From a plasmid: a stretch of DNA of 64,000 nt. Numbering within the stretch: position 1 is the first letter of the stretch; each line of letters starts with the position of its first letter. The translations under genes and the position numbers were made by a program. The stretch lies in sequence record CP132319.1, one strand, 5' to 3'. The notes under the pieces were generated by a model. It had not been told where the DNA came from. It searched no databases and saw only the letters and a list, made by a program, of their open reading frames with translations. Positions 1-64,000 of the stretch are shown here, piece after piece.

Positions 1-24
1 GTGGATCAGCACGAGGTTTCGCAG

Positions 25-40
25 CTTAACAGCTGTTAAG
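25..40. repeat. parS: 16-bp perfect palindrome CTTAACAGCTGTTAAG upstream of repA; parS-like centromere site of a repABC replicon (copy 1)
   Basis: Perfect palindrome read directly in the sequence; an identical copy lies at 94..109; it sits just upstream of repA, as known repABC par sites do. Confidence 0.55.
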
Positions 41-93
41 TAGCGACCGATGCGGCCAGTCATATCGCCGAGAACTGTGCCATCTCAGGCGAA

Positions 94-109
94 CTTAACA
101 GCTGTTAAG
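94..109. repeat. parS: Second copy of the 16-bp palindrome CTTAACAGCTGTTAAG (parS-like)
   Basis: Identical to the sequence at 25..40. Confidence 0.55.
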
Positions 110-227
110 TCGCTAATTTCTGATCACTTGAATTCCATATCAGTGATATGTGTGGTTCCGCACGCCGCCTGCGTTAACCTTTCGTTAACGAAAAACGCCT
201 TGAAGAATCGGATTCTGTCTGGCATCC

Positions 228-1490
228 ATGACGGAAATGATCGCGTATCGCGTCCAAAACCGTCAAGAGGAAGAAATGCTTCAACCGGCTTCTCGAAGCG
301 TCACCGATACGGCATCGAAGATCGGCAATTACACGTCGAAGCTTTCCGCGGAACTGCATGAGATGCGCGAAGGTTTCTATCCGCCGACCGCGAAGAAGAC
401 GTTTGCGCGCACCTTCTCGACGACCGACCTCGTGCGACTGCTCAAAGTACCTGAAAGCACGTTGCGGCAGCTCACCATCGAGGGGAAGGGGCCAGTACCT
501 GAGCGGGCCGACAACAATCGACGCACCTATACCGTTGAACAGGTGAGAGAGTTGCGCGCATTTCTCGCGGAGCTTCGTCCGGACGATGCCCAAACTCTGC
601 TGCCCCATCGGCGTGCGGGGGAGAAACTGCAAATAATCGCGACAGCGAATTTCAAGGGCGGCAGTTCCAAGACGACGACTTCCATCCACCTTGCCCATTT
701 TCTTGGCCTCCAAGGCTATCGCGTTCTTTGCATTGACCTGGACCCCCAAGCGTCAATGACGGCATTGTTCGGGCTCCAGCCGGAATTCGATCTCGGGGAG
801 AATGAAACGGCCTATGCTGCGATCCGGTATGATAACGACCGACGGCCGCTGACAGAGGTTATCCGGACCACGTATTTTCCTGGGGTCGATCTCGTCCCTG
901 GAAATCTGGAACTCATGGACTTTGAGTTCGACACCCCTTCCTACCTCTCGCAGAAAAATCGTGATGATCTCGGACTGTTCTTTGAACGGCTCAACAATGC
1001 GATCGCTGGCGTAGAGGATCGATACGACATCGTGATTCTCGATACGCCCCCGTCGCTCGGCTACTCCACGCTTGCAGCACTTTATGCAGCTACGTCCCTG
1101 ATCATCACGGTCCATCCCGCCATGCTGGATGTTGCGTCGTGCAATCAGTTTCTCATCATGATCTCCGATCTCAGTGAAACCTTGGCGCAGTTCGGTGCCC
1201 GTTTCGAGCACGACTTCTTCCGTTTCCTATTGACCCGCGTAAACCCGAACGATGGGCCGCAGAAATATATGTCGGGAGTTATGCGCCGTCTCTTTGGAGG
1301 CGACGTTCTGGTTGCCGATGCCTTGGAATCGACCGCCATCGCCGGTGCGGCAGTCGCCAAGAAGACCCTCTACGAGCTTGAAGCAGGCGAGGTCGGCCGA
1401 GAAGCGCTCAAGCGGGCTATCGAGAGCGCCGACCGCGTTAATTTCGAAATTCTTGAACTCGTTCACAAGGTTTGGGGGCGTAGCGCATGA
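228..1490 (+). CDS. repA: RepA, ParA-family partition ATPase of a repABC replicon
   Basis: Deviant Walker A motif KGGSSKTTTSIHLAHFLGLQGYRVLCIDLDPQASMT; about 400 aa; 4-nt overlap with the following repB. The start may instead be the internal Met at 276. Confidence 0.9.
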   Translation: MTEMIAYRVQNRQEEEMLQPASRSVTDTASKIGNYTSKLSAELHEMREGFYPPTAKKTFARTFSTTDLVRLLKVPESTLRQLTIEGKGPVPERADNNRRTYTVEQVRELRAFLAELRPDDAQTLLPHRRAGEKLQIIATANFKGGSSKTTTSIHLAHFLGLQGYRVLCIDLDPQASMTALFGLQPEFDLGENETAYAAIRYDNDRRPLTEVIRTTYFPGVDLVPGNLELMDFEFDTPSYLSQKNRDDLGLFFERLNNAIAGVEDRYDIVILDTPPSLGYSTLAALYAATSLIITVHPAMLDVASCNQFLIMISDLSETLAQFGARFEHDFFRFLLTRVNPNDGPQKYMSGVMRRLFGGDVLVADALESTAIAGAAVAKKTLYELEAGEVGREALKRAIESADRVNFEILELVHKVWGRSA

Positions 1491-2491
1491 AGAAGAGCAT
1501 ACTCCAACGGATGGCGGCGGATGCCGAGAATCGCGGTGATGCAGCTCCTGCCAGTGATGGGACGGACAGGATTGGCCTTACTCGTCGCCACTCGTCGCCC
1601 GTCATTTCCAACGTAGGAAGGGCGCTTTCCCACCTCAGCGAAGACGTCATTGTCTCTCTCGATCCCTCGAAAGTAGATGCTTCACCCTTCAAGGACAGGT
1701 TTGAGTACGATGCAGAAGCCGATGAAAAATTCGGTGCCTTGAAGTTCTCAATAGCCACGGAAGGCCAGAGAATCCCGGTCCTTGTCCGGCCTCATCCAAC
1801 CAAGAGCGATCACTATCAGCTTGCTTATGGGCGCCGTAGGCGTGATGCCATTTTGGCGATCATGGCGGAGGCTGATCGTCCTGAAACCATCAAGATCAAG
1901 GCCTATGTGCGTGACCTGACCGATCGCCAGTTGATCGAGGAGCAAACGCTCGAAAATGGTCCACGAGAGGATCTCAGCTGGATCGAGAAAGCTATGTGGG
2001 CCGTGCAGCTGAAAGGCAGCGGTATTTCTCAGCGTGAAATCGCTTCGATCATGGGGCTATCCGAAGTCGCGGTCTCACAAATGTTCCGCGTAACGTCCGC
2101 CATTCCGGAAGACATCATCTTTGCAATAGGCCGCGCTCAGGCAGCGGGCCGCCCGAAATGGACCGCGTTTGCAGAACTGCTGAAGGACGCGAGCAAGATT
2201 GACGCCGTCCGAAAAATTGTCCCCACGGCCGAGTTTCAACAGGCAGACGGTGCTGGGCGTATTTCCCTGGCAATGCGGGCGACCACCTCGCCGGTGTCTC
2301 AGGCGGAAGAACACGTACAGGAAGAAATCCTTGATTTCGTCATTGGCGGCCGTGTTTTCGGCCGCATGAAATCTACCTTGTCGGGAACGATCGTGACGAT
2401 CCCGAAAAAGGAGCAGGTCTTTGCGCGGTGGCTGGCAGAACGAATGCCGGAGCTGATGCGTGAGTTCAACGCGGCCGATCCCTCGCAGTAA
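1487..2491 (+). CDS. repB: RepB, ParB-family partition protein
   Basis: Position directly after repA with ATGA overlap; 334 aa; ParB-like middle region. Confidence 0.85.
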   Translation: MKKSILQRMAADAENRGDAAPASDGTDRIGLTRRHSSPVISNVGRALSHLSEDVIVSLDPSKVDASPFKDRFEYDAEADEKFGALKFSIATEGQRIPVLVRPHPTKSDHYQLAYGRRRRDAILAIMAEADRPETIKIKAYVRDLTDRQLIEEQTLENGPREDLSWIEKAMWAVQLKGSGISQREIASIMGLSEVAVSQMFRVTSAIPEDIIFAIGRAQAAGRPKWTAFAELLKDASKIDAVRKIVPTAEFQQADGAGRISLAMRATTSPVSQAEEHVQEEILDFVIGGRVFGRMKSTLSGTIVTIPKKEQVFARWLAERMPELMREFNAADPSQ

Positions 2492-2529
2492 GCGGGGTTT
2501 CGGCTGAGAAAATCAATTGGTCGGAAGGA

Positions 2530-2640
2530 GAGACCGCCGCAAAAGAAAAAGACCCCCAAAGCGTTACCGCCGTGGAAGTCTTCCTCTGATCTAAGCACCC
2601 AGAGAATCGCATTTCCACGAATCACAGTCAAGAGTCTTTG
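2530..2640 (-). ncRNA. Candidate antisense ctRNA of the repB-repC intergenic region (approximate limits)
   Basis: repABC plasmids encode a small antisense RNA between repB and repC. On the minus strand there is a hairpin (GGAAGACTTCC...) followed by GGGGGTCTTTTTCTTTT (T-run) near 2547-2565 on the plus strand. Limits are not determinable without mapping. Confidence 0.35.
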
Positions 2641-2690
2641 GCGCCGTTTTGGTGAGTGGATTTCTTTTGCCTTTTGAGAGGTGAAGGAAA

Positions 2691-3905
2691 ATGCAGATAG
2701 GACGTGTAGCAACGCCCCACGGGCGGCCGATGACGCTTGCCTTGGTGAGAGGTCAGCTCGAAACGGCTGATCGCCGCCCGAGCAAGGCGGTCAACAAATG
2801 GAAGGTCTTCAACGACATCGGCGAGACGAAGGACGTTTTCGGCCTTCAGGATCGTTCAATCACTGTTCTGCAGGCGCTGCTGAGCTTCTATCCAAGCGAC
2901 GAGCTTTGCGATGAAAGCGGCGGCCTTGTCGTGTTCCCATCAAACAGCCAGTTGTCCATGCGCGCCCACGGCATTGCCGGCACGACCTTGCGCCGACACC
3001 TCGCGGCGCTGGTAGACGCCGGTTTGATCGAACGTCGCGATAGCCCGAACGGCAAGCGCTATGCGCATCGGGGCAGGGGAGGGGAGATCGAGGCCGCATT
3101 CGGCTTCAGCCTGGCGCCCCTGCTTGCCCGTGCGAGCGAGTTGGCCAGCCTTGCGCAGCAGGTCGCCGCAGAGCGCCTTCAGTTCAAGCGCGCCAAAGAA
3201 GCGTTGTCGCTTTGCCGGCGCGATGTCCGCAAGCTCATCTCCGCGGCCATGGAAGAGGGCGCTGATGGTGATTGGGCGACGATCGAAGCTATGTTCATCG
3301 GCCTCCTGGCGCGTCTCCCGCGCTCGCCTCACCGCGAAGACGTCGATGCGGTGCTCGAAGAAATGGAGTTTTTGCGCGAGGAAATCATCAACCGCTTGGA
3401 AATTCAGGTAAAAGCAGAAAAAATGGACGTCTATGACCACCATAACGGTCGTCACATACAGAATTCAAAACCCGAATCCTTCCATGAACTTGAACCTCGC
3501 TCAGAAAAAGAGCAGGGCGAGAAGCCGAGCAAGAAACCGAAACAGATCGCCGAGCCGCTGAAGGCATTCCCGTTATCGCTGGTGCTGAGAGCGTGCCCGC
3601 AGATTGCCGATTACGCGGCGGGCGGGCGGGTTGAAACCTGGCGCGACCTAATGTCGGCCGCGGTCTTGGTCCGGTCGATGCTGGGCGTCAGCCCGTCGGC
3701 CTATCAGGAGGCGTGCGAGGTGATGGGGCCTGAAAATGCTGCGGTTGCCGTCGCCTGCATCCTGGAGCGTGCCGAGCACATCACTTCCCCCGGCGGCTAC
3801 CTGCGCGATCTCACCCGCAAGTCGGCGCGCGGTGAATTCGGCCTTGGGCCGATGCTGATGGCCGCGCTCAGGGCGAATGGCGAAGGCGAGAAGCGAAGCG
3901 CATGA
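2691..3905 (+). CDS. repC: RepC replication initiator
   Basis: 404 aa; typical RepC N-terminus (MQIGRVATP...FGLQDRSITVLQALLSFYP); good SD (GGTGAAGGAAA) before the ATG; last gene of repABC. Confidence 0.9.
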   Translation: MQIGRVATPHGRPMTLALVRGQLETADRRPSKAVNKWKVFNDIGETKDVFGLQDRSITVLQALLSFYPSDELCDESGGLVVFPSNSQLSMRAHGIAGTTLRRHLAALVDAGLIERRDSPNGKRYAHRGRGGEIEAAFGFSLAPLLARASELASLAQQVAAERLQFKRAKEALSLCRRDVRKLISAAMEEGADGDWATIEAMFIGLLARLPRSPHREDVDAVLEEMEFLREEIINRLEIQVKAEKMDVYDHHNGRHIQNSKPESFHELEPRSEKEQGEKPSKKPKQIAEPLKAFPLSLVLRACPQIADYAAGGRVETWRDLMSAAVLVRSMLGVSPSAYQEACEVMGPENAAVAVACILERAEHITSPGGYLRDLTRKSARGEFGLGPMLMAALRANGEGEKRSA

Positions 3906-3925
3906 TCGCCCGCCTCCTGCCCGCA

Positions 3926-4306
3926 TCAAGAAATGTCGGGGATCCGATCGGCAATCTTCAGCAGATAGTCATCGATGGCTTCCTCGATGTAGCTGTTAAA
4001 CTTGCGCCGCTCGATAGCGGCGAGGATCTTCAGCTTCTTGTGGACCTCGACGCGGATATGGATACCGGTCGTGACCTTCTCGGTGTCCCGGAAACGCTTA
4101 CCGGCGATGGGATCGCGGCTTTCGCCCTTAGCGACCAGGTCGCGGAACTGGGTCCGGCCGGCCGCCGCTATTGGCGATGCGCCACCATCATCGTCGGTTT
4201 TCGCCGGCGGAGGAGAGGCCATGGGCTTTTCGCGGACGGATGGCCGGTCGCGGCCGGTCGAGATCAGCCCGAGGACGAGATTCTTGCTGTCCGATCCTTC
4301 GCTCAT
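3926..4306 (-). CDS. ParG-like ribbon-helix-helix centromere-binding protein (type Ib partition), long disordered N-tail
   Basis: 126 aa; the C-terminal IRVEVHKKLKILAAIERRKFNSYIEEAIDDYL matches a beta-strand plus two-helix RHH fold; it lies immediately downstream of, and overlaps, a small ParA gene. Confidence 0.6.
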   Translation of the reverse strand: MSEGSDSKNLVLGLISTGRDRPSVREKPMASPPPAKTDDDGGASPIAAAGRTQFRDLVAKGESRDPIAGKRFRDTEKVTTGIHIRVEVHKKLKILAAIERRKFNSYIEEAIDDYLLKIADRIPDIS

Positions 4307-4986
4307 AGCAGAGCCTCCTTCGCCGTCGACCTGTAGAGGGTGAGCAGCTCGCCGAGTAGCGTTTCCATCTCGGCGATTGCCTTCGGGTCGGATTTCGCGG
4401 CGGTCTGGAGCGTGCCGGCGGCGCCGATCGACTGATAGGAGGCGCGCCGGGCGATCGTCTGCGACGCAAGGGCGACACCGCTCTCCCGCAGGATTTCGCG
4501 CAGCGGCTCGTGGGCCTTGGCCCGGCCGGTGACAAGGTCATGCTGGTTGATGACGATCATCGCCGGCAGCTTGCGTTTCTGGTCTTCCTCGACCACCGGA
4601 ATATGGTTCAGTGCAAGCTGCATTCCGGCGACCACATCATCCTGGGTGGTTTGTAGCGGGATCAGAACGATGTCGGCACAATAGAGACCGGCGAACAGGT
4701 TTTCGTTCGTGGTTCCCTCGATATCGATGAAGACGATCTTTCCTTCGAATTGGCGCTCCAGCGCCATCTTGTAGATCCGGTTCGGGTCGAGGCAGCTTAC
4801 CGCCTCCAGCCGGTCCGGCCAGACGTTCATCTGTTTCGACATCGTGACCCAGCGCATGGTGTTGGCGCGGCTGTCTGCGTCGATCAGAAACACGTCGTTG
4901 CCAGCATGGGCGGCCGTTCCTGACAACGCCCGGACAAGCGTGGTTTTCCCGGTTCCGCCTTTCGGGTTGGCGATGGTGACGATCAT
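4303..4986 (-). CDS. Small ParA/ParF-family ATPase (second partition system)
   Basis: 227 aa; N-terminal Walker A MIVTIANPKGGTGKTT; RBS AAGGAGCC before the ATG; 4-nt overlap with the parG-like gene. Confidence 0.85.
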   Translation of the reverse strand: MIVTIANPKGGTGKTTLVRALSGTAAHAGNDVFLIDADSRANTMRWVTMSKQMNVWPDRLEAVSCLDPNRIYKMALERQFEGKIVFIDIEGTTNENLFAGLYCADIVLIPLQTTQDDVVAGMQLALNHIPVVEEDQKRKLPAMIVINQHDLVTGRAKAHEPLREILRESGVALASQTIARRASYQSIGAAGTLQTAAKSDPKAIAEMETLLGELLTLYRSTAKEALL

Positions 4987-5005
4987 TGTGGCTCCTTATA
5001 GTGGT

Positions 5006-5018
5006 AAACTATATTTAA
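5006..5018. repeat. TAAACTATATTTA; left arm of a 12-bp inverted repeat flanking the parA-mobC intergenic region
   Basis: Its reverse complement AAATATAGTTTA is found at 5326..5337. Confidence 0.5.
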
Positions 5019-5039
5019 TTCCTTCGTCCTCTCTCCGCA

Positions 5040-5245
5040 ACGAAATCGTTGCCCGTTGTTCATTGCCCATTGACGATTGACGATTGATGACTGCCCGCTG
5101 ACAACGGGCAACGGTGAACGGGCAATCATCAATTGCCCGTTGATTATGAGCAATTTCCCTTTTGTAACTAACCGTTGTTAATGGGTAATTGCCAATTAAC
5201 CGCGATGCCGCTGTTAACCCGAGCACGAACAACGGGCAATTGTTG
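5040..5245. repeat. Iterated ~10-bp motif TTGCCCGTTG / CAACGGGCAA, at least 8 copies in both orientations; centromere/operator-like array upstream of the small parA
   Basis: Copies read at about 5049, 5065, 5090, 5102, 5117, 5132, 5179 (degenerate) and 5230; locally AT-rich. Confidence 0.6.
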
Positions 5246-5325
5246 ATATGAAGCGTATTGGCGGGGAAGCTTCGTCCAGGCAGGGGATCGAGAGCGCTTG
5301 TCCGTTTGAAGCTGTTTTGGTGGAT

Positions 5326-5337
5326 AAAATATAGTTT
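5326..5337. repeat. AAATATAGTTTA; right arm of the 12-bp inverted repeat
   Basis: Reverse complement of 5006..5017. Confidence 0.5.
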
Positions 5338-5466
5338 AGTTTTATGTGGCAGGATAGTCAAGTTTGTGGTACAAACTCGACGTCGCCCCGCCTCCGGCAG
5401 GGCAGTGGTTCGCGCCTCTGGCGCTCCGGGTCGCCTCCGGCAACCTGGCAAGCGGGAAGGAAAAGA

Positions 5467-5834
5467 TGCGGAGCGAGGTGTTGAGGGTCCGACTGCAGCC
5501 AGAGGAGCGCGATGCGCTCGCCGCGCTGTGCGAGGAAGGGCGCACCGCCAGCGACGTCATCCGGCTGCTGTTTCGCGAACAGGCGGGCCTTCCGCTCCCG
5601 GTCGGGCCAGCCGAGGCCGACGCCCTGCGCGGGACGAACGAGGAACTGCGGCGCATCGGCATCAACCTCAACCAAGCGGTCCGGGCGATGAACGAGGGTC
5701 GCGTCGGTTACGAACCGCATCTCGACGCGGCCCTGCGCACCCTCCTCGATGGCGTGTTCCGGCTGCGCGCCGACGTCGATCTGATGCTGCGGATCAGCCG
5801 CAAGGAGCGGAGGGGAGCTGGCCGTGGCGCATGA
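5467..5834 (+). CDS. mobC: MobC-family relaxosome accessory protein
   Basis: Motif RIGINLNQAVRAMN, typical of the MobC family; RBS GGAAGG before the ATG at 5467 (the six-frame ORF begins earlier, at a TTG at 5364); overlaps the relaxase start. Confidence 0.8.
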
Positions 5835-8397
5835 CTGGTCCGGACTGCTTGGTGAGATCGAGGCTTTTTCCGCCCGCCGCGCCACCTCGTTGATCGACGA
5901 GGAAGAGGAGCTGCGTCGCCGGCGCGTGATCGGGGTCGCTCTGTCGGGCGGGGAGCCGCCGCGCCGATTTGTAGCCAAGGGCATCGCGAGCAAGGCGCAC
6001 CCTGGCGCCGTGTCGAGAAGTGAGCCGACAATCGCGTCGATCCTGCAAGCGCCGCTGTCATCGCAAAAGGGTGTCATTGCGCTGGTCGGAGCTTTGGGTG
6101 TCGGCGACCAGAGGGGGGATGATGACGAGCTGAAGAAGTCGGCCGGCGGGGGAGGGGGCGGGGCGTCCTTTGCAGCCGCGCCCAGTGTCGCCCGTCCTCT
6201 GAGCGCGCGGGGCGCAGCGAAGGACAGGTCCAAAGCGGAGACGGCAAGCCGCGCGGCGATCGCCGCCGGTGCGCAGCCGGTGGTGATCAAGGTGACGTCG
6301 ACCGTATCGAGCCGGGCGTCGGCTGCTGGCCTGATGAACTATCTCGGCACACGGGAAGTCGAGAACGAAAACGGCGAGAAGGGCAAGGTGGATATCCCGG
6401 TTTACGATCAGGATGGCCTTGCCATCACCAGCCGCGAAGAGCGCGCCGCCGCGCTCGCGGAGTGGGGCGCGGATTTTCGCGACGCCTATGCGGTCAACGC
6501 GCTCGCGACCTTTTCCATCACCCTTTCCGATGAAGTCGACGACGACACGCTCCACGATGCCCTGAACGCCGCCTTCGGGTCGAAGCCCTTCCTCTATTCG
6601 CGACATCCGGACGGCAGGGTCTCGATCTATGCGGTGACCAATCTGCCGGCGAAGAAAATCGCCGGCGCGTTAAAGGCACGCGAGAAAGGCGAATGGCCGG
6701 CGCGCGCCTTGGAAAATACAGAGTCCGATTTCGCGCGCCGGCTGGCCGACGCCGGCGTGTCGGCCGAGGTCCGCATTCTCGGTGCAGCCGTTTCGGAGAA
6801 ATCCGGCCGCTACTTCCTCGAAAAGTTCCTGCGCACCGAGAAGTCCATCACCACCAGCGAAGGCGATCCGGTCAAGCGTGGTTCCAGCGTCAAGGAAAAG
6901 GCGGATGGCATCTGGCGCGCCTGGTCCTCGCACATTCGCACCGTTGAGCCGCGCAACGCGTTCCATGTCATCTTCTCGGCACGGGCCGGGACCGATCCGG
7001 AGGCGATGACCCGCGCTGTTCGGGATTTTCTTAGCGAGCAGGTCGCCGGCCATCGTTGGATCACCGCCCATCATCCCGATACCGGTCACGTCCACGTCCA
7101 TGTGATGATCTCGGCGCGCGACGATGTCGGCAAGGCGCTGCGGCTGACCAAGCCCGAGCTGTACGAATGGCGCGAGCGGTTTGCGACGAAGGCGCGGGAG
7201 CAGGGCATCGCTATGGTCGCCACCCGGCGTGCGGATGTGGCGGCCACGCGGCCCTATAGCCAAGCGCAGGCCGGCGCATATGAACGGGGCAGACAAGATC
7301 CTCGCTATCTCAAGACGCCGGCTGTCACCAATCGCGTCGAGCGCAAGCGTGCCGGCGTCGTCGATCGCGCGTCTCTCTCCAATGGAAACCTGGCGCTCGC
7401 CCCGAAATGGCAGGCGACCGCGAGCGCCCTGAAGCGGGCCGGCGCGGAACCTTCCGTGATTGCGGCGGCCGACCGGTTCGTAGCTGCGGTAACCGCTCAA
7501 GCACCGCATGCTGCTCGGGCCAGCGGCTTCGTCCTGCTCCGGTTGGACGTCGAACAGACCATGGAACGCGAGACGGTAGCTGTCATTATCGAGGGGGCCG
7601 TCGGCGTCGAGGCCAAGTTGATTTCCGCCGAGGGGAAGTCCGTCCGGGTTCTGGCGCCCACGACCGCGAGCGTCAGCAAGATCGAGCGCGAGCTAGCCAA
7701 GCAGAACGACGAGTTTGGCCCCGGTTCCGAGATGCGGTCCGTTGCCCGAGATTTCCAGGCGCGGTTGCTGGCGCATGGATTGCGCGCCGCCGTCATCGTC
7801 GAGGCGGCCGGCTCCGTCAAGCATGGTGCGCCGTCTCCTTGGCTGCAGAAGAAATTCGATGCCTTGGCGGGGCAGTCCGCTGCGCCGCCGGACGAGCCTT
7901 TGGCGGAATTCAAGACCCTGATCGCAACCATTCAACAACAGAAGGAAAAGGCCATGCCCCTATCGTTGGAACAGTTCGACGAGCGCGTCTCACGGGCGAA
8001 CAAATCCATGGACCGCCTGGAGACGATGGTCGATAGCAGCGCTGAGCGACAGGCCGTCGAGGAGATGCGCAAGGAAATCTCCGCGCTGTTCGAAGAGCAG
8101 CGTCGTGACATCCAGATGCAGCAGATGCGCTCGGTCAACGACACAGCGGGGGCAGGGGGCACGCCGCCGCCGGCGCGCGTCGACGAGGCGCGCACTCAGG
8201 ATCGGCCAGCGCCGGCAACGGTCGATCCCGCAATCGCGGCCCAGCAGCAGGCCATTGCCGCGGGTCGCGCTTCCCGCGCGGCGCGAGACCAGGCTGGCGC
8301 GTCGAGGGCTGCCCAGGACGAGCAGCGTCAGCAGATCCTTCGGCAGGCGGAACAGGAACGCCAGCGCGGCAACGACCGCGACGGGGCCGAACGGTAG
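5824..8397 (+). CDS. Conjugative relaxase (Relaxase/mobilisation nuclease domain) with Gly-rich N-extension and Ala/Gln-rich C-terminal tail
   Basis: Relaxase N-terminal motif VVIKVTS...AAGLMNYLGT; catalytic His triad region AHHPDTGHVHVHVMIS; 857 aa. Confidence 0.85.
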   Translation: MAHDWSGLLGEIEAFSARRATSLIDEEEELRRRRVIGVALSGGEPPRRFVAKGIASKAHPGAVSRSEPTIASILQAPLSSQKGVIALVGALGVGDQRGDDDELKKSAGGGGGGASFAAAPSVARPLSARGAAKDRSKAETASRAAIAAGAQPVVIKVTSTVSSRASAAGLMNYLGTREVENENGEKGKVDIPVYDQDGLAITSREERAAALAEWGADFRDAYAVNALATFSITLSDEVDDDTLHDALNAAFGSKPFLYSRHPDGRVSIYAVTNLPAKKIAGALKAREKGEWPARALENTESDFARRLADAGVSAEVRILGAAVSEKSGRYFLEKFLRTEKSITTSEGDPVKRGSSVKEKADGIWRAWSSHIRTVEPRNAFHVIFSARAGTDPEAMTRAVRDFLSEQVAGHRWITAHHPDTGHVHVHVMISARDDVGKALRLTKPELYEWRERFATKAREQGIAMVATRRADVAATRPYSQAQAGAYERGRQDPRYLKTPAVTNRVERKRAGVVDRASLSNGNLALAPKWQATASALKRAGAEPSVIAAADRFVAAVTAQAPHAARASGFVLLRLDVEQTMERETVAVIIEGAVGVEAKLISAEGKSVRVLAPTTASVSKIERELAKQNDEFGPGSEMRSVARDFQARLLAHGLRAAVIVEAAGSVKHGAPSPWLQKKFDALAGQSAAPPDEPLAEFKTLIATIQQQKEKAMPLSLEQFDERVSRANKSMDRLETMVDSSAERQAVEEMRKEISALFEEQRRDIQMQQMRSVNDTAGAGGTPPPARVDEARTQDRPAPATVDPAIAAQQQAIAAGRASRAARDQAGASRAAQDEQRQQILRQAEQERQRGNDRDGAER

Positions 8398-8407
8398 GTG
8401 CGCTTCC

Positions 8408-8626
8408 CTATTCCTCCATCAAGCCGTCGAAGACTTCCAAGAGGGCGTTGACGATGGCCTGGCCAAGCGCATTGGCAGAGACGGCAACCTCATCGTCGCC
8501 CTGGTCTCGGGTGGCGATCGCAAGGTTGCCGCCTTCCTCGGCGACAATCGCTTTCGCCCGCTCGATGGCCCAAAGAGCGAAATCGCTCCGGTTGGAGATC
8601 GTCATCGTCTCGGTGGTCTCATCCAT
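8408..8626 (-). CDS. Hypothetical small acidic protein
   Basis: ORF only (MDETTETMTISNRSDFALWAIERAK...); convergent with the relaxase; no recognisable motif. Confidence 0.3.
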   Translation of the reverse strand: MDETTETMTISNRSDFALWAIERAKAIVAEEGGNLAIATRDQGDDEVAVSANALGQAIVNALLEVFDGLMEE

Positions 8627-8849
8627 GGCGTTTACTCTCCGTCGGCGCAGCACAACCCGCTGTCAGTTTTCCTCTTGCTGAGATCCAGCCATATCGCTTG
8701 GCGGGTATCGGGGGAACCATCTTCAGAATCTTACCTTGGGACTGAATTCCGATCCCTGGGATATCCATGAAGCGGCGCATCATCTCGATACCGGCGGCGA
8801 TCGAGTGGATCTTCTCCGTCAGCGGTGCGATTTTCTCGCAAGCTTCCAT
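8619..8849 (-). mobile_element. Possible IS110-family transposase C-terminal remnant
   Basis: The translated fragment contains ...MRRFMDIPGIGIQSQGKIL..., resembling the IPGIG helix-hairpin-helix motif of IS110-type transposases; the rest is degenerate and no terminal repeats were found. Confidence 0.3.
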
Positions 8850-9056
8850 TACAGATGCAGCAATGGCAGTACATATGACCGCGGCTGTCGACCAAGCCGA
8901 CGGTGCGCAGGTGTATTTGGCCCGGAAGGATTGCGATAGGCATCCCCGATCAGACCCCTCTGTCCATTTCCTTGTGTCACATCTGCAGTCGAGTCACTGT
9001 TAGCGCAGTACCGTTCGTGCTATAAAGCAGGGGATCCAATCCCATTGGAGTGTCTC

Positions 9057-9428
9057 ATGAGACAGCTCGGCGCGATACTGACAGCGATCACTCTGGCGAC
9101 GCTTGGAACCGCGAGCGAAGCTCAAGAGCGACAGCCTTTTCATGTTGCCGAGTTCCCGGACAACAGGATTATCAGCTTGGCCATTCTCATGTCCGAAGCG
9201 TCCGCCGACTTGCAGTTTGATTACGACGTCGAGGTGGAGCTGACCGAGCATGACCCTGATGGCCAGACGATCTTTGCCGACGATGGGCACCATCTGGTTC
9301 GGGTGCGGTGCACGGCGCCGAGAGCTGTCAAGGTGGGGAGCATTCTTTACAAGCTGGGGACGCCTGCTGTGGCGGACGACTGGAAAGGAGACCTCTGGAA
9401 GACCCTCTGCTTCCAGCCTGTCTCATAG
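9057..9428 (+). CDS. Small secreted protein of unknown function (signal peptide); paralog of 57422..57790
   Basis: N-terminal signal LGAILTAITLATLGTASEAQ; clear homology to the ORF at 57422 (shared ...LWKTLCFQPVS end); convergent with cusF. Confidence 0.6.
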   Translation: MRQLGAILTAITLATLGTASEAQERQPFHVAEFPDNRIISLAILMSEASADLQFDYDVEVELTEHDPDGQTIFADDGHHLVRVRCTAPRAVKVGSILYKLGTPAVADDWKGDLWKTLCFQPVS

Positions 9429-9487
9429 TAGAGTTCAAAGCGGCAGCACGGGAGTCGAAAAGAAGTATTTTTCCTCTGAGCGAACAG

Positions 9488-9511
9488 CCGCGCCTCGTGC
9501 GAGGCGCGGCT
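9488..9511. terminator. Palindromic GC-rich hairpin GCCGCGCCTCGtgcGAGGCGCGGC between convergent genes (candidate bidirectional terminator)
   Basis: 10-bp perfect stem read in the sequence; lies downstream of both 9057..9428 (+) and cusF (-). Confidence 0.45.
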
Positions 9512-9519
9512 TCGCAGCC

Positions 9520-9804
9520 TTACTTAACCTGGGTGACGGTCAGCTTGCCATTGACCCGCTCGGCAACGAACTGGACCTTGGCGCCGACCTTGAGCTTTTC
9601 CAGAAATGCTTCGTCGGCGACTTGGAAAACCATGGTCATAGCGGGCATTTCGAGGCTTTTCAGTTCCTCGTGAATGAGCGTGACCTTCTTGGCCTTCTCG
9701 TCCACCTTCTTCACTGTACCGTTCGTAAACTCTTGGGCGAATGCGCCAGCGGTGGAGGCGAGCGCGATTGCGGCGGCGAGGGTAATCTTCGCGATGGTTT
9801 TCAT
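9520..9804 (-). CDS. cusF: CusF-like periplasmic Cu(I)-binding protein
   Basis: About 94 aa with a signal peptide; MPAMTMVFQVAD motif; RBS AGGAAG before the ATG at 9804 (the six-frame ORF starts further upstream). Confidence 0.8.
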   Translation of the reverse strand: MKTIAKITLAAAIALASTAGAFAQEFTNGTVKKVDEKAKKVTLIHEELKSLEMPAMTMVFQVADEAFLEKLKVGAKVQFVAERVNGKLTVTQVK

Positions 9805-9821
9805 ATCAGCTTCCTTTCTGA

Positions 9822-10298
9822 TTACTTCTTGGCGACCGTGACGTCGCCGTGCATGCCCGCATCGTAATGGCCGGGCACGAGGCAAGCGACCTTGAAGACG
9901 CCATCATTGGTGAACTTCCAGACGATCTCCCCGGTCTTGCCCGGGGCGAGGCGGATCGCGTTCGGGTCGTCATGTTCCATCTCCGGGAACTTTTCCATGA
10001 CGGCCTTGTGCTCCATGACCTTGTCTTCCTGGTCCAGAACGAACTCGTGATCGAGTTCACCGGCGTTCTTGATCGCAAACACGATGGTCTGGCCCTTGCG
10101 AACCTTGAAGTTGTTCGGGGTGAAAATCATCTTGCCGTCGTCCGTCTCCTTCATGGTGACGCGGACTGTCTGCGTTGCCTTGGACTTGTCGCCAGGTTCC
10201 CCGACAGTCATTTCTCCGTGGCCACCTTCATGGGAGCCCGAGGCAAGGACCGGCGTCGCGAGAGTGGCCAGCAGGAGGCCAATGAGTACAGTTTTCAT
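9822..10298 (-). CDS. Secreted cupredoxin (plastocyanin/azurin-like blue copper protein)
   Basis: Signal peptide; type-1 copper ligand pattern ...H...ACLVPGHYDAGMHG (C-x2-P-G-H-x4-M); 158 aa. Confidence 0.8.
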   Translation of the reverse strand: MKTVLIGLLLATLATPVLASGSHEGGHGEMTVGEPGDKSKATQTVRVTMKETDDGKMIFTPNNFKVRKGQTIVFAIKNAGELDHEFVLDQEDKVMEHKAVMEKFPEMEHDDPNAIRLAPGKTGEIVWKFTNDGVFKVACLVPGHYDAGMHGDVTVAKK

Positions 10299-10327
10299 AA
10301 CTCTGTCCTTTGGTTGAGAGTATTTAA

Positions 10328-11686
10328 TCAGCCGTGATCCGAGTGCTTCGGAGTGAGCTTTGTCTTTGCATCCTTGGCCTTAGGAATGTCCGGAAGCGCT
10401 CCCGTCCATTCCCAAGCCTGCGTACCGGGTGGGTTTTCATACCAGCCCGGGTCGCTATAATCGCCCGCTGAGATGCCCTCGCGGACCTTCACCACGGAGA
10501 ACATGCCCCCCATTTCGATAGGGCCGTGGGGACCCCATCCAGTCATCATGGGAACGGTGTTTTCCGGTATCTCCATCGACATTTCGCCCATATCCGCCAT
10601 ACCGGCGGTTCCCATGGGCATGTACTCGGGACGGAATTGCCTGATCTTCTTCGCAACCTCCTTCTTGTCGACACCGATGAACGTCGGGATTTCGTGTCCC
10701 ATCGCATTCATGGTGTGGTGCGACTTATGGCAATGGATTGCCCAGTCGCCGACATACTTGGCATCAAACTCGTACGCCCGCATCGCACCGACCGGGATGT
10801 CGATGCTGACTTCCGGCCACCGCGCCTCCGGCCGAACCCATCCACCGTCGGTGCACGTCACCTCGAAATCATATCCGTGCATGTGGATCGGGTGGTTGGT
10901 CATCGTCAGGTTGCCGACGCGCACACGCACCCTATCGTCCTTGGAGACGACCAACGGATCGATGCCAGGGAAGACACGGCTATTCCAGGTCCACAGGTTG
11001 AAGTCCGTCATTTCCATGACACGCGGGACGTAAGTCCCGGGATCGATGTCGTAGCCACTGAGCAGAAATACGAAGTCCCGGTCGACGGGCATGAACTTCG
11101 GGTCCTTTGGGTGAATAACAAAGAACCCCATCATGCCCATCGCCATCTGGACCATTTCGTCCGAGTGCGGGTGGTACATGAAGGTGCCGGACTTCACGAG
11201 ATCGAACTCGTAGACGAACGTCTTGCCGACGGGGATGTGGGGCTGTGACAGACCACCGACACCGTCCATGCCTGACGGGAGGATCATCCCGTGCCAGTGG
11301 ATGGTTGTGTGCTCCGGCAGCTTGTTGGTCACAAAAATGCGAACACGGTCCCCCTCGACCGCCTCAATTGTCGGTCCCGGGGACTGGCCGTTGTACCCCC
11401 AGAGATAGGCTGTCATGCCTTCCGCCATCTCGCGCTCGACAGGCTCCGCGACAAGGTGGAACTCTTTGACGCCATTGTTCATGCGGTAGGGCAATGTCCA
11501 GCCGTTCAGCGTTACGACGGGGGTGTAGTCCGGACCTGTCGTCGGGCGCACAGGCGTCTGCGTGGTGGCGGAGTCCATCACGGCTGCTTCTGGAAGCCCC
11601 ATGTTTGAGGTCTGTCCCCAGGCAGTGGATGAGACGATTGCCGCGCTAGCAGCACCGGCTCCAAGAAACTGTCTTCTATTGAACAT
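10328..11686 (-). CDS. Multicopper oxidase (452 aa) with Tat signal
   Basis: MFNRRQFLGAGAASAAI Tat motif; copper-site motifs HWHG, HPIHMHGYDFEV and HCHKSHHTMNAMGHE. Confidence 0.9.
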   Translation of the reverse strand: MFNRRQFLGAGAASAAIVSSTAWGQTSNMGLPEAAVMDSATTQTPVRPTTGPDYTPVVTLNGWTLPYRMNNGVKEFHLVAEPVEREMAEGMTAYLWGYNGQSPGPTIEAVEGDRVRIFVTNKLPEHTTIHWHGMILPSGMDGVGGLSQPHIPVGKTFVYEFDLVKSGTFMYHPHSDEMVQMAMGMMGFFVIHPKDPKFMPVDRDFVFLLSGYDIDPGTYVPRVMEMTDFNLWTWNSRVFPGIDPLVVSKDDRVRVRVGNLTMTNHPIHMHGYDFEVTCTDGGWVRPEARWPEVSIDIPVGAMRAYEFDAKYVGDWAIHCHKSHHTMNAMGHEIPTFIGVDKKEVAKKIRQFRPEYMPMGTAGMADMGEMSMEIPENTVPMMTGWGPHGPIEMGGMFSVVKVREGISAGDYSDPGWYENPPGTQAWEWTGALPDIPKAKDAKTKLTPKHSDHG

Positions 11687-11700
11687 CTTCGTTTCCTTTC

Positions 11701-13164
11701 TCAGTGCCCGCCGCTTTCGGCTTCCTCAGCCGACGCGACTTCGGTCTCCGCCGATGCGGAACCAGTGCTGCCGCCATAGATGACGGGTGCAAGGTTCGCT
11801 TCCGCGAGCCAGAAGTCGCGCTTGGCGTTGACGGCAAGGATGGTGGAGTCGATCTTTTCGCGGGTGTCCGCGATCAGTTCGAACGTGCTGGTGATCATGC
11901 CGTTGTAGGTAAGGAGGGACTGTTCCTCGATTGCACTACGAAGCGGCAGAACACTGTTTCGGTAGTGACGGGCGATGTCATAGTTCGACCGGTATGCCAC
12001 GTAAGCGGACCGAGCCTCGGAGCGAACGTTAACCGCTTTTTCCGCAAGCTGATTGGCCGCTCGCATATAGGCGAGTTCGCCTTTCCGCATACGGGCCTGA
12101 CCGGAATCGAAGATCGGTATCGTGAACTCCAATGACGCGGTCTTCGAGATGCTGCGATGGGTTTTCCCATCCTCACGCTCTCGTTCCTGCTCCAGTGTGC
12201 CGACCAGCTCGATGTCGGTGACAAACCGGGTGACATCCTCCAGCTTGTAGGACTGGGCAGTCGCATCAAGCTCCAGGCGTGCGACCTGCAGGTCCATACG
12301 TTTGTGGATCGCTTCGGCTTCGATGTCGTCCCGCTTGATCAAGCCCTTCGGCAGCGAAGGCAGGCGGTTCGGAATCTGGAAGTCGATGTCCGAACCCGAC
12401 AGCCCCATCAGCCGGATCAATTCTTCCTTGGCGAGTTTCGCTTCCAGACGCGCCTTCGCAGTTTCGCCCGTCAGCTCGGCATAGAAAACGTGCTCACGCG
12501 CCTGATCGGCCTTCGCCATCGATCCGGCTTCGCCTATCTTCTTCGCCAACTCAGAGGCGGCGTCGGCGGCAACCTTGGCCTGGTTGAGATAAGCAACATT
12601 CTCCCATGCAGCTACTGCATTGATCCATGCGCGGCGGGTTTCTGAAGCCAGCGAGATGGTGTCCAATGCTGCGTTCAACTGTGCCTGCCGGAACCGGGTC
12701 TCCGCCAGTTTGATGTTCTTATCATAGGTGACCAAAGCAAGAATGTTTGCGGCAATGGCACCTTCCAATACCCGGTACGCTTCGAGACCAGGGGTGCCGA
12801 TACCGGAAAGTCCCACCGAGAACGACGGGAGGACAGACAGTTGTGTCTGCCAAGCGTCAGCCGCACTGTCGCCGAGATCGGCGTAAGATGCCTGCAAGCC
12901 CTTGTTGTTCAAAAGTGCGACCTGTACGGCGGTCTCGACGTCTATGGTCTTTTTGGCCATCAGCGCCTTTACGCGTTCGCGTGTCTGCTCAGCTTGTTGG
13001 CGGTTCTGCACCCAGACAGTCTGCTTACCGGTCGCCTCGGAACCCCTCGCAGAGGCGTTGGCGAAACCCGCATCTTTTGCTGAGTACCCCGTGCTGACGC
13101 AACCCGTTGCGAAAATCGGAAGCACCAGGGTCGAGATCAGTTTGATCTTCAGCGATACCATCAT
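11701..13164 (-). CDS. Outer-membrane efflux factor (TolC/NodT/CusC family) lipoprotein
   Basis: Lipobox ...ATGCVS; about 490 aa OMF-like repeat architecture; start MMVSLKIKL with GGAGG RBS at 13164. Confidence 0.8.
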   Translation of the reverse strand: MMVSLKIKLISTLVLPIFATGCVSTGYSAKDAGFANASARGSEATGKQTVWVQNRQQAEQTRERVKALMAKKTIDVETAVQVALLNNKGLQASYADLGDSAADAWQTQLSVLPSFSVGLSGIGTPGLEAYRVLEGAIAANILALVTYDKNIKLAETRFRQAQLNAALDTISLASETRRAWINAVAAWENVAYLNQAKVAADAASELAKKIGEAGSMAKADQAREHVFYAELTGETAKARLEAKLAKEELIRLMGLSGSDIDFQIPNRLPSLPKGLIKRDDIEAEAIHKRMDLQVARLELDATAQSYKLEDVTRFVTDIELVGTLEQEREREDGKTHRSISKTASLEFTIPIFDSGQARMRKGELAYMRAANQLAEKAVNVRSEARSAYVAYRSNYDIARHYRNSVLPLRSAIEEQSLLTYNGMITSTFELIADTREKIDSTILAVNAKRDFWLAEANLAPVIYGGSTGSASAETEVASAEEAESGGH

Positions 13165-13382
13165 GCACCTCCGCCGGGTGCTTGAGCATCGTTGAGACCA
13201 CGCCACGGCTTGGGATCGACCGGCATGCGGTGGGAATAAGCACCCACGGCGTTCTGGTAGGCGATGGGGGCAACATCGACTACCGTGTCGGGATGATTAG
13301 ACGAGGCAACGACTTCGGGCAGCGTGGATGCGCATCCGCTCACAACGAACGGAAGAGCAGCCACCAGTAACAAACGGTTCAT
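13161..13382 (-). CDS. Small lipoprotein of unknown function, translationally coupled to the OMF gene
   Basis: Signal plus lipobox LVVSGC; stop overlaps the OMF start (ATGA). Confidence 0.5.
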   Translation of the reverse strand: MNRLLLVAALPFVVSGCASTLPEVVASSNHPDTVVDVAPIAYQNAVGAYSHRMPVDPKPWRGLNDAQAPGGGA

Positions 13383-13469
13383 GGTGAAAATCCGAGAAAA
13401 TAGATGACAGGCGCGTCAGAGCGCGTAATCGCGCAAGACACAGCAACACCCTCAAAGGGCCGCTATTTC

Positions 13470-13901
13470 TCAGATATTAGGAGGCAGATGCAGACGTGGT
13501 GCCAAGCCAACATAGCGCGTGTCATCGATAAAGCCGTGGACCGGTTCGAAACGCGGATGGGCTAGCGTCGTGCTGCCGCAGTCAATGGCCGCGACGCCAC
13601 AATAGTCCTGACAGCAGCTTTTCTTCGAGCTTTTGGAGTCGGCATGGTCGTGTTGATCGCCATGGTGATCAACGTCGGCCATGGCAGCGTGATCGCTGCC
13701 ATGGGACATTAAATGGTCCGCCTCGACCTGGGTCGCTTCGACCGGCACTTCCGGATGCATTGCAGCGTTGACCGTAGACAAGCTATATCCAGCCAGTGAC
13801 ACGAGGATCACCAGTCGAAAGGCCAGCGCTACCGCTGCAGATGCGAATCGAAAAATTCCGCTCATACTTAAGTAAATCGCTAGACCCTTGAACATTGTCA
13901 A
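13470..13901 (-). CDS. Small membrane-anchored His/Cys-rich protein (member 1 of the Cys-rich paralog family; DUF2946-like?)
   Basis: Hydrophobic N-terminal anchor; HxxH-rich stretch; CCQDYCGVAAIDCG cluster; C-terminal ...LPPNI. Confidence 0.5.
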   Translation of the reverse strand: MTMFKGLAIYLSMSGIFRFASAAVALAFRLVILVSLAGYSLSTVNAAMHPEVPVEATQVEADHLMSHGSDHAAMADVDHHGDQHDHADSKSSKKSCCQDYCGVAAIDCGSTTLAHPRFEPVHGFIDDTRYVGLAPRLHLPPNI

Positions 13902-14017
13902 TCGACGCTTCTCTCAATCATGGATTCGCGACGTTTGTGTGGCATATCCACCACGCGCTAAAATAGGGAAGCACGCTCGGCAGCTCGTGAGCCGACGAGC
14001 GTGTGCTGGCAGTGCCG

Positions 14018-14290
14018 TCAGTTGCTGCGCTGTTTTTTCAGGTAGTCTGCCTGCGGATCGATGATCGATACTGAGCCGTACCGGCTGTTGGTACGTTCGA
14101 CCCTGCCGTTGTCCAGAACGCGAAAGCTGACATCGGGGTCGGACACGGACGATGCTGCATCACCCGGATTGCCGTGTCCCTGCGTAATCTTCGCGATGGG
14201 CGAAGCGGTTTCGCTGAGAATGGTGTTGGCGAAGGCACCGGAGGTGACGGACAGCAAGGCGACAGCGGTGACGGCGATTCGTTTCATCAT
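14018..14290 (-). CDS. Small secreted protein, unknown function, divergent from copRS
   Basis: Clean signal peptide MMKRIAVTAVALLSVTSGAFA; 90 aa. Confidence 0.5.
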   Translation of the reverse strand: MMKRIAVTAVALLSVTSGAFANTILSETASPIAKITQGHGNPGDAASSVSDPDVSFRVLDNGRVERTNSRYGSVSIIDPQADYLKKQRSN

Positions 14291-14369
14291 GATCTATTCC
14301 TCGTTTAAGACTGCTACATGCAGCATCTGGAATTTAGATCGCTCGTTTTTCGCCCACCTGTCCCGCACT

Positions 14370-14382
14370 ATACAAATTTGTA
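14370..14382. promoter_or_regulatory. 13-bp palindrome TACAAATTTGTAA in the divergent promoter region upstream of copR; candidate CopR/CusR-type operator
   Basis: Perfect palindrome read in the sequence; position between divergent 14018..14290 and copR; loosely resembles cop-box half sites (TGTAAT / ATTACA type). Confidence 0.35.
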
Positions 14383-14488
14383 AACCGGGGATCACAGCAT
14401 CTGCCGCAAGAATGCCCAAATCTCAGAGCGTTGAAGTGAGCTACCGGTTTCACTACAGGGCCAAAACTCAAGAAGAATTCTTTGCCGC

Positions 14489-15166
14489 ATGAAAATACTT
14501 ATAATCGAAGATGATCACATCACAGGAACCTACATTCAAAAGGGTTTGAGCACTGCAGGGCACGCAGTAGACTGGCTCCGGGATGGCCGTGACGCGCTCG
14601 CGGCGGGCTTGGACCCAGGGTACGATGTTCTCGTTGTAGATCGAATGATCCCTGGTCTGGATGGCCTGAATCTCGTCAAAGGCTTACGAGCAGCGTCGGT
14701 ACGAACGCCGGTGTTGTTTCTCACGGCGATTAGCGGTGTGGACGATAGGGTCGAGGGTCTAGAAGCAGGCGGTGATGATTATCTGGTGAAGCCTTTTGCG
14801 TTTTCAGAACTAACTGCTCGGATTGGTGCCCTCGTTCGACGCCCCCCAATCGCAATAGAAAGGACAAAGTTGCGGGTAGGCGACTTGGAGATGGACCTGG
14901 TCACCAGAACCACCTGTCGCGCGGGGCAGCGCATCGAACTCCTACCGCGCGAGTTCTCGCTACTGGAATTGTTGATGCGGAATGAGGGGAGGGTCCTTAC
15001 AAAAACGATGTTCCTCGAAAAGATATGGAACTTCAATTTCGACCCGCAAAGTTCCGTTGTGGAAACCCACATCAGCCGCCTGAGGGCGAAGATTGACAAA
15101 CCATTCGAGAATCCACTTTTGCACACCGTCAAGAACACCGGTTATACCTTGCATGCTCGCGGGTAG
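14489..15166 (+). CDS. copR: OmpR-family response regulator (CopR/CusR-like)
   Basis: Receiver domain (MKILIIEDD...D...) plus winged-helix C-terminus; overlaps the downstream histidine kinase. Confidence 0.85.
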   Translation: MKILIIEDDHITGTYIQKGLSTAGHAVDWLRDGRDALAAGLDPGYDVLVVDRMIPGLDGLNLVKGLRAASVRTPVLFLTAISGVDDRVEGLEAGGDDYLVKPFAFSELTARIGALVRRPPIAIERTKLRVGDLEMDLVTRTTCRAGQRIELLPREFSLLELLMRNEGRVLTKTMFLEKIWNFNFDPQSSVVETHISRLRAKIDKPFENPLLHTVKNTGYTLHARG

Positions 15167-16517
15167 CGTATTCAAGAGCACGGCTGTCCGGCTCGCAATT
15201 ATCTATATTGCACTTTTTGTGATTGCCTACCTCGTAGCCAATATCGCGGCCTACCAGATGGTGATTCGATTCCTCGATGACAGGTTGAATGCCAACGTCA
15301 TGGAACGATATCGGGAAATTACCTCAGCTTACGAGGGGCGCGGTCTCGTCGGCGCAGTTCGGATGATCGAGAGCCATGGCCCTGCCATCAGGGGCCAGGA
15401 GACGATGTACACACTGCGAGGCCCCGCTGGCGAACTGGTCGCCGGTAACGCGGAGCTGGCAGATGTGCCAGCAGGGTTCTCGCTGCTCCGGCCGGAGGAC
15501 CAACACGCAAGCGCGTCGCACTACAAGTTGTTCCGAGGCCCATTGGGTGAAAACGATCTGACCGTTGGTATCAGCTACCGCGACACCGACGAACTGGCCC
15601 GGATAGTTTTGATAAGTTTCGGGTGGGCGACCGCGATCATCCTTGCCGTCGGTATGACTGGAGCGGCGATCCTGGCCTATCGCACTCGTAAGCGCATCTT
15701 CGTTCTCTCCCGCACCGCGCACGAAATTGGACATGGCGAGCTTTCCAAACGGCTTCCAGTTTCATCTCGGATGGATGAAATCGACGTCCTTTCGTCTGAG
15801 GTCAATGTCGCGTTGGCGCGGCTGGAATTGAGCGTTTCTACCCTGAAACAGGTAACCACGGACGTCGCTCACGATCTGAAGACACCGATTGGGCGGACCT
15901 TCCTTGTCCTTGAGGATGCCATGGAATCCGATGGGGTCGGGGATATGAGAGGCGGGATCGAAGCCGCCTTGGTCGAACTTAAATCCATTGCCGACACGTT
16001 CGACGCCCTCCTGCGGATCGCGCAGATCGAGGCGCGCATCCGAACAGAAAACTTCACCGTGTTCGATCTGAAGCCCTTGGTCACTGACCTTTACGAAATC
16101 TACGAGGCTATCGCTGTCGAGGGTGGATACGAGCTGTCCCTGAGTATCGGAAGTGGAGCTTGCCTTATAAATGGTGATCCCGATCTCATCCGGCAGTTGT
16201 TGGCCAACCTTCTGACGAACTCAATGAGGCATACGCCAGACGGGTCGAAAATCGCTTTAGAACTCTCGCGTGGCCATCGCACCATCAGTTTGGGCGTTTC
16301 AGATAACGGCTCTGGGATTCCTCGTGAAGAACGGAAACGCGTTTTCGACCGATTTTATCGCCTCGAAAAGAGCAGAACGACAACCGGGTCTGGATTGGGT
16401 CTCAGCCTGGTCAAGGCAATCGCCGAGTTGCACGGCGCAAATACGGAACTGCTGGATAACGAGCCCGGTCTCCAGGTCGTCACAAAGTTTCGAGAGGCGG
16501 AGAACGGGAACCTTTAA
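15153..16517 (+). CDS. copS: Sensor histidine kinase (CopS/CusS-like)
   Basis: Two TM segments, HAMP domain, H-box VAHDLKTPI, HATPase_c with GSGLGLSLVKAIAELHG; start ATG 15153 overlapping the copR stop. Confidence 0.85.
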   Translation: MLAGSVFKSTAVRLAIIYIALFVIAYLVANIAAYQMVIRFLDDRLNANVMERYREITSAYEGRGLVGAVRMIESHGPAIRGQETMYTLRGPAGELVAGNAELADVPAGFSLLRPEDQHASASHYKLFRGPLGENDLTVGISYRDTDELARIVLISFGWATAIILAVGMTGAAILAYRTRKRIFVLSRTAHEIGHGELSKRLPVSSRMDEIDVLSSEVNVALARLELSVSTLKQVTTDVAHDLKTPIGRTFLVLEDAMESDGVGDMRGGIEAALVELKSIADTFDALLRIAQIEARIRTENFTVFDLKPLVTDLYEIYEAIAVEGGYELSLSIGSGACLINGDPDLIRQLLANLLTNSMRHTPDGSKIALELSRGHRTISLGVSDNGSGIPREERKRVFDRFYRLEKSRTTTGSGLGLSLVKAIAELHGANTELLDNEPGLQVVTKFREAENGNL

Positions 16518-16556
16518 GCTCTACCAGGGTTTGCATTTGAGTTTTGGGAGCTTTGA

Positions 16557-16880
16557 ATGCAGGTGCGAACCCAACTTCGGGAAGTTCTGCGCGCGATCAG
16601 TGTTTTGCTGATGGTGCTCCACGTCATGGCCGCTACACCCGCTGGGGTACACCAAATGGGGTGTCGCGAGGTTGAGGTTAGCACAAGCGATTCCCACCGG
16701 GAGATGCTGCCCACGGGCACTTGCTGCACCAACCTTCATTGCTGCCCGGTCATCCAGGACGTTTCGACACCTGGGGCACCGCTTGCGATCCGATATCTCC
16801 CAGAAATGCGGCTTCAGACAGATGTCGCCCTCGTGCTCGACAAATCCATCGACCCGCCCCCTCGAACCCTGTCGCTGTGA
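16557..16880 (+). CDS. Small membrane-anchored Cys-rich protein (member 2 of the Cys-rich paralog family)
   Basis: N-terminal TM (AISVLLMVLHVMAA), CC/CC cluster TGTCCTNLHCCPV, C-terminal ...DPPPRTLSL; GGGAG RBS. Confidence 0.45.
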   Translation: MQVRTQLREVLRAISVLLMVLHVMAATPAGVHQMGCREVEVSTSDSHREMLPTGTCCTNLHCCPVIQDVSTPGAPLAIRYLPEMRLQTDVALVLDKSIDPPPRTLSL

Positions 16881-16911
16881 CGTGTTTTCCTCTCACAAAC
16901 AGGAGTTCAAA

Positions 16912-17334
16912 ATGAAAATCCTTCTGAAATCATCCGTCGCCGCAATCCTACTGGCCACCGTAGTCGGCTCGTTCCCGGCCGCAGCACAGATGGCGTATCC
17001 GGAGAAATGTAAGTCCGACATGGCCAAACCCGGTGACACCACGATGCAAGGCCACGAAATGTCCATGCCCGAAATGACTGACTACCAGAAAGACTCGATG
17101 GACGGCATGAAGATGATGAACATGAACATGATGCAGGGAATGATGAAAAAAGACCCTGACGTCTCGTTCGTGTGCGGAATGATTGCGCACCATATGGGTG
17201 CAATCAGCATGGCTGAGGTCGAACTGAAACACGGCGATAACGCTGAGGCCAAAGCGGCAGCTCAGAAAATCATCGACGATCAAACGAAGGAGGTCGAAGA
17301 GCTGACGTCCTGGGTCGAGAAGGAGGTCAAGTGA
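16912..17334 (+). CDS. DUF305-family periplasmic protein with Met-rich (MxM) copper-binding-like tract
   Basis: Signal peptide; MMNMNMMQGMM tract; DUF305 signature ...CGMIAHHMGAISMAE; RBS AGGAG before ATG 16912. Confidence 0.75.
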   Translation: MKILLKSSVAAILLATVVGSFPAAAQMAYPEKCKSDMAKPGDTTMQGHEMSMPEMTDYQKDSMDGMKMMNMNMMQGMMKKDPDVSFVCGMIAHHMGAISMAEVELKHGDNAEAKAAAQKIIDDQTKEVEELTSWVEKEVK

Positions 17335-17666
17335 TGCATCATCAATCCTCCGAGATGAAAGCCTGCATCGAAAGCTGCTTGGCCTGTTACAGCGAGTGTC
17401 TATCTATGGCGATGGGGCACTGTTTGGAAGTGGGCGGCAAGCATACTGAGCCTGCGCATTTCAAGCTGATGATGGCCTGCGCCGAGATTTGCCGGACGTC
17501 GGCTCAATTCATGCTCATCGGTAGCGGGCACCATAAGCACATTTGCCGAGAATGCGCCGAGATTTGCCGCCAGTGTGCCGATGATTGCGAACGGGTCGGC
17601 GATATGCAGGGCTGCGTCGACGCATGCCGCAGATGTGCGGAAAGCTGTGAACAGATGGCCGCGTGA
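17331..17666 (+). CDS. Csp-family four-helix-bundle Cys-rich copper storage protein (DUF326)
   Basis: 111 aa with about 16 Cys in regularly spaced CxxxC repeats (CIESCLACYSEC..., CAEICR..., CRECAEICRQCADDCE..., CVDACRRCAESCE). Confidence 0.75.
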   Translation: MMHHQSSEMKACIESCLACYSECLSMAMGHCLEVGGKHTEPAHFKLMMACAEICRTSAQFMLIGSGHHKHICRECAEICRQCADDCERVGDMQGCVDACRRCAESCEQMAA

Positions 17667-17674
17667 CCTGACGT

Positions 17675-17712
17675 GGCCCCGACGACTCCTCGTCGGGGCC
17701 ACCACTTCATTT
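17675..17712 (+). terminator. Hairpin GGCCCCGACGA-ctcc-TCGTCGGGGCC followed by a weak T-rich tail (candidate terminator after the csp gene)
   Basis: 11-bp GC stem read in the sequence, 9 nt after the stop codon. Confidence 0.4.
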
Positions 17713-17877
17713 ACGTGCAGCGCGCAACGATGACGACGTTCGTGAGCATGTAGAGGTTGGCACGAATTGTGATTTCCTCTTGGCTGCGGGTACTCACTAC
17801 GGTGCGTTGGGGTCCATGGTAGGCTCGCAGAAATCTGAGCTTCCCTGTGTACCGCTACAGAACTCACGTCTAGGCTA

Positions 17878-20097
17878 TCATAGGGCCGCGCTTCTAAGCC
17901 TGAGCGAGTTGCCAATTACGCTCACCGACGACAGCGCCATGGCTGCCGCTGCGATGATCGGAGACAAGAGCAGCCCGAAAGACGGGTATAGAATACCGGC
18001 TGCCACTGGCACACCCGCCGCGTTGTAGATAAAGGCGAAGAACAGGTTTTGGCGAATATTTGCCATCGTTGCTCGGCTGAGCTGACGGGCACGTACAATT
18101 CCCTGTAGGTCGCCTTTCAGCAGGGTGACACCAGCACTTTCGATAGCAACGTCGGTACCGGTACCCATGGCGATGCCAACGTCGGCAGCTGCCAGGGCAG
18201 GAGCATCGTTGACACCGTCGCCCGCCATGGCAACGATTTTGCCCTCGCTTCTCAGTCTGGAAACAATCTTGCTTTTGTCTTCGGGAAGCACCTCTGCCTC
18301 TACTTCCGAAATCCCCAGACGACGTGCCACCGCAAGCGCCGTCGTCTTGTTGTCGCCAGTTAGCATCACCACCCTGACCCCTTCCGCGACAAGGTCCTTG
18401 ACGGCTTCCGGGGTTGTCGCCTTCACGGGGTCGGCGATAGCAAACAATCCCTCGACATGCCCATCGGCAGCCATGAAGATGACCGTTGCGCCCTCGTTTC
18501 GCAGTTCTTCGGCGTGAACTGTGACCGAGGATACGTCGATACTGTTTTCTTCCATGATCCGGTGGCTTCCGAGGATTAGCTTTTTGCCATTGACGACCCC
18601 CGTCACGCCCTTGCCCACCGGGCTGTCAAAGTCCTGAGCATCCCCAACGGCGATTCCGCGTTCTGTCGCCGCGTTGACAATAGCAAGGGCGAGCGGGTGT
18701 TCGCTCGACCTTTCAAGCGTCGCTGCCGTCTGGAGCAGGTCAGTTTCGGAGACACCATCTCGCGGAACGATAGCGGTTAATTTTGGCCGACCCTCGGTTA
18801 GGGTTCCGGTTTTATCGACTACGAGCGTATTGACCTTTTCGAACCGCTCAAGTGCCTCCGCGTTCTTGATCAGGACACCAAGCCCAGCACCTCGGCCAAC
18901 GCCGACCATAATCGACATGGGTGTAGCGAGGCCGAGCGCGCACGGGCAGGCGATAATCAAAACTGCGACAGCTGCAACAAGCCCATGGGCGAAGCGCGGC
19001 TCAGGGCCAATAAAGAACCAAACAAAGAAGGAGATGATCGCCACGGCGATGACTACCGGCACGAACCACCCGGAAACTTCGTCTGCCAGACGCTGGATAG
19101 GAGCCCGAGAACGCTGAGCCTCTGCAACCATTTTCACGATCTGGGCAAGCATGGTGTCCTTGCCGACCTTACCGGCTTCCATGATGAAGCCACCGGTCTG
19201 GTTCATCGTGCCTCCGATCAGCTTTGAACCAACTTCCTTTGTAACCGGCATCGATTCGCCGGTTATCATGGATTCGTCGATGGAGCTGCGACCTTCCAGC
19301 AGGGCACCATCGACCGGGATCTTTTCACCCGGCCGAACACGCAGGCGGTCTCCGACCGATACAGCGTCGAGGCCAATATCCTCGTCGCTACCGTCGTCGT
19401 TGACGCGCCTTGCGGTCTTTGGAGCCAGATCGAGAAGCGCACGTATAGCCCCCCCGGTCTGTTCCCGCGCCCGAAGCTCCAGTACCTGGCCAAGCAACAC
19501 GAGAACCGTGATCACCGCCGCCGCCTCGAAATAAACGGCGACTGCACCCTCGCTGGAACGAAATGTTTCCGGGAAGATACCCGGCATGATCGTCGCGACC
19601 ACGCTGTAAATCCAGGCGACGCCGGTGCCCATCGCAATGAGCGTAAACATGTTCAGGTGGCGGGTGATGATGGACTGCCAGCCTCGTTCAAAGAATGGCC
19701 AGCCGGCCCAAAGAACCACCGGTGTCGCCAAAACCAGCTGGACCCAGTTCGAGGTCTGTGGCCCGAGCACCATGTGCAGGTTCGTCAGGTGCCCGCCCAT
19801 TTCCAAAACAAGCACCGGCACAGACAGGATTAAACCGATCCAGAATCTGCGGGTCATGTCGGCCAGTTCGGGGCTTGGGCCCGTCGCGACCTCCGGTGTT
19901 TCCGGTTCCAGAGCCATGCCGCAGATTGGGCAGTTTCCCGGCCCTGGCTGACGAACTTGGGGATGCATCGGGCAGGTGTAAACGACACCCTCGACTTCAT
20001 CGACGGACGTTGCAGTCTTTAGTGGAACCACGTTCGATGAGTGATCATGGCCATGTTCGTGTCGATGGTGGGCATGCCCACGATGTTCGCTCGTCAT
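17878..20097 (-). CDS. Cu(I)-translocating P1B-type ATPase with His-rich N-terminus and CPxHPxx...CPICGM metal-binding domain
   Basis: Motifs TGES, CPC ([11 protein letters not shown]), [17 protein letters not shown]; 739 aa; lies 13 nt downstream of a multicopper oxidase gene. Confidence 0.9.
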
Positions 20098-20109
20098 GTC
20101 AGCCTCCCG

Positions 20110-21573
20110 TTAAATTGCGCCGTCATAGGTGATGAACGACATCATACCCGTCGCCATATGGTAGAGGTGGTGGCAATGCAGCGGCCAGCGACCCTGGTTT
20201 ATCGCATCGAAGGCGATGGTAACCTGGGTCATGGGCGGAAGGACCACAGTGTCGCGCACCGCGCCTGTCAGTTTCTTTCCGTTGATCTCGACGACCTGGA
20301 AATGGTGACCATGCAGGTGCATAGGGTGAGCCATCATCGACATGTTGTGCATCGATATCTGTACTCGCTGCCCCTTGGCGACACTCAGCGGCTCCGTCTC
20401 TCCGATACGCCAAGTGTACTTCGCCATGTCGCCAGTGAGCATCAAAGTGTATTGACGATCAGGAGGACGGACCGCCAGCGGCGTCAGGCTCAGGAACTGC
20501 TGCTCCAGTGCGAGGTCGAGGACGGGACCCTTTTCCGTGCCCAGGGCATCGATTTTGTCCACTTGGGCGTCGGCGGTGGCAAGGACGATGCCTGTTCGTT
20601 CCTTGGCTCCTTCGCGCAGGGCCAAAATGGGAAAAGTGCCCGGTCCGGCGGGCAGTTTCACTCTGATATCGACGCGCTGGCCCATGGAAACAGGGAAGCG
20701 ACGTCCGACGATTGGGACGATATCTATTCCGTCGACTGCAATCAGCTCACCGTCGACGGAGCCTGTGTCGATGGTGAAGGCCGTCGCTGTGGCACCATTG
20801 ATGATGCGCAATCGGACTCGGCCACCCTTCTCCACCTGAACAACCTCGGGATCATCAAGGGTCCGGTCGTTGGCGAGATAGGCGTCGTATTCGATGTCGT
20901 TGAGGTCCATGGTCTGCATGTCCATCGTCGGCATCGCCGTGGCTGCATCACCATCCATCGGCATCTGGTGACCGGCATGCTTGTTCGTCAGGATGGTCGA
21001 CATGTCGCCATGGTCCATCAACATCCCCTGCGCAGACCCTTCAGACTGGAGGCCCGCCAGCAACTCTTCGGGCGATCTGAACGAAAAATCATGGAGGAGG
21101 ACCACCACTTCCTGTTCGTCAGTTGCCCGATCTCCGGCGGTACGTACAATCAAAGGTGCCGCCAAAAGGCTCTGTTCCTGAAGGGTGTGGGCATGCATCC
21201 AGTGGGTGCCGCCGTTGCCAACGGGGAAATCGTACAGTCTGGTTTCTTTCGCGTTCAAAAGCGCCGCAGGATTGTCAGGAACTCCATCCATACTCCATGG
21301 AGGCGTTAGCCCATGCCAGTGGATCAAGGTTTCCTCTGCTGTTTCATTGAGGAGGCGGACATTGAACTGTGTTTCCGCGTCCAGGACGAGTCCTGCTCCG
21401 CCGTTGCGGTTCGTGAGCCCGAACACGGATGCAGGCTTACCGTTCACTTCAAGCACACGTTTTCCGATAATCAAGTCGGTCACGGGTGCGCTGGCTCGGG
21501 CGACGGCGGCACCCAGTGGAGAAATTGCCGCTGCGCCGATGGCCAGCGTTTTCAAAAAATGTCGACGATGCAT
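20110..21573 (-). CDS. copA: CopA/PcoA-type multicopper oxidase with Tat signal and Met-rich insert
   Basis: MHRRHFLKTLAIGAAA Tat motif; HWHGL, HPMHLHGHHFQVV, HCHHLYHMATGMM; Met-rich segment MPMDGDAATAMPTMDMQTMD. Confidence 0.85.
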   Translation of the reverse strand: MHRRHFLKTLAIGAAAISPLGAAVARASAPVTDLIIGKRVLEVNGKPASVFGLTNRNGGAGLVLDAETQFNVRLLNETAEETLIHWHGLTPPWSMDGVPDNPAALLNAKETRLYDFPVGNGGTHWMHAHTLQEQSLLAAPLIVRTAGDRATDEQEVVVLLHDFSFRSPEELLAGLQSEGSAQGMLMDHGDMSTILTNKHAGHQMPMDGDAATAMPTMDMQTMDLNDIEYDAYLANDRTLDDPEVVQVEKGGRVRLRIINGATATAFTIDTGSVDGELIAVDGIDIVPIVGRRFPVSMGQRVDIRVKLPAGPGTFPILALREGAKERTGIVLATADAQVDKIDALGTEKGPVLDLALEQQFLSLTPLAVRPPDRQYTLMLTGDMAKYTWRIGETEPLSVAKGQRVQISMHNMSMMAHPMHLHGHHFQVVEINGKKLTGAVRDTVVLPPMTQVTIAFDAINQGRWPLHCHHLYHMATGMMSFITYDGAI

Positions 21574-21646
21574 GGTGTCTCTCTCGATCTCGGTCGGCAT
21601 GCCGACCATGTTGTTGATGATTGTGCCGCGCGTGGGCACGAGGTCG

Positions 21647-21997
21647 TCAGGCAACAGATCGAGGGGGTTCAAACCCAGGTGAGGGGACATGCCCTGAAAG
21701 GCGCACCAGCCAATGTATTTGTGGGCGAGCGGAAAACGGCGCTCTTATCTCTGGGATTGAATCGGCAATCGTCGTAAGGCAGACCGGGCAAGGGGAGCTG
21801 CAGCAAGTCTTGTCATTGAGCGCATCATTTGACTTCGCCGCACGGTGGTGATCCTGCTCATGCACGACGGCTGAACTTTGTGCGCTATAACATGTGTGGG
21901 CGACGGCGTGCGAAACAGGCGCGCTTGAGAAGATTGCGGCGGCGATTAGCGCTACCACAACCCTCCAGAAGCCCGATCTCTTGTCACACCAGCTCAT
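21647..21997 (-). CDS. Small membrane-anchored Cys-rich protein (member 3 of the paralog family), first gene of the MCO-ATPase operon
   Basis: N-terminal TM; CCSSPCPVCL cluster; C-terminal ...GFEPPRSVA. Confidence 0.5.
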   Translation of the reverse strand: MSWCDKRSGFWRVVVALIAAAIFSSAPVSHAVAHTCYSAQSSAVVHEQDHHRAAKSNDALNDKTCCSSPCPVCLTTIADSIPEIRAPFSARPQIHWLVRLSGHVPSPGFEPPRSVA

Positions 21998-22092
21998 TGC
22001 TCAACTCGCCTTCGCCCACATTGAACGTTACTCGTTCAAGCCCTGCTGACATTGATCTCTGTCAACACAGCCGCTCGTACGGTCATCCTGCG

Positions 22093-22116
22093 CCTTCCAA
22101 CAGTGGGAAGGTCAAG
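22093..22116 (-). promoter_or_regulatory. MerR(CueR/HmrR)-type operator/promoter: -35 TTGACC plus dyad CCTTCCAACAGTGGGAAGG
   Basis: Near-perfect 7-bp dyad with TTGACC on the minus strand, 19-nt spacer geometry; upstream of the Cys-rich-MCO-ATPase operon. Confidence 0.6.
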
Positions 22117-22388
22117 AGGTTTTTTGAATATTGCGCTTTCATCCCCGTCTGGCCGCAGGGCACTCCGAGGTGATTTACCACTGTTCGGTTATAATTGGGG
22201 CGATCCTGCATCTATGACGCAGTTCGGTCATAAGCCTCTGCCAGCTAGCAATGGACGTGAACTCTTGGACAAGGTTTCCCCAGCGATGATGAGGTAGCAA
22301 GTCCAGCGTTTTTTCAACGGAATGGCAACCGCTATCGCACCGGTTTATTCAATCCACGACATACCTGAGCGTTGGCGCAGAGGCTTAA

Positions 22389-22952
22389 ATGGCAAAACAC
22401 ATCCCGAAAGTGAGCCACATGTCGCGATGTCTGGGGACTGTCGCTGTGCTTGTGCTCTGCGTCACGCTTGCTGAAGCCGCGGCCAACGTGGGCAGCGTTG
22501 TCGTCAATCGCCAGCGGGACATGAAGGAAATTGCGGTGGCGGCGAAAACCATTGCCGCGATGTTCAAGGCACCCGATACGTATTCGTCAGCTACCTTCGG
22601 AGAAGCGGCGAGCACGGTTAGCGAGCGGGCGGGTCAGCGATTGACCGATCATTTCGGCGTGATCGGAGCCGCAGAAGGGTCGAAAGTAACCGAGGCACTT
22701 ACGACCGATTATGATCGATTTGAAAAACTGGCTGCCGATCTCAAGGCCTATGCAGAGGTATTGGCCAAGGCTGCTGACGAACACCCGAATGCCATGACGG
22801 ACGATATGCGGATGAACGAGGGGGAGCTTATGGAAGGTGGCATTCTAGGTTCCCGGAAAAAGATCGATGCATCCGCGATGTCGGCGGAACATGCATTCCA
22901 TATGATGTTGCAGACCTGCACGTCGTGCCACTCGAAATTCCGCGCGAAGTAG
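22389..22952 (+). CDS. Cytochrome c' (class II, four-helix bundle, C-terminal CxxCH)
   Basis: Signal peptide; single heme motif CTSCH about 10 residues from the C-terminus; about 180 aa helical. Confidence 0.7.
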   Translation: MAKHIPKVSHMSRCLGTVAVLVLCVTLAEAAANVGSVVVNRQRDMKEIAVAAKTIAAMFKAPDTYSSATFGEAASTVSERAGQRLTDHFGVIGAAEGSKVTEALTTDYDRFEKLAADLKAYAEVLAKAADEHPNAMTDDMRMNEGELMEGGILGSRKKIDASAMSAEHAFHMMLQTCTSCHSKFRAK

Positions 22953-22998
22953 CGCGACTCCTTTGAGGAGCCGACAACCTTCATTCGGATGCCGGTCG

Positions 22999-23439
22999 TC
23001 AAATCGCGTGAACACCGAACTTGGCGTCGATTCCTGGAAGATCGTTGTCGGGGGCTTTGGCGATTTCGTCGATGATCGGACAGTCGGGCCGCTCGTCACC
23101 ATGGCAATTGTGCGCCAGGTGCTTGAGTGTTCTGGACATCGCCTGGATAGCCGCAGCCTTCCTCTCAAGCTCGGCAACATGTTCAAGCGCGATGGCTTTG
23201 ACATCCGCGCTACTGCGGGATTTATCGCGCCAGAGGGTGAGGAGGGTCTTCATCTGCTCAACTGAGAACCCCAGGTCCCGGGACCTGCGGATGAACTTCA
23301 GTGTGTGGATGTCGTTCTCGCTGTAGGTTCGATAGCTCGATTCCGTGCGGTGGGCAGGCGCGATGAGTTTGATCTGTTCGTAGTAGCGGATCATTTTGGA
23401 CGAGACGCCGCTCGCCTTGGACGCTTCTCCGATGTTCAT
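22999..23439 (-). CDS. hmrR: MerR-family Cu-responsive regulator (HmrR/CueR-like)
   Basis: N-terminal HTH MNIGEASKASGVSSKMIRYYE; C-terminal metal-binding Cys pair ...HNCHGDERPDCPII; immediately downstream of actP as in Rhizobium/Sinorhizobium. Confidence 0.8.
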   Translation of the reverse strand: MNIGEASKASGVSSKMIRYYEQIKLIAPAHRTESSYRTYSENDIHTLKFIRRSRDLGFSVEQMKTLLTLWRDKSRSSADVKAIALEHVAELERKAAAIQAMSRTLKHLAHNCHGDERPDCPIIDEIAKAPDNDLPGIDAKFGVHAI

Positions 23440-23485
23440 TTCTTGTCTCCCTATTGAGTAGGGCTGCCCATAGGACAGCCTATAA

Positions 23486-25963
<2,478 letters not shown>

Positions 25964-26001
25964 CGAAGGAATCCTTTTCCTAACTGCATAGATAGGTAAG
26001 G

Positions 26002-26024
26002 CTTCCAAAGATGGTAAGGTCAAG
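26002..26024 (-). promoter_or_regulatory. MerR(HmrR)-type promoter of actP: -35 TTGACC plus imperfect dyad CCTTACCATCTTTGGAAGCC
   Basis: Same architecture as the boxes at 22093 and 27041, but a degenerate dyad; about 40 nt upstream of the actP start. Confidence 0.5.
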
Positions 26025-26802
26025 CGTTTCTTTGGGGAAATCGGTCCCTTGGGAAAATGGGGCCGCTCCCGACCCGTTTGGACCGGTTCTGGATCAACCA
26101 ACTTCCTTGGACGTGATCGACATACTGTTCTCGCAATGTCCGGCGATCATTTGTCGGCTCGACTAGGCGTCTCGTGGTGAACTGAACGTTCCGTCACTAG
26201 CTCGAGGTTGGTTTCGTGCTGACGAGAGGGAGCGGAGTCCGCTCCTGAAGCAGAGGTCATCGTGTTCATCCTCAACGCTGCACGGCAAGACAGCGCCTTC
26301 ATGGGTGTGTAGCGAAACCTTAGCTTGTATTTTCCCTATCGGAAGGAGCGGTAATTTTTCCACAGTATTAAGCTAAATTTTTCATTAAATTTTAGCGAGG
26401 CGACATATGTGGCTTTTTGTGCCTATCGGCGCAGAAATTGAGAGCGGATTGAAGGGCTGAAACTACTCGCCGGTCTGCTTTACCGAGCATCTGACCACCA
26501 GAGCAGAACTCAGCTTGTAAATCAGGGCTACTGTAAAGGAGCACCGAGGCAGCAATTACAAAGTAGCGAGTGCATGCATACCGACCAACGTAGCGATCAT
26601 ACACGCTGCGATGAATCCTAGCACCGCCAGACACCGATTTGCCTTGCGGACAATGTTCGGCCGGGCCCGGCGTTTTGGACGCGGACGATGGGGCGGAATC
26701 AACTGGCCACCTTGCCGAAATTTTTTCTTACCGCCGGTCGTGGCAACGCCCTCGCGCCAGAATGAAGACGAGCTGCGGGGTTGGCGCAGCTCGTCCAATC
26801 GA

Positions 26803-27003
26803 TCACTTCGAGAGTGACGGCGTGTAACCCGCGTCAGTGATCGATGCGCTGATCACCTCCGTCGCAACACTGGTTTCTATCGTCACTGTCCTGGTGCCAA
26901 GATCGATTTTGGCGATGGCGTCGGGATCGACTGCCTTTATCGCCTTGTCGACTGAGCCCACACAGTGGCCGCACGTCATATCGGGAACATCGAACTTAAT
27001 CAT
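26803..27003 (-). CDS. copZ: CopZ-like HMA-domain copper chaperone
   Basis: MIKFDVPDMTCGHCVGSV metal-binding motif; 66 aa; RBS GGAGACCTCC. Confidence 0.85.
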   Translation of the reverse strand: MIKFDVPDMTCGHCVGSVDKAIKAVDPDAIAKIDLGTRTVTIETSVATEVISASITDAGYTPSLSK

Positions 27004-27040
27004 GGGAGGTCTCCAATTGCTTTGACTGACCGAATGTGGG

Positions 27041-27063
27041 GCTTCCAACAATGGGAAGGTCAA
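27041..27063 (-). promoter_or_regulatory. MerR(CueR/HmrR)-type operator/promoter: -35 TTGACC plus dyad CTTCCAACAATGGGAAGG, upstream of copZ
   Basis: Almost identical to the box at 22093; TTGACC on the minus strand. Confidence 0.6.
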
Positions 27064-27154
27064 GGGGGGCTGGAAAATTTCCGCGTTAGTCCGTCGCGCC
27101 TGTTCGTGTAATAGCCTACTTCACAGCGAACGTTCCCTGTGACAGAGTCGGCAT

Positions 27155-27517
27155 ATGGTTGTCATCGCGGCGCTCCGGCGCGTCCTTTTGCTGTTTGCTG
27201 TACTGGGGTTGCTGTTCGCCCCGGCCGCTATCGGCATGGCGATGGCCGCGATGAATCCCGATGCTGGCGCGCAGATGGAGATGGATGGCGACGCGGATAT
27301 GCCGTGCTGCCCAGACGAGCAACCGATCAAGAAGTTCGATTGCGGCAAACCATGCCCGCTGGCTTTGATATGCTCGACCAGTCTCGTCGTGAATTTCGGC
27401 TCCAATGCCGACTGGAAGGTTCTCGTCACCATGCGGAACCTGACGTTCTCGCTCCCCAGCGATAACGACCTCCTATCAACCTTCGCTGAACCACCCACTC
27501 GCCCGCCAAGGGCGTAA
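27155..27517 (+). CDS. Small membrane-anchored Cys-rich protein (member 4 of the paralog family)
   Basis: N-terminal TM; MPCCPDEQPIKKFDCGKPCPLALIC; C-terminal ...EPPTRPPRA. Confidence 0.5.
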   Translation: MVVIAALRRVLLLFAVLGLLFAPAAIGMAMAAMNPDAGAQMEMDGDADMPCCPDEQPIKKFDCGKPCPLALICSTSLVVNFGSNADWKVLVTMRNLTFSLPSDNDLLSTFAEPPTRPPRA

Positions 27518-27604
27518 TCTCACAGGCTTCCGTATGAGCAGGTTGCGATCTGCCTGAATGTGAACGCATGAGCGACGCTTGCTGCGTCCTCCGGTGAGAT
27601 ATCA

Positions 27605-28006
27605 ATGAAAAACATCCCACAAACTATGCGGCTGCTGACAGCTGTTCTTTTCGTGCCGCTTCTTCCTTACACCGTCTCGGCTGGCTCGGCGAACTATGAG
27701 TTCCATCTGGCTGAGACGTCAGTGGCCCAGGGTCCTGAGGCGGTGGTCACCGTTCTCATCAAAGATAAACGGTCCGGCAAACCCGTGTCAGATGCCGTAA
27801 TCTTCGCCACCCGCCTTGACATGGCCCCTGAGGGGATGGAGGCCATGACCACGACATTGGACCCGCTTCCCTCCGAAGAAGCTGGCGTCTATCGCTTCAA
27901 GGCCAACCTCTCCATGGAAGGAGGATGGCGATTTAAACTGGCCCTAAAGGTCCAAGGTGAATCAGAGACGGTCCAAGGCGAGCTGGTTCTGCAGGCAAAG
28001 CCATGA
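27605..28006 (+). CDS. Periplasmic protein of unknown function preceding cusB (possible metallochaperone)
   Basis: Signal peptide; 133 aa; ATGA overlap with the cusB start. Confidence 0.55.
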   Translation: MKNIPQTMRLLTAVLFVPLLPYTVSAGSANYEFHLAETSVAQGPEAVVTVLIKDKRSGKPVSDAVIFATRLDMAPEGMEAMTTTLDPLPSEEAGVYRFKANLSMEGGWRFKLALKVQGESETVQGELVLQAKP

Positions 28007-29418
28007 GAGTCGGCAGGATTCTTCTCGCTTCGGCCGTGTTGATCGCCGTCGGGGCAGGGACCTATGCGGCTGGCATCAACGGCATCGGTCGAGAGCACGT
28101 CGAACGTTTTGTTTCGTCAAGCGTAGGGTCTCCGCCTGCAAGAAAACAGGCAACGGGCAAAGTGATCTATTTCCGGCATCCAGATGGGCTGCCGGAATAT
28201 TCCGCCGTTCCGAGGCAAACACCAGACGGCCGGTCATTTCTTGAGGTGCGTCAAAGCGAGGACGTCAGCTTCGACGCGGTCCAACAGGAAAATGAAAATG
28301 CGATAGAGGCGACCGAGCGCAAGGTCCTATACTACCGCAATCCCATGGGCCTCGCTGACACATCGCCGGTTCCAAAGAAGGACTCCATGGGGATGGATTA
28401 CCTTCCGGTCTACGAGGGCGAGCAGCTTAAAGATGGCGAGCTACGAGTGCCTCTGGGCAAGCTGCAGAAAACCGGCGTCAGAACAGCCACGGTCGAACGG
28501 CAGAAAATCTCGCGTCGCGTGAGGGTTCCGGGCACAGTGCAGTTCGATGAGCGACGCGTCCAGTTCGTCTCAATGCGGACAGATGCATTCATAGACAACG
28601 TTGCGAACGTCACAACCGGTGACCGGATAAAGGCCGCTGACCACCTCTTCTCGTTCTACTCCGGCGATATCGCCCGGGCAGCTGCGGAGTATGCGGCATC
28701 CGTCCGAGCAGGTATCGGAGGTAAGGGCATCGATGGGGTGAGGCAACAGCTTCGCAACCTGGGGCTTCAGGACAGAACCATCGACATTATCGCCAAGGAA
28801 GGCGTCGTGCCTCGCTCCTTAGAGTATTACGCCCCTACCGATGGCGTCATTCTCGAACGACCAGCGCTCCCAGGCATGATGGCCGAAGCTGGTGATGCTC
28901 TATTCCGGATCGTCGACAACTCGGTGGTCTGGGTTATTGCCGATGTGCCGGAGTCTGACCTTGCTACCATCAAGGTCGGTCAACCCGTTTCGGTCAGATT
29001 CCCGAACTTCGCGGGCAAGGTCGTCCAAAGCACAGTCGCTCTTGTCTACCCGGACCTGCAAACACGGACCAGAACAGCAAAAGTTCGGATAGAGATTGCG
29101 AACCCTCAGGGCACGCTACTGGCAAACATGTTTGCCGAGGTAGAGGTGGAAACCGGTGCAGATGCACCGGTCGTCGCGATCCCAGGATCTGCGGTCGTTG
29201 ATACCGGAAGTCGCCGGTTGGTGTTCGTAGATAAAGGGGAGGGACGGTTCGAAACGCGCGACGTGAAAATCGGTGCGCGCGGGAATGATACCGTCGAAAT
29301 TACGGAAGGGGTTGACGTCGGAGACCGTGTCGTCACGGCAGCAAATTTCCTTTTGGACGCCGAAAGTAACCTGACGTCGGCTCTCAACTCTCTCGCAGCC
29401 ACGGAAGGCAAGCCATGA
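28003..29418 (+). CDS. cusB: Heavy-metal RND efflux periplasmic adaptor (CusB-like, HlyD family)
   Basis: N-terminal TM; repeated YxRxPMG...D region typical of the CusB N-terminus; beta-barrel/lipoyl domains; overlaps cusA. Confidence 0.85.
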   Translation: MRVGRILLASAVLIAVGAGTYAAGINGIGREHVERFVSSSVGSPPARKQATGKVIYFRHPDGLPEYSAVPRQTPDGRSFLEVRQSEDVSFDAVQQENENAIEATERKVLYYRNPMGLADTSPVPKKDSMGMDYLPVYEGEQLKDGELRVPLGKLQKTGVRTATVERQKISRRVRVPGTVQFDERRVQFVSMRTDAFIDNVANVTTGDRIKAADHLFSFYSGDIARAAAEYAASVRAGIGGKGIDGVRQQLRNLGLQDRTIDIIAKEGVVPRSLEYYAPTDGVILERPALPGMMAEAGDALFRIVDNSVVWVIADVPESDLATIKVGQPVSVRFPNFAGKVVQSTVALVYPDLQTRTRTAKVRIEIANPQGTLLANMFAEVEVETGADAPVVAIPGSAVVDTGSRRLVFVDKGEGRFETRDVKIGARGNDTVEITEGVDVGDRVVTAANFLLDAESNLTSALNSLAATEGKP

Positions 29419-32400
29419 TCGCAAACCTGATCGCCTGGTCCGCTCGCAATCTCGTGCTGATTTTCGTTGGTGCGGGTCTCGCTGTTGCGGCAGGCGTCTA
29501 CTCCCTCAGGACACTTCCCCTGGACGCGATACCCGATCTGTCGGATGTTCAGGTCATCGTCTACACCGATTACCCGGGGCAAGCGCCACAGGTCGTCGAA
29601 GATCAGGTCACCTATCCGCTGACGACGTCGATGTTGAGCGTACCGCGCTCCAAGGTCGTGAGAGGCTTCTCCTTCTTTGGCGTTTCGTTTGTCTACGTCA
29701 TTTTCGAGGATGGCACCGATCCTTATTGGGCGCGCAGCCGAGTCCTGGAATACCTGAACGCTGCCGCCAGCCGTCTTCCTGGCAACGTCGCGCCGAGCCT
29801 TGGTCCCGACGCGACCGGTGTGGGCTGGGTTTATCAGTATGCGTTAATTGCCAAGGAGCTGTCGCTCGCCGAGCTTCGCTCCCTGCAGGACTGGGTGGTC
29901 AAGTTCGGGTTGGCCAAAGCCGATGGCGTTTCCGAGGTGGCCAGTGTCGGTGGCTTCGTGAAGCAGTATTCGGTCGTCATTGATCCAATTCGTCTTCGGG
30001 CACAAGGAATTACGCTCAAGCAGGTGACCGACGCTATTCGCGCCAGTAATCGCGATGTGGGTGGCCGGACGGTCGAACTGTCCGAATTCGAGTTTATGGT
30101 GCGAGGAAAAGGCTACCTGCAGGGCGGCTCTGACATCGAGAACATCGTTCTGGCGACTGAGATGGGTGCGCCACTTCGTCTAAGGGACGTTGCTCGCGTT
30201 GAAATTGTTCCGGACGAGCGGCGTGGCATTGCGGAGCTGAACGGGGAGGGCGAAGTTGCAAGCGGTATCGTTCTTCAGCGCTTCGGTTCGAATGCGTTGT
30301 CTGTGATCGAGGGCGTTAAGGAGAACCTCGCCGACATCAAGAAGAGTCTGCCGGAAGGCACTGACATCGTGCCCGTTTATGACCGGTCGCAACTGATTGA
30401 AGCCGCCATCGAGACGTTGAAAGTTACGTTGATCGAGGAATCGATAGTGGTCGCGCTGGTGACGATTGCCTTCCTGCTCCACGTGCGAAGTGCATTGGTC
30501 GCGATCATCATGCTGCCGGTCGGGATTCTCATGGCCTTTGTCGCCATGCGGGCGTTGGGCATTGGCGCAAACATCATGAGCCTGGGCGGTATCGCGATTG
30601 CCATCGGTGCCATGATCGATGCCGCCATCGTCATGATCGAAAACGCGCACAAGCATCTTGAACGTGCACCGCCTGACAGGAAGAGGACTGAGGTCCTGAT
30701 CGCGGCGGCGAGCGAAGTCGGTCCGGCTCTATTCTTCAGCCTCCTCATCATCACGGTATCCTTCCTGCCGATCTTCACCCTGGAATCCCAGGAGGGCCGC
30801 CTCTTCGGTCCCTTGGCGTTCACGAAGACCTTCGCTATGGCAGCCGCAGCGCTGCTGTCGGTCACGCTCGTTCCGGCCCTGATGGTTGTTTTCGTCCGAG
30901 GAAAGATTGTTTCCGAACACCGAAATCCGCTAAACCGGTGCCTGATCTGGGTCTATCGCCCGATCATCACGGGAGTATTGAGGGCCAAGGTGGTCACCAT
31001 TCTGTTGGCCGTCGTCGCATTGGCAGTCACGATCTGGCCTGCGCGCCAAATCGGAACCGAGTTCATGCCGAGCCTGAACGAGGGCACGCTGATGTACATG
31101 CCGACGACACTGCCCGGTCTGTCCGTCACCAAGGCAGCTGAACTGATGCAGACCCAGGACAGGATCATCAAGTCCTTTCCAGAAGTGGAAACCGTGTTCG
31201 GAAAGGCGGGGCGGGCACTGACCGCGACCGATCCGGCCCCGACCGAAATGTTCGAGACGATCATTGCGCTCAAGCCGAAATCGGGGTGGCGGCCTGGTGT
31301 GACTATAGACAGCCTTAAGCAGGAGATGGACGCGGCGCTCCAGTTCCCCGGCGTCTCCAATGCCTGGACCATGCCGATCCGGGCGCGTATCGACATGCTC
31401 TCGACGGGCATACGCACGCCTGTCGGGGTGAAAGTGTTCGGAACCGATCTCAAGGAAATGGAGCGTATCGCGCGCGACATTGAGACCGTCCTGAAGGCAG
31501 TTCCCGGAACATCGAGCGCATATGCGGAACGTGTAATCGGGGGATACTACCTCGACATCATTCCGGATCGCATAGCCCTCGGAAGATACGGGTTGACCGT
31601 GGGCGACGTTCAGGAGGTCATCGGCATTGCCCTTGGGGCCGAGGTCGTGACATCCACGGTCGAGGGGCGCGAGCGATATGGTGTGGCCGTCCGCTATCCA
31701 CGGGCGTTCAGGAGCGATCCTCAAGCAATCGCGCGCGATGTTCAGGTCGATGTCCCCACTGGTGGGTCAGTCCCTCTTGGGCAGGTCGCAGAGGTGCGTC
31801 TGAGCCGTGGGGCAACAAGCATCAGGACGGAGAACGGTCAGCTCGCCGTTTACGTATTTGTCGACATCGCCGGGCGGGACCTTGGCGGCTACGTGCAAGA
31901 GGCACGAGAGGCGGTGGAAAAAAGCGTCGAGATGCCAGACGGTTATTCCGTCGCCTGGAGCGGCCAGTTCGAATATCTTGAACGGGCAAAGGATAGGCTT
32001 TCCATCGTCGTTCCGCTCACGCTCGCTCTAATTTTCCTTCTTCTCTACCTCAACTTCAGAGCGCTGACCGAAACGCTGATTGTCATGCTCTCGCTACCGT
32101 TCGCGCTCGTCGGGGGTATCTGGCTGATGTGGTGGCTCGGCTTCAATGCTTCCGTTGCGGTCGCCGTTGGGTTCATCGCTCTGGCTGGCGTTGCTGCAGA
32201 AACCGGGGTGATCATGCTGATCTACCTCGACCATGCTCTTCGTGAGAAACAGGAGGCCTGTCAGGTGCAGCGGCGTGCCTTGACCAAAGCGGATTTGCGG
32301 GACGCCATCATGGTCGGTGCGGTTGAGCGAGTGCGACCCAAGATGATGACCGTCGTCGCCATCATGGCTGGTCTGATCCCGATCCTTTGGAGCACCGGGG

Positions 32401-32585
32401 CTGGCTCAGAAATCATGCAACGCATCGCCGTTCCGATGATCGGCGGGATGGTGTCGTCGACCATCCTGACGCTGGTGGTCATTCCTGCCGTCTATGCGCT
32501 CGTGAAGGGATGGCAACTGCCTGCCTCGCCCGTCGAGCAAATCGAACAATCCAATCAAAATCTAGCCGAAGGAGTTCTCACATGA
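29415..32585 (+). CDS. cusA: CusA/CzcA-family heavy-metal RND efflux pump
   Basis: 1056 aa, 12-TM RND architecture; conserved stretch GIGANIMSLGGIAIAIGAMIDAAIVMIENAHKHLE. Confidence 0.9.
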   Translation: MIANLIAWSARNLVLIFVGAGLAVAAGVYSLRTLPLDAIPDLSDVQVIVYTDYPGQAPQVVEDQVTYPLTTSMLSVPRSKVVRGFSFFGVSFVYVIFEDGTDPYWARSRVLEYLNAAASRLPGNVAPSLGPDATGVGWVYQYALIAKELSLAELRSLQDWVVKFGLAKADGVSEVASVGGFVKQYSVVIDPIRLRAQGITLKQVTDAIRASNRDVGGRTVELSEFEFMVRGKGYLQGGSDIENIVLATEMGAPLRLRDVARVEIVPDERRGIAELNGEGEVASGIVLQRFGSNALSVIEGVKENLADIKKSLPEGTDIVPVYDRSQLIEAAIETLKVTLIEESIVVALVTIAFLLHVRSALVAIIMLPVGILMAFVAMRALGIGANIMSLGGIAIAIGAMIDAAIVMIENAHKHLERAPPDRKRTEVLIAAASEVGPALFFSLLIITVSFLPIFTLESQEGRLFGPLAFTKTFAMAAAALLSVTLVPALMVVFVRGKIVSEHRNPLNRCLIWVYRPIITGVLRAKVVTILLAVVALAVTIWPARQIGTEFMPSLNEGTLMYMPTTLPGLSVTKAAELMQTQDRIIKSFPEVETVFGKAGRALTATDPAPTEMFETIIALKPKSGWRPGVTIDSLKQEMDAALQFPGVSNAWTMPIRARIDMLSTGIRTPVGVKVFGTDLKEMERIARDIETVLKAVPGTSSAYAERVIGGYYLDIIPDRIALGRYGLTVGDVQEVIGIALGAEVVTSTVEGRERYGVAVRYPRAFRSDPQAIARDVQVDVPTGGSVPLGQVAEVRLSRGATSIRTENGQLAVYVFVDIAGRDLGGYVQEAREAVEKSVEMPDGYSVAWSGQFEYLERAKDRLSIVVPLTLALIFLLLYLNFRALTETLIVMLSLPFALVGGIWLMWWLGFNASVAVAVGFIALAGVAAETGVIMLIYLDHALREKQEACQVQRRALTKADLRDAIMVGAVERVRPKMMTVVAIMAGLIPILWSTGAGSEIMQRIAVPMIGGMVSSTILTLVVIPAVYALVKGWQLPASPVEQIEQSNQNLAEGVLT

Positions 32586-33043
32586 ACAGGAGACAATTCG
32601 TCTGCACGGCAATGGCATCTGTAGTCGTTGCCAGCGCTCGCCCAGTAGGGGCGTCACAAACACGAATGACGGTATACAAGGACCCGAGCTGTGGCTGCTG
32701 TGGTGCCTGGGCGACCGCGATGGGCAATGCCGGTTTCCAAGTCGATCTGCGTGAGGTTGATGATCTCGACTCGATTAAAAGGAAGTACCGCGTACCCCAG
32801 ACTGCAGAGGGTTGCCACACAGCTGTCCTCGGGCCGTATTTTATCGAAGGACATGTACCCCTCGATGCCGTTAAAAGGCTGCGGAACGAGGTTCCCGACA
32901 TCCTTGGCATTGCAGTTCCAGCTATGCCGCTCGGCTCCCTTGGGATGGGTGATGATCCCTCAGTTGCCTCCTACGACGTTTTGAGCGTGAGCCGGAGTGG
33001 AGAAACCGCTGTCTACATGAGCGTTCGGCCGAAGAAAGTTTGA
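32582..33043 (+). CDS. copG: CopG (DUF411) periplasmic copper-binding protein
   Basis: Signal peptide; CGCC motif (YKDPSCGCCGAWA); later His/Met motif GHVP...MPLGSLGM; ATGA overlap with the cusA stop. Confidence 0.75.
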   Translation: MNRRQFVCTAMASVVVASARPVGASQTRMTVYKDPSCGCCGAWATAMGNAGFQVDLREVDDLDSIKRKYRVPQTAEGCHTAVLGPYFIEGHVPLDAVKRLRNEVPDILGIAVPAMPLGSLGMGDDPSVASYDVLSVSRSGETAVYMSVRPKKV

Positions 33044-33133
33044 CCTCGTTCATGGTCTCCAAAAGATGCTCGTCCCTTGCCGTGGGCGCTCGGCCCACGG
33101 TACTTCCGGCATAGCTTTTTGTGGGGACTGGGC

Positions 33134-33840
33134 ATGGACAACACCGTTATCGTCGCAATCGCAATCGGTGTCGTCTCCGTCATTTACTCGGCAGCCGGTC
33201 AGGCCGGTGGAACTGCGTTCCTGGCGGTCATGGGACTGGCCGCATTTCCTTCTCTGGAAATGCGGCCGACAGCGCTCTTTCTAAATATTGTCGCGGCAGG
33301 ATACGCCACCTGGCGACTGAATCGGCACGATCTAATCGACTGGCGCTTTCTGGCCAATCTCGCGGTTTCTTCCGTTGTGTTCTCGTTCATCGGTGGACTG
33401 ATCGCGTTTGGGCAGGAGGCCTATTCAATGATTACGGGCTTGCTTCTTGTTGTGGCGGCAGTTCTCATGATCCGCCAACGCGTCGAGACCAGGGACGAAC
33501 AGCGGCATCGATCCCAATGGGCAACTATCGGAGTGGGTGCGGTGACGGGCATTCTATCGGGGGTCTCAGGGATTGGGGGTGGTGTATTCCTCGTACCTCT
33601 TCTCATCACGTTGGGATGGTGCACGCCCAGGAAAGCCGCGATCTTGTCTCCACCATTTATTCTGATCAACTCGGCTTCTGGTCTGGCAGGCGCACTGTCG
33701 ACCGGACAAGTGCTCGGAGCGAATGCCTTTTTTTCGCAGTCGCCGCGCTTGCCGGAGCGGCCATTGGGACTACGGTCGGTCTAAAATTCATGTCTGATGG
33801 CATGACGCGTTACCTACTCGCGGCCATACTGATGGCTTCA
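33134..33840 (+). pseudogene. TauE/SafE-family (DUF81) membrane permease, disrupted by a -1 frameshift in a T7 homopolymer (33729-33735), with a 3' end running on without a proper stop
   Basis: The N-terminal approximately 200 aa are in one frame (ending ...QVLGANAFF); the expected C-terminal helix (FAVAALAGAAIGTTVGLKF...AAILMAS) is in the +1 frame. A T8 run would restore the frame. Confidence 0.55.
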
Positions 33841-34016
33841 TCCCCCATGCCCTCGTTGACGAGATGGCGGAGCGTTTCAACGTCCTGGTCGGTGAGCAGC
33901 TCGGCGAGCGCATCGCGCCGGTCGATCGGCAGGACGGCGGCGATCGTGTCGAGTTCCCCGGCGCGCCGTTCTATCGCCGAAGGTGTCGCCGGCTCACGAG
34001 ACCTCGGCGCGGTCAT
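33810..34016 (-). CDS. Hypothetical small protein (68 aa)
   Basis: ORF translationally coupled (4-nt overlap) to the upstream 95-aa ORF; no known motif. Confidence 0.35.
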   Translation of the reverse strand: MTAPRSREPATPSAIERRAGELDTIAAVLPIDRRDALAELLTDQDVETLRHLVNEGMGDEAISMAASR

Positions 34017-34300
34017 GCCGGTTCCGCCTGTGGCCGCCAGCGCGCAATGATCGCTTCGATCTCGCGGCGGTAATCATAGGGATAAACGACATCCTCTTCG
34101 CGGGCGAGGAACGTAAGAATCGTCGCCATGTCCTCGCCGAGGTGCGGATCGACATTGGCGAGATCGGTGAGATCGAAGCCGCCATGGACCTCGGCATTCC
34201 ACCAGGCCAGCAGACAGGTGGCGACCCGCCGGCCCTGGCCGCTATCCTCATGCGCAACGTTGAGCAGCTTTTCGAGGGCGAACCTAACGCGGTCGTCCAT
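34013..34300 (-). CDS. Hypothetical small protein (95 aa)
   Basis: ORF immediately (12 nt) downstream of vapC on the same strand. Confidence 0.4.
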   Translation of the reverse strand: MDDRVRFALEKLLNVAHEDSGQGRRVATCLLAWWNAEVHGGFDLTDLANVDPHLGEDMATILTFLAREEDVVYPYDYRREIEAIIARWRPQAEPA

Positions 34301-34311
34301 GTTTGCCTCCC

Positions 34312-34713
34312 CTATTGCGACGACGACGGATGCAGTTTCACGTCCGTCCGTCCAAAATCCTGGCCTTTGAACAGCAGCGGGGCCTTGGCAATCGCGGCCA
34401 CCGCATAGGAAAAACAGTCACCCATATTGAGACCGGCCGGATGGCGGCCCCGGCCAAAACGTTCGAACGCATCTTCGGCTGCGCGATAATGCTTCCCGTC
34501 GAAAGCGACGGTCGTGACATTCGGCGTTTCGGAAAGCCGCTCGATCATCCTTGCTGCACTGGCAAATCCCTTGCCGGTCAGGACCATCCGTGTTTCCAGC
34601 AGGGTCGGCCAGCCGATGATGACGTGCTCACGACCGATCAGCGGCCGGAAGACTTCGGCCTCCGGCTCATCGGCGGCGATTGCGATGATGACCGACGTAT
34701 CGACGGCGATCAT
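34312..34713 (-). CDS. vapC: PIN-domain toxin VapC
   Basis: MIAVDTSVIIAI PIN N-terminus; acidic residues D6, E40 and D-x-F at the expected positions; overlaps the antitoxin. Confidence 0.8.
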   Translation of the reverse strand: MIAVDTSVIIAIAADEPEAEVFRPLIGREHVIIGWPTLLETRMVLTGKGFASAARMIERLSETPNVTTVAFDGKHYRAAEDAFERFGRGRHPAGLNMGDCFSYAVAAIAKAPLLFKGQDFGRTDVKLHPSSSQ

Positions 34714-34994
34714 ATGGGCAGGCCGTTCTCGTCGTAGAATTCGTCGTGGTTGGACGTGGTGCCGGGTGCGATATGGCGTCGATCTTCGGCCGCCAGATCC
34801 CAGACGGCGTCCATCGGATAGCGGATCTTGCCGTCACGCAGCGCCTGATCGTACCGTTCCAGCGCCAGCTCGACGAGCCGGTTGATCGGTTGGCCAGTGC
34901 GACGGGACAGGGAATGGGCCAGATCGCGGGCCTTGCTGCTGCGAATGGAAAGCTGCGGTTCGGACATGGCGTGCCTCATCGGGATCGAGGTCAC
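34710..34994 (-). CDS. vapB: VapB-type antitoxin
   Basis: Small protein immediately upstream of, and overlapping, vapC; SpoVT/AbrB or RHH-like N-terminus. Confidence 0.65.
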   Translation of the reverse strand: MTSIPMRHAMSEPQLSIRSSKARDLAHSLSRRTGQPINRLVELALERYDQALRDGKIRYPMDAVWDLAAEDRRHIAPGTTSNHDEFYDENGLPI

Positions 34995-35305
34995 AATATA
35001 GGGAAAAGCGCCCAGGATGGCAAGAATTTGGGGTCAGATGGCTAGTTTCCGATAAGGGTTACTTATCGGGGGTTAGACAACGGGGCACTTTTATGGCAGG
35101 TGTAGAACCCTAGTTGCCGTATAGCTTTCGCGTAGCAAATCGTTTACGATAAAAACAATGGCTTACGATCTCGCGAAATTGCCCATCTCCACCCTGCTGA
35201 AACCCGTTGCCGACGCCAGCTGTGGCTTTTAGCTCCCGATTTCAATTGAAGCGCCAAGCTAAAAAAGCGAGGGCCTGATTTTACCTAAGCTGTTCACGAA
35301 GGCCG

Positions 35306-35809
35306 TCAATTTGTAGGGAGCGATGAGGCACTTGGAGGGAGGTCGGCAGCATTGTCAGCAAGCGGATGCGCTTCGAGATCTGCGATCAGCGACTTCATTT
35401 CACCGATCTCCCGGACCTGAGCTTCGATGATCCCGTCAGCCAGCTTGCGCACCCGCGGATCTCTGATGTGCGCGCGTTCGCTGGTCATGATGGCGATGGA
35501 ATGATGGGGGATCATCGCCTTCATGTAGCTGACATCGTAGACGGTCTCCTGGCTGCGCACGAGCCAAAGGGACCCGGCAAAGACCAAAACGCTGACCGCG
35601 ACAATGACGGCATTGGCAGTCTTGTTCTTATACATTGACCACATGAAGCCGATCATGATGATCGCCATGACCGCGCCCATCAGTAGCGCCATCCACGTCC
35701 TGGTCTGGCTGTAGGTAACGTGATCGAGGGCATACGTATTCAGGTACATTAGACCAAACATGATCACCGTCGAGGTGACGATCATCGTGGCAAAGCGTCC
35801 ATAGGACAT
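35306..35809 (-). CDS. DUF305-family membrane-anchored protein
   Basis: Two N-terminal TM helices; DUF305 signature ...YMKAMIPHHSIAIMTSE (compare MIAHHMGAISMAE at 16912). Confidence 0.7.
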   Translation of the reverse strand: MSYGRFATMIVTSTVIMFGLMYLNTYALDHVTYSQTRTWMALLMGAVMAIIMIGFMWSMYKNKTANAVIVAVSVLVFAGSLWLVRSQETVYDVSYMKAMIPHHSIAIMTSERAHIRDPRVRKLADGIIEAQVREIGEMKSLIADLEAHPLADNAADLPPSASSLPTN

Positions 35810-35824
35810 GGGAATCTCCTTCCT

Positions 35825-36565
35825 CTACTTGATAAGCATCCAGACCGCCATCGCGACCATCATCAGGTTTTCAGTTAATGAGATGAAGCCTAAGGGGACA
35901 TTGCTGTCGCCGCCGACGCAGGCGCATTTCAGTTCACGGCGCTCAATGTAGACGGCCTTCAACACCGAAACGGCACCGATAGTCCCGATCACCAACGCGA
36001 CCGGGATAGCCAGCCACAACAGAAAGCCGGCGATCATCAGGATCCCGGCAAGCGCTTCCCCGAATGGATAGAGGTAGGCATAGCGGACCCAGCGCTGGGC
36101 CAGCAGGTCGTAGCCGAGGAACATGTTGGAGAAGCTCTCGACGTCCCGAAGCTTCAGGATCGCAAGTATACACATGGAAATCGCGATAAACCATTCTAAG
36201 GCACGAGCGGTTAGAACGTCGCTAAACGCCGCCCAACTGGCTGCGAGGGCCATCAGCGCGGCCATGGCAAACACCGCGATCACCGGCTGATAGGTGACAG
36301 CCTTTGGATCGCGAACGGTTTTGCCGAAATGACGAAGCAGATCGTCGTAGCCGCCGACCCGCTGCCCATCGATGAATGTCTGGGGTGTTGTCTCAACCTC
36401 GTGCTCGGCCTTGAAGGAATCGGTCTCTTCGCGGGTTTTCAGCCAGTTGTCGTCAACAGAGAAACCCTCGCGTTTCAGCAGATCGAGGGACTTCAAGCCA
36501 AACGGACAGATGTGGTCGGGCATGACCATCCGATAGATCGTCGCTCTGCGCGAATGAGCATTCAT
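35825..36565 (-). CDS. Glutaredoxin-domain / MauE(DoxX-like) membrane-domain fusion protein (thiol-disulfide oxidoreductase)
   Basis: N-terminal IYRMVMPDHICPFG thioredoxin-fold motif; C-terminal approximately 150 aa with four TM helices and ...CACVGG; overlaps the csoR stop. Confidence 0.65.
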   Translation of the reverse strand: MNAHSRRATIYRMVMPDHICPFGLKSLDLLKREGFSVDDNWLKTREETDSFKAEHEVETTPQTFIDGQRVGGYDDLLRHFGKTVRDPKAVTYQPVIAVFAMAALMALAASWAAFSDVLTARALEWFIAISMCILAILKLRDVESFSNMFLGYDLLAQRWVRYAYLYPFGEALAGILMIAGFLLWLAIPVALVIGTIGAVSVLKAVYIERRELKCACVGGDSNVPLGFISLTENLMMVAMAVWMLIK

Positions 36566-36584
36566 CCGATCACCTCTAATATCT

Positions 36585-36860
36585 CTAGCGCCTTGCGCGA
36601 TCGAACAGCTCGACGAGTTCGTCCAATTTCTGCTGTTGCTCACTCGCATCGCCGGACTTGATTGCATCCGCGACGCAGTGAGCCGCGTGATCACGAAGAA
36701 TCTCGCTCTCAGCTCGGCCGAGGGCTGCTTTCACTGCCTGGATCTGATGCAGGATGTCGATGCAATAGCGATCGTCAGACACCATTCGCGCCAAACCCTG
36801 GACCTGACCGGCAATCCGGTTTAACCGAACGATCTTGGCCCGCTTTCTGTCGCCGCACAT
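36585..36860 (-). CDS. csoR: CsoR/RcnR-family metal-sensing repressor
   Basis: 91 aa; ligand pattern ...YCIDILHQI... and ...HAAHC (Cys-His-Cys spacing typical of Cu(I)-CsoR). Confidence 0.75.
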   Translation of the reverse strand: MCGDRKRAKIVRLNRIAGQVQGLARMVSDDRYCIDILHQIQAVKAALGRAESEILRDHAAHCVADAIKSGDASEQQQKLDELVELFDRARR

Positions 36861-36992
36861 CGTTACCTCTCATACCCTAGGGGAGTATGTTCAACGATCG
36901 CGGTCCGCCATTGTTCCCTTACGACAGCGAAGACTTCGCCCGTACCGGCCCAAAGCGACGCCTAGGTTATGCAGTAAGGGCGAAAAGAGCGT

Positions 36993-38126
36993 TCAAAGCC
37001 CGGAGGCTTTGGTGAGGTTCACGCGGAAGCGATCACGCCGTCGCTGATAGCGTCGCGTCATCTCGGCCGAAGCATGGCCAAGCTGTTTCTGGACATAACG
37101 TTCGTCGACCTCGGCTGAAGAGGCGAGACCGGCGCGGAGGGAGTGACCGGAGAACTTGAAGGCGCGCTCGATCTCGCTGAGATTGCCGCGAACGCCGGCC
37201 GCCAGTGCGGTGCGCTTTACCAGCCGGGCGACCTCCTTGTCGTTCAGCCGCTCCGATCCGACAGCTTTCCCTTGCCCTGTCACGCGGCGAAAAAGGGGAC
37301 CGTGGGCCAGCCTGGCGAACTTGATCCACATCTCGATCGCGGCGACCGGGCAGGTCGCGTCAGACGAGCCGCGACCCACCTCAACCTCCCGCCATCCGGT
37401 TTTTCCGCGCAGGGTAACGAGCATCCCCTTGTCGAGGATTTCGATCCAGCCGCGCCCGTCTTCGGTCTGGTCTGCCTTCAGATCAAGGCCAACGATCTCG
37501 GAGCGGCGAAGACCACCGGCAAAGCCGACCAGCAACATGGCGCGGTCGCGCAGGCCGCGCAGCGAACCGCGGTCGAGCGTCTCGACCATGGCGATGATGT
37601 CTTCAGCCATGACCGCTTCCTTCTGCACCGGTGGCTTGGCATGGCTGTTGCGAATGCCAGCCATCACGGTGGCGATATGCCGGTCCTTGCGATCGAGCGA
37701 GAGGCCGCGCTGGGCATAGTTCCAGGAAAGCGAGGAGAGGCGTCGTTCGATGGTCGAGACGGAGTTCGCTTTCGCGCCCCGTTCAGCCGTGCCGGAAGCG
37801 CAGGCCGTAATATAAAGCCCTACAGTTTGCGGATGTGGGGGGAGGGGAGTGAGATTCGAGCGCCGGCACCAGGCTGAAAAATGCTTCCAATCGGCGGCAT
37901 AGGCTTTGCGCGTGTTGGCGGAACTGGCGGCTTCAACATAACCCCGGGCGCGATCAGCAAGGCTTGCAAGATGGGCGGGCGTCTGGTCCTGAATGGCGAG
38001 AGAGGGGAGGGGGCTATCGCCCGACACCCCCGGCGTGGAAACATCACGCTTCGGCGCCGTGCTGAGAGACGGCGCAGAGATCTCCTCGAAGTGATTTTCG
38101 GTTTTTTGCTCGATCATTTGGGCCAT
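36993..38126 (-). CDS. Tyrosine site-specific recombinase (phage integrase family; plasmid resolvase-like)
   Basis: C-terminal catalytic residues ...HSLRAGLA...LGHASAEMTRRY; 377 aa. Confidence 0.8.
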   Translation of the reverse strand: MAQMIEQKTENHFEEISAPSLSTAPKRDVSTPGVSGDSPLPSLAIQDQTPAHLASLADRARGYVEAASSANTRKAYAADWKHFSAWCRRSNLTPLPPHPQTVGLYITACASGTAERGAKANSVSTIERRLSSLSWNYAQRGLSLDRKDRHIATVMAGIRNSHAKPPVQKEAVMAEDIIAMVETLDRGSLRGLRDRAMLLVGFAGGLRRSEIVGLDLKADQTEDGRGWIEILDKGMLVTLRGKTGWREVEVGRGSSDATCPVAAIEMWIKFARLAHGPLFRRVTGQGKAVGSERLNDKEVARLVKRTALAAGVRGNLSEIERAFKFSGHSLRAGLASSAEVDERYVQKQLGHASAEMTRRYQRRRDRFRVNLTKASGL

Positions 38127-38233
38127 TTCTCTATTATGAGAAAAACATCCGATAATGCAAGATTATCGTTCGTTTTTATCTGTCGACGGGCGCGGCGGTT
38201 TATGCGCCAGATACTGGCTCAAAGCGCCGTCTT

Positions 38234-39202
38234 GTGGTACTGCTCAGCATGGTCTCACGCGCACGAATCATCCCCGATCCCCCGCCCATCTTCCCACTCC
38301 CGCCAGATTGGGCGCGGGCCGCCGGCGAGCGGCAAGGCGCTGGCGATGCGGAGCTTTTCGCCGGCGCGGCGCTCGCGGCTATCCACCCGATCGCCCGCAG
38401 CGAGCATCCGCTGGGACAGCTCTGGCGGCAGCGCCTGGCGCTGTCGGCCGCAGAGGCCGTCGTCCGCTGGCAGGGGCGCACGGAAGACGCCGCGACGCTG
38501 CGCGATCATCTCTATCTGACCCGCCCCGGGGACGATCCGGGGCCGGCTGGCCGGCTGCTGCAGGCCTGGAGGGCGCTGGGCAGAAAATCCTCGCTAGGGC
38601 CGGCATCGCTGAATGGCGAATGGCCGGTGATCTTCGCCGAGTTTTTGTCGGTCATGATCGACGAGCCGGCGCAGGAGGCGATCAACGCCGCACTGACGGC
38701 GAGCGTCGGAACCAGGAACCCGATCGAGGCGGCGAGCACGACGGCCGCGGCCAGCCTACACCTGCGGCCTGATAGCCGGCCGTTGGCACTCTGGCTCGCG
38801 GACGCGGTGCTTGCCCGGCGTCTGAACTGGCCGGTCCCGGTGCCACTCTTCGCGGCGCATCTGAAGGGGGACGACCTGCGCCTCGCCGCCGGTCCGCGTG
38901 CCGATCCGCAGCGGTGGCGGACCGCATGTGCCTTCGCGTATGGGCGAGGAGCAACAGCGGCGTTCGATCTTTACGCCGATCTGGCGCGGCGAACGGCACA
39001 GCTGCTGGCCGTGGCGCCCCAATTGCGCGGCAAGGACGCTGACGTCGTGGTGGCCACGCTGATCAGCGAAGATGCTCAGGCCGCGCGGCCGGTCTGGACG
39101 GCCAGCGACCGCTCCAGCCGTCGGCTGTTCGAGCGGTTGGTGGCGCTCGGCGGTGCGCGCGAGCTGACCGGACGGCCGACGTTCCGGCTTTACGGATTGT
39201 AG
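38234..39202 (+). CDS. DUF1403-family protein (commonly paired with scpB on alphaproteobacterial replicons)
   Basis: Ala/Arg/Leu-rich 322-aa ORF directly preceding scpB with 3-nt spacing; assignment by family resemblance and context. Confidence 0.55.
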   Translation: MVLLSMVSRARIIPDPPPIFPLPPDWARAAGERQGAGDAELFAGAALAAIHPIARSEHPLGQLWRQRLALSAAEAVVRWQGRTEDAATLRDHLYLTRPGDDPGPAGRLLQAWRALGRKSSLGPASLNGEWPVIFAEFLSVMIDEPAQEAINAALTASVGTRNPIEAASTTAAASLHLRPDSRPLALWLADAVLARRLNWPVPVPLFAAHLKGDDLRLAAGPRADPQRWRTACAFAYGRGATAAFDLYADLARRTAQLLAVAPQLRGKDADVVVATLISEDAQAARPVWTASDRSSRRLFERLVALGGARELTGRPTFRLYGL

Positions 39203-39205
39203 CCG

Positions 39206-40033
39206 ATGGGACGGCGGCCACAATCGACCGAGGGGCTGGACACTGAACTGGCGGATCTGCCGCCGGAGTTGCGCTGGCGCGAATGGATGGGCCGGGTCGA
39301 GGCGGTGATTTTCGCGTCGTCCGAGCCGGTGAACCGCGAGACGCTGACGCAGTTGGTCGGGCGCGACTGCAGCATCGACCTGCTGATCGACGACATCCGC
39401 GACGAGCTGCGTGACCGGCCTTATGAGCTCGTCTCCGTGGCCGGCGGCTGGCAGCATCGGACCCGCATCCGGTTTGCTGATGCGATCCGCCGTGTCACCG
39501 GTGTCGAGCAGGAAGGACGCTCATTGTCGCAAACCGATCTGCTGGTGTTAGCAATAGTCGCCTATCACCAGCCGATCACCCGACACGAGATTTCCAAGAT
39601 CATCGGAAAGGAAGTCAGCCGTGATAGAGTTGCTCACATTCGCTCTTTGGGTTTTCTTTCCTCGGGTCCGCGCAGTCCGCAGCCGGGCGCTCCTTACACG
39701 CTGGTCACGACACGGACCTTCCTGTCACGCTTCGGGTTAGGGACTTTGCGCGACCTGCCGAACCTCGAATTGCTCGAAGATGCCGGCCTGCTGAGCAGGG
39801 ACAGGAGGTTCGATGGCGACATGCCGATCGCATCGGACGAACAGGACGAACAAGCCGACTTCGAGGACGACAAGCAGCGAGGACTACCAGGCTTCGGATC
39901 GCTGACCATTCACAGGCTTTGCCCGGATCCGGGAAAGGGGATTCAGGTTGAGAATCTAGATCTACGGGTATTGACCCTGCAGTGGCTACAGGCCGTAGCA
40001 CCCTTTCTTCATGCGAATCAGGGCTCGGACTAA
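39206..40033 (+). CDS. scpB: ScpB-family segregation and condensation protein B
   Basis: Winged-helix tandem ...VEAVIFASSEPV...LSQTDLLVLAIVAYHQPITRHEISKIIG... Confidence 0.75.
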   Translation: MGRRPQSTEGLDTELADLPPELRWREWMGRVEAVIFASSEPVNRETLTQLVGRDCSIDLLIDDIRDELRDRPYELVSVAGGWQHRTRIRFADAIRRVTGVEQEGRSLSQTDLLVLAIVAYHQPITRHEISKIIGKEVSRDRVAHIRSLGFLSSGPRSPQPGAPYTLVTTRTFLSRFGLGTLRDLPNLELLEDAGLLSRDRRFDGDMPIASDEQDEQADFEDDKQRGLPGFGSLTIHRLCPDPGKGIQVENLDLRVLTLQWLQAVAPFLHANQGSD

Positions 40034-40034
40034 A

Positions 40035-41096
40035 ATGATCGAGGCAATACTCCACCGGCTCGGGCCGCTCGTCTTGTTTGTGCTGCTTGTCGCCGGACTT
40101 AACGGCTGTACCACCATGAGCCTCGACGATATCGGCGATCCGTCGCCGAAAATTCCGGTCAAACTCGTCGGAGAGATGGCAAAGAAAGGGATGACGCCGG
40201 AGAGCCCAGTGCTGATACGGATCTTCAAACAAGAAAGCGAGCTCGAGATTTGGAAGCAGGATCGGACCGGTCGCTACGCACTTTTGAAGGTGTATCCGAT
40301 GTGCCGATGGTCAGGAAAACTCGGCCCGAAAACCCGGACCGGCGATCGGCAGGCGCCCGAAGGATTTTATCATGTCTCCACAGGCATGCTGAATCCCAAG
40401 TCGCAATTTTATCTATCGTTCAACCTTGGCTATCCGAACCGCCTCGAGGCGGCACTGAATTACACCGGCGAAGCTCTGATGGTCCACGGCGCTTGTTCTT
40501 CGTCGGGATGCTACGCGATGACCGACCAAGGTGTCGGCGAAATCTACGCCCTCGTGCACAGCGCACTCGCCGGTGGCCAAGACAAGTTTCAGGTGCAGGC
40601 ATATCCGTTTCGCATGACCGTGGAGAATATGGTGGCCAATCGCAGCGATCCGAACTTCGCGTTCTGGAAAAACCTGAAAGAAGGTTACGACGCCTTCGAA
40701 TTTTCCAAGCGGCAGCCAAAAGTCGCGGCGTGCAATCGTCGATATGTTTTCAACGCCGATTTCGACAGGGACCCTACCAACCCCCTTGCTGCCTGTCCCC
40801 CTCTTAAACAGGCTATAGATCCGACCCTTTCCGCCAAAGTTCAACAAGAGGATCAGAAACTGACCGCGCTGCTCGACAAGGATTCTCCTGCGACCGTGAC
40901 CGCCTATGCTGACGGTGGGATGCACTCCAGCTTCCGCGAACTGCTGAAGCAAAACGGCGCCGACAAGCTTGCCCAGAAAATCTCGACCATTAAGTACCCG
41001 ATCAGCCGTCCAGACGCGGCCTTGGCGGACCCTTACCAGGGCGAGCCTTGGAAACCGGCGCTTAGCCGTTCCGAAAAGGACAGAGACGCCGATTGA
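40035..41096 (+). CDS. L,D-transpeptidase (YkuD domain) lipoprotein
   Basis: Lipobox LNGCTT; catalytic motif MVHGACSSSGCYAMTD (H...C). Confidence 0.8.
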   Translation: MIEAILHRLGPLVLFVLLVAGLNGCTTMSLDDIGDPSPKIPVKLVGEMAKKGMTPESPVLIRIFKQESELEIWKQDRTGRYALLKVYPMCRWSGKLGPKTRTGDRQAPEGFYHVSTGMLNPKSQFYLSFNLGYPNRLEAALNYTGEALMVHGACSSSGCYAMTDQGVGEIYALVHSALAGGQDKFQVQAYPFRMTVENMVANRSDPNFAFWKNLKEGYDAFEFSKRQPKVAACNRRYVFNADFDRDPTNPLAACPPLKQAIDPTLSAKVQQEDQKLTALLDKDSPATVTAYADGGMHSSFRELLKQNGADKLAQKISTIKYPISRPDAALADPYQGEPWKPALSRSEKDRDAD

Positions 41097-41342
41097 TGGG
41101 GCAGTTCTTCACCTGAAGTTCAATTTGCGCGAGCATGGAACGCGCTCAACGAGGGAACGATTGTCTTTTATCTCGGCTACGCTGGCTCTTCACGTTTGTG
41201 GCGCGGTTTCGTCTAGGCGTATTTTCTTGCCCAGGTGATATCCATCAGGTCCTCGACCGGGACGGGGAAGTTCTTCAAGGCTGAATGTAAACGCTCCACA
41301 TCGCCAGCATGTTCTTTAGTCACGCTTCGGCAAATTGGCGAT

Positions 41343-41381
41343 TGACCCTGTAGCCGCTACAGGCTGTAGACCTAAGCTCGA
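41343..41381 (+). promoter_or_regulatory. MerR(PbrR/CadR)-type promoter: -35 TTGACC plus dyad CCTGTAGccgCTACAGG, 19-nt spacer
   Basis: Same motif as at 43394 and 46474-46504; 200 nt upstream of lspA. Confidence 0.55.
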
Positions 41382-41586
41382 ACGAATCTGACGAAGGAAG
41401 CCTATCCAAGAGATGCGGCGGGGTCCCATTTCGCGGCATTCAGTCCGTCGAGCAATCTTTGTTTGGCGCCAGCCGAGAAGCGGGACTAACTGCAGCGACG
41501 GCGCGGGGCGACATCGGCGCGCGGTGTGGGCGCCTCGCGCTCGACTTCCACTAACGATCAGGCCCAGCCAATGAGGGGAAATCATA

Positions 41587-42108
41587 TTGCCGACTAGTTC
41601 CGTTAGACATCGAACCGTCTGGATTGCGATCGCTTTTGTCCTCGCGCTTCTTTTCGACATCGCGACAAAGTGGCTGATCGTTAACGTCGTCATGGTCCCG
41701 CCGCGGACGATTAAGCTTGTGAGCTACTTCAACCTGACACTGGGTTTCAATACCGGCGTCAGTTTCGGAATGTTCAGCGATATCTTCTTTGAGCGTCCGT
41801 TATTGCTGGCCACCATAAAGACCGTCATAACCATCGGGCTGATCGTCTGGGCAATGCGAGCGGATCGGACGTTGGAAGCGACTGCGCTCGGTTTGATTGC
41901 CGGTGGGGCGGCCGGAAATATTCTTGATCGCGTGTGGCATGGCGCCGTCACCGACTTTCTCGATTTTCATATCGGGACTTGGCATTGGCCCGCTTTCAAC
42001 ATGGCAGATGTCGCGATCACCATCGGGGCAGCGCTGCTTATCGCAGGCTCGATCTTTTCTTTTGAGCCCGCACGCACACCCGGACCGTCCAGTACCGAGA
42101 AGCGCTGA
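41587..42108 (+). CDS. lspA: Lipoprotein signal peptidase II (PbrC-like)
   Basis: 173 aa; four TM helices; conserved ...FNMADVAITIGAALL... region. Confidence 0.85.
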   Translation: MPTSSVRHRTVWIAIAFVLALLFDIATKWLIVNVVMVPPRTIKLVSYFNLTLGFNTGVSFGMFSDIFFERPLLLATIKTVITIGLIVWAMRADRTLEATALGLIAGGAAGNILDRVWHGAVTDFLDFHIGTWHWPAFNMADVAITIGAALLIAGSIFSFEPARTPGPSSTEKR

Positions 42109-42193
42109 ATGAAGACGTTGTCGGGTTTCAGCCGCACGCGACGCTGGACCAGTGCATCGGCTTTCTATGTGCAGAAATAATGGGAAAACTTGA

Positions 42194-42799
42194 ATGAGCG
42201 AGAAACACCGCGAGGACGAAATACGGCTCGACGCGAGAAATGCCTCCGAGCGAACGACGCTTGTCTGGGTCCTTGCCATCAATCTGTTGCAAGTGATCGT
42301 CGCCGGCGTCGTTGGCGTCTTCGCTGACTCGACCGGTCTTCTGGGAGCAGCCCTCGATAATATGGGCGACGCTGGCGTTTATGCCATCAGCCTTTACGCC
42401 GTCGGTCGGACGGTAGTGGCAAAGGTGCGTGTTGCGCGCCTGTCCGGAATCCTGCTGATCGCCCTGGGTCTGGCACTTTTCGTCGAGGTAGGGCGTCGGT
42501 TTTTCGTAGGCGCCGAGCCGATTGGCTTGGCCATGATCATTACCGCCTTCATCAATGCCGCGCTGAATGTCATTTGCCTGAAGCTTCTTCGATCGCATCG
42601 CGATCAGGGCGTTCATCTGAAGGCGTCGTGGATTTTCACGACGAACGATATGATCGCCAATGCCGGCATTGTCGTTTCGGGCGCAGCGGTTATGTTCTTC
42701 GCTTCTCCTTATCCGGATCTGGTTATCGGGGTGTTGGTTGCAGGCATCGTCCTGCGGGGTGGCTGGGAAATCCTGGAAGAGGCGAAGGACGCATCTTAG
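42194..42799 (+). CDS. Cation-diffusion-facilitator-like membrane protein, TM domain only (no cytoplasmic C-terminal domain)
   Basis: Six predicted TM helices; CDF-like ...DSTGLLGAALDNMGDAG and ...NDMIANAGIVV motifs; 201 aa. Confidence 0.6.
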   Translation: MSEKHREDEIRLDARNASERTTLVWVLAINLLQVIVAGVVGVFADSTGLLGAALDNMGDAGVYAISLYAVGRTVVAKVRVARLSGILLIALGLALFVEVGRRFFVGAEPIGLAMIITAFINAALNVICLKLLRSHRDQGVHLKASWIFTTNDMIANAGIVVSGAAVMFFASPYPDLVIGVLVAGIVLRGGWEILEEAKDAS

Positions 42800-42982
42800 C
42801 GGCCTGCAATGTAGGAGATCGGCGTTCATTGCAGTTCACGACGCTGGTCGGCAATTCGCCTGCCGCCACAGACGCATTGGAACGAGGGCCTCAAACAGTC
42901 GAATGCGCTCTCTGCCTGCGCCGGCCACCCACTTCCCAGCCGCCGCTTTACATCAAAGCGGCTTTTGAATCTGTGTTGGCCC

Positions 42983-43390
42983 CTAATGCTTCGGCGAAAG
43001 AGAATCGATGATGCGGCAGTCGGCGACCGTTCCACAACTACACTGGTCGATAATACTGTCTAGTTCCGCCTTCAACGCCTGCAGGTCGCGGATCTTGCGC
43101 TCGACCTCGGCGCGATGCTCGTTGGCAATTTCGTCGACCGCCATGCATGACTGGTCACGGTCGTCACTCAGCCTCAGAAGACCGCGTACCTGATCGAGGG
43201 AAAATCCAAGGTCGCGCGCGCGACGGATGAAGCTCAGTCGATTCAGGTGCGCATGGTCATAGGCGCGGTAGTTGCCCTCGGTGCGGCCCGGTTCGGGCAG
43301 CAAACCGTTCTTTTCATAAAAGCGGATCGTTTCAACCTTGGTGCCGGTTTTCTTGGCAAGATACCCGATTGTCAGAATGTTTGGCGACAT
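42983..43390 (-). CDS. MerR-family Cd/Pb/Zn-responsive regulator (CadR/PbrR/ZntR-like)
   Basis: HTH LTIGYLAKKTGTKVETIRFYE; metal-binding Cys (C79-like ...DQSCMA and C-terminal CSCGTVADCRII); divergent from the P-type ATPase. Confidence 0.8.
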   Translation of the reverse strand: MSPNILTIGYLAKKTGTKVETIRFYEKNGLLPEPGRTEGNYRAYDHAHLNRLSFIRRARDLGFSLDQVRGLLRLSDDRDQSCMAVDEIANEHRAEVERKIRDLQALKAELDSIIDQCSCGTVADCRIIDSLSPKH

Positions 43391-43393
43391 GGC

Positions 43394-43424
43394 TTGACCC
43401 TGTAGTTGCTACAGGCCTCATGTA
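43394..43424 (+). promoter_or_regulatory. MerR(PbrR/CadR)-type promoter of the Zn/Cd/Pb ATPase gene: -35 TTGACC plus dyad CCTGTAGttgCTACAGG
   Basis: Perfect 7-bp dyad in the spacer; about 35 nt upstream of the ATPase start. Confidence 0.65.
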
Positions 43425-43456
43425 AGGCGCCAGTTCGTAATTGTCGAGGTGACGTC

Positions 43457-45592
43457 ATGGCTTCCAGCGCGTTGAAATTGAAGATCAAGGGCATGGATTG
43501 CGCTGCCTGCGCAATGAAGATTGAAAACGCGATGAAGCGCTTGCCAGGCGTCAGCGACATCAATGTCAATTACAGTCAGGAAAGCATGGTCATCATGCTG
43601 GATAAGGACAGGACCTCGCCGCAGACTGTCGAGGACAAGATCAAAGGGCTCGGCTTCACCCCAATTTCAGCGGGCGCGGACAATCAAGCTGGTGCCAGCC
43701 AGCTCCCGGACTACCACGACCAGGCATGGTGGAAGGGTAAGAAGGGGCGTCTCGTCATCTTCACTGGCGCGATGTTTGCAGTTGCCTGGAGCATCGCCCA
43801 CGTATCTCCGGACTGGGGTCAGATCGCTTACTCGGTAGCGGCGCTGATCGCCATCGTTCCGTTCGCAAGACGTGCCTTCGTCGGTGCTGTCTCCGGAACG
43901 CCGTTTAGCATCGAAACGCTGATGACGGTTGCCGCGCTCGGGGCGTTGCTGATTGGGGCCGCCGAGGAGTCGGCGGTCGTAATCCTGCTGTTTGCCGTTG
44001 GCGAGCTTCTCGAAACCATCGCGGCCGGCCGCGCCCGGGCTGGTATCAAGGCATTGATCGATCTTGTCCCAAGGACTGCCTTTCGCGAGCGCGATGGCGT
44101 GGTCGAGAAGGTTGCAGTAGAGGAACTGGCGATCGACGACATAGTCGTCGTGCGGCCCGGCGATCGTGTTCCCTCCGATGGCAAAGTCACGCAGGGCTTT
44201 TCCGAACTCAACGAGGCTCCGGTGACAGGTGAGTCCGTTCCGGTCGCCAAGAACGTCGGCGACAAGGTCTATGCCGGCAGCATCAACACCAATGGCGAGC
44301 TTCGGGTGGCGATCAGTCATGTCGCGGCCGACAATACAATCTCGCGCATCATTCATATGGTCGAGGAAGCGCAGTCGTCGAAGGCACCAATGGCACGGCT
44401 GATCGATCGCTTCAGCGCCTGGTATACGCCGGCGGCTATGGTGGTGGCGGCGCTGGTCATCGTCGTGCCGCCGATCTTCTTCGGCGGCGAGTGGGCGACG
44501 TGGATCTACCGTGGCCTCTCCACGCTCCTGATCGCCTGCCCCTGTGCGCTGGTCATCTCCACGCCGGCGGCCATAGCGTCCGGACTTGCGGCCGGCGCTC
44601 GCAAGGGTCTGCTTATCAAGGGCGGCGCGGCACTTGAGACGCTCGGAAAGGTCAAGACCGTCGCCTTCGACAAGACAGGAACGCTGACCCGCGGCCGACC
44701 GCAGGTCACGGATGTGTTGGCAATTGTCGGGACAGAGGCCGATGTGCTGGCCCGCGCGGCCGCCGTCGAACGGAACAGCAGCCATCCGCTAGGCGTCGCG
44801 ATTGGTGAAGCGGCGGTCGCAAAAGGCTTATCTGTGCCGGCAAGCTTCGGCGGTGCCAAGGCAACGCCCGGAAAAGCGGTTACTGCGCGGTTGAAGAACG
44901 GCTTCGTCTCCGTCGGGTCTCCCCGATTTGCCGCCGAGCAGGCCGTACTCGATGACGAATTTGCCCGGCGGATCACCTACCTTGAGGAAGAAGGAAAGAC
45001 GGTCGTCGTTCTGATGATGAACGGCAAGATTGAGGGCCTGATCGCGCTCAGGGACGAGCCGCGGGACGACGCCGCAACTGCCATCCGGCATCTGCAGGAT
45101 ATCGGCGTCAAAACTATCATGCTCACCGGCGACAATCAGCGCACGGCAATAGCGATAGGATCGGCGCTCGGACTGGACGTGAAGGCGGAACTACTTCCGG
45201 ACGCCAAGCTTGCCGAGATCTCGCGCCTCAAGACGCAAGCGCCCATCGCCATGATCGGCGACGGTATCAATGACGCTCCGGCGCTCGCCACCGCTTCGGT
45301 CGGGGTGGCAATGGGCGGAGGAACCGATGTCGCGCTGGAAACCGCCGACGCCGCGCTGCTTCGCGACAAGGTTATGGGAGTGGCCGATCTCATTGCCCTC
45401 TCAAAGGCGACGCTTGGCAACATCTGGCAAAATATCGGGCTCGCTCTTGGTCTCAAGGTCATTTTCCTCGGCACGACGCTTTTCGGTGTTACCACGCTTT
45501 GGATGGCGATTCTGGCTGATACGGGGGCGACGGTCCTGGTAACAGCCAATGCACTTCGCCTTCTTCGCCATCGCCGCCGTGATATCGAGTAG
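43457..45592 (+). CDS. Zn/Cd/Pb-translocating P1B-type ATPase (ZntA/CadA/PbrA-like)
   Basis: One HMA domain (GMDCAACAMKIE); CPC (ACPCALVISTP); DKTGTLT; [10 protein letters not shown]. Confidence 0.9.
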   Translation: MASSALKLKIKGMDCAACAMKIENAMKRLPGVSDINVNYSQESMVIMLDKDRTSPQTVEDKIKGLGFTPISAGADNQAGASQLPDYHDQAWWKGKKGRLVIFTGAMFAVAWSIAHVSPDWGQIAYSVAALIAIVPFARRAFVGAVSGTPFSIETLMTVAALGALLIGAAEESAVVILLFAVGELLETIAAGRARAGIKALIDLVPRTAFRERDGVVEKVAVEELAIDDIVVVRPGDRVPSDGKVTQGFSELNEAPVTGESVPVAKNVGDKVYAGSINTNGELRVAISHVAADNTISRIIHMVEEAQSSKAPMARLIDRFSAWYTPAAMVVAALVIVVPPIFFGGEWATWIYRGLSTLLIACPCALVISTPAAIASGLAAGARKGLLIKGGAALETLGKVKTVAFDKTGTLTRGRPQVTDVLAIVGTEADVLARAAAVERNSSHPLGVAIGEAAVAKGLSVPASFGGAKATPGKAVTARLKNGFVSVGSPRFAAEQAVLDDEFARRITYLEEEGKTVVVLMMNGKIEGLIALRDEPRDDAATAIRHLQDIGVKTIMLTGDNQRTAIAIGSALGLDVKAELLPDAKLAEISRLKTQAPIAMIGDGINDAPALATASVGVAMGGGTDVALETADAALLRDKVMGVADLIALSKATLGNIWQNIGLALGLKVIFLGTTLFGVTTLWMAILADTGATVLVTANALRLLRHRRRDIE

Positions 45593-45693
45593 GAGCAACT
45601 GGAAAGGAGGCCGATGCCCTGCTTTCCGGATCTACAGCGCTTTCCGAGAAATTCGAAATTCATCAATCGACCCTCGTTAAGGGGGTCGCCAAA

Positions 45694-46008
45694 ATGCGTC
45701 AGTTCGAAGATGCGATCGAAATAATGCCGGGAGAAACCCTAGCTTTGAGGGCGGGCGCATCGCACATCATGTTTGCGAAGCTTAGGAAGCAACTGGCGGC
45801 AGGGGAGCGCTTCGCCGTCAGTCTCAACTTCAAGAACGCTGGCTCGACAACCGTGGACTTGGCTGTCCAGGGGCTCGGGGTTTCCAAGCCCGCCAAAGCC
45901 CATGACGACGCAGGCCGAAGGCTGACTGACCGTGCTGAAGATTGTCCGCACCGCTGCTTAGTTGCCGGCGCGATTCCTGTCGCGATCTTAATCGGCGCCT
46001 GGCCCTGA
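45694..46008 (+). pseudogene. Fragment resembling the C-terminal half of a PCu(A)C/DUF461 periplasmic copper chaperone (N-terminus missing)
   Basis: ...LRAGASHIMFAKLRKQLAAGERFAVSLNFKNAGSTTVDLAVQ matches the PCuAC H(M)x10M and beta-sandwich end, but no signal peptide or first half is present. Confidence 0.35.
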
Positions 46009-46211
46009 TGCCGCCGCCCGCGGGGCGGGAGCGTGCAACCTGCGATCGCCACAGGTCTCCAGGTGCTCTTATCCTCTCGACGGCCTGTCTGTCAGGTCAG
46101 GAACTCGCAATAGAACCAATTCGTGCTGAGCGAGGTCGAAACCGAGAGACAGCCGCGGTGTCAGGCCGGATGTAGAAGAGGTCGACCGGCCTGACGGAGA
46201 CGTCGGGGCGC

Positions 46212-46421
46212 TCAGTTCGAGACCGTGTATCCGAGGTCCACAACCGTCTCCTGCAGTATGTCGGCGCCGATGATCTCGGGATCGATCTGAACGATCGCCC
46301 TAGTGCTATCGAGTGAAACGTTGACGTCCAGCACGCCGGGAAGCGCGCGTAGGCCCTTCTCGACCTTTGCGACACAGCTCGCGCAGTCCATTCCGACCAC
46401 ATTCATTTCTACAGTTTCCAT
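46212..46421 (-). CDS. HMA-domain metallochaperone (CopZ/MerP-like)
   Basis: METVEMNVVGMDCASCVAKVEK; about 69 aa; RBS AAAGGA. Confidence 0.8.
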   Translation of the reverse strand: METVEMNVVGMDCASCVAKVEKGLRALPGVLDVNVSLDSTRAIVQIDPEIIGADILQETVVDLGYTVSN

Positions 46422-46473
46422 CTGAAATCCTTTCAGGACTAAGCTGACGTGAGTTAAGTTTCCCAACGCGTCA

Positions 46474-46504
46474 AAACTTTGCACCCTGTAGCGGCTGCAG
46501 GGTC
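46474..46504 (-). promoter_or_regulatory. MerR(PbrR/CadR)-type promoter: -35 TTGACC plus dyad CCCTGCAGccgCTACAGGG, driving the HMA chaperone
   Basis: Third copy of the CTGTAG/CTACAG box; TTGACC on the minus strand. Confidence 0.55.
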
Positions 46505-46791
46505 AACCCAAAGGGCTCACGGTTCCTAGAAATTTTTGGGCCCTTCGATCATTTGCCGCCAAGCCAATGTCCGGGAGGCATCCGCAGCCAATGAAGCGCC
46601 GTTGATCCAGTACCACTCTGCATCGTGCTACGTACCGAGTTAAAAACCTAGGAACGCAGATCAGAGCTATAAAGCCCCAGATTGAGGTGTTTAGCAGGGC
46701 CTCTGCCCTGCACGCTTAATCAGATGGTGGTGGAACCGGGTCACGCTTCATACCGGATGCTATGCGATATGTTTGCCGGCGGGCATTGTGA

Positions 46792-47640
46792 TTACTCTGG
46801 TGTGACCGGCAGTGCTCGCTTGTGTGCGGTCGCTGTGTACATGGTGAGGATTCGCTCGCGAGCTGGTTCCGTGATCACCTTACCCTCGAGAAAATCGTCA
46901 ATCTCGTCGTAGGTGACGCCGTAAGCCTCCTCGTCAGGACGCAGCGGCGCATCGCTTTCTAGGTCGGCGGTCGGCACCTTGTCGATCAGTTCCTGTGGCG
47001 CTCCGACGTGCTTTGCAATTGCACGGACGCGGCGCTTGGTAAGACCCGAAAGTGGAAGGATATCCGCAGCGCCGTCTCCGAATTTCGTGAAGAACCCCAT
47101 CAGCGCCTCGGCGGCGTGATCCGTACCGATCACCAAGCCGCCGACGGCGCCCGCCAACGCGTATTGCGCAATCATGCGCTGACGTGCCTTGATATTGCCG
47201 AGGTGGAAATCGACCCTCTCTACCTCAAACAATTCTCCTGCCTGACGACGGATCTCTGCAAGCATGGCATCGGCAGCCGGTTTGATGTCGATGGTGACGG
47301 TTCGATCGGGACGGATCGCCGCTAAGGCTTTCTGCGCATCGGCTTCATCAGCCTGAACGCCATACGGGAGCCGCACTGCGACGAATTCCGCTTTGTGGCC
47401 GTGCTCGCGCAGGCGGTTTGAAGCGGTCTGGGCCAGGATGGCGGCGGTCAGGGAATCCACGCCGCCGCTGATGCCAAGGACAAAGGCCCGTAATGCCCTA
47501 GTGCGAAGGTAATCGGCCAGAAACGCGATCCGACGTTCTGTCTCTGCTGCTGCATCGAAGCTCGGTGCGACGCCGAGTGCGTGGATGATATCGGCCTGTT
47601 GATGCAGCAAGGTCGTTCCTTCGTTTGACGAACGCATCAA
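46792..47640 (-). CDS. nadE: NH3-dependent NAD+ synthetase
   Basis: PP-loop SGGVDS in ...VLGISGGVDSLTAAILAQ; 282 aa. Confidence 0.85.
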   Translation of the reverse strand: MMRSSNEGTTLLHQQADIIHALGVAPSFDAAAETERRIAFLADYLRTRALRAFVLGISGGVDSLTAAILAQTASNRLREHGHKAEFVAVRLPYGVQADEADAQKALAAIRPDRTVTIDIKPAADAMLAEIRRQAGELFEVERVDFHLGNIKARQRMIAQYALAGAVGGLVIGTDHAAEALMGFFTKFGDGAADILPLSGLTKRRVRAIAKHVGAPQELIDKVPTADLESDAPLRPDEEAYGVTYDEIDDFLEGKVITEPARERILTMYTATAHKRALPVTPE

Positions 47641-47855
47641 TAGCTAAGCCCAGGCGCGGTGACGTCAAGGCCTTTCATAGGGGCTGATCAATTCCCTCGA
47701 TGTCGGTCATCTGTTTCGCGTTCGTCAGTTGGGCTGGAAGGCGTCTACCCGGGAAGCGGCAAGCTTACAGCGGAAAGTTGCCTGTTGCAGCGCGTGGTCG
47801 TGGCTTAATTTGTGTGACCAATGGCCGAGGCCGTCGTGAGGATCCGGCCATTAGG

Positions 47856-49880
47856 TCATTCAGCAGCCTGCAGACTGCGCCTCTGGTTCTCGGTTACAGC
47901 ATGATCCGCTTCGGATGCGGCTGGCAGTCGCCATCCCTTGATCAGCCCATAGACGGCCGGAATGACGACCAGCGTCAGCAGCGTCGACGACACCATGCCG
48001 CCGATCATCGGTACGGCGATCCGTTGCATGATCTCCGATCCCGTGCCGGTCCTCCACAGGATCGGCACGAGGCCGGCCATGATGGCGGCGACGGTCATCA
48101 TCTTCGGTCGGACGCGCTCGACCGCGCCGACCATGATCGCCCGATTGAGGTCCGGCTTCGAGAAGGAACGACCCTCCTGTTCGCAGGCTTCGCGTTGCTC
48201 CTTCAGGGCGTGGTCGAGATAGATCAACATGATCACCCCGGTTTCCGCCGCCACGCCTGCAAGGGCAATGAAGCCGACGGCGACCGCCACCGAGGCGTTG
48301 AAGCCCATCCACCACATCAGCCAGATGCCGCCGACCAGCGCGAACGGCAGCGACAGCATTACGATGACAGTCTCCGTCAGCGCCTTGAAGTTCAGGTAGA
48401 GCAGCAGGAAGATCAGGGCCAGGGTCAGGGGAACGACGACGGCCAGTCGTGCTTCGGCCCGTTGGAGATATTCGAACTGACCGCTCCAGGCGACGGAATA
48501 GCCTGGAGGCATCGTCACGCTCCTTGCCACTGCCTGCTGGGCTTCGGCGACATAGCCGCCGAGATCGCGGTTGGCGATGTCGACGTAGATGTAGACGGCG
48601 AGCTGGCCGTTTTCGGTGCGGATGGTTGTCGCTCCGCGCGTCAGCTTGACGTCCGCGACCTCGCCGAGAGGAACCGTCCCGCCGCCCGGCAGGGATATCT
48701 GCACGTCCCTGGCGATCGACTGCGGATCGCTTCGCGAGGCCCGTGGATACCGTATTGCCACGCCATATCGTTCCCGGCCTTCGACCGTCTGGGTAACGAC
48801 CTCGGAGCCCAGCGCCATGCCGACAACGTCCTGGACATCGTTGATGGTCAGCCCGTAACGGCCGAGCGCCGTTCGATCGGGAACGATGTCGAGGTAGTAG
48901 CCGCCGATCACCCGCTCGGCATAGGCGCTCGACGTACCGGGGATTGTCTTCAGCACGCTTTCGATTTGGCGAGCGACTTTTTCCATCTCGCCGAGATCTG
49001 TACCGTAGACTTTAACCCCGACGGGCGTTCTGATCCCGGTCGACAGCATATCGATGCGGGCGCGGATCGGCATGGTCCAGGCATTGGAGACGCCGGGGAA
49101 CTGCAGGGCGGCGTCCATCTCCTGTTTCAGGCTGTCGGTGGTGACCCCCGGCCGCCATTCCGACTTCGGCTTCAGGGTGATGATCGTCTCGAACATCTCC
49201 GTCGGCGCCGGGTCGGTGGCGGTCAGCGCCCGCCCGGCCTTGCCAAAGACGGTTTGGACTTCCGGGAAGGACTTGATGATGCGGTCCTGCGTCTGCATCA
49301 GCTCGGCCGCCTTGGTGACCGATATGCCGGGCAAGGTGGTCGGCATGTACATCAGCGTGCCCTCGTCGAGATTGGGCATGAACTCGCTACCGATATGCTG
49401 GACGGGCCAGGCAGTGACCCCGAGGATGACGAGCGCCGCCAGAATCGTCAATGTCTTGACCCGCAACACCCCAGCAATGACGGGGCGGTAGATCCAGATC
49501 AGGAACCGATTGAGAGGGTTCTTGTGCTCGGGAACGATATAGCCCCGAACGAAGAGGATCATCAGTGCAGGCACAAGCGTCACCGATAGCAGGGCGGCAG
49601 CAGCCATCGAGAAAGTCTTGGTGAAGGCGAGCGGCCCGAACAGCCGGCCTTCCTGCGATTCCAGTGTAAAGATCGGCAGGAACGACACGGTGATGATCAG
49701 CAGGCTGAAGAACAGCGCCGGCCCGACCTCGCTCGCCGCCTCTATGAGGATTTCCACCCGTGGCTTGTCAGGCGGCGCACGCTCGAGATGCTTATGGGCA
49801 TTCTCGATCATGACGATCGCCGCGTCGATCATCGCGCCGATGGCGATAGCGATGCCGCCGAGGCTCATGATGTTTGCACC
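47856..49880 (-). pseudogene. 5'-truncated cusA/czcA paralog (lacks the first approximately 370 codons)
   Basis: From GIGANIMSLGGIAIAIGAMIDAAIVMIENAHKHLE onward it aligns with cusA at 29415 (high protein identity, roughly 80% by eye at DNA level); upstream of that point the sequence is unrelated. Confidence 0.7.
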
Positions 49881-50100
49881 GATCCCGGTTCGGGCAGAGG
49901 TCGCGGACCTGTCCATGCTGTCGGCGCACGCCGACGCAAACGAGCTGATGCGCTGGCTGTCCGGCTTCCGTCGGCCGCCGTCCCGCGTGTTCATCGTGCA
50001 TGGTGAAGACGATGCCTCCGAAGCGCTGCGCGTGCGGATCGACCGCGAGCTTGGATGGAACGCAGTCGTCTCACGCCAGAATCAGGCTTTCGACCTATGA
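49881..50100 (+). pseudogene. 3'-terminal fragment of an MBL-fold beta-CASP gene (only the last approximately 70 codons)
   Basis: ...PVRAEVADLSMLSAHADANELMRWL...VFIVHGEDDASEAL matches beta-CASP motif C and the C-terminus; it abuts the truncated cusA paralog. Confidence 0.5.
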
Positions 50101-51629
50101 CGATCAACAACGTCGAACCCGAGGTTCCTTCTCAGCCGACGCTACGCGTGCGGCGCCTGCGGCTGCACACTCAGCACCAGGCCGTGGTGGTGATGCGCAC
50201 CGATTGCCATGTCTGCCGCTCGGAGGGTCTGTCCGCGCGCACCCAGGTCCTCGTCTCGATCGGCGCGAGACAGGTACAGGCAACGCTCTTTCAGGTCGAA
50301 GGAGATGCATTGCTCGCTCAGGATGAAGTCGGTCTTTCTGAAACAGCCTGGCAGATCCTCGGCGTTAGCGAGAATGACAATGTGACGGTGACCCATCCTC
50401 CGGCCGTGGAGTCTCTGACGAGCGTGCGCCGTCGCATATATGGCAATCGCCTCGACGCGCACGCCTTTGCCGAAATCGTGAGCGACGTGGTCGCAGGCCG
50501 CTATACCGAGGTCCATCTCGCCGCCTTTCTGACCGCCAGTGCCGCGCTTCCTCTCGACGAGAGCGAGACTGTTGACCTCACGCGCGCCATGGTCGATGTC
50601 GGCGACCGGATGAGCTGGAATGCTCCGATCGTTGTGGACAAGCACTGTGTCGGCGGGTTGCCGGGCAATCGAACCACGCCGATCGTCGTCGCGATCGTGG
50701 CCGCCAATGGCCTTGTCATGCCGAAGACGTCTTCGCGCGCGATTACCTCGCCAGCCGGCACCGCCGACACAATGGAAACGCTTGCCCCTGTCGACCTCAG
50801 CATCGAAACCCTTCGACGCGTCGTGGAAGCAGAAGGCGGATGCATCGCCTGGGGCGGGGCGGTGCATCTCAGCCCCGCCGACGACATTTTCGTCCGGATC
50901 GAACGCGAACTCGACGTGGATACCGAGGGACAGCTTGTCGCTTCCGTCCTTTCAAAAAAAATCGCCGCTGGCTCGACGCATGTGGTTATCGACATCCCGG
51001 TTGGGGCAACCGCCAAGGTGCGCAGCGAAGCGGCCGCCGATCAGCTCGCCAGTCGCCTCAGCGCCGTCGCTGCCCGTTTCGATCTGGCCCTGACCTGCGT
51101 CCAGACCGACGGTTCGCAACCCGTCGGGCGCGGCATCGGCCCAGGTCTAGAAGCCTTCGACGTCCTGGCGGTTCTTCAAAACGCGCCGGATGCGCCGGAC
51201 GATCTGCGACGCCGCGCGATCCTGTTGGCGGGCGCCGCGCTTGAGATCGGTGGAAAGGCCGCAAAGGGGAAAGGTGAAGCGCTTGCGTTGGCGACCTTGG
51301 TCGACGGTCGTGCCTGGTCGAAGTTCATGGCGATCTGCGAGGCGCAAGGCGGACTTCGTGAGCCACCGAAGGCCGCACAGGTTCATCCGTTGATCGCGTC
51401 GCGCGCCGGCCGCGTCGTCCATATCAACAATCGCAAAATCGCCCGACTCGCCAAGCTCGCCGGAGCGCCGGAGTCGAAGGCGGCAGGCGTCCAAATGGCC
51501 GTCCGCCTCGGCGACGAGATCGCCAGCGGCCAGCCGCTTTTGCACGTTCACGCCGAGACGGCTGGTGAACTTGGCTACGCACTGGACTATGCCGCGCATG
51601 CAGGCGACCTTTTCGAGGTCGAAAGTTGA
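50097..51629 (+). CDS. Thymidine phosphorylase-family protein (TP-like, about 510 aa)
   Basis: Glycosyl-transferase family-3 fold motifs ...DKHCVGGLPGNRTTP... and ...SRAITSPAGTADTME; C-terminal PYNP domain; ATGA coupling with the upstream fragment. Confidence 0.7.
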   Translation: MTINNVEPEVPSQPTLRVRRLRLHTQHQAVVVMRTDCHVCRSEGLSARTQVLVSIGARQVQATLFQVEGDALLAQDEVGLSETAWQILGVSENDNVTVTHPPAVESLTSVRRRIYGNRLDAHAFAEIVSDVVAGRYTEVHLAAFLTASAALPLDESETVDLTRAMVDVGDRMSWNAPIVVDKHCVGGLPGNRTTPIVVAIVAANGLVMPKTSSRAITSPAGTADTMETLAPVDLSIETLRRVVEAEGGCIAWGGAVHLSPADDIFVRIERELDVDTEGQLVASVLSKKIAAGSTHVVIDIPVGATAKVRSEAAADQLASRLSAVAARFDLALTCVQTDGSQPVGRGIGPGLEAFDVLAVLQNAPDAPDDLRRRAILLAGAALEIGGKAAKGKGEALALATLVDGRAWSKFMAICEAQGGLREPPKAAQVHPLIASRAGRVVHINNRKIARLAKLAGAPESKAAGVQMAVRLGDEIASGQPLLHVHAETAGELGYALDYAAHAGDLFEVES

Positions 51630-52150
51630 CGTGGCGGCTGTCCATTTGGATACGCCGGCACCGTCCGGCCGGCGCATTCTCGATCTACCAGCGCTTGATG
51701 CACTGGATGGTCCTTATCCTGTGTATCATCCAGGTCCCCACGGCCTGGGCGATCCAACGCACGCACATGGCGCACCTTTTCTTGAAACCTAAACCCTTCG
51801 ACCTTTTCCTGCATCAGGTTCACGCCTGGAGCGGATGGCTGATTATGGCGCTGGCGCTCAGTCAACTTATTCTGCGCTTCACATATGGCCGACCACCTCC
51901 GATCCAGGGCATGTCGGTGCTTGAGCGCATGATCGCAGGGGTCACTCATGCGGTGCTCTACGGCCTATTGCTCGCACTGCCGATCACAGGCACGATCGCT
52001 ATGTACGTGACGTTCCGCATCGCTTCCCTGCACAGCCTGCTGAGCTGGATGCTTCTGGTCGTTGCGACCACTCACGCCCTCGCTGCTCTGTGGCATCACT
52101 TCTGGCGTCGCGACGACGTGCTGCGGCGAATGATCAGGAACACGAAATAG
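51626..52150 (+). CDS. Cytochrome b561-family (Ni/Fe-hydrogenase b-type cytochrome-like) membrane protein
   Basis: Four TM helices with conserved His (LMHW..., HQVHAWSGW, AGVTHAVLYG, ATTHALAALWHH); the start codon is uncertain (TTG 51626 or an internal Met). Confidence 0.65.
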   Translation: MTWRLSIWIRRHRPAGAFSIYQRLMHWMVLILCIIQVPTAWAIQRTHMAHLFLKPKPFDLFLHQVHAWSGWLIMALALSQLILRFTYGRPPPIQGMSVLERMIAGVTHAVLYGLLLALPITGTIAMYVTFRIASLHSLLSWMLLVVATTHALAALWHHFWRRDDVLRRMIRNTK

Positions 52151-52369
52151 CGCGCCGGACAGTCAGCCCACGGGTAAATTCTATCTAGTCGAGCGCGCTT
52201 CTCCGCGCGAGCAGCACACTCATTTGCGGAGATTGGCGCGCAGGTCGTTTCGGTGAGCGGCCTCGCAAGCATTGATCCCTACGTGTTTGATGCAGCGCAA
52301 AGTGATCATTCTGGATCTGCGCTAGATTTGCCCCCAGTTTCTACATTCAAGCAAACCGAAGGATGAGCC

Positions 52370-52801
52370 GTGGTGGCCGCCGGCGTGACAATGGTCAAGG
52401 CGTTCAGAAGGTCGCATAATTGGGCGACCGCCTTGCGGCGCGGGTTTATCCTTTTCTTCGCCATCGCGTTCGGGCTTACGGCGTTTCTCACAGATGGCGG
52501 GCATCAAGCGCGTGCTGCTTCAAGGGAGGGCATCCCGGCGCTCATGACTCAAGCTGGGGATTGTGCCGACCTCCTCGTGCGCATGCCCTGCGACAACGAT
52601 ACCCAACGCGGCGCCGAGCACCCGTGCGACAGCGGTCACTGCCTGTCGAGCCTCGGGTGCTTCCTCTGCGCTCCGCTGAACACGGCCTGGAGCTGGCGCA
52701 CGTTGAACGCCGAGACAGTCTCGCCGGCTGCATCGCCCGTGCCCTCATCCGCGGAGTTGCGTCGTCAGAAGCGACCTCCGCGATCCATCTTGGTCATCTG
52801 A
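52370..52801 (+). CDS. Small membrane-anchored Cys-rich protein (member 5 of the paralog family)
   Basis: TM (GFILFFAIAFGLTAFL); DCADLLVRMPCDNDTQRGAEHPCDSGHCLSSLGCFLCAP; C-terminal ...KRPPRSILVI. Confidence 0.45.
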   Translation: MVAAGVTMVKAFRRSHNWATALRRGFILFFAIAFGLTAFLTDGGHQARAASREGIPALMTQAGDCADLLVRMPCDNDTQRGAEHPCDSGHCLSSLGCFLCAPLNTAWSWRTLNAETVSPAASPVPSSAELRRQKRPPRSILVI

Positions 52802-53120
52802 GCACCTTCGGCCTGTTCTGTCCGTGTGCTCCAGCCGACCCGAGGACTGGCACAATGCCTTAGTCTTCCGACCGTGCGCGTCCCAGGCCGCCCAACGATA
52901 CGGCCGAGGAGACGAGCCGTTCTGCGTGACGCCGACGTGACATAGCCTCCAATCGTCGGCTGCCGGCGAGCCAGAAAGGGCCATGCACGGACCTTGCCGA
53001 AATCGGTAGGCAGCGGCACGCGAGGAAGTCTTCGGTATCCGCACGCCGGGCCACTTTTCAAACTCACCTCAAGATGTGCTCGAGCAGCCCGCAAGGCTGC
53101 GAGCCGAGGAGCTGAATACC

Positions 53121-54260
53121 ATGTTAAAGACCCACTCGACCCGTTCGATTTCCATCACCGCGGCAGTCCTGACAGCAACCGCGATTCGCAGACGTGCGGC
53201 CATGCTGGCCTTCGCGACGGCATCGGCCCTGGTGCTTGCTATTCCGTTCGCCGCCACCGTCCGAGCGGAGCCTGCTGCAACCGGCTTCGTCTATACGGCC
53301 GATGAATTTGGCAACACCGTTAGCCGCATCGACCTTGCCACGGAAAAGATCGACATCGTTCCGGTCCCGATCACGCCCCACAACGTGCAGTTCGTATCGG
53401 GAAAAGATTTGGTGCTGGCGGTGGGCCTGCCGGTCGCCGGCAAAGCTGAAGACGCTCATGCGTCCAATGGGGCTGGCCATGGCGGCGACGGACATGGTGA
53501 TGCCGCTGTCGCAGGCCAATTGATCGTCCTCGACGCGGCCGATATTTCCTCCGGCGTGAAGGCGTCGATCCCCGTGGGTGGGCATCCTGCGCATGTGATC
53601 GCAGACGCGCAAGGCAATCGCGCCTACGTCTCGAATTCCGAAGACGACAGCTTGTCGGTCGTTGATCTTGCCAAGGGCGAGGTCGTCGCCACGGTCGGCA
53701 CCGGCGACTACCCCCACGGCCTGCGGATGAGCCCGGATGGAAGCGCCATCTATGTCGCGAATGTCCAGGACGGTACTGTTTCGGTTATCGACACAACGGC
53801 GCTTTCGGAAGTTGCCAGGATCAAGGTAGGCGTTGCGCCCGTCCAGGTCGGCTTCACACCTGACGGAAAGCGGGTCTATGTCTCGCTGCGCGATGAAAAC
53901 AAGGTCGCCGTTATCGACACGCAGTCGCGCGAGGTGATCGCACGCATCAATGTCGGCCGTTCGCCCATCCAGGTTTACGCCACGCCTGATGGCCGGCTGG
54001 TTTACGTCGCGAACCAGGGAACCGAAACGGAGCCGGATGAGACGGTCTCGGTTATCGATGTCGTAGGCGGGAATGTCGTGAAGACCATCCAGACGGACAA
54101 GGGCGCTCACGGCGTGACGGTCGTTGCCGACGGAGCCTTTGTCTTCGTCACCAACATCGTGGCCGGGACCGTTTCCCAGATCGACGTCGGCAGCCAGTCC
54201 GTGGTCAAGACATATGCTGTCGGCAAGGGACCGAACGGCGTCACCTATCAGGCGCAGTGA
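53121..54260 (+). CDS. Secreted YVTN-family seven-bladed beta-propeller protein with a His/Gly-rich insert
   Basis: Repeated ...YV(S/A)N...D..vsviD... blades; RRR-containing signal (possibly Tat); insert AHASNGAGHGGDGHGDAA. Confidence 0.7.
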   Translation: MLKTHSTRSISITAAVLTATAIRRRAAMLAFATASALVLAIPFAATVRAEPAATGFVYTADEFGNTVSRIDLATEKIDIVPVPITPHNVQFVSGKDLVLAVGLPVAGKAEDAHASNGAGHGGDGHGDAAVAGQLIVLDAADISSGVKASIPVGGHPAHVIADAQGNRAYVSNSEDDSLSVVDLAKGEVVATVGTGDYPHGLRMSPDGSAIYVANVQDGTVSVIDTTALSEVARIKVGVAPVQVGFTPDGKRVYVSLRDENKVAVIDTQSREVIARINVGRSPIQVYATPDGRLVYVANQGTETEPDETVSVIDVVGGNVVKTIQTDKGAHGVTVVADGAFVFVTNIVAGTVSQIDVGSQSVVKTYAVGKGPNGVTYQAQ

Positions 54261-54381
54261 TGCAACGTCGGGGCGGCGCTTCGCCGCCCCGCACGACCTA
54301 AGCCTCAAACCTATGAGCAGGACGGCCGGCATGCAGGCTTCATCAATGGACAAAGGGTCGGCGAGGCTCTATTCTTTGCCC

Positions 54382-54732
54382 ATGCTTCGCGCGTTGCTTA
54401 TCATTGTTACAACCATCTCGCTTGCCGCTGCTTCTTTTGCCGTTCAAGCACACGAGACCCGCATGTCCGGGATGTTGGAACGCGCCGCGCTGACGCAGCA
54501 CATGGAGCAAGCCTCTTCTTCGATGGCCGCTTGCAGCGAAGGGAAATCCTGCAAAGCAGATGCCGGATTGTGCACCTTCGCCTGCGCCGGAATATCGGCC
54601 TGGCTTCCGGTTGTGCGTACTTCGGCAAAGCAAATCAGCTCGCGGCAAAAATATCCCTTCCCGCCGGATGCCGTCTTCGTTGCGGCAGCTCCCGGCCGGA
54701 ATGATCGCCCTCCTATATCGCGCCTCCTCTGA
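54382..54732 (+). CDS. Small membrane-anchored Cys-rich protein (member 6 of the paralog family), directly upstream of a multicopper oxidase gene
   Basis: TM (LLIIVTTISLAAASFA); CSEGKSCKADAGLCTFACAG; C-terminal ...DRPPISRLL. The start could also be the upstream Met at 54331 or 54346. Confidence 0.5.
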   Translation: MLRALLIIVTTISLAAASFAVQAHETRMSGMLERAALTQHMEQASSSMAACSEGKSCKADAGLCTFACAGISAWLPVVRTSAKQISSRQKYPFPPDAVFVAAAPGRNDRPPISRLL

Positions 54733-54807
54733 GCCTGCGGCGGGGCTGATCCCGCTGCGATCCATTTGGACCTTTCAGGCGGGACAGATCGTCCCGAGGT
54801 GACGAAT

Positions 54808-56292
54808 ATGACGACCTTTTCACGACGCGGCTTCCTCGCCGCCAGCGCAGCCATGCTTGCTGCATCCCATTTCCCCATCAGGGCCTACGGCCAGGACGCG
54901 GCTGCGATCCGCCTGGCCGCCACCAGCCGCACGCTCGATATAGACAATCGACCGGCCACCGTTTTCGGACTTGCTGGTCCCAACGGGCAGGGGCTGCTCC
55001 TCGATCCGGGCGAGCGATTTCGGGTGGATCTGACCAACGATCTCGCCGAGTCCACGATCATTCATTGGCACGGCCAGATTCCCCCGAACGCTCAGGACGG
55101 CGTCCCGGATATGCCGCAGCCGCTTCTTCAGCCCAGTGAAACGCGCAGCTTCGATTTCGCGCCCCAGCCCGGAACGCACTGGATGCACAGCCATGTGCCG
55201 ATCCAGGAAATGCGATTGCTCGCCGCGCCGCTGATCGTCCGGAGGGCAGAAGACCTATCCGCCGATCGGCAGGAAGTCGTCCTGTTCCTGCACGACTTCG
55301 CGTTCAAGACACCGGAAGAAGTGCTGGAAGAGATCACCAGCGCAAGCGCTGATGGACATGGCGCTGCCGGCATGTCACGCGCGATGCAAGGCATGAACCA
55401 TGGCGGCATGCCTGGAATGAACCAGGGCGAGGCCGGGGGAATGGGCTCGATGGCCATGGATATGGGTAACATGGCGATGGATCTCAACGACTACGACTGG
55501 GATGCCTATCTCGCCAATGACCGAACCCTGTCCGATCCCGATGTCGTTCAGGTCGAACGCGGCGGCCGGGTTCGCCTCCGTGTCATCAACGCAGCCGCAG
55601 CCACCGTTTTCTGGATCGACACGGGCGAAGCACAAGCCCGGCTCGTCGCCGTCGACGGGCATGAGGTCCAGCCGGTCGCGGGTTCGCGGTTCGGGCTGGC
55701 CATGGGGCAGCGTCTCGACCTGGAGATCGACCTTCCAAATGAGACCCGCGCATGGCCGATTCTGGCGCTCAGGGAGGGCGAACGTGAAAGGACCGGCATT
55801 ATTCTCGCCCCCGCGGGCGCCACGATCGACAGGATCGATTCCCTTTCAGCGAATGACGCCCCGGCCTTCGACACGGACTTGTCTCAGGAGTCACGGCTGG
55901 TCGCTGTCGACACGCTTGCCGCCCGTCCGGTGGATCGAAGCCACATGATCATGCTCGGCGGCTCGATGCAGCCCTATGTCTGGACTATCGACGGAGCACC
56001 ATGGGGCAAGCATCGGCCGGTTGCCGCAACGAGCGGCGATCGGGTGGAACTGATGTTCCACAATATGTCGATGATGGGGCACCCGATGCATCTGCATGGG
56101 CATGCATTCCAGGTTGTTGGCATCAACAGGCGACGCTTCGAAGGTGCGCGCCGCGATACCGTGTACATACCGCCGATGTCGATGGTCACTGTTGCCCTTG
56201 ATGCCGGCGAGGCCGCGAGCTGGATGTTGCATTGCCATCATATGCCGCATCTGGCCACCGGGATGATGACCGAGTTCAGGATCGCTGCATGA
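54808..56292 (+). CDS. copA: CopA/PcoA-type multicopper oxidase (paralog of 20110..21573) with Tat signal and Met/Gly-rich insert
   Basis: MTTFSRRGFLAASAAM Tat motif; HWHGQ, HPMHLHGHAFQVV, HCHHMPHLATGMM; Met-rich GMNHGGMPGMNQGEAGGMGSMAMDMGNMAMD. Confidence 0.85.
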   Translation: MTTFSRRGFLAASAAMLAASHFPIRAYGQDAAAIRLAATSRTLDIDNRPATVFGLAGPNGQGLLLDPGERFRVDLTNDLAESTIIHWHGQIPPNAQDGVPDMPQPLLQPSETRSFDFAPQPGTHWMHSHVPIQEMRLLAAPLIVRRAEDLSADRQEVVLFLHDFAFKTPEEVLEEITSASADGHGAAGMSRAMQGMNHGGMPGMNQGEAGGMGSMAMDMGNMAMDLNDYDWDAYLANDRTLSDPDVVQVERGGRVRLRVINAAAATVFWIDTGEAQARLVAVDGHEVQPVAGSRFGLAMGQRLDLEIDLPNETRAWPILALREGERERTGIILAPAGATIDRIDSLSANDAPAFDTDLSQESRLVAVDTLAARPVDRSHMIMLGGSMQPYVWTIDGAPWGKHRPVAATSGDRVELMFHNMSMMGHPMHLHGHAFQVVGINRRRFEGARRDTVYIPPMSMVTVALDAGEAASWMLHCHHMPHLATGMMTEFRIAA

Positions 56293-56723
56293 AACCGCTC
56301 TGGATCGCGGTCGCCGCAACTCTCCTGGCGGCGGCCGGTGCGATCTTGGTCGGAAAGGGACGGTCCGGTCAGGAGGCGAGCGATCGCATCGCCCTTGGCC
56401 GGGCAGTCTATCTAGCGAACTGTGCGAGCTGTCACGGCACGAAACTCGAAGGCCAGCCCGACTGGCGCAGCCCGGGCACGAGCGGCCGCCTTCCGGCGCC
56501 GCCGCATGACAAGACCGGTCACACCTGGCATCATTCGGACAGGCAGCTCCTCGCAATCATCACCGATGGGACCGCCGCGGTGGTTGGCGGTGGCTACGAG
56601 AGTGACATGCCCAGCTTTCGGGAGGCTCTGACCTCCGCCGAGATCGAGGCTGTCCTCGACTACATCAAGAGTACCTGGCCGCAACGAGAGGCAGACTACC
56701 AACGCCGCATCTCGAACGGCTGA
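56289..56723 (+). CDS. Class I c-type cytochrome (single CxxCH), translationally coupled to the MCO gene
   Basis: TM/signal then CASCHG; ATGA overlap with the MCO stop. Confidence 0.75.
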   Translation: MKPLWIAVAATLLAAAGAILVGKGRSGQEASDRIALGRAVYLANCASCHGTKLEGQPDWRSPGTSGRLPAPPHDKTGHTWHHSDRQLLAIITDGTAAVVGGGYESDMPSFREALTSAEIEAVLDYIKSTWPQREADYQRRISNG

Positions 56724-56864
56724 CACGCCGGAGGCCACGAAAACAATTTCGTGGCCCCACATCGCCATCGCGCGCCGCCCCACCACCACATTCATGCCGA
56801 CGGGTTCGGCAGTTGATGGCGGCAGAGAGGGTGTTCGGCGGCCTAAAGACATAAGGATTCACAA

Positions 56865-57296
56865 ATGAACAAGAGAAACGTCTTCGCTCTGCTCGTCGCC
56901 GCGGCAGCGGTTGCGGGCTTTGCGCTTTGGAATCGAACCGGATCGGAAGACGAAGCCAGAAGAGGAGTATCGGGCCAGGGGACGGCATTGTCGGTTGTCG
57001 TGCCTTCGTCATTGTCCGACACCGCAAAGATGGGAGAACGAGCTTTCAACGCCGTCTGTGCAGCGTGCCACGGCAAGAACGCGGCCGGAACCGATGCCGG
57101 CCCGCCGCTCATCCATCGGATATACGAACCTTCTCACCACGGAGACTACGCCTTTGAAATGGCCGTCGCCAACGGCGTGCGCGCGCATCACTGGAAATTC
57201 GGAAACATGCCTCCTCAGCCGGGTCTGACGAGGGCCGACGTCGCTACGATCGTGGCCTATGTGCGCGAGCTTCAGCGGGCGAACGGCATCAATTGA
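56865..57296 (+). CDS. Class I c-type cytochrome (single CxxCH)
   Basis: Signal peptide; CAACHG heme motif; distal Met in ...GNMPPQPG. Confidence 0.75.
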   Translation: MNKRNVFALLVAAAAVAGFALWNRTGSEDEARRGVSGQGTALSVVVPSSLSDTAKMGERAFNAVCAACHGKNAAGTDAGPPLIHRIYEPSHHGDYAFEMAVANGVRAHHWKFGNMPPQPGLTRADVATIVAYVRELQRANGIN

Positions 57297-57421
57297 GGAG
57301 CATTGGCGGCGAGATACCCTGCCAGACCTGTCGAGGCGGGTTTGAGGAAATCGGGCGGCTGCGAGTGGAGTTGTGGTGTGATAGGATGAGGCGGCCAAGT
57401 CGCCTATGGGAGGGGTGTGCA

Positions 57422-57790
57422 ATGCGAACTGGCATAACATGCGCATTTGTCGTTCTGGCTTTGCTGGTGTCGGCGTCAAATGCCCAAGAGGATCAGCCGT
57501 TTCATACGTCTTATTTCGCGGATGAAACGACCATCAGCCTGTCCGTGACCGTCGCGGCAACCTCTCTTGACCCGGAATATAATTTCGATGTGCAAGTCGC
57601 GCTCACGGAGCGCGGACCCGAGGGTCAGATCAGATTCATCGACCACAGCGCCCACCTTGCAAAGGTACGATGCGCCGCGCCGAAGGCCGTCATGATCGGC
57701 CAATCAGAGTTTATGCTGTCGGATTCGCCCGAGCCGGGGGATTGGAAGCAGGATCTCTGGCGCACCTTCTGCCTCCTGCCGGTCTCATGA
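57422..57790 (+). CDS. Small secreted protein of unknown function; paralog of 9057..9428
   Basis: Signal LALLVSASNAQ; shares ...QPFH..(E/Y)F.D...ISL...........(D/E)..F..DV.V.LTE..P.GQ......HLA.VRC.AP.AV..G..........P...DWK.DLW.T.C..PVS with the 9057 ORF. Confidence 0.6.
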   Translation: MRTGITCAFVVLALLVSASNAQEDQPFHTSYFADETTISLSVTVAATSLDPEYNFDVQVALTERGPEGQIRFIDHSAHLAKVRCAAPKAVMIGQSEFMLSDSPEPGDWKQDLWRTFCLLPVS

Positions 57791-57796
57791 GGAACG

Positions 57797-57822
57797 GGGC
57801 CGCGCTGCATCCAGCGCGGCCC
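57797..57822. terminator. Hairpin GGGCCGCGCTG-catc-CAGCGCGGCCC between convergent genes (candidate bidirectional terminator)
   Basis: 11-bp perfect stem read in the sequence. Confidence 0.45.
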
Positions 57823-57828
57823 TGTGCT

Positions 57829-58113
57829 TCACTTGACCTGGGTGACAGTCAGCTTTCCGTTGACGCGCTCGGCAACGAACTGGACCTTTGCGCCGACCTT
57901 GAGCTTTTCCAGCATCGCGTCATCAGCGACCTGGAATACCATCGTCATGGCCGGCATCTCGAGGTTCTTCAGCTCTTCATGGATGAGCGTGACCTTCTTC
58001 GCCTTCTCGTCCAGCTTCTTGACCGTGCCGCTGGTGAATTCCTGCGCGAAGGCGGCGGTGCCGAAGGCGAAGGCGACGGCGCCGGCGAGTGTGATTCTTG
58101 TGATAGCTTTCAT
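57829..58113 (-). CDS. cusF: CusF-like periplasmic Cu(I)-binding protein (second copy)
   Basis: Near-identical to 9520..9804 (…MPAMTMVFQVAD…KLTVTQVK). Confidence 0.8.
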   Translation of the reverse strand: MKAITRITLAGAVAFAFGTAAFAQEFTSGTVKKLDEKAKKVTLIHEELKNLEMPAMTMVFQVADDAMLEKLKVGAKVQFVAERVNGKLTVTQVK

Positions 58114-58131
58114 CGTCATTTCTGTTGCTCC

Positions 58132-58608
58132 TTATTTCTTCGCGACCGTGACGTCGCCGTGCATGCCGGAATCGTAGTGACCGGGAACGAGGCAGGCGAT
58201 CTTGAACACGCCGTCGTTGGTGAACTTCCAGACGATCTCGCCGGATTTTCCGGGCGCGAGGCGAATGGCGTTCGGATCCTCGTGTTCCATTTCCGGGAAT
58301 TTCTCCATCACGGCTTTGTGCTCCATGATCTTGTCTTCCTGGTCGAGCACGAATTCATGATCGACCTCGCCCGCATTCTTGATCGCGAAGCGAACGGTCT
58401 GGCCCTGGCGGACCTTGAAGGTGCTTGGTGTGAAGATCATCTTGCCGTCATCCGTTTCCTTCATCGTGACACGGATGGTCTGGGACGCCTTGGCCTTTTC
58501 ACCGGGTTCGCCAACGGCCATTTCGCCATGACCGCCCTCATGCGAACCGGATGCAAAAGCAGCGGTGGCAAACGTTGAGAGTAGCAGACCAACTAGAATG
58601 CGTTTCAT
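58132..58608 (-). CDS. Secreted cupredoxin (second copy)
   Basis: Homolog of 9822..10298 with the same C..H..M type-1 copper ligands. Confidence 0.8.
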   Translation of the reverse strand: MKRILVGLLLSTFATAAFASGSHEGGHGEMAVGEPGEKAKASQTIRVTMKETDDGKMIFTPSTFKVRQGQTVRFAIKNAGEVDHEFVLDQEDKIMEHKAVMEKFPEMEHEDPNAIRLAPGKSGEIVWKFTNDGVFKIACLVPGHYDSGMHGDVTVAKK

Positions 58609-58639
58609 AATCGTTTCCTTTATCGTTTCTGGGAGGAAG

Positions 58640-59962
58640 TTAACCGTGATTGGAATGGCCAGACGGAAGTTGTGTCTTGGCATCTTTCGCTTTGACAGGC
58701 TCGGGCAAGCTCCCGGTCCATTCCCACGCCTGCGTGCCGGGAGGGTTCTCGTACCAACCCGGATCGCTGTAGTCGTCCGCTGAGATACCCTCGCGGACCT
58801 TCACCACGGAGAACATGCCGCCCATTTCGATCGGGCCGTGGGGACCCCACCCGGTCATCATGGGGACGGTGTTCTCCGGTATTTCCATCGACATTTCGCC
58901 CATATCCGCCATGCCGGCCGTCCCCATGGGCATGTATTCGGGACGGATCTGCCTGATCTTTTTTGCAACCTCCTTCTTGTCGACCCCGATGAATGTCGGG
59001 ATCTCGTGACCCATGGCATTCATGGTGTGATGCGACTTGTGGCAATGGATCGCCCAGTCGCCGACGTACTTCGCGTCGAACTCGTAGGCGCGCATCGCAC
59101 CGACAGGGATGTCGATGCTGACCTCGGGCCAGCGCGCCTCCGGCCTGACCCAGCCGCCATCGGTGCAGGTCACCTCGAAATCGTAGCCGTGCATGTGGAT
59201 TGGATGGTTCGTCATCGTCAGGTTACCGACGCGAACACGAACCCTGTCGTTCTTGGAAACGACGAGCGGATCGATCCCTGGAAAGACGCGCGTGTTGAAC
59301 GTCCAGAGGTTGAAGTCGGTCATTTCCATGATCCGGGGCACGTATGTTCCCGGATCGATGTCATAGGCGCTGAGCAGGAAGACGAAATCCCGATCCACCG
59401 GCATGAACTTCGGGTCCCGGGGATGGATGACGAAGAAGCCCATCATCCCCATCGCCATCTGTACCATCTCGTCCGAGTGCGGGTGGTACATGAAGGTGCC
59501 GGATTTCACGAGATCGAACTCGTAAACGAAGGTCTTGCCAGAGGGGATGTGAGGCTGCGACAGCCCGCCAAGACCATCCATCCCCGACGGCAGGATCATA
59601 CCGTGCCAATGAATGGTCGTGTGCTCCGGCAGCTTGTTGGTCACGAAAATGCGAACCCGGTCGCCTTCGACTGCTTCGATGGTCGGACCCGGTGACTGGC
59701 CGTTGTACCCCCAAAGATATGCGGTCATGCCTTCGGCCATCTCCCGCTCCACCGGCTCGGCAACGAGGTGGAATTCCTTCACCCCGTTGTTCATTCGGAA
59801 CGGCAAGGTCCAACCGTTGAGGGTGACGACCGGATTGTAATCTGGGCCGACCGTCGGCTTTACCGGGGTTTGCGTGGCCGCCGAGTCCATGAGAGCGGCT
59901 TCCGGCAAGCCCATGTTGGACGTTTGCGCCCAGGTCTTACGATAACGCTGCAATGGTGGCAA
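58640..59962 (-). CDS. Multicopper oxidase, second copy of the 452-aa type, with its N-terminal Tat signal replaced by unrelated sequence (probably non-exported and non-functional)
   Basis: Homology to 10328..11686 begins at ...W(A/G)QTSNMGLPEA; upstream of it the reading frame encodes MPPLQRYRKT instead of the Tat signal; the junction lies at about 59945, next to parDE. Confidence 0.7.
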   Translation of the reverse strand: MPPLQRYRKTWAQTSNMGLPEAALMDSAATQTPVKPTVGPDYNPVVTLNGWTLPFRMNNGVKEFHLVAEPVEREMAEGMTAYLWGYNGQSPGPTIEAVEGDRVRIFVTNKLPEHTTIHWHGMILPSGMDGLGGLSQPHIPSGKTFVYEFDLVKSGTFMYHPHSDEMVQMAMGMMGFFVIHPRDPKFMPVDRDFVFLLSAYDIDPGTYVPRIMEMTDFNLWTFNTRVFPGIDPLVVSKNDRVRVRVGNLTMTNHPIHMHGYDFEVTCTDGGWVRPEARWPEVSIDIPVGAMRAYEFDAKYVGDWAIHCHKSHHTMNAMGHEIPTFIGVDKKEVAKKIRQIRPEYMPMGTAGMADMGEMSMEIPENTVPMMTGWGPHGPIEMGGMFSVVKVREGISADDYSDPGWYENPPGTQAWEWTGSLPEPVKAKDAKTQLPSGHSNHG

Positions 59963-60012
59963 CTAAACCACATATGTGCTAATGTGGGTCCGTCACTTCG
60001 GGAGTATGTGAA

Positions 60013-60264
60013 ATGAGCCGCTTGACGATCGACATAACGGACAAACAACATCAAAGCCTCAAAGCGCTAGCCGCTCTGCAGGGCAAGACAATCAAGCAGT
60101 ACGCACTTGAGCGCCTGTTTCCTGGCGACGTCGAGGGAGAACTGGCCTGGGAAGAGTTAAAGACGTTGATGAATACGCGCATCAGTGAGGGGCTCGCCGG
60201 AAAACTGTCGACCAAAACCGTAGGTGAGATCCTCGACGAGGAGATCGCCGAAGGTCGCGCTTGA
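60013..60264 (+). CDS. parD: ParD-family RHH antitoxin
   Basis: 83 aa; MSRLTIDITDKQHQSLKALAALQGKTIKQYALERL; overlaps parE. Confidence 0.75.
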   Translation: MSRLTIDITDKQHQSLKALAALQGKTIKQYALERLFPGDVEGELAWEELKTLMNTRISEGLAGKLSTKTVGEILDEEIAEGRA

Positions 60265-60563
60265 CGGCTTACATCCTGACCGCAGAGGCAGAATCCGATC
60301 TTCGCTCGGTAATCCGTTACACACGGACACAATGGAGTGCCGCCCAGGTACGTCACTACGTCTCGGCTTTGGAGCGAGGAATGGAGGACATTGCCGCGGG
60401 CAAAGTTCCCTTCAAGGATCTGAGCGCACTCTATCCGGCGCTGCGGATGGCGCGATGCCAGCACCACTACTTCTTCTGTCTGCCTCGAGAACATGCGCCC
60501 GCTCTCATCGTAGCGATTCTTCACGAACGAATGGATCTCATGAGGCGTTGGCTGACCGTCTAA
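60261..60563 (+). CDS. parE: ParE/RelE-family toxin
   Basis: 100 aa; ...ILTAEAESDLRSVIRYT...HYFFCLPR...ILHERMDL; 4-nt overlap with parD. Confidence 0.75.
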   Translation: MTAYILTAEAESDLRSVIRYTRTQWSAAQVRHYVSALERGMEDIAAGKVPFKDLSALYPALRMARCQHHYFFCLPREHAPALIVAILHERMDLMRRWLTV

Positions 60564-60713
60564 ACGAGTGATGTTTTCACGACGGGAGGAACTCCTGCGC
60601 GCGTGCTAGATAAGCCCTTGTCTTCGAGCGATCAAAAAGGTGTCGTCGGTTCGGATCCCTTCAAGAGCAGCGAATCTGACGCTTCGAGTGGCGTGATGAG
60701 ATTTTTTAAGAGA

Positions 60714-61973
60714 TTACCCGATGGCAAATGGCTCGAAACGCAAGGGCATGCCCCGTTCTAGGGTTACGAGCTCCGGTGGCAGGATTGCCAGACCGTCGGC
60801 ATGGGCCATGGGCAACAGGCTTCCCGACGATCCGCGGCCCAGCATTGCAAGCAGGGGAGTGCCAGAAGCGTCGCGACTCTGAAGGCGGACGGCGACGAAT
60901 TCCGTTCGGCCCTCCTTCTTGCGCAACCCAAAGTCGGAGATCGCCGGCATCCAGACGGGATCCAAACGCTCGATCCCGGCCACAGCCCTGATCGCCGGCA
61001 GCGCAATCTTGTCAAGTGTCACGGCGGCGGCCATGGGATTCCCAGGAAGCCCGATAAAGAGCGCCGACCCCAGCGTGCCGAAGGAAACCGGCTTACCCGG
61101 CCGCATGGCGACATCAAGCACGCCGAGCGACCCGCCGCTGCGTGTTAGCGCGTCCCGCACATGATCCTCGCCACCCTTGGACATCCCGCCTGACGTCACG
61201 ACGATATCGTGCTCCGTAGCAGCGCTGTGAATGATATCGGTGGTCGCCTCAATCGTGTCCGGCGTCGCCCCGAGATCGCGGACTTCAAGCCAGGGATGCG
61301 ACAGCATGGAGGCGAGAAGGTAGCGGTTGGAATTGTAGATCTGGCCAGCTGCCAGGTGCTCACCCGGCTCTTTCAGTTCAGAGCCTGTTGTGATGAACCC
61401 GAGTCGGATCTTTCAAACGATGGAAATCCGAGACAAGCCTGCGGCCGCGAGCAGCGCAATCCGGTGTGCTGTCAGAACCGTCCCGGCCTTGAACAGCAGA
61501 GAGTTTTGGTCGACGTCTTCGCCCGCCCTGCGGATGTTCTCGCCTGGGCGGGGCCGGTAGGCGGTGGTGAACTCGCGATCGTGCCGCGAGCATTTTTCAC
61601 GGATGATCACGGCGTCGAAACCGGCCGGGATCATCGCGCCGGTGAAGATTTCCACGGCCTCAGCACTTTCGAAACTGCGGCTGCTGGCCTGATCTCCGGC
61701 TGCCACTCTGTCTGCGACCAGAAAGGTCCAGGGACCACTGCCGGAAAAATCTGCCGAGCGGACCGCAAACCCATCCATCGCCGAATGATCAAAGCGCGGC
61801 AAGGCACAGGGCGAGCGGATGTCGGCGGCCACAACTCTTCCCGCAGCAGAGAACAGTTCTAGATTTTCGCTGGCGGTCACGGGCCGACAGAGGCTGATGG
61901 CGCGGCTCACCGCATCGGCAACCGACAGCATGGGGCGAGCAGCGTAGGCTGGCCCGCAGTCGAGAGAGTCCAA
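60714..61973 (-). pseudogene. moeA: Molybdopterin molybdotransferase gene interrupted by an in-frame TGA at 61413-61415 (otherwise an intact approximately 410-codon reading frame)
   Basis: The N-terminal part (…LSVADAVSRAIS…PRFDHSAMDGFAV…RISIV*) and C-terminal part (KIRLGFITTGSELKEPGEHLAAGQIYNSNRYLLASMLS…TSGGMSKGGEDH…) are in the same frame, separated only by TGA. Confidence 0.7.
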
Positions 61974-62176
61974 CTGGACCGAGGTAGAGCGTGACGAGGA
62001 TGAAGCCCCACTTCATCACGGCCGGTTCTGGATTGTTCCTGAATTGATCCCAGGCAACATATGCCGTGCTCAAGCCTGAAAGGACGAACCAGATGAAAAG
62101 CAGGTAGTCGATGGGCTGAATAAACACAGTGCACTCCATGTCCGTGAGAATCATGACATGGAGCGCACCGTACCGA

Positions 62177-62198
62177 TTCCTAGTGTTGGAAGGTCAAG
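62177..62198 (-). promoter_or_regulatory. Degenerate fourth copy of the HmrR/CueR-type box (TTGACC plus TTCCAACACTAGGAA)
   Basis: GATTCCTAGTGTTGGAAGGTCAAG on the plus strand; compare GCTTCCAACAATGGGAAGGTCAAG at 27041. Confidence 0.35.
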
Positions 62199-62308
62199 GG
62201 CGGCGCCCCTATTTTGGACCCTCCATTTCTTGGACATCCCAACCCCGTCAAGCCAAAAGGAACCATAGGTACGCCGGTGGAGCGGGGGCAATAGCTTACC
62301 GAGGGCTA

Positions 62309-63310
62309 TCAAAATGACAGAAACCGCTTCAAGCTCAAACCCGCCGACAGAATGTAAGGCGGCATAGCGAGTGAATAGTGACCACAGTTCAATTGCAAAA
62401 TACTTGGTCTAGCGCCTGCGCAGGTCAGCCTCTGTATTAACCTCTCCGACAGCTCTGGCAACACCACTTTATCTCTCTTCGCCAGCACAACGTGAAGAAT
62501 GAGATCCGGTCGTGCCAAACGATCCGCGTAATTCTCGATGTTAAGTGGCGCCCAGGCTCTCCTGAGATCAGTAAGCTCAATATCCGGTTCAAGGCTCTCT
62601 CGAATTGATCGCGTGGCACGGCCGGTCCAAACCATATCCGCGAGGCTTCCTGCCGCCAGAAACAGCGAGGCCTTAGAAACGGTCGCGTCGTGCGCCGCGA
62701 TGAGGCCTGCGACCCAGGAGCCCAGGCTCATACCGAGAACAGAAATCTCTCTGTAGCCTTCACTCTTTAACCAACGAATGAGTTTGCGCCCATCCCATAC
62801 CCCCTGCCTTATCGATTGGATCGTTCGACCGAGATTCGCGCTAAGCATGTAGTCGGCGTGCGTGGACCCCGGACGGCTGCGCTCGAGGTGATACGGCATA
62901 GCAATTTCCACAACCGTTATGCCTCGCTTGGAAAAGAACCTAGCAAGCTGATTATTCCGCGCACTTGCATTCCAATGGTGAAAAACCACCATCGCTCGGT
63001 CGAGCGATCCACTCTCGGTGATCCTCGCCCAAACGACATTATTCTCGTCGATGTCGGTCAGGGTGTCCGATGGAAACTTGAGCCATCCATCTCGCCGTTT
63101 AAAACCTTGATCGCTCCTAGTCGGCTCATCGAAGAAAGTCTGATCAGCCACGGCTTGGTCGGCGAGAAGACAAAACTCCTCGATACTCCCGATCTTCGCA
63201 GCGCCTGAAAAGGCCCGTTCCGCGTCGAGCGCGAAAACCGTTGCTTTCTTGCCTTCCTCACCGCGCTTTGCCCGCCGCTCATCCCAACGATCAAGCCAAT
63301 TATGAAACAT
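62309..63310 (-). CDS. Alpha/beta-fold hydrolase with an approximately 110-aa N-terminal extension
   Basis: Nucleophile elbow GMSLGS; H and D candidates downstream; 333 aa; lower-GC segment. Confidence 0.6.
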   Translation of the reverse strand: MFHNWLDRWDERRAKRGEEGKKATVFALDAERAFSGAAKIGSIEEFCLLADQAVADQTFFDEPTRSDQGFKRRDGWLKFPSDTLTDIDENNVVWARITESGSLDRAMVVFHHWNASARNNQLARFFSKRGITVVEIAMPYHLERSRPGSTHADYMLSANLGRTIQSIRQGVWDGRKLIRWLKSEGYREISVLGMSLGSWVAGLIAAHDATVSKASLFLAAGSLADMVWTGRATRSIRESLEPDIELTDLRRAWAPLNIENYADRLARPDLILHVVLAKRDKVVLPELSERLIQRLTCAGARPSILQLNCGHYSLAMPPYILSAGLSLKRFLSF

Positions 63311-63983
63311 TCAGATTGGTCCCTACTTCACTCGCCCGCCAACGGCCGAACGCCGGATCAAACAGGCCGTAAAGCGCAAGAAGCACTCCAAGGCCCAAAA
63401 GGATCGAAAAACCAGAAAAAGCACCGATCAACAAGTAGCCTGCAACGAGCAACGCTACGACCGTCGACATCTTCCACAAAGGTACACGAAACCGGTTTCC
63501 GGTACCCAAACCGATGGCGCCAAACAAAAAAACGATGCAGGTGGAAATAACGACAAGAAGGCTGCTGTAGTGCGTCGGCATTCTATAGCCGATCGTGCCG
63601 CTCAGATTGTCGAGCCCAAAAATAGCCGCTGACATATCTCTGATCAACCAAGCCGCAATATTCTCGCCGGCCGACGTCAGGTACGAGCTTTGGCCCTTCA
63701 TGCATATGGCGACCAAAATCCCCAAAACAGTACACCTGAAAATTCCCCGGATCAGGGTCAGTCCGACTTCGTTGAGCTGGGATCGGCAATCCACCTCAGG
63801 TCGCGTTTCCAGTTTCTTTCTGATTTTGCAAAAATCATAAGCGATCGTGTAAAGCAAAATGAGGCCTGCAAAGAAAATATAGAAAGAGATCGCCATGTAC
63901 AAATATGCAATCCCTGTGAATAGCATCGCCTCCGGCACTGATATGACATCAGGGCGCACGATCGCTAATTTTCCCCAGTCCAT
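63300..63983 (-). CDS. Polytopic membrane protein of unknown function, overlapping the hydrolase gene (operon)
   Basis: Six hydrophobic segments; 11-nt overlap with the downstream hydrolase gene; lower-GC segment. Confidence 0.5.
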   Translation of the reverse strand: MDWGKLAIVRPDVISVPEAMLFTGIAYLYMAISFYIFFAGLILLYTIAYDFCKIRKKLETRPEVDCRSQLNEVGLTLIRGIFRCTVLGILVAICMKGQSSYLTSAGENIAAWLIRDMSAAIFGLDNLSGTIGYRMPTHYSSLLVVISTCIVFLFGAIGLGTGNRFRVPLWKMSTVVALLVAGYLLIGAFSGFSILLGLGVLLALYGLFDPAFGRWRASEVGTNLNVS

Positions 63984-64000
63984 GGCATATTCGCCGCCGC

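Follow-up and report, generated by a model that had tools for sequence, protein, structure and literature searches.

Six small cysteine-rich ORFs in the copper region of a plasmid as probable cis-acting, copper-sensing leader peptides of the CutF-like class

The window, that is the whole stretch of 64,000 nt of plasmid DNA that was analysed, carries six small ORFs, here called m1 to m6, within 41 kb (Table 1). ORF translation revealed that all six read as an earlier, sequence-only reading had described them, quoted tails included. m1 contains a His-rich linker, a CCxxxC motif and the tail HLPPNI; the corresponding Cys motifs and tails are CCxxxHCC and DPPPRTLSL in m2, CCxxxCxxC and FEPPRSVA in m3, CC...CxxxC...C and EPPTRPPRA in m4, HPCxxxxCxxxxxCxxC and KRPPRSILVI in m5, and C-x5-C-x6-CxxxC and DRPPISRLL in m6. 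Two Cys spacings given earlier had to be corrected, from CC-x9-C-x3-C to CC-x10-C-x3-C in m4 and to C-x8-C-x11-C-x4-C-x5-C-x2-C in m5. The PGAP product of m1, m4 and m6 is "hypothetical protein", with the start of m6 placed 17 codons further upstream; m2, m3 and m5 are missing from the NZ_CP132308.1 gene table, an absence which is not absolute because the table omits pseudogenes.

Table 1. Positions of the six ORFs, their adjoining RNAs, downstream genes and the operator in the window
Feature	Position	Strand	Description
m1	13470–13901	-	143 aa, putative CutF-like leader ORF; WP_306041595 (PGAP hypothetical)
m1–lipoprotein gene intergenic RNA	13383–13469	-	87 nt
m1 downstream genes	11701–13382	-	73-aa lipoprotein 13161–13382; TolC-family OMP 11701–13161; conserved synteny
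m2	16557–16880	+	107 aa, putative CutF-like leader ORF; unannotated in record
m2 gap and DUF305 gene	16881–17334	+	31-nt gap; DUF305 at 16912–17334
m3	21647–21997	-	116 aa, putative CutF-like leader ORF; unannotated in record
m3–oxidase intergenic RNA	21574–21646	-	73 nt; closing helix and two internal hairpins
Tat-signal multicopper oxidase (MHRRHFLK...)	20110–21573	-	predicted regulated target of m3
CueR-type operator	22093–22111	-	CCTTCC-N7-GGAAGG, 0 mismatches
m4	27155–27517	+	120 aa, putative CutF-like leader ORF; WP_226923704 (PGAP hypothetical)
m4 gap and YtkA/FixH-like gene	27518–28006	+	87-nt gap; probable start 27605
m5	52370–52801	+	143 aa from GTG; ATG at 52391 also possible; unannotated
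m5 leader and beta-propeller gene	52802–54260	+	319-nt leader; gene at 53121–54260
m6	54382–54732	+	116 aa, putative CutF-like leader ORF; WP_094542215 (PGAP hypothetical)
m6–oxidase intergenic RNA	54733–54807	+	75 nt; closing helix and two internal hairpins
Tat-signal multicopper oxidase (MTTFSRRGFLA...)	54808–56292	+	predicted regulated target of m6

Downstream of m1, the TolC-family gene is followed by genes for a copper oxidase, an azurin-like protein and a copper-binding protein. m2 directly follows a sensor kinase gene, and the DUF305 gene after it precedes a gene for a four-helix-bundle copper-binding protein; in R. johnstonii the m2 family is found without adjacent copRS. The oxidase gene downstream of m3 is followed by a copper P-type ATPase gene, and the YtkA/FixH-like gene downstream of m4 by CusB and CusA; one m4-like protein, that of L004, has no PP tail, a trait shared with CzcI. 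The immediate neighbours of m5 are genes for cytochrome b561 and a YncE/cytochrome-D1-like beta-propeller protein. Each of the six ORFs sits at a copper module, as proposed, with no obvious copper gene immediately next to m5. A CueR-type box had been assigned to two operons running from a Cys-rich ORF to an oxidase: the one upstream of m3, the only perfect box upstream of any of the six, lies within a promoter carrying TTGACC, some 100 nt from the ORF, while none is found upstream of m6. The CueR-type box adjoining m4 faces copZ.

The shared architecture was compared with chance among the 221 window ORFs of 70–170 aa. PP[RINT] within the last 12 residues occurs in 8 of them, an N-terminal hydrophobic segment in 22 and a Cys cluster in 62; all three are combined in five, six counting m6, against about 0.2 expected under independence of the features, an enrichment of about 25-fold, and a relaxed scan of the window yielded no further members. 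One architecture is common to the six ORFs, as the earlier reading had it. Full-length orthologs of m1–m4, 42–66% identical and with motifs identical in kind, are present in Agrobacterium pAt1, m1 is found in 119 plasmid records and m4 in 80, and the diverged homologs of all six retain an N-terminus resembling a signal peptide, a cluster of Cys and, in agreement with the conservation claimed for it, the PP tail at the C-terminus. Judged by these homologs, the six ORFs are real genes. "Paralogous family" proved too strong a term: in a joint alignment m2–m6 are only 11–21% identical to m1, the mature parts show homology at the residue level in some pairs only, and every ORF comes with orthologs of its own in conserved synteny. 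By alignment and gene order, m1–m6 belong to separate subfamilies, six in all, and each was inherited together with its operon; they are not recent paralogs.

What was first described as an N-terminal TM helix resembles, on a heuristic reading, a Sec signal peptide that can be cleaved; AxA-type sites are conserved in it (VNA|A, SHA|V, AMA|A, VQA|H). In all six ORFs a Cys lies 43–46 residues ahead of PP: the CxxxC-type distances are 45/41 in m3, 46/42 in m6, 43/39 in m1 and 44/38 in m2, and one Cys stands at 46 in m4 and one at 45 in m5. This spacing is exactly invariant within families at 29–55% identity: 44/43/39 among m1 orthologs (37–55%), 44/43/38/37 together with an IDPPPR tail in the m2 family (29–42%), 46/45/41/38 in the m3 family (32–45%) and 46/42 across the approximately 58 genome loci with m6 homologs. 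Homologs of m5, at 25–39% identity, keep four invariant Cys and the RPPR tail; m5 diverges at the rate of intergenic DNA with no substitution at Cys or PP. Outside the motifs the peptides evolve fast, and conservation is limited to the Cys motif, the PP tail and the distance between the two, a pattern which fits a leader peptide and is unexpected for a folded chaperone.

Profile searches place the six ORFs at the margin of known families. None of them passes the cut-off of Pfam DUF2946 (PF11162), or matches it even at E up to 10, and none passes the 40-bit cut-off of NCBIfam CopL (NF033807), the best window ORF scoring 18.1 bits; sub-threshold CopL_fam E values are 0.0032 for m1, 0.019 for m6, 0.06 for m5 and 0.4 for m4, with no match for m2 and m3. 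Among 32 family members, the sole recurrent matches, all sub-threshold, are to CopL_fam (8 of 32, best E 2.5e-5) and, weakly, to DUF2946 (5 of 32, best E 0.0098), and one member matches CzcI; the literature groups these three families into one CutF-like network. The suggested kinship with DUF2946-type proteins thus stands as a relation, through sub-threshold matches, and falls at the Pfam threshold. When each family was left out in turn, the resulting HMM ranked the left-out ORF first among 460 non-member ORFs in six cases out of six; once the signal-peptide region is cut away, m2 and m3 are no longer recognised across families.

[quoted passage not shown] In m1, AUCUGAGAA, which spans the last codon, the stop and the first bases beyond it, pairs with UUCUCGGAU, located shortly before the next start codon, and this helix is retained in four of four orthologs with one-sided changes only. 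In m3, CUCGAUCU, which comprises the Pro-Arg-Ser codons, pairs with AGAUCGAG, overlapping the SD region; the closing helix is kept in the family with one compensatory pair, and the pairing of the internal hairpins survives changes on both sides. In m4, UAAUCUCAC (stop codon and bases after it) pairs with GUGAGAU at the SD, and the family shows an invariant helix around a variable interior. In m6, the last codons (..GCGCCUC) pair with the SD region GAGGUGACG: in the alignment of 18 distinct RNAs paired cells make up 90.7%, versus 34–56% in slid controls, and compensatory change is seen at six pairs, including four within the closing helix, whose CCUC:GAGG core never varies. The helix is hence conserved in four families (m1, m3, m4, m6), with compensatory changes in m6 and m3. 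In the MFE fold of m2, GAACCCUGU (last m2 codons) pairs with ACAGGAGUUC, which serves the DUF305 gene as SD; anti-SD pairing recurs in three of four orthologs, at positions not alignable between them. Single-sequence duplex energies are no better than the GC-rich window background (Fisher p = 0.2), fold z-scores are only about -2, and coding and SD constraints could explain part of the closing-helix conservation.

The literature since 2021 describes CutF-like and DUF2946-like proteins as leader peptides that sense copper and act in cis (PMC8456105; PMC9973294 and its preprint 10.1101/2022.11.11.516240; PMC9426467; 10.1101/2025.02.05.636593), so that the supposition of a currently unannotated role does not hold. 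The published CutF-like definition demands fewer than 150 aa, an N-terminal export signal, PP in the last 15 residues and a next gene on the same strand less than 1000 nt away. Every rule holds for m1–m6, which have 107–143 aa, a central CxxxC-type motif, PP near the C-terminus and gaps to the next gene of 87 (m1), 31 (m2), 73 (m3), 87–88 (m4), 75 (m6) and 319 nt (m5). We therefore regard the six ORFs as probable cis-acting, copper-sensing leader peptides of the CutF-like (CutF/CopL/CruR-like) class, with a probability of about 0.75. Since the helix ties the ORF end to the next SD in four families, the most likely reading of the PP(R/I/N) tail is that of a ribosome-arrest motif; among the candidate roles proposed earlier, sensing is thus favoured over copper delivery and membrane anchoring.

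By analogy with characterised systems, we infer export, copper binding, stalling and the direction of regulation in m1–m6 as follows. As in R. capsulatus CutF, the signal peptide would export the nascent chain co-translationally via SecYEG, so that, by the time the ribosome arrives at the Pro-Pro codons near the C-terminus, the CxxxC-type motif, some 40–46 residues upstream, would just have reached the periplasm. Copper on this motif would block the pulling or folding that normally relieves the slow Pro-Pro step, and the ribosome would pause 2–6 codons ahead of the stop, occupying and melting the 5' strand of the helix between the last codons and the next SD; translation of the next gene would then ensue. 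Besides the Tat-exported multicopper oxidases after m3 and m6, the predicted targets are the lipoprotein gene and then TolC and copper oxidase (m1), DUF305 and then the four-helix-bundle copper protein (m2), and the YtkA-like gene and then CusBA (m4).

The 319-nt gap of m5 is at odds with this short stem-loop model, and m5 may have another mode of action, such as the Rho-dependent attenuation reported for CruR. It is unlikely, m5 being the foremost candidate, that some members have the opposite polarity, in which a copper-free stall protects the transcript, whereas copper would lift the stall and let Rho end transcription ahead of the downstream gene. The m5 leader of 319–359 nt contains conserved islands, with long-range pairing predicted from two sequences, CruR has a 162-nt intergenic region with Rho-dependent termination, and the beta-propeller target is no obvious detoxification enzyme; however, the tails follow the xPPR pattern of CutF (GPPPRL) and not RAPP, and copper induction is the sensible direction for oxidase and efflux genes.

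Distinctly improbable is a role as stable periplasmic or membrane-anchored copper chaperones supplying the adjacent oxidases or efflux systems, with the proline-rich tail as a protein–protein interaction motif; this was the first candidate of the sequence-only reading and the original hypothesis for CutF, discussed in the 2021 paper. Cys/His-rich motifs typical of copper ligands, the export signal and the adjoining cuproenzymes would suit it, but CutF itself is undetectable in vivo, acts only in cis and becomes dispensable once the stem-loop is mutated. Moreover, a chaperone gives no rationale for conservation confined to the Cys motif, the PP tail and the exact distance between them, the tail lying 2–6 residues from the stop, nor for an mRNA helix joining the ORF end to the next SD. 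Still less probable are trans-acting periplasmic regulators in the sense of CzcI or CopL, binding metal and directly modulating a CopRS-type kinase or efflux pump. They would agree with the sub-threshold profile hits to CopL_fam ("metal-binding regulatory protein"), with the one to CzcI, with the sensor kinase gene before m2 and with the tailless m4-like protein; against them, Xanthomonas copL is reported to lack trans action, the PP tail and spacing are kept by all six window members, and the m2 family of R. johnstonii has no copRS beside it. Finally, spurious ORFs from GC-rich DNA, a possibility named at the outset and favoured by the missing annotations, by the absence of m3 from a 5.8-billion-protein collection and by the lack of codon-position bias in m5 versus its 90% relative, are already refuted by ortholog comparisons, the six having full-length homologs at 25–66% identity with conserved motifs, spacing and synteny, besides the enrichment over chance.

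The closest known system, judged by published features (motif positions, spacing, tail, gene order), is CutF of the Rhodobacter capsulatus cutFOG operon, with the rule-defined CutF-like proteins (Ozturk et al. 2021, 2023, 2025). CutF, of 118 aa, shares with the present ORFs a Sec-type signal, a central CxxxC-type motif (C69xxxC73; sometimes with an extra upstream Cys), a PP(P)R tail with few residues before the stop (...GPPPRL118), Cys-to-PP distances of about 45/41 and a short intergenic region whose helix masks the SD. Like CutF, m3 and m6 are the first ORF ahead of a multicopper oxidase with a Tat signal, as in CutO, and m1 and m4 precede OEP/RND/chaperone genes as other CutF-like ORFs do. 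They differ in forming six separate subfamilies with varied Cys motifs and in their number, six copies in 41 kb versus a reported average of two per genome; the contexts of m2 (DUF305/four-helix-bundle) and m5 (beta-propeller, 319-nt leader) are not named in those main texts of the CutF-like literature that were searched. CruR (Bp2923) of Bordetella pertussis, a DUF2946 protein, is likewise a small exported upstream ORF heading a copper-related operon; its Cys motif and the PP arrest motif at its C-terminus are a fixed number of residues apart, and this spacing matters functionally in CruR. DUF2946, however, has CXXC and RAPP with 45 residues between, whereas CxxxC/CC and xPP(R/N/I) are found here, and CruR represses a TonB-dependent importer via Rho, while the genes downstream here are resistance genes for which copper induction is expected. 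CopL of Xanthomonas and Stenotrophomonas is also a Cys/His-rich small ORF directly upstream of the copA oxidase gene, required in cis for copper-induced expression; its family is the best profile match of the set, with scores far below the cut-off. As in SecM-secA, VemP, MifM and ApdA/ApdP, an exported nascent chain would stall near its C-terminus and the stalled ribosome would open an mRNA structure hiding the next SD, but the signal would be periplasmic copper instead of translocon activity, and arrest motif and downstream genes are different. The class of system is thus already known, and m1–m6 would be additional members of it, three of them unannotated.

Six small Cys-rich ORFs, m1 to m6 (see table), were described by the sequence-only reading as sharing one architecture with a C-terminal PP tail; all six were translated, and products and tails are as it quoted them. 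Among the 221 ORFs of 70-170 aa in the six frames of the window, PP[RINT] within the final 12 residues is found in 8, an N-terminal hydrophobic segment in 22 and a Cys cluster in 62. About 0.2 ORFs with all three features are expected by chance if these are independent, versus five observed, or six with m6, which the scan missed because its longest ORF begins further upstream; the shared architecture is thus confirmed. A relaxed scan for any PP tail revealed no further convincing member in the window. The whole syntenic island is present in Agrobacterium tumefaciens pAt1, with full-length orthologs of m1 (50% identity), m2 (42%), m3 (45%) and m4 (66%), best conserved at the hydrophobic N-terminus, the Cys cluster and the PP tail. 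Relatives were found by tblastn against all plasmids in 119 records for m1, 80 for m4, 16 for m6, 10 for m2 and 7 for m3; a word-indexed protein search gave no match for m3. Plasmid relatives of m5 are all at least 89% identical and none is annotated; against a 90% identical copy, its 17 substitutions are split 5/6/6 by codon position, an uninformative or neutral pattern by codon position and dN/dS, and divergence is 4.5%, versus 4.7% in the adjoining intergenic DNA. By exhaustive HMMER search, m5 homologs were detected with 39% identity (E 5e-23) and with about 30%; in these, four Cys (HPCxxxxCxxxxxCxxCAP) and the RPPR tail never vary. This settled the case of m5, and all six ORFs are genuine genes.

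Positions and main features of the six ORFs and of other elements (window coordinates unless a locus is named)
Feature	Position (strand)	Length (aa)	Cys-to-PP distance (residues)	Gap to next same-strand gene (nt)	Following gene(s)
m1	13470-13901 (-)	143	43/39	87	lipoprotein/TolC/oxidase
m2	16557-16880 (+)	107	44/38	31	DUF305
m3	21647-21997 (-)	116	45/41	73	Tat-MCO
m4	27155-27517 (+)	120	46 (a Cys)	87	YtkA/CusBA
m5	52370-52801 (+)	143	45 (a Cys)	319	beta-propeller
m6	54382-54732 (+)	116	46/42	75	Tat-MCO
repABC ctRNA and S-element	2539-2693				
First copper oxidase module	9519-11622				
Lipoprotein ORF	13161-13382 (-)	73			
Secreted protein ORF	14018-14290 (-)	90			
Near-perfect dyad	27041-27059				
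YtkA/FixH-like gene, ATG and PGAP start	27605-27626				
Mobile-element difference	35265-38150				
MerR-type promoter	43393-43423 (+)				
Thymidine-phosphorylase-family gene	50096-51629				
GC-rich hairpin	54260-54300				
Invariant hairpin	54781-54795				
Second copper oxidase module	57827-59934				
m4-like ORF, locus L004	10257-10574				
Thymidine-phosphorylase-family gene, locus L075	2325-3857				

The features of these ORFs point to a class of short exported proteins whose genes precede copper genes, described as CutF in Rhodobacter capsulatus (PMC8456105; PMC9973294, preprint 10.1101/2022.11.11.516240; 10.1101/2025.02.05.636593) and as CruR in Bordetella pertussis (PMC9426467). [quoted passage not shown] All six products are of 107-143 aa and start with a basic n-region, then 15-17 hydrophobic residues (Kyte-Doolittle 2.2-2.7); their AxA-like sites are conserved in orthologs, as is PP, which stands 2-6 residues ahead of the stop. 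The Cys motif is CxxxC in m1, m3, m4 and m6, CCxxxHCC in m2 and CxxxxC...CxxC in m5. On these sequence features all six are predicted members of the class, with a predicted export signal.

In CutF, which carries C69xxxC73 and ends in ...GPPPRL118, the first Pro comes 45 and 41 residues after the respective Cys. The corresponding distances are exactly invariant inside each of the six families, at 29-55% identity, and the functional importance of this spacing was shown for CruR (PMC9426467). In the m6 family the invariance extends to about 58 genome loci, which encode 28 distinct proteins; the genome collection was scanned by one N-terminal pattern and therefore returned only m6-type relatives, R. 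capsulatus CutF not being among them.

Folding of the junctions to the next gene was also considered. In the MFE folds of single sequences, the last codons are paired with the next gene's SD region in 5/6 junctions, and fold z-scores are about -2. Duplex energies between ORF end and SD are no better than those of random segment pairs of the GC-rich window (Fisher p = 0.2); therefore thermodynamics was not used as evidence and comparative data, which are better evidence for the helix than single-sequence folds, were relied on. In the m6 family, 90.7% of cells are paired over 18 distinct junction RNAs, versus 34-56% with partners slid, and compensatory changes occur in six pairs. Four of these are inside the closing helix, in which ...GCGCCUC (last Leu codons) pairs with GAGGUGACG (SD); its CCUC:GAGG core carries no information because it never varies. 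Among m3-family sequences CUCGAUCU:AGAUCGAG persists as a helix, one U-A pair being replaced by C-G, and pairing in two internal hairpins survives changes on both sides. The m4 helix, formed by the stop codon and UCUCAC with GUGAGAU, is invariant, with an interior almost wholly changed. The m1 helix is kept in 4/4 sequences with one-sided changes, and in the m2 family anti-SD pairing is present in 3/4 sequences, at positions that are not alignable. A conserved closing helix that would shield the SD is present in the m6 family, where it covaries, and in the m3, m4 and m1 families. For m5 no short-range closing helix was found. Its leader contains conserved islands and measures 359 nt in a distant homolog; the downstream gene, for a YncE/cytochrome-D1-like beta-propeller, is also conserved. 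A long-range pairing of PP codons with the SD was proposed by RNAalifold from two sequences only and is not to be trusted. The m5 leader does not fit the short stem-loop model and recalls the longer Rho-dependent arrangement of CruR. None of the six loci matched an RNA family in Rfam.

Two observations were made at these junctions. A hairpin, GGGAC-N5-GUCCC (alignment A2 columns 73-87), abuts the oxidase SD after m6; its sequence is 100% invariant in the 18 distinct RNAs, neighbouring hairpins covary freely, and it may have a sequence-specific role. After m4, the YtkA/FixH-like gene starts at 27626 in PGAP; an ATG at 27605 is preceded by GGUGAG, an SD also masked by the conserved m4 helix, and gives a 133-aa product, in line with the lengths of 132-133 aa called at four related loci. 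PGAP has probably placed the start 21 nt too far 3'.

The six ORFs had also been called a paralogous family. In a joint alignment of 32 members (the six and their relatives, six families) only one column, a Cys, is invariant, the two prolines of PP are at least 90% conserved and between-family identity is 11-21%; with each subfamily syntenic with its own operon, the term goes too far. Comparison by hhalign linked m1 with m3 (85% probability, His-rich and CC region), m4 with m6 (84%, CxxxC through PP), m2 with m3 (78%, signal-peptide region) and m1 with m4 (51%); m5, whose profile was then shallow, was unlinked. When the 465 window ORFs with 50 aa or more were searched with leave-one-family-out HMMs, the omitted member came first among non-members in 6/6 cases (E 4e-6 to 0.045). 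With the C-terminal 70 residues alone, m4 and m5 were cleanly recovered, m1 and m6 marginally, and m2 and m3 were not; residue-level homology of all six is therefore only partly supported. In our reading they are members of the loose CutF-like superfamily, from six different subfamilies, each inherited with its own operon, because synteny is conserved in plasmids of Agrobacterium, Rhizobium, Neorhizobium, Shinella and Rhodobacterales; the present plasmid did not give rise to them by recent duplication.

Pfam and NCBIfam scans gave nothing above threshold for the six ORFs. The recurrent families among the 32 members are CopL_fam (8/32, best E 2.5e-5) and DUF2946 (5/32, best E 0.0098), grouped with CzcI in one network by the CutF papers; all matches to these three are below curated cut-offs. 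A DUF2946-type affinity had been suggested and holds up, with those sub-threshold matches of relatives; none of the six window ORFs reaches the PF11162 gathering score, with no match even at E up to 10. DUF2946/CruR proteins carry CXXC and a C-terminal RAPP about 45 residues apart, whereas m1-m6 carry CxxxC/CC variants and L/D/E/R-PP-N/R/I with about 36-40 residues between, and are not placed in that family. For CopL_fam (NF033807, cut-off 40 bits) m1 scores best at 18.1 bits, followed by m6, m5 and m4, all short of the cut-off, and m2 and m3 have no match. CzcI (NF045614) is matched by 1/32 relatives (E 0.0032), and does not accommodate the six either: its members usually lack a C-terminal PP, whereas all six ORFs retain it. 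An m4-like ORF of locus L004, 43% identical over the Cys region and without PP tail, precedes the genes of a 411-aa hypothetical protein and of an LLM-class flavin oxidoreductase; it recalls CzcI-type relatives in which the arrest motif has been lost.

Regarding transcription, a CueR-type box had been placed before both oxidase operons. This stands for m3, with a perfect dyad CCTTCC-N7-GGAAGG inside a TTGACC promoter about 100 nt upstream, but not for m6, ahead of which no such box was found; m6 expression may depend either on its own promoter or on read-through from upstream. As had been reported, m4 is divergent from copZ, which the near-perfect dyad faces, and m2 lies between a sensor kinase gene and the DUF305 gene.

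The neighbourhood offers further observations. A GC-rich hairpin without T-run (GGGGCGGCGCTTCGCCGCCCC) directly follows the beta-propeller stop, 80-120 nt before m6. Just 5' of a heavy-metal P-type ATPase gene is a promoter of MerR type, whose spacer measures 19 nt and whose dyad (CTTGACCCTGTAGTTGCTACAGGCCTCATGT) is perfect; it is divergent from a helix-turn-helix (MerR-like) regulator gene. Two modules about 82% identical encode a copper oxidase, a plastocyanin/azurin-like and a copper-binding protein; m1, lipoprotein and TolC genes precede the first only, and the second seems devoid of a leader ORF. Two small ORFs flank m1: that on the TolC side encodes a lipoprotein with lipobox VSGC, and that upstream of m1 a secreted protein; neither has a Pfam match, and both are conserved and syntenic in Agrobacterium plasmids. 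A thymidine-phosphorylase-family gene is found upstream of m5 and also of its 39%-identical homolog on an unrelated metagenome contig (L075), there after PRPP-synthetase and beta-CASP genes.

Plasmid unnamed6 of Shinella sumterensis 1760953 (NZ_CP132308.1) is in essence the same sequence as the window, and the two are colinear apart from mobile elements that differ at about 35.3-38.2 kb. This segment is about 2.9 kb, versus about 6.3 kb of TniB/Mu-transposase/integrase genes in NZ_CP132308.1; thus the window stems from a closely related version of the plasmid. The repABC antisense ctRNA (RF00489) and S-element (RF00490) matched by Rfam adjoin the repABC genes, consistent with a repABC plasmid. 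In PGAP m1, m4 and m6 are "hypothetical protein", the m6 start being 17 codons more upstream; m2, m3 and m5 are absent from the NZ_CP132308.1 gene table, which omits pseudogenes, so that absence is not absolute. Several plasmid copies of m1-m4/m6 relatives carry the hypothetical-protein annotation (tblastn, all plasmids). PGAP thus misses half of six predicted regulatory ORFs and Pfam/NCBIfam thresholds capture none, leaving post-transcriptional copper control invisible in routine annotation of copper-resistance plasmids, including the present one, for which the record states a human source.

The earlier interpretation is partly right, as the roles put forward for the six included sensing, but the known CutF/CruR mechanism and the meaning of the PP tail were missed. 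By analogy with CutF, the predicted mechanism is a copper-dependent, EF-P-sensitive stalling at PP that would act only in cis and require export. With roughly one chance in four, the ORFs may be six non-redundant nascent-chain copper sensors with differing Cys/His ligand sets, translation of each resistance module being induced at a distinct level of periplasmic copper, atop CueR and CopRS transcription control. If so, m2 would extend the mechanism to a DUF305 and four-helix-bundle (Csp-like) copper-storage protein and m5 to a YncE-like beta-propeller, with a different read-out through the long leader, e.g. Rho-dependent attenuation or a new RNA element.

No new kind of system is revealed. CutF-like genes are reported at about two per genome on average and five in R. 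capsulatus, so that six in 41 kb make a dense but unsurprising cluster. Novelty is limited to three unannotated genes, subfamilies escaping Pfam and NCBIfam thresholds and two settings, a DUF305 gene with that of a four-helix-bundle protein and a beta-propeller gene after a long leader, which were not found named as targets in the main texts of the CutF papers searched. With six distinct metal-binding motifs and five kinds of target gathered on a single plasmid of genetically tractable bacteria, the ORFs are a small natural panel for testing the CutF/CruR mechanism. A Tat signal stands at the N-terminus of both oxidases encoded after m3 and m6, as in CutO, and the tails LPPN, DPPPR, EPPR, RPPR and RPPI/K are closer to the GPPPR of CutF than to the RAPP of CruR.

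Follow-up and report, generated by a model that had tools for sequence, protein, structure and literature searches.

Four predicted CueR/HmrR-type promoter-operators on a repABC resistance plasmid

Introduction

The HmrR/CueR-actP system of S. meliloti pSymA and R. leguminosarum (Reeve et al. 2002) was catalogued by Permina et al. (2006; PMC1526738). Its published operator, ACCTTaCC-(5)-TGGAAGG, lies in a TTGACC-(19)-TAnnnn promoter about -60 from the start codon, and the pSymA entry in the catalogue lists actP-hmrR only (PMC1526738). For rhizobial Cu-ATPases, Cubillas et al. (2017; PMC5552934) gave no regulatory context. The present analysis concerns a rhizobial metal-resistance plasmid of ~119 kb, of which a stretch of 64,000 nucleotides (sequence record CP132319.1; hereafter the window) had been predicted to carry a recurrent HmrR/CueR-type operator defining a dispersed copper regulon.

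In E. coli, the apo CueR dimer keeps the promoter inactive in shape, and the Cu(I)-bound dimer untwists and kinks the spacer. We are highly confident that the window holds four MerR-class promoters of this kind, each combining a TTGACC -35 and a weak -10 with a predicted CueR/HmrR operator, ACCTTCC-N7-GGAAGGT, in an over-long 19-bp spacer. The observation is real and its reading correct; the regulatory system itself is a textbook one and already known.

Results

The pattern CTTCC-N7-GGAAGGTCAA, allowed at most one mismatch, was matched four times in the window against 0.02 matches expected from dinucleotide shuffles, and none of 100 shuffles reached four. Enrichment was found for N7 only, dyad spacings of N4-N6 and N8-N10 occurring in the window at background level. 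The recurrence at four places is thus borne out, and the signal is the published CueR/HmrR one with its 19-bp spacer. All four sites are leftward-reading promoters on the minus strand with the arrangement TTGACC-TTCC-N7-GGAAG and 19 bp from -35 to -10. The original prediction had TTGACC followed by a separate CCTTCC; on the minus strand TTGACC in fact overlaps the palindrome arm and reads TTGACCTTCC. The set is also barely dispersed, as a stretch of 5 kb takes in three of the sites, all in the same orientation.

Promoter-operator 1 (22085..22115, minus strand), predicted to serve an operon of a Cys-rich ORF, a multicopper oxidase (MCO) and a Cu-ATPase, consists of TTGACC (22115-22110), a spacer with CTTCC-CACTGTT-GGAAG, and the -10 CAGGAT (22090-22085); its plus-strand letters from 22093 to 22115 are CCTTCCAACAGTGGGAAGGTCAA. 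Promoter-operator 2 (25993..26023, minus), placed to serve actP-cueR, has TTGACC at 26023-26018, CTTAC-CATCTTT-GGAAG, and TACCTA at 25998-25993 (plus-strand letters 26001-26023, GCTTCCAAAGATGGTAAGGTCAA). Promoter-operator 3 (27033..27063, minus), the putative copZ promoter, has TTGACC at 27063-27058, CTTCC-CATTGTT-GGAAG, and CACATT at 27038-27033 (27041-27063, GCTTCCAACAATGGGAAGGTCAA). Promoter-operator 4 (62167..62197, minus) is weak and precedes a DUF4396 remnant; TTGACC (62197-62192) is followed by a spacer with CTTCC-AACACTA-GGAAT and the -10 TACGGT (62172-62167), and the plus-strand letters from 62175 to 62197 are GATTCCTAGTGTTGGAAGGTCAA. Over the 16 specified bases of TTGACCTTCC-N7-GGAAGG, the site starting at 22115 had no mismatch, that at 27063 one, and those at 26023 and 62197 two each, both of the latter site's mismatches falling in the right arm. 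The sites at 22093 and 27041 had been called almost identical, and both do match the pattern, except that 27041 has GCTTCC in place of CCTTCC as its left arm. The -10 elements of all four conform to [C/T]Annn[T/A], with A at position 2 throughout. On the same strand, the distance from -35 to start codon is 60 nt for the ATG of both actP and copZ, 118 nt for the ATG of the Cys-rich ORF, and 70 nt for the GTG of the remnant.

As expected for 19-bp spacers, a sigma-70 promoter scan restricted to spacers of 16-18 bp missed all four sites. No minus-strand terminators were predicted, the terminator-like matches all being on the plus strand and at background frequency; operon boundaries are therefore assumed from gene spacing only. 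We also considered box 1 as a bidirectional promoter that would serve the divergent cytochrome c' gene (22389..22952) and rejected it: the plus-strand reading lacks a -35-like hexamer, and its score of 14.0 bits is a mere mirror image of the palindrome.

For a position weight matrix (PWM) we used 96 unique boxes from 80 foreign cueR loci, in place of the two perfect copies originally suggested. Scanning the window and the rest of the plasmid returned these four sites and no others; outside the window (L095, L096 and the L001 transposon segment) no score exceeded 8 bits. Scores were 45.6 bits for the actP site, 45.5 for copZ, 34.2 for the Cys-rich/MCO/ATPase operon and 16.7 for the remnant, the core positions of the matrix not being independent of the pattern by which the training sites were collected; the best score on shuffled sequence was 9.7 bits, which even the weakest site exceeds. 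The sites at 26002 and 62177 had both been described as degenerate. That description suits 62177, but the site at 26002 is level with that at 27041 and above that at 22093. In the foreign-site matrix the A at position 2 of the -10 carries 2.2 bits. The operator consensus is common to all 80 cueR loci examined, where the gene behind a box encodes ActP in 67 cases, CopZ in 18 and CueR in seven.

The resistance island is a mosaic, with a copZ-actP deletion, IS-associated breakpoints and duplicated pco-like clusters, and one might suppose that the repeats are simply duplicated or recombined promoter cassettes with no present regulatory function. We consider this very improbable, since the flanks of the four boxes have no sequence relationship to one another, each box is of the type that precedes orthologues of its own gene in distant genomes, and geometry and orientation to the start codons are right in all four.

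The cueR/hmrR gene (22999..23439, minus), encoding a Cu(I)-sensing MerR-family regulator, lies 46 nt 3' of actP, in agreement with the placement of hmrR downstream of actP in the original prediction. Its product scores 182 bits on TIGR02044 (the CueR equivalog; cut-off 147.4), matches Pfam MerR, MerR_1 and MerR-DNA-bind, and shares 71% identity with S. meliloti HmrR1; among solved structures, E. coli CueR (1q05) is the best relative. The monovalent-metal site is there in both parts, the Ser77 equivalent at the alpha-5 position and the C-x7-C loop, RSSADVK and CHGDERPDC of the plasmid protein aligning with RHSADVK and CPGDDSADC of E. coli.

This gene is not the single MerR regulator gene that had been claimed. 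A second MerR-family gene, CadR/ZntR-like, is present at 42983..43390 (minus), and the claim holds for the plasmid when narrowed to CueR-type genes, of which hmrR is the only one. A search of the sister-plasmid record at E<=1e-20 gave two matching places, taken as cueR and the second MerR gene. The product of the second gene shares the family of CueR and reaches 129 bits with the CueR model, so that it might be thought to bind the four sites itself. This score is below every equivalog cut-off, however, and the protein has Cys where Cu(I) sensors carry Ser, the mark of a divalent-metal sensor. The gene is moreover divergent from a ZntA-like ATPase gene and has a different dyad of its own, CCTGTAG-TTG-CTACAGG, in a CadR/ZntR-type promoter unit with a TTGACC -35 and a long spacer (43396-43431). 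Binding of the four sites by this protein is the least probable of the readings we weighed, and we take cueR/hmrR as the regulator.

Whether the plasmid cueR acts alone is a separate matter. The boxes could be real CueR operators whose sole or main sensor is not the plasmid protein, paralogues on the host chromosome or on other plasmids sharing the sites, so that the regulon would be part of a host network and no self-contained circuit of the plasmid. The consensus common to the 80 cueR loci is consistent with this, as are 820 plasmid records with cueR homologues, of which 21 are Shinella, and a cueR 89% identical to that of the plasmid on a 574-kb contig of a Shinella MAG (L004). We regard such sharing as possible but rather doubtful; it is compatible with our main explanation and would merely qualify the notion of a single regulator.

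Behind box 2 lies actP/copA (23486..25963, minus), identified by annotation, Pfam/NCBIfam matches and motifs as encoding a P1B-1 ATPase for Cu(I) export that has two HMA domains at its N-terminus. The 31-nt core of its promoter is 81% identical in 27 relatives, whereas the adjacent upstream 40 nt are 53% identical. Behind box 3 lies copZ (26803..27003, minus; Pfam HMA and annotation), which encodes a 66-aa HMA-domain copper chaperone, and the copZ-type promoter 'GGAAGCCCCACAT' is found upstream of copZ in many foreign loci. The ORFs in the copZ-actP gap (26024-26802) were rejected as genes, the gap being the remainder of a region from which an acyltransferase gene was deleted; plasmid NZ_CP084755.1 has this gene intact.

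Box 1 heads a predicted operon of three cistrons. The first (21647..21997, minus), which is missing from the RefSeq gene table used, encodes a small, 116-aa Cys-rich secreted protein with a signal peptide ending in SHA, a conserved CC-x3-C-x2-C motif and a C-terminal PSPGxEPPRS. It had no match in Pfam or NCBIfam; Rhizobium sp. Khangiran2 has an annotated ORF in the equivalent location, and the two products are 33% identical (E=2e-12). No homologue emerged from a word-based search with the plasmid ORF; an exhaustive HMMER search then gave a small family of 20 representative clusters at E<=0.001, 16 of which are 103-121 aa long, with invariant cysteines. The second cistron (20110..21573, minus) encodes a multicopper oxidase bearing a Tat signal (RefSeq annotation; Pfam Cu-oxidase, Cu-oxidase_2 and Cu-oxidase_3), the TAT_signal match being weak and under the Pfam cut-off. 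The third (17878..20097, minus; Pfam, NCBIfam TIGR01511) encodes a P1B ATPase of the Cu(I) type, which has a His-rich N-terminus, an HMBD domain and the motifs CPC, DKTGT, YN and MxxSS. Three further plasmids of Rhizobiaceae carry a box in the homologous place, where its centre is N6 and the spacer 18 bp, each one base less than here; the homologous modules of R. leguminosarum and S. meliloti have no box. Because relatives have an N6 box or no box, CueR control of the MCO module is not universal. On the plasmid, the MCO-ATPase operon and actP have separate boxes, as predicted, and the assignment of all four targets (this operon, copZ, actP and the remnant next to moeA) was correct.

The gene behind box 4 is the N-terminal remnant, ~54 codons with GTG at 62127, of a gene for a DUF4396-family membrane protein (61966..62127, minus), recognised through its homologues. 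A complete homologue is ~209 aa long, and homology stops at ~61967, which leaves ~35 nt to the moeA start codon. Pfam gave no match for the remnant, the domain starting beyond the breakpoint. A longer homologue (P0038) matches the first 23 positions only of the DUF4396 profile (PF14342; E=0.0015, below the gathering score); at one locus (L087) the product immediately continuing a remnant homologue carries PF14342, and the 209-aa full-length homologues are 83-100% identical to the query derived from that locus. Full-length DUF4396 genes were found in 80 metagenome loci, 18 of which have an oriented CueR-type box upstream (20 matches against about one expected), nine of the 18 lying 93-120 nt upstream; M. 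amorphae has a further DUF4396 gene behind such a box. The ORF as listed, of 121 aa, was rejected as a complete small gene, the intact protein being 209 aa long; its homologues in protein databases are mostly assembly or rearrangement fragments.

Directly 3' of the remnant is moeA/glp (60714..61931, minus), annotated as molybdopterin molybdotransferase. We conclude that box 4 most likely represents the native promoter of the truncated DUF4396 gene, left stranded as a decaying relic, and propose that a rearrangement cut this gene after ~54 codons and set the stump directly upstream of moeA. The junction also admits promoter capture, in which moeA would now be copper-controlled and copper stress tied to molybdenum-cofactor synthesis. 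The short distance from the end of remnant homology to the moeA ATG, on the same strand, leaves no room for a native moeA promoter, site 4 scores above every shuffle, and the sister plasmid NZ_CP132308.1 has an intact moeA; there is also an E. coli precedent, in that CueR is reported to affect the moa genes (Yamamoto and Ishihama 2005, as cited in PMC2408646). On the other hand, moeA of the window is interrupted by a TGA at 61415-61413, so that selection on it is not evident here, the right arm of box 4 is degenerate, and no obvious Shine-Dalgarno precedes the moeA ATG. The arrangement is, furthermore, found in near-identical plasmids only, two relatives (L083 and L084) having an IS21 element after the remnant in place of moeA. 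Capture therefore seems to us unlikely, and it is equally unlikely that an IS-associated rearrangement made molybdenum insertion into molybdopterin copper-inducible in sister plasmids with intact moeA. Were it so, these plasmids would carry an analogue of the CueR effect reported for the E. coli moa genes, and a copper-inducible moeA might compensate for copper poisoning of the Moco pathway.

Discussion

Homology with the described systems leads us to predict that the four sites depend on copper and HmrR. We propose that a dimer of CueR, made from the cueR gene at the end of the actP operon, would sit on each dyad and, without copper, keep the promoter in an inactive shape. Binding of Cu(I), or of Ag(I) or Au(I), in the Cys-x7-Cys loop would cause the dimer to untwist and kink the spacer, whereupon RNA polymerase could use the -35 and -10 together. 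A rise in cytoplasmic Cu(I) would then induce actP-cueR, giving the efflux pump and positive autoregulation of the sensor, the copZ chaperone, and, by presumed read-through of the operon, the Cys-rich secreted protein, the Tat-exported multicopper oxidase and the second Cu(I)-ATPase. Other copper genes of the plasmid, namely two pco-like clusters, a cus-like RND system and another MCO/cytochrome cluster, are without a box and are probably controlled by the CopRS-like two-component system next to them or by other regulators.

Knowledge of CueR itself is unchanged by these sites. Their value is for annotation, in that actP-cueR, copZ and the Cys-rich/MCO/ATPase operon are the predicted CueR-responsive genes of a repABC resistance plasmid. 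A small secreted Cys-rich family without a Pfam model, heading an MCO-ATPase operon, may be useful to regulon curators, who may likewise be helped by the recurrence of DUF4396 membrane proteins behind CueR-type boxes in many genomes.

Among related systems, CadR/PbrR/ZntR-type promoters are likewise of the MerR class, with a TTGACC -35 and a long spacer, but differ in their CTGTAG/CTACAG dyad, in Cys for the Ser of CueR, and in having a ZntA-like ATPase as target. The GolS-type gold sensors of Salmonella come closer, their operator architecture being nearly identical and their metal site the same. Operators of the GolS type are distinguished by the inner positions of the dyad. Some foreign loci do have GGCAAGG-type arms, whereas the four sites of the window all have GGAAG or GGAAT, and the plasmid regulator passes the CueR equivalog model.

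With the E. coli CueR regulon (PcopA, PcueO) the plasmid shares the logic of one Cu(I)-sensing MerR activator and separate promoters for ATPase and MCO, the 19-bp spacer with a CCTTCC/GGAAGG dyad, and equivalents of Ser77, Cys112 and Cys120. In E. coli, however, cueR is not downstream of copA and there is no separate copZ gene; the plasmid, again unlike E. coli, groups its MCO in a predicted operon with a small Cys-rich protein and another ATPase. The rhizobial HmrR-actP system has the same gene order as the plasmid, actP then hmrR, and a regulator 71% identical. The actP site has the TTACC arm of the S. meliloti pSymA actP site, with the -35 at -60 here and at -61 there. Relative to pSymA, the plasmid has additional boxes before copZ, the Cys-rich/MCO/second-ATPase operon and the DUF4396 stump.

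Four CueR-type promoters in the window

The four operators of the original prediction were present in the window sequence where it had placed them, at 22093-22115, 26001-26023, 27041-27063 and 62175-62197 (here sites 1 to 4). Read on the minus strand, all four have the form TTGACC-TTCC-N7-GGAAG. When at most one mismatch was allowed, this pattern gave four matches versus 0.02 expected, a number reached by no shuffle; at three mismatches the only extra matches were mirror images of the two best palindromes. Among dyad spacings N7 alone was enriched, and all others occurred at background level in the window.

Every site has a TTGACC −35 hexamer, a dyad inside a 19-bp spacer, and a weak −10 hexamer whose second base is A. 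On the minus strand, the −35 of site 1 starts at 22115 and is followed by −10 CAGGAT and, 118 nt from the −35, by the ATG of a Cys-rich ORF at 21997. Site 2 (−35 start 26023, minus strand, −10 TACCTA) lies 60 nt from the actP ATG at 25963; actP (25963..23486), with two HMA domains and a CPC motif, is followed after 46 nt by cueR, also called hmrR (23439..22999). Site 3 (−35 start 27063, minus strand, −10 CACATT) lies 60 nt from the ATG of copZ (27003..26803), and site 4 (−35 start 62197, minus strand, −10 TACGGT) lies 70 nt from a GTG at 62127 that begins a gene remnant. Between copZ and the actP promoter, the unannotated stretch 26024-26802 is the leftover of an acyltransferase gene that lost about 1.24 kb by deletion; plasmid NZ_CP084755.1 has that gene intact between its copZ and actP (L097 9250..10509).

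Some details needed correction. TTGACC does not precede CCTTCC, as had been described; it belongs to the other strand and shares bases with the dyad arm. At 27041 the left arm reads GCTTCC. The actP site (26002), called degenerate, is not so by the standard of its family, as its TTACC arm is shared with the Sinorhizobium meliloti pSymA actP site. Nor is the regulon well described as dispersed, with three of the four sites falling within 5 kb in one orientation. We concluded that the observation of four sites is confirmed and that its interpretation is supported with minor corrections.

Comparative test of the sites

For comparison we used 80 loci encoding CueR relatives (57-92% identical). Nearly all carried a box about 2.6 kb upstream of cueR, before actP, and many carried a second box of the 'GGAAGCCCCACAT' type, the type of the copZ promoter in the window. 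The gene downstream of 110 oriented boxes in these foreign loci was an ActP-like ATPase in 67 cases, CopZ in 18 and CueR in 7. A PWM trained on 96 unique boxes was then run, as had been proposed, over the whole replicon, represented by the window and the remaining parts of the Shinella plasmid described below, and it found just the four sites. Sites 2, 3, 1 and 4 scored 45.6, 45.5, 34.2 and 16.7 bits, respectively, versus a shuffled-window maximum of 9.7, scores in which the centre, −10 region and flanks are independent but the core positions are not, because the training sites were gathered using the consensus itself. With the same caveat, the 31-nt actP promoter core of 27 relatives was 81% identical to that of the window, versus 53% for the adjacent upstream 40 nt.

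The MCO-ATPase operon and its Cys-rich ORF

Behind site 1, all on the minus strand, lie the unannotated Cys-rich ORF of 116 aa (21997..21647), a Tat-type multicopper oxidase (MCO; 21573..20110) and a CPC-type Cu(I) ATPase with a His-rich/HMBD N-terminus (20097..17878). Homologous modules, about 75% identical, are carried by three plasmids, those of A. tumefaciens CFBP6625, Rhizobium sp. Khangiran2 and Rhizobium sp. X9. In each, a box lies at the corresponding position, about 540 nt ahead of the MCO gene, and a homologue of the small ORF comes next. These three boxes have a dyad centre of 6 nt rather than 7, CTTGACCTTCCCAC-GTTGGAAGCACCAGCAT, within an 18-bp spacer (L090 8272-8294; L093 and L094). 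No box was found at the homologous module of R. leguminosarum pSK01 or of an S. meliloti plasmid; therefore, the predicted CueR wiring of the module is recurrent, not universal.

The Cys-rich ORF heads the operon in the window plasmid and in the three relatives. It is 33% identical to an annotated Khangiran2 ORF (E=2e-12) and has relatives in 20 representative clusters at E<=0.001; no Pfam or NCBIfam model matched it. The 17 sequences aligned, the window ORF and 16 of the 20 clusters (103-121 aa), have in common a signal peptide, cysteines C35, CC64-65 and C69 (invariant) and C72 (nearly so), and a G-x-x-PSPG-x-EPPRS motif at the C-terminus. Judged by this conservation, the ORF is a real gene and a member of a small family of predicted secreted proteins.

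The fourth site

The ORF at site 4 begins (M)FIQPIDYLLFIWFVLSGLSTAYVAWDQFRNNPEPAVMKWGFILVTLYLGPVG, and its first 54 or so codons encode the N-terminus of a 209-aa membrane protein that is highly conserved and has the DUF4396 domain in its later part; moeA/glp (61931..60714) follows. Homology of the remnant ends at about 61967, some 35 nt short of the ATG of moeA. In two metagenome contigs that are identical to the window up to the remnant (L083 4930-5432, and L084), the place of moeA is taken by an IS21-family element with multiple terminal repeats and an IstA-like ORF, beginning about 10 nt past the window breakpoint, which suggests an IS-associated rearrangement.

The intact protein is 83-91% identical across many metagenome loci, and its gene commonly adjoins cytochrome c' and MCO genes. 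An oriented CueR-type box, often a GGCAAGG-arm variant, lies upstream of the intact gene in 18 of 80 metagenome DUF4396 loci, at 93-120 nt in nine, at about 350-380 nt (copZ-promoter type) in six, and further upstream in three; boxes at these loci numbered 20 matches versus about 1 expected by shuffling. A MerR/cytochrome c'/DUF4396/MCO string in Mesorhizobium amorphae lies behind a perfect box. We found no paper naming the 209-aa protein as a copper-regulon member. On the simplest reading of these sequences, site 4 would be the native promoter of a severed gene, now pointing into moeA.

Alternatively, moeA may have captured the promoter, so that site 4 now serves it; this is conceivable because CueR reportedly affects the moa genes of E. 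coli (Yamamoto and Ishihama 2005, as cited in PMC2408646). The moeA gene of the window has a nonsense change, CGA to TGA at 61415-61413 (R173*); the Shinella sumterensis plasmid, near-identical in other respects, keeps CGA at this codon, and its moeA is intact (405 aa). We regard such capture as quite improbable and favor the severed-gene promoter.

Copper genes without a box

The PWM scan detected no CueR box at most copper genes of the window, that is, at two pco-like clusters, a cus-like RND system and an MCO/cytochrome cluster; these box-free genes lie near a CopRS-like two-component system (14489..16517). The pco-like clusters (9519-11622 and 57827-59934) are about 82% identical, and encode a copper oxidase, a plastocyanin/azurin-like protein and a copper-binding protein. 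Between box 1 and cueR, in the opposite orientation, lies a plus-strand cytochrome c' gene (22389-22952) with no box of its own and a lone TATAAT at 22190-22195; in other genomes a cytochrome c' gene sits directly behind a CueR box, ahead of DUF4396/MCO.

This metal-resistance plasmid is a mosaic that carries genes for copper, zinc/cadmium and arsenic. The window has near-identical counterparts in Shinella sumterensis plasmid unnamed6 (NZ_CP132308.1, 119 kb, repABC) and in a plasmid of 'Roseateles sp. XES5'. Window positions 1-35265 and 41546-64000 are collinear with NZ_CP132308.1 at >99.8% identity, and the transposon segment between them differs. The only long stretch without a match in that record is 35265-38150, whose counterpart there is a transposon segment (site-specific integrase, Mu-type transposase, TniB and recombinase).

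The regulator and a second MerR-family gene

The cueR product scored 182 bits on the CueR equivalog TIGR02044 (cut-off 147), is 71% identical to S. meliloti HmrR1, and has E. coli CueR as its best solved relative (1q05; CueR entries 6xh7, 6ldi and 7c17). It retains the divalent-ion-excluding Ser and the C-x7-C loop. Although hmrR had been taken as the single MerR regulator gene, a second MerR-family gene lies on the minus strand at 43390..42983; hmrR is, nevertheless, the only CueR-type gene on the plasmid, and CueR paralogues elsewhere in the host are plausible. The second protein falls under every equivalog cut-off and has Cys at the position equivalent to Ser77 of CueR and a CSCGTVADC loop. 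Its gene is divergent from that of a ZntA-like P-type ATPase (43457..45592), and the 66-bp intergenic region has its own MerR-class promoter with the dyad TTGACC-CTGTAG-TTG-CTACAGG (unit within 42983-43431). This regulator is probably a Zn/Cd/Pb sensor.

By the established CueR/MerR mechanism, a CueR dimer would occupy each dyad, and Cu(I) binding would remodel the 19-bp spacer, allowing RNA polymerase to open the promoter. The predicted outputs are efflux by ActP and the second ATPase, chaperoning by CopZ, oxidation of Cu(I) in the periplasm by the MCO, and more CueR.

Comparison with published signals

According to Permina et al. (2006; PMC1526738), the CueR signal is ACCTTCCC-(5)-TGGAAGGT and the HmrR signal, credited there to Reeve et al. 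(2002), is ACCTTCCAG-(3)-CTGGAAGG; their predicted copper regulons already extend to multicopper oxidases, copper chaperones and cytochromes. For the actP site of S. meliloti pSymA their table has ACCTTaCC-(5)-TGGAAGGa within TTGACc-(19)-TATctg at −61, and the actP site of the window agrees with it in both the TTACC arm and position. We concluded that such regulation is textbook knowledge and already on record for close relatives.

Follow-up and report, generated by a model that had tools for sequence, protein, structure and literature searches.

A Zn/Cd/Pb resistance cluster of ordinary make on a Shinella plasmid carries four probable MerR-type promoter-operators

Introduction

MerR-type activators untwist an over-long promoter spacer upon metal binding. 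In the CadR-CadA divergon of Pseudomonas putida and P. aeruginosa (6jgv, 6jgx), a sensor of this family is divergent from a Zn/Cd/Pb P1B ATPase. In the pbrTRABCD operon of Cupriavidus metallidurans pMOL30, joint control covers a P1B ATPase, a signal peptidase II and a sensor from the same branch, together with a PbrB-type phosphatase, the importer PbrT and PbrD. The Tn6018-type cadR-CDF-lspA module of Acinetobacter and Enterobacteriaceae plasmids has no ATPase; cadR is divergent from the CDF gene, which is directly followed by lspA. The Rhizobiales, the order of the host studied here, carry a divergent MerR-type regulator/P1B-2 ATPase pair, ZntR-ZntA (Agrobacterium tumefaciens, Brucella abortus, Brucella ovis), which is chromosomal and single-target. 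Its intergenic region contains 9-nt inverted repeats (PMC10800456), which had earlier been recorded in Brucella as a palindrome of the CadR type (PMC1526738). Finally, alphaproteobacterial island operons of the order MAPEG-ATPase-lspA-ccdA-bacA-CDF(-LDT) (L126-L135, L142) include the zinc-induced cadA region of Mesorhizobium metallidurans, where zinc induces a signal peptidase II near cadA more than 3-fold and the enzyme has already been likened to PbrC (PMC3668242).

Here we analyse a 64-kb stretch of a Shinella plasmid, called the window below, which contains a Zn/Cd/Pb resistance cluster of ordinary make. Judged from its sequence, a single MerR activator of the CadR/PbrR clade probably governs a plasmid-borne regulon for divalent soft metals of the Zn/Cd/Pb type through four promoter-operators. 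The locus shares with CadR-CadA the divergent sensor and ATPase, a CTATAG/CTGTAG-type palindrome in a 19-bp spacer after TTGACC, and three aligning cysteines (PMC1526738). It differs in having four operators rather than one and in including envelope enzymes, and its regulator has an extra Cys119 and lacks the histidine-rich C-terminal tail of CadR. As in pbrTRABCD, sensor, ATPase and signal peptidase II come together; unlike pbrTRABCD, the locus contains a CDF, an HMA protein and a DpaA-like enzyme, and the PbrB-type phosphatase, PbrT and PbrD are missing. Like the Tn6018-type module, it combines lspA and a CDF without a C-terminal domain in one unit, but here lspA comes first and the two genes have an operator to themselves, apart from the regulator gene. 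The operator type and flanking nadE are shared with the island operons, whose CDF is 84% and lspA product 67% identical to those of the window. In contrast, the island ATPase (about 1020 aa) is only 38% identical, the CcdA, BacA, MAPEG and P450 genes of the island operons are missing from the window locus, and one long operon with one or two operators is replaced by four short units.

Results

The window contains four copies of the operator consensus, TTGACC plus CCTGYAG-N3-CTACAGG, against an expectation of 0 (Table 1). Exact matches to TTGACCCTGYAGNNGCTACAGG lie at 39971-39992 (+), 41342-41363 (+), 43394-43415 (+) and 46485-46506 (-). No match with up to two mismatches arose in 100 dinucleotide-preserving shuffles, and there is no operator beyond the four copies in a scan of the 64 kb with up to five mismatches or in a near-identical complete 119-kb plasmid of Shinella sumterensis. 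An initial annotation had described three copies with MerR-type 19-nt spacing. The motif and spacing are real and the three sites match ours to within 1-2 nt, but a fourth copy, at 39971 before the DpaA/YafK-like gene, had been overlooked. The cluster lies in a mosaic part of the plasmid, with all four palindromes inside 6.6 kb.

Table 1 Positions of the cluster's features in the window.
Feature	Position	Strand	Basis
Promoter-operator 1	39971..40001	+	-35 TTGACC 39971-39976; CCTGCAG-TGG-CTACAGG in 19-nt spacer; -10 TAGCAC 39996-40001; exact pattern match
DpaA/YafK-like protein, L,D-transpeptidase fold, 353 aa	40035..41096	+	NCBIfam LdtF_DpaA_YafK 212 bits, below cut-off 365
Deletion scar	41103..41299	.	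stands in place of L145 3428-5029; no similarity between them
Promoter-operator 2	41342..41372	+	TTGACC; CCTGTAG-CCG-CTACAGG in 19-nt spacer; -10 TAGACC; exact match
lspA, signal peptidase II, 173 aa	41587..42108	+	Pfam Peptidase_A8 1.4e-34; TIGR00077 121 bits, cut-off 74
CDF-family transporter without C-terminal domain, 201 aa	42194..42799	+	Pfam Cation_efflux 48 bits, cut-off 26.6, residues 26-197
Terminator-like hairpin and T run	42942..42972	+	between converging CDF and merR genes; consensus match only
MerR-family metal sensor, CadR/PbrR clade, 135 aa	42983..43390	-	Pfam MerR, MerR_1, MerR-DNA-bind
Promoter-operator 3	43394..43424	+	merR/ATPase divergent region; TTGACC, CCTGTAG-TTG-CTACAGG, -10 CATGTA; exact match
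P1B-2 type (Zn/Cd/Pb) P-type ATPase, 711 aa, one N-terminal HMA	43457..45592	+	TIGR01512 (ATPase-IB2_Cd) 522 bits, cut-off 313.5
PCu(A)C copper-chaperone gene remnant	45694..46008	+	Pfam PCuAC profile positions 57-109 of 109 (C-terminal half)
Small HMA (CopZ-like) metal-binding protein, 69 aa	46212..46421	-	Pfam HMA 1.9e-15; motif GMDCASC
Promoter-operator 4	46476..46506	-	TTGACC 46506-46501; CCTGCAG-CCG-CTACAGG(GT); -10 CAAAGT 46481-46476; exact match

The 7-3-7 inverted repeat is without mismatch at 41342 and 43394 and has one mismatch (CTGCAG for CTGTAG) at 39971 and 46506. Our reference for the geometry was this operator at 116 independent sites in other genomes, with positions 26-31 left unconstrained. 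These sites yield the consensus YATAWT at positions 26-31, exactly 19 bp past the -35, and G22-G23-T24 complete the palindrome; the four window sites conform to this layout. Their -10 hexamers are weak, a T at position 6 being present in CAAAGT alone. That of promoter-operator 3, CATGTA, is, along with CATATA and CATATG, one of the hexamers that other divergons most often have here. The merR promoter may consist of its reverse complement, TACATG, and TCGACA at 43443-43438, overlapping operator 3.

Relatives that are 88% identical (L144-L146) have four operators at orthologous places, with many substitutions and indels in the leaders. Promoter-operator 1 keeps every base in L145 despite differing flanks, changes in promoter-operator 2 are confined to the central triplet and the stretch past the repeat, and promoter-operator 4 is retained in all of L144-L146. 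In L139, a diverged operator copy stands directly before an 82%-identical DpaA-like (LDT) gene.

The regulator contains Cys82, Cys117, Cys119 and Cys125. It matches the structures of CadR (6jgv, 1.4e-30) and a PbrR-type protein (5gpe, 3.1e-30), with three metal-binding cysteines aligned, and its closest relatives adjoin P1B-2 ATPases or short CDFs, not merT. The clade and the cysteines agree with its earlier description as CadR/PbrR-like; it is equally close to the two types and, at 131 bits, falls under the cut-off of 151 of the CadR-PbrR model TIGR02047. The divergent gene indeed encodes a P1B ATPase, with 833 bits against PRK11033 and the motifs CAAC (15), CPC (361), DKTGT (405), HP (443), GDGIND (601), LGLK (664) and ADTG (687). 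The small HMA gene expected behind the operator at the far end of the cluster is likewise present.

The lspA gene starts with TTG, just 3' of GAGGGG, and its product carries the motifs GNILDR (110) and FNMAD (137). It follows a long untranslated leader (41373..41586, +; about 205 nt) that has no Rfam match and a fold energy like that of shuffled sequence (z -0.30); its length is kept in L145, at about 70% identity with indels. The adjoining transporter matches only the CDF membrane domain, in agreement with the core-only CDF first proposed, and has site residues D55, D59, F148, N151 and D152. Its structure model (pLDDT 84) has six helices, and Foldseek pairs it with the membrane domains of ZnT1, ZnT7, ZnT8 and YiiP (TM 0.73-0.79). 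By its sequence, the protein is a member of a large family without a C-terminal domain that includes the Tn6018-type transporters. The D-D-F-N-D site is the norm in this family and common to the Tn6018-type proteins, which are 46% identical to it over the membrane domain and carry N-terminal extensions of 100-230 aa. Proposed at first as an extra member, it is nothing unusual: the type is the commonest first gene behind the operator (44 of 122 sites in other genomes) and also supplies the transporter in the known cadR-CDF-lspA module. Downstream, the stem of the hairpin is 8 bp long, 5 of its pairs being G-C, and TTTTGAATCT follows.

The DpaA-like product is a predicted lipoprotein with Cys25, which follows L-x-[GA] and is invariant across 13 homologues. 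It has the catalytic residues His151 and Cys159, and Ala161 at Cys+2, matching DpaA-like amidases. The gene has an alternative ATG at 40011. A profile of the family finds E. coli DpaA (YafK/LdtF; 8ikr), the amidase that frees Braun's lipoprotein from peptidoglycan, at E 7.9e-67; both have a YkuD-like fold, catalytic His and Cys, and Ala at Cys+2. Unlike E. coli DpaA, the window protein is predicted to be a lipoprotein, extends about 100 residues further at its C terminus and has five more cysteines, and its gene lies behind a metal-sensor operator. Lpp is not known from Rhizobiales, so the substrate of the DpaA-like protein presumably differs from that of E. coli DpaA.

Gene order in other genomes links these functions. 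It is ATPase-lspA-LDT-ccdA in two Methylobacterium genomes, ATPase-lspA-ccdA-CDF in Roseomonas and ATPase-lspA-ccdA-bacA-CDF-LDT in Agrobacterium pAtCFBP6624, where the DpaA-like gene ends the operon. The form ATPase-lspA-ccdA-bacA-CDF without LDT occurs at ten places that we read, and its CDF protein is on record on 324 contigs. A DpaA-like gene lies inside the metal operons of L047, L049 and L142. That lspA and the short CDF belong to one regulon, as initially suggested, is supported by the orthologous operators of the 88%-identical relatives and by distant relatives, which put both genes in the ATPase operon behind a single operator. At the deletion scar, between the DpaA-like gene and the operator of lspA, relatives have a gene for a cytochrome P450 of 415 aa. 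They also have a 168-aa PCuAC gene followed by an SCO gene, both of which are partly or wholly deleted in the window (PGAP calls the PCu(A)C remnant at 45619-46008). Derived from P450-MAPEG-ATPase-lspA-ccdA-bacA-CDF-LDT, an island operon that is widespread in Alphaproteobacteria, the locus has been rearranged and has decayed in part.

Discussion

In the mechanism that we propose, a regulator dimer would sit on CCTGYAG-N3-CTACAGG, which fills the 19-bp spacer between TTGACC and a weak -10, and would keep the promoter shut when metal is absent. Metal bound by Cys82 and by Cys117 and Cys125 of the partner subunit would untwist the spacer and allow RNA polymerase to start, as expected of a MerR protein. 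Four units would be driven in this way: the DpaA/YafK-like lipoprotein gene, lspA with the CDF gene, the P1B-2 ATPase gene divergent from that of the regulator, and the gene of the small HMA protein. The ATPase and CDF would rid the cytoplasm of metal, which the HMA protein may buffer or hand over. Because the operator string also precedes merT or merC elsewhere, the DNA tells neither which metal induces the regulon nor whether this regulator alone controls it; the four sites could also be a target of a chromosomal paralogue.

An unlikely alternative, although the best placed of those considered, is pbr-type lead resistance, with a PbrR-like sensor mainly for Pb(II) and LspA serving as PbrC in lead-phosphate precipitation. 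The PbrR-type 5gpe matches the regulator as well as CadR does, lspA stands behind an operator, the closest CDF relatives occur in operons with BacA, a phosphatase like PbrB, and the likeness to PbrC has been drawn for Mesorhizobium (PMC3668242). The initial annotation had called the locus pbr-like, and loosely, for ancestry, this holds: the closest CDF relatives lie in ATPase-lspA-ccdA-bacA-CDF operons, and the analogy has a real basis, in that BacA, like PbrB, is an undecaprenyl-pyrophosphate phosphatase. However, neither the window nor the plasmid's annotated genes include BacA/UppP, PAP2, PbrT-like or PbrD-like genes (nor CcdA or MAPEG), so that the pbrB-type PAP2 phosphatase that was to be looked for elsewhere on the replicon did not turn up, and the similarities of the regulator do not support a link to lead. 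Its metal-binding loop is C117-x7-C125; the PbrR cysteines, which we take to be Cys113 and Cys122, presumably have a longer spacing, and the 5gpe loop aligns with one extra residue. The ATPase is of the general Zn/Cd/Pb P1B-2 type, and the only related rhizobial cluster with expression data responds to zinc (PMC3668242).

Still less probable is that the divergent merR/ATPase site works alone and that rearrangement of the island left the other three behind as promoter fragments. The decay of the locus (P450 and SCO genes lost, PCuAC truncated), the poor -10 hexamers at the three sites and a degenerate operator at the orthologous HMA promoter of Agrobacterium pAt would suit this idea. Against it, the three copies are intact, stand before genes in the right orientation and spacing, and are kept in the 88%-identical relatives though adjacent bases have changed; in other genomes, the genes downstream share operons with the ATPase.

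A true MerR answering Hg(II) is very improbable. Such a sensor could be suspected from the 121 bits that the regulator scores on the MerR model and from the 24 of 122 sites elsewhere at which merT or merC follows the identical operator string. But regulators adjoining merT are 36-48% identical to ours and have another loop, C-x-G-x3-P-x-C-P, whereas those adjoining ATPases or CDFs attain 70-75% identity (up to 75% next to ATPases) and have the same loop as ours, QC-x-x-G-T-V-A-[DE]-C-R-I-I, and merT, merP and merA were not detected among the locus genes examined. Near-identical palindromes so closely packed in a mosaic region might also be a dispersed recombination or transposition element rather than operators, which is scarcely credible given that every copy comes joined to TTGACC, has a -10-like hexamer at the 19-bp spacing and is aimed at a gene, that merR divergons hold 85 of the 122 instances elsewhere, that flanking repeats are absent and the only transposase genes of a related plasmid sit several kb upstream of the cluster, and that the copies occupy syntenic places in related sequences, not rearrangement junctions.

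We return to a regulon of the Zn/Cd/Pb type. Gene linkage and the inhibition of E. coli DpaA by copper at about 0.1 mM (PMC8263019) suggest that LspA and the DpaA-like enzyme may sustain lipoprotein maturation and the tethering of the outer membrane to peptidoglycan while a thiol-seeking metal accumulates in the periplasm. Copper is known to poison catalytic cysteines of the kind that the DpaA-like enzyme has, and this protein is likely itself a substrate of LspA. The novelty is modest and lies in the conservation of lspA and the DpaA-like enzyme in the regulon, the remainder of the system being of a known kind. The regulon would take in a cell-wall enzyme that is not usually ranked with metal-resistance genes.

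Four copies of a MerR-type operator

Exact matches to the operator pattern TTGACCCTGYAGNNGCTACAGG occur at four places in the window (Table). No further copy is found in the 64 kb with up to five mismatches, and none of 100 dinucleotide-preserving shuffles contains a match with up to two mismatches allowed. The locus is 99.9% identical to that of Shinella sumterensis strain 1760953 plasmid unnamed6 (NZ_CP132308.1), a 119-kb repABC plasmid, and this assembled plasmid carries no operator copies beyond the same four. The initial annotation had counted three copies; all three are exact, with coordinates correct to within 1-2 nt, but the copy at 39971 had been overlooked.

Table. Operators and genes of the locus
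Feature	Position	Strand	Characteristics
Promoter-operator 1	39971-39992	+	-10-like hexamer TAGCAC
DpaA/YafK-like protein (LDT)	40035-41096		L,D-transpeptidase fold; behind the overlooked operator
Promoter-operator 2	41342-41363	+	-10-like hexamer TAGACC
lspA	41587-42108		passes equivalog model; both catalytic-aspartate motifs
CDF membrane-domain protein	42194-42799		201 aa; matches the CDF membrane domain only
MerR-family protein	42983-43390	-	135 aa; Pfam MerR 1.9e-14, MerR_1 3e-20, MerR-DNA-bind 1.7e-23, all above cut-offs
Promoter-operator 3	43394-43415	+	-10-like hexamer CATGTA
P1B-2 ATPase	43457-45592		CPC, DKTGT, HP, GDGIND, LGLK, ADTG; passes IB2 (Cd family) model
PCu(A)C gene	45694-46008		C-terminal half only
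HMA protein	46212-46421	-	69 aa
Promoter-operator 4	46485-46506	-	-10-like hexamer CAAAGT

The sites share a common layout in which TTGACC is followed by a 19-nt spacer containing a 7-3-7 inverted repeat and then by the hexamer. This is the arrangement of MerR-family promoters, with a palindromic operator inside a 19-20 bp spacer. A sigma-70 promoter scan with 16-18 nt spacers did not detect the four promoters, as expected because their spacers are 19 nt. An ScpB-like open reading frame (39206-40033) extends across the first operator; in the near-identical plasmid record PGAP ends this gene at the equivalent of 39905, and the two sequences differ there by one indel.

One genome per species was scanned for TTGAYCCTGYAGNNNCTACAG, which gave at least 120 loci, and the genes downstream were classified by blastx. 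Across 116 distinct sites among the matches listed, the bases that the pattern leaves free, G22, G23 and T24, complete the palindrome, and positions 26-31 yield the hexamer consensus YATAWT, as a spacer of exactly 19 bp would place it. The weak-looking -10 element of the ATPase promoter, CATGTA, recurs among the listed sites of other genomes alongside CATATA and CATATG. Such near-palindromic hexamers fit divergent promoters, and we infer that TACATG, the reverse complement of CATGTA, could serve the merR promoter together with TCGACA (43443-43438).

A divergent merR-family gene adjoins 85 of the 122 listed instances, and the first downstream gene is a short cation diffusion facilitator (CDF) in 44 cases, a P1B ATPase in 23, merT in 22, and merC and HMA in two each. 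PEMT/ICMT-family methyltransferase genes are found repeatedly, either directly 3' of the operator or beside a short CDF (loci L013, L053, L080, L109 and L120 of other genomes), and MAPEG and cytochrome P450 genes are recurrent in the island operons.

Three metagenomic or MAG relatives (L144-L146), 88% identical over the locus, have the gene order ScpB-LDT-P450-lspA-CDF-merR(-)-ATPase-PCuAC-SCO-HMA(-)-nadE(-), with all four operator sites at orthologous positions. In pairwise alignments to relatives the -35 box and the repeat are constant except for the central triplet or a symmetric change of CTGTAG to CTATAG; the leaders, unlike the operators, have accumulated many substitutions and indels. 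In a third lineage, L139 (LDT 82% identical), a diverged operator copy stands immediately before the LDT gene. Promoter geometry, genomic context and this footprint thus form three lines of evidence by which the four sites are read as operators. A dispersed palindromic element was rejected on promoter geometry and synteny.

Two variants were seen elsewhere. On Agrobacterium plasmid pAtCFBP6624 (L002, 7150-7260) the orthologous HMA gene beside nadE is accompanied by a degenerate operator, TTGACCTCGTAGTTACTCCGGGG, whose repeat is altered at four positions. A Roseibium Tn3-family element (L005, 3596-3720) has two complete operators back to back, ~100 bp apart, one directed toward a dsbB-thioredoxin-merR operon and the other toward an ATPase operon.

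The regulator and its metal

The divergent regulator has the N-terminal winged helix-turn-helix and the dimerisation helix of the MerR family according to Pfam, and it is the only regulator of this kind on NZ_CP132308.1, which additionally encodes a CueR. Its closest solved relatives are Pseudomonas putida CadR (1.4e-30) and the PbrR-type structure 5gpe (3.1e-30). In a phmmer alignment to 6jgv, Cys82, Cys117 and Cys125 align with C77, C112 and C119 of CadR; the protein has an extra Cys119 and no histidine-rich tail. CadR-PbrR (TIGR02047) is its best NCBIfam model at 131.2 bits, below the equivalog cut-off of 151.45, and CueR (128.8) and MerR (120.9) follow closely. CadR and PbrR have been placed on one branch with similar signals, and a CadR-type palindrome was reported in Brucella (PMC1526738). 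The chromosomal counterparts studied in Rhizobiales are named ZntR and respond to Zn and Cd (PMC10800456).

A mercury sensor has to be considered, as merT or merC lies 3' of the motif at 24 of the 122 listed sites (within loci L006-L125, for example L029, L085, L087 and L112). Since the operator is shared with mercury transport genes, regulators were compared by their neighbouring target. Those beside an ATPase are up to 75% identical to the window protein and those beside a short CDF up to 70%, and both groups have the loop QC-x-x-G-T-V-A-[DE]-C-R-I-I. Regulators beside merT are 36-48% identical and have the loop C-x-G-x3-P-x-C-P. A C-x-C variant of the loop was found only in the ATPase-adjoining group among the regulators compared. 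With MerR proteins of such low identity at the merT and merC operators, the operator alone cannot separate Hg sensors from Zn/Cd/Pb sensors there, and the mercury reading was rejected because both the similarity of the regulators and the loop motif speak against it. The best reading of the regulator is a Zn/Cd/Pb-type sensor, at a level of detail where sequence does not single out the individual metal.

Products of the operator-linked genes

The ATPase has all the motifs of the P1B-2 subfamily, including CPC in TM4, Lys in TM5 and Asp in TM6 as well as DKTGT, HP and GDGxND. It scores 522 bits against TIGR01512 (cut-off 313.5) and falls below the ZntA equivalog cut-offs. LspA scores 121.1 bits against TIGR00077 (cut-off 73.95) and contains GNILDR and FNMAD.

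Between its promoter and lspA lies a leader of ~205 nt (41373-41586), a length that is kept in relatives. A riboswitch or attenuator was dropped, as Rfam gave no match at E <=1 over 39800-46800 and the folding energy of the leader is no better than that of shuffled sequence; the leader contains no conserved open reading frame either. Comparison with relatives by blastn and tblastx shows the operator alone and gives no sign that the leader derives from an ATPase or P450 gene.

The family of the protein behind the first operator numbers over 7900 homologues, most of which are core genes of Rhizobiaceae with 62-70% identity. A search with the family profile reaches E. coli DpaA (8ikr) at E 7.9e-67, and the window protein scores 212.4 bits against NF040599, below the equivalog cut-off of 365. 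The alignment shows no variation at His151, Cys159 and Ala161, in agreement with the catalytic His and Cys and the Ala or Asn at Cys+2 of DpaA, YafK and LdtF. Ala or Asn instead of Arg at this position marks DpaA-like amidases as opposed to transpeptidases (PMC8263019). Cys25, which follows L-x-[GA], is also invariant, so that the protein is predicted to be a lipoprotein and likely an LspA substrate; the sequence around this cysteine in the window copy is LNGC, a less usual form. Its AlphaFold model, built from a 13-row alignment, was poor (pLDDT 54) and was left out of the fold search.

A short CDF of a common family

The initial annotation described the 201-aa transporter as consisting of the CDF membrane domain only, and this is borne out: the Pfam match (PF01545, Cation_efflux; 48.2 bits, cut-off 26.6) ends four residues before the end of the protein, the AlphaFold model (pLDDT 84) has six helices and ends with helix 6, and the cytoplasmic C-terminal domain is absent. 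The score against TIGR01297, 48.9 bits, is below the cut-off of 82.35. A search of solved structures with the single sequence returned nothing, and a family profile was required to reach them. Foldseek with the model retrieved only the membrane domains of ZnT1, ZnT7, ZnT8 and YiiP (probability 1.00, TM 0.73-0.79). In the profile alignment to ZnT8, D55, D59, F148 and D152 correspond to H106, D110, H220 and D224. Three residues of the four-residue transport site (D/H-D in TM2, H-D in TM5) are thus present, with Phe148 in the position of the TM5 histidine, which leaves a site of three carboxylates with Asn151.

The same annotation took the protein for a minimal CDF-like extra member of the regulon, a view that comparison with its relatives does not support. 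A cluster search over 1.84 billion representatives gave 1832 clusters at E <=0.001. Among the best 125 representatives in which the site is covered, the C-terminal domain is missing from 121, an N-terminal extension is present in 59, and the site pattern is D-D-F-N-D in 70 and D-D-C-N-D in 27. Every close homologue is 201-228 aa long, and a relative is encoded on 711 plasmid records. D-D-F-N-D is also the pattern of the transporters in the cadR-CDF-lspA modules of Klebsiella and Acinetobacter plasmids; this module, Tn6018, is regarded in the literature as a determinant of resistance to cadmium and zinc (PMC6863613). Absence of the fourth ligand belongs to the family pattern, so the 201-aa CDF, as judged from these alignments, is a typical member of a common family and not crippled. 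A full-text literature phrase search for CDFs without a C-terminal domain gave no match.

Comparison with pbr and history of the locus

The proposed likeness to pbr holds in part. A PbrA-type P1B ATPase and a PbrC-type signal peptidase II stand behind PbrR-type operators under one candidate sensor. The pbr operon includes the phosphatase PbrB, which this locus lacks, while relatives of the locus carry BacA. The suggestion that a pbrB-like gene might lie elsewhere on the replicon found no support: tblastn with BacA from an island operon relative (L126) finds none in the window or plasmid, and no PAP2 or UppP occurs among the annotated genes of the plasmid in the PLSDB gene table, which omits pseudogenes. 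By tblastn, CcdA and MAPEG are also absent from window and plasmid, and the plasmid annotation has no entry for the importer PbrT or the Pb-binding protein PbrD. The locus may be called pbr-like only loosely.

In other genomes the genes of this locus share operons. One operator precedes ATPase-lspA-LDT-ccdA in two Methylobacterium genomes and ATPase-lspA-ccdA-CDF in Roseomonas rosea, each divergent from merR. Agrobacterium pAtCFBP6624 has P450-MAPEG-operator-ATPase-lspA-ccdA-bacA-CDF-LDT, and loci read for the transporter, which is recorded on 324 contigs, have operator-MAPEG-operator-ATPase-lspA-ccdA-bacA-CDF. The Roseibium Tn3-family element has ATPase-CDF-PCuAC-SCO-ccdA-lspA with two back-to-back operators. 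On a Sinorhizobium meliloti plasmid (L140) merR is divergent from an HMA-CDF fusion followed by LDT, and ATPase-lspA-CDF is also present. These gene orders mark the Shinella locus as a product of rearrangement whose units carry operator copies of their own. Decay is evident too from comparison with L144-L146: a cytochrome P450 gene (415 aa), which in the relatives separates the DpaA-like gene from the lspA operator, has been lost (41103-41299), PCu(A)C lacks its 5' part, and SCO1/SenC is gone completely (45592-46130).

The fusion on L140 (7874-8710), 3' of an operator and followed by a DpaA-like gene, is a 278-aa protein that joins an HMA domain to a CDF without C-terminal domain. Window 35266-38149 is the sole large difference from NZ_CP132308.1, with ~2.9 kb against ~6.3 kb in that record, where the segment encodes an integrase, a Mu-type transposase, TniB and a recombinase; the window thus stems from a closely similar variant of that plasmid. 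Two more P1B ATPase genes lie in the window (18031-19473 and 23618-25138, - strand). On the related plasmid they adjoin cueR, multicopper oxidase and Cus/Czc-type RND genes, which makes this a multi-metal (Cu, As, Zn/Cd/Pb) resistance replicon.

Implications

The locus would work like a CadR/PbrR/ZntR-type MerR regulon with parts from known families. Multi-promoter MerR regulons and CDFs without a C-terminal domain are already known, as is the linkage of lspA with cad and pbr modules, seen for PbrC (PMC1526738), Tn6018 (PMC6863613) and Mesorhizobium metallidurans (PMC3668242), in which a signal peptidase II beside cadA is Zn-induced (PMC3668242). What this locus adds is small: its particular arrangement of four promoters, and a DpaA-like enzyme as a conserved member.

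Copper inhibits E. coli DpaA (IC50 ~0.1 mM; PMC8263019). From this, the linkage of lspA with the DpaA-like gene and the lipoprotein prediction, we infer that the regulon would provide additional LspA and DpaA-like enzyme at times when thiol-dependent steps in the envelope come under threat from exported soft metal. A broader proposal is tentative and, taken as a whole, rather doubtful: that soft-metal islands of Alphaproteobacteria may routinely carry metal-inducible spare envelope enzymes (LspA and a DpaA-like amidase; in relatives BacA, CcdA and DsbB), that Zn, Cd or Pb, once exported, would be toxic to the thiol-dependent steps of lipoprotein maturation and of outer-membrane-to-peptidoglycan tethering, and that the DpaA-like lipoprotein with its own MerR operator would be a true resistance determinant whose loss would lead to metal-specific envelope defects.

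For annotation, a 200-aa 'cation transporter' of this type is a regular cadR-module member with D-D-F-N-D as the family norm, and the metal cannot be read from the operator string by itself. With one MerR sensor predicted to serve four promoters, the locus is a compact, testable case that places LspA and a DpaA/YafK-like cell-wall enzyme firmly within a putative Zn/Cd/Pb regulon, through a gene linkage conserved across Rhizobiaceae, Methylobacterium and Roseomonas. If LspA and the DpaA-like enzyme matter for tolerance, resistance would be more than pumping and would also replace or protect cysteine-dependent steps of envelope assembly. This, if true, would offer a reason why lspA is found in cad and pbr modules, a long-noted fact that has had no explanation.
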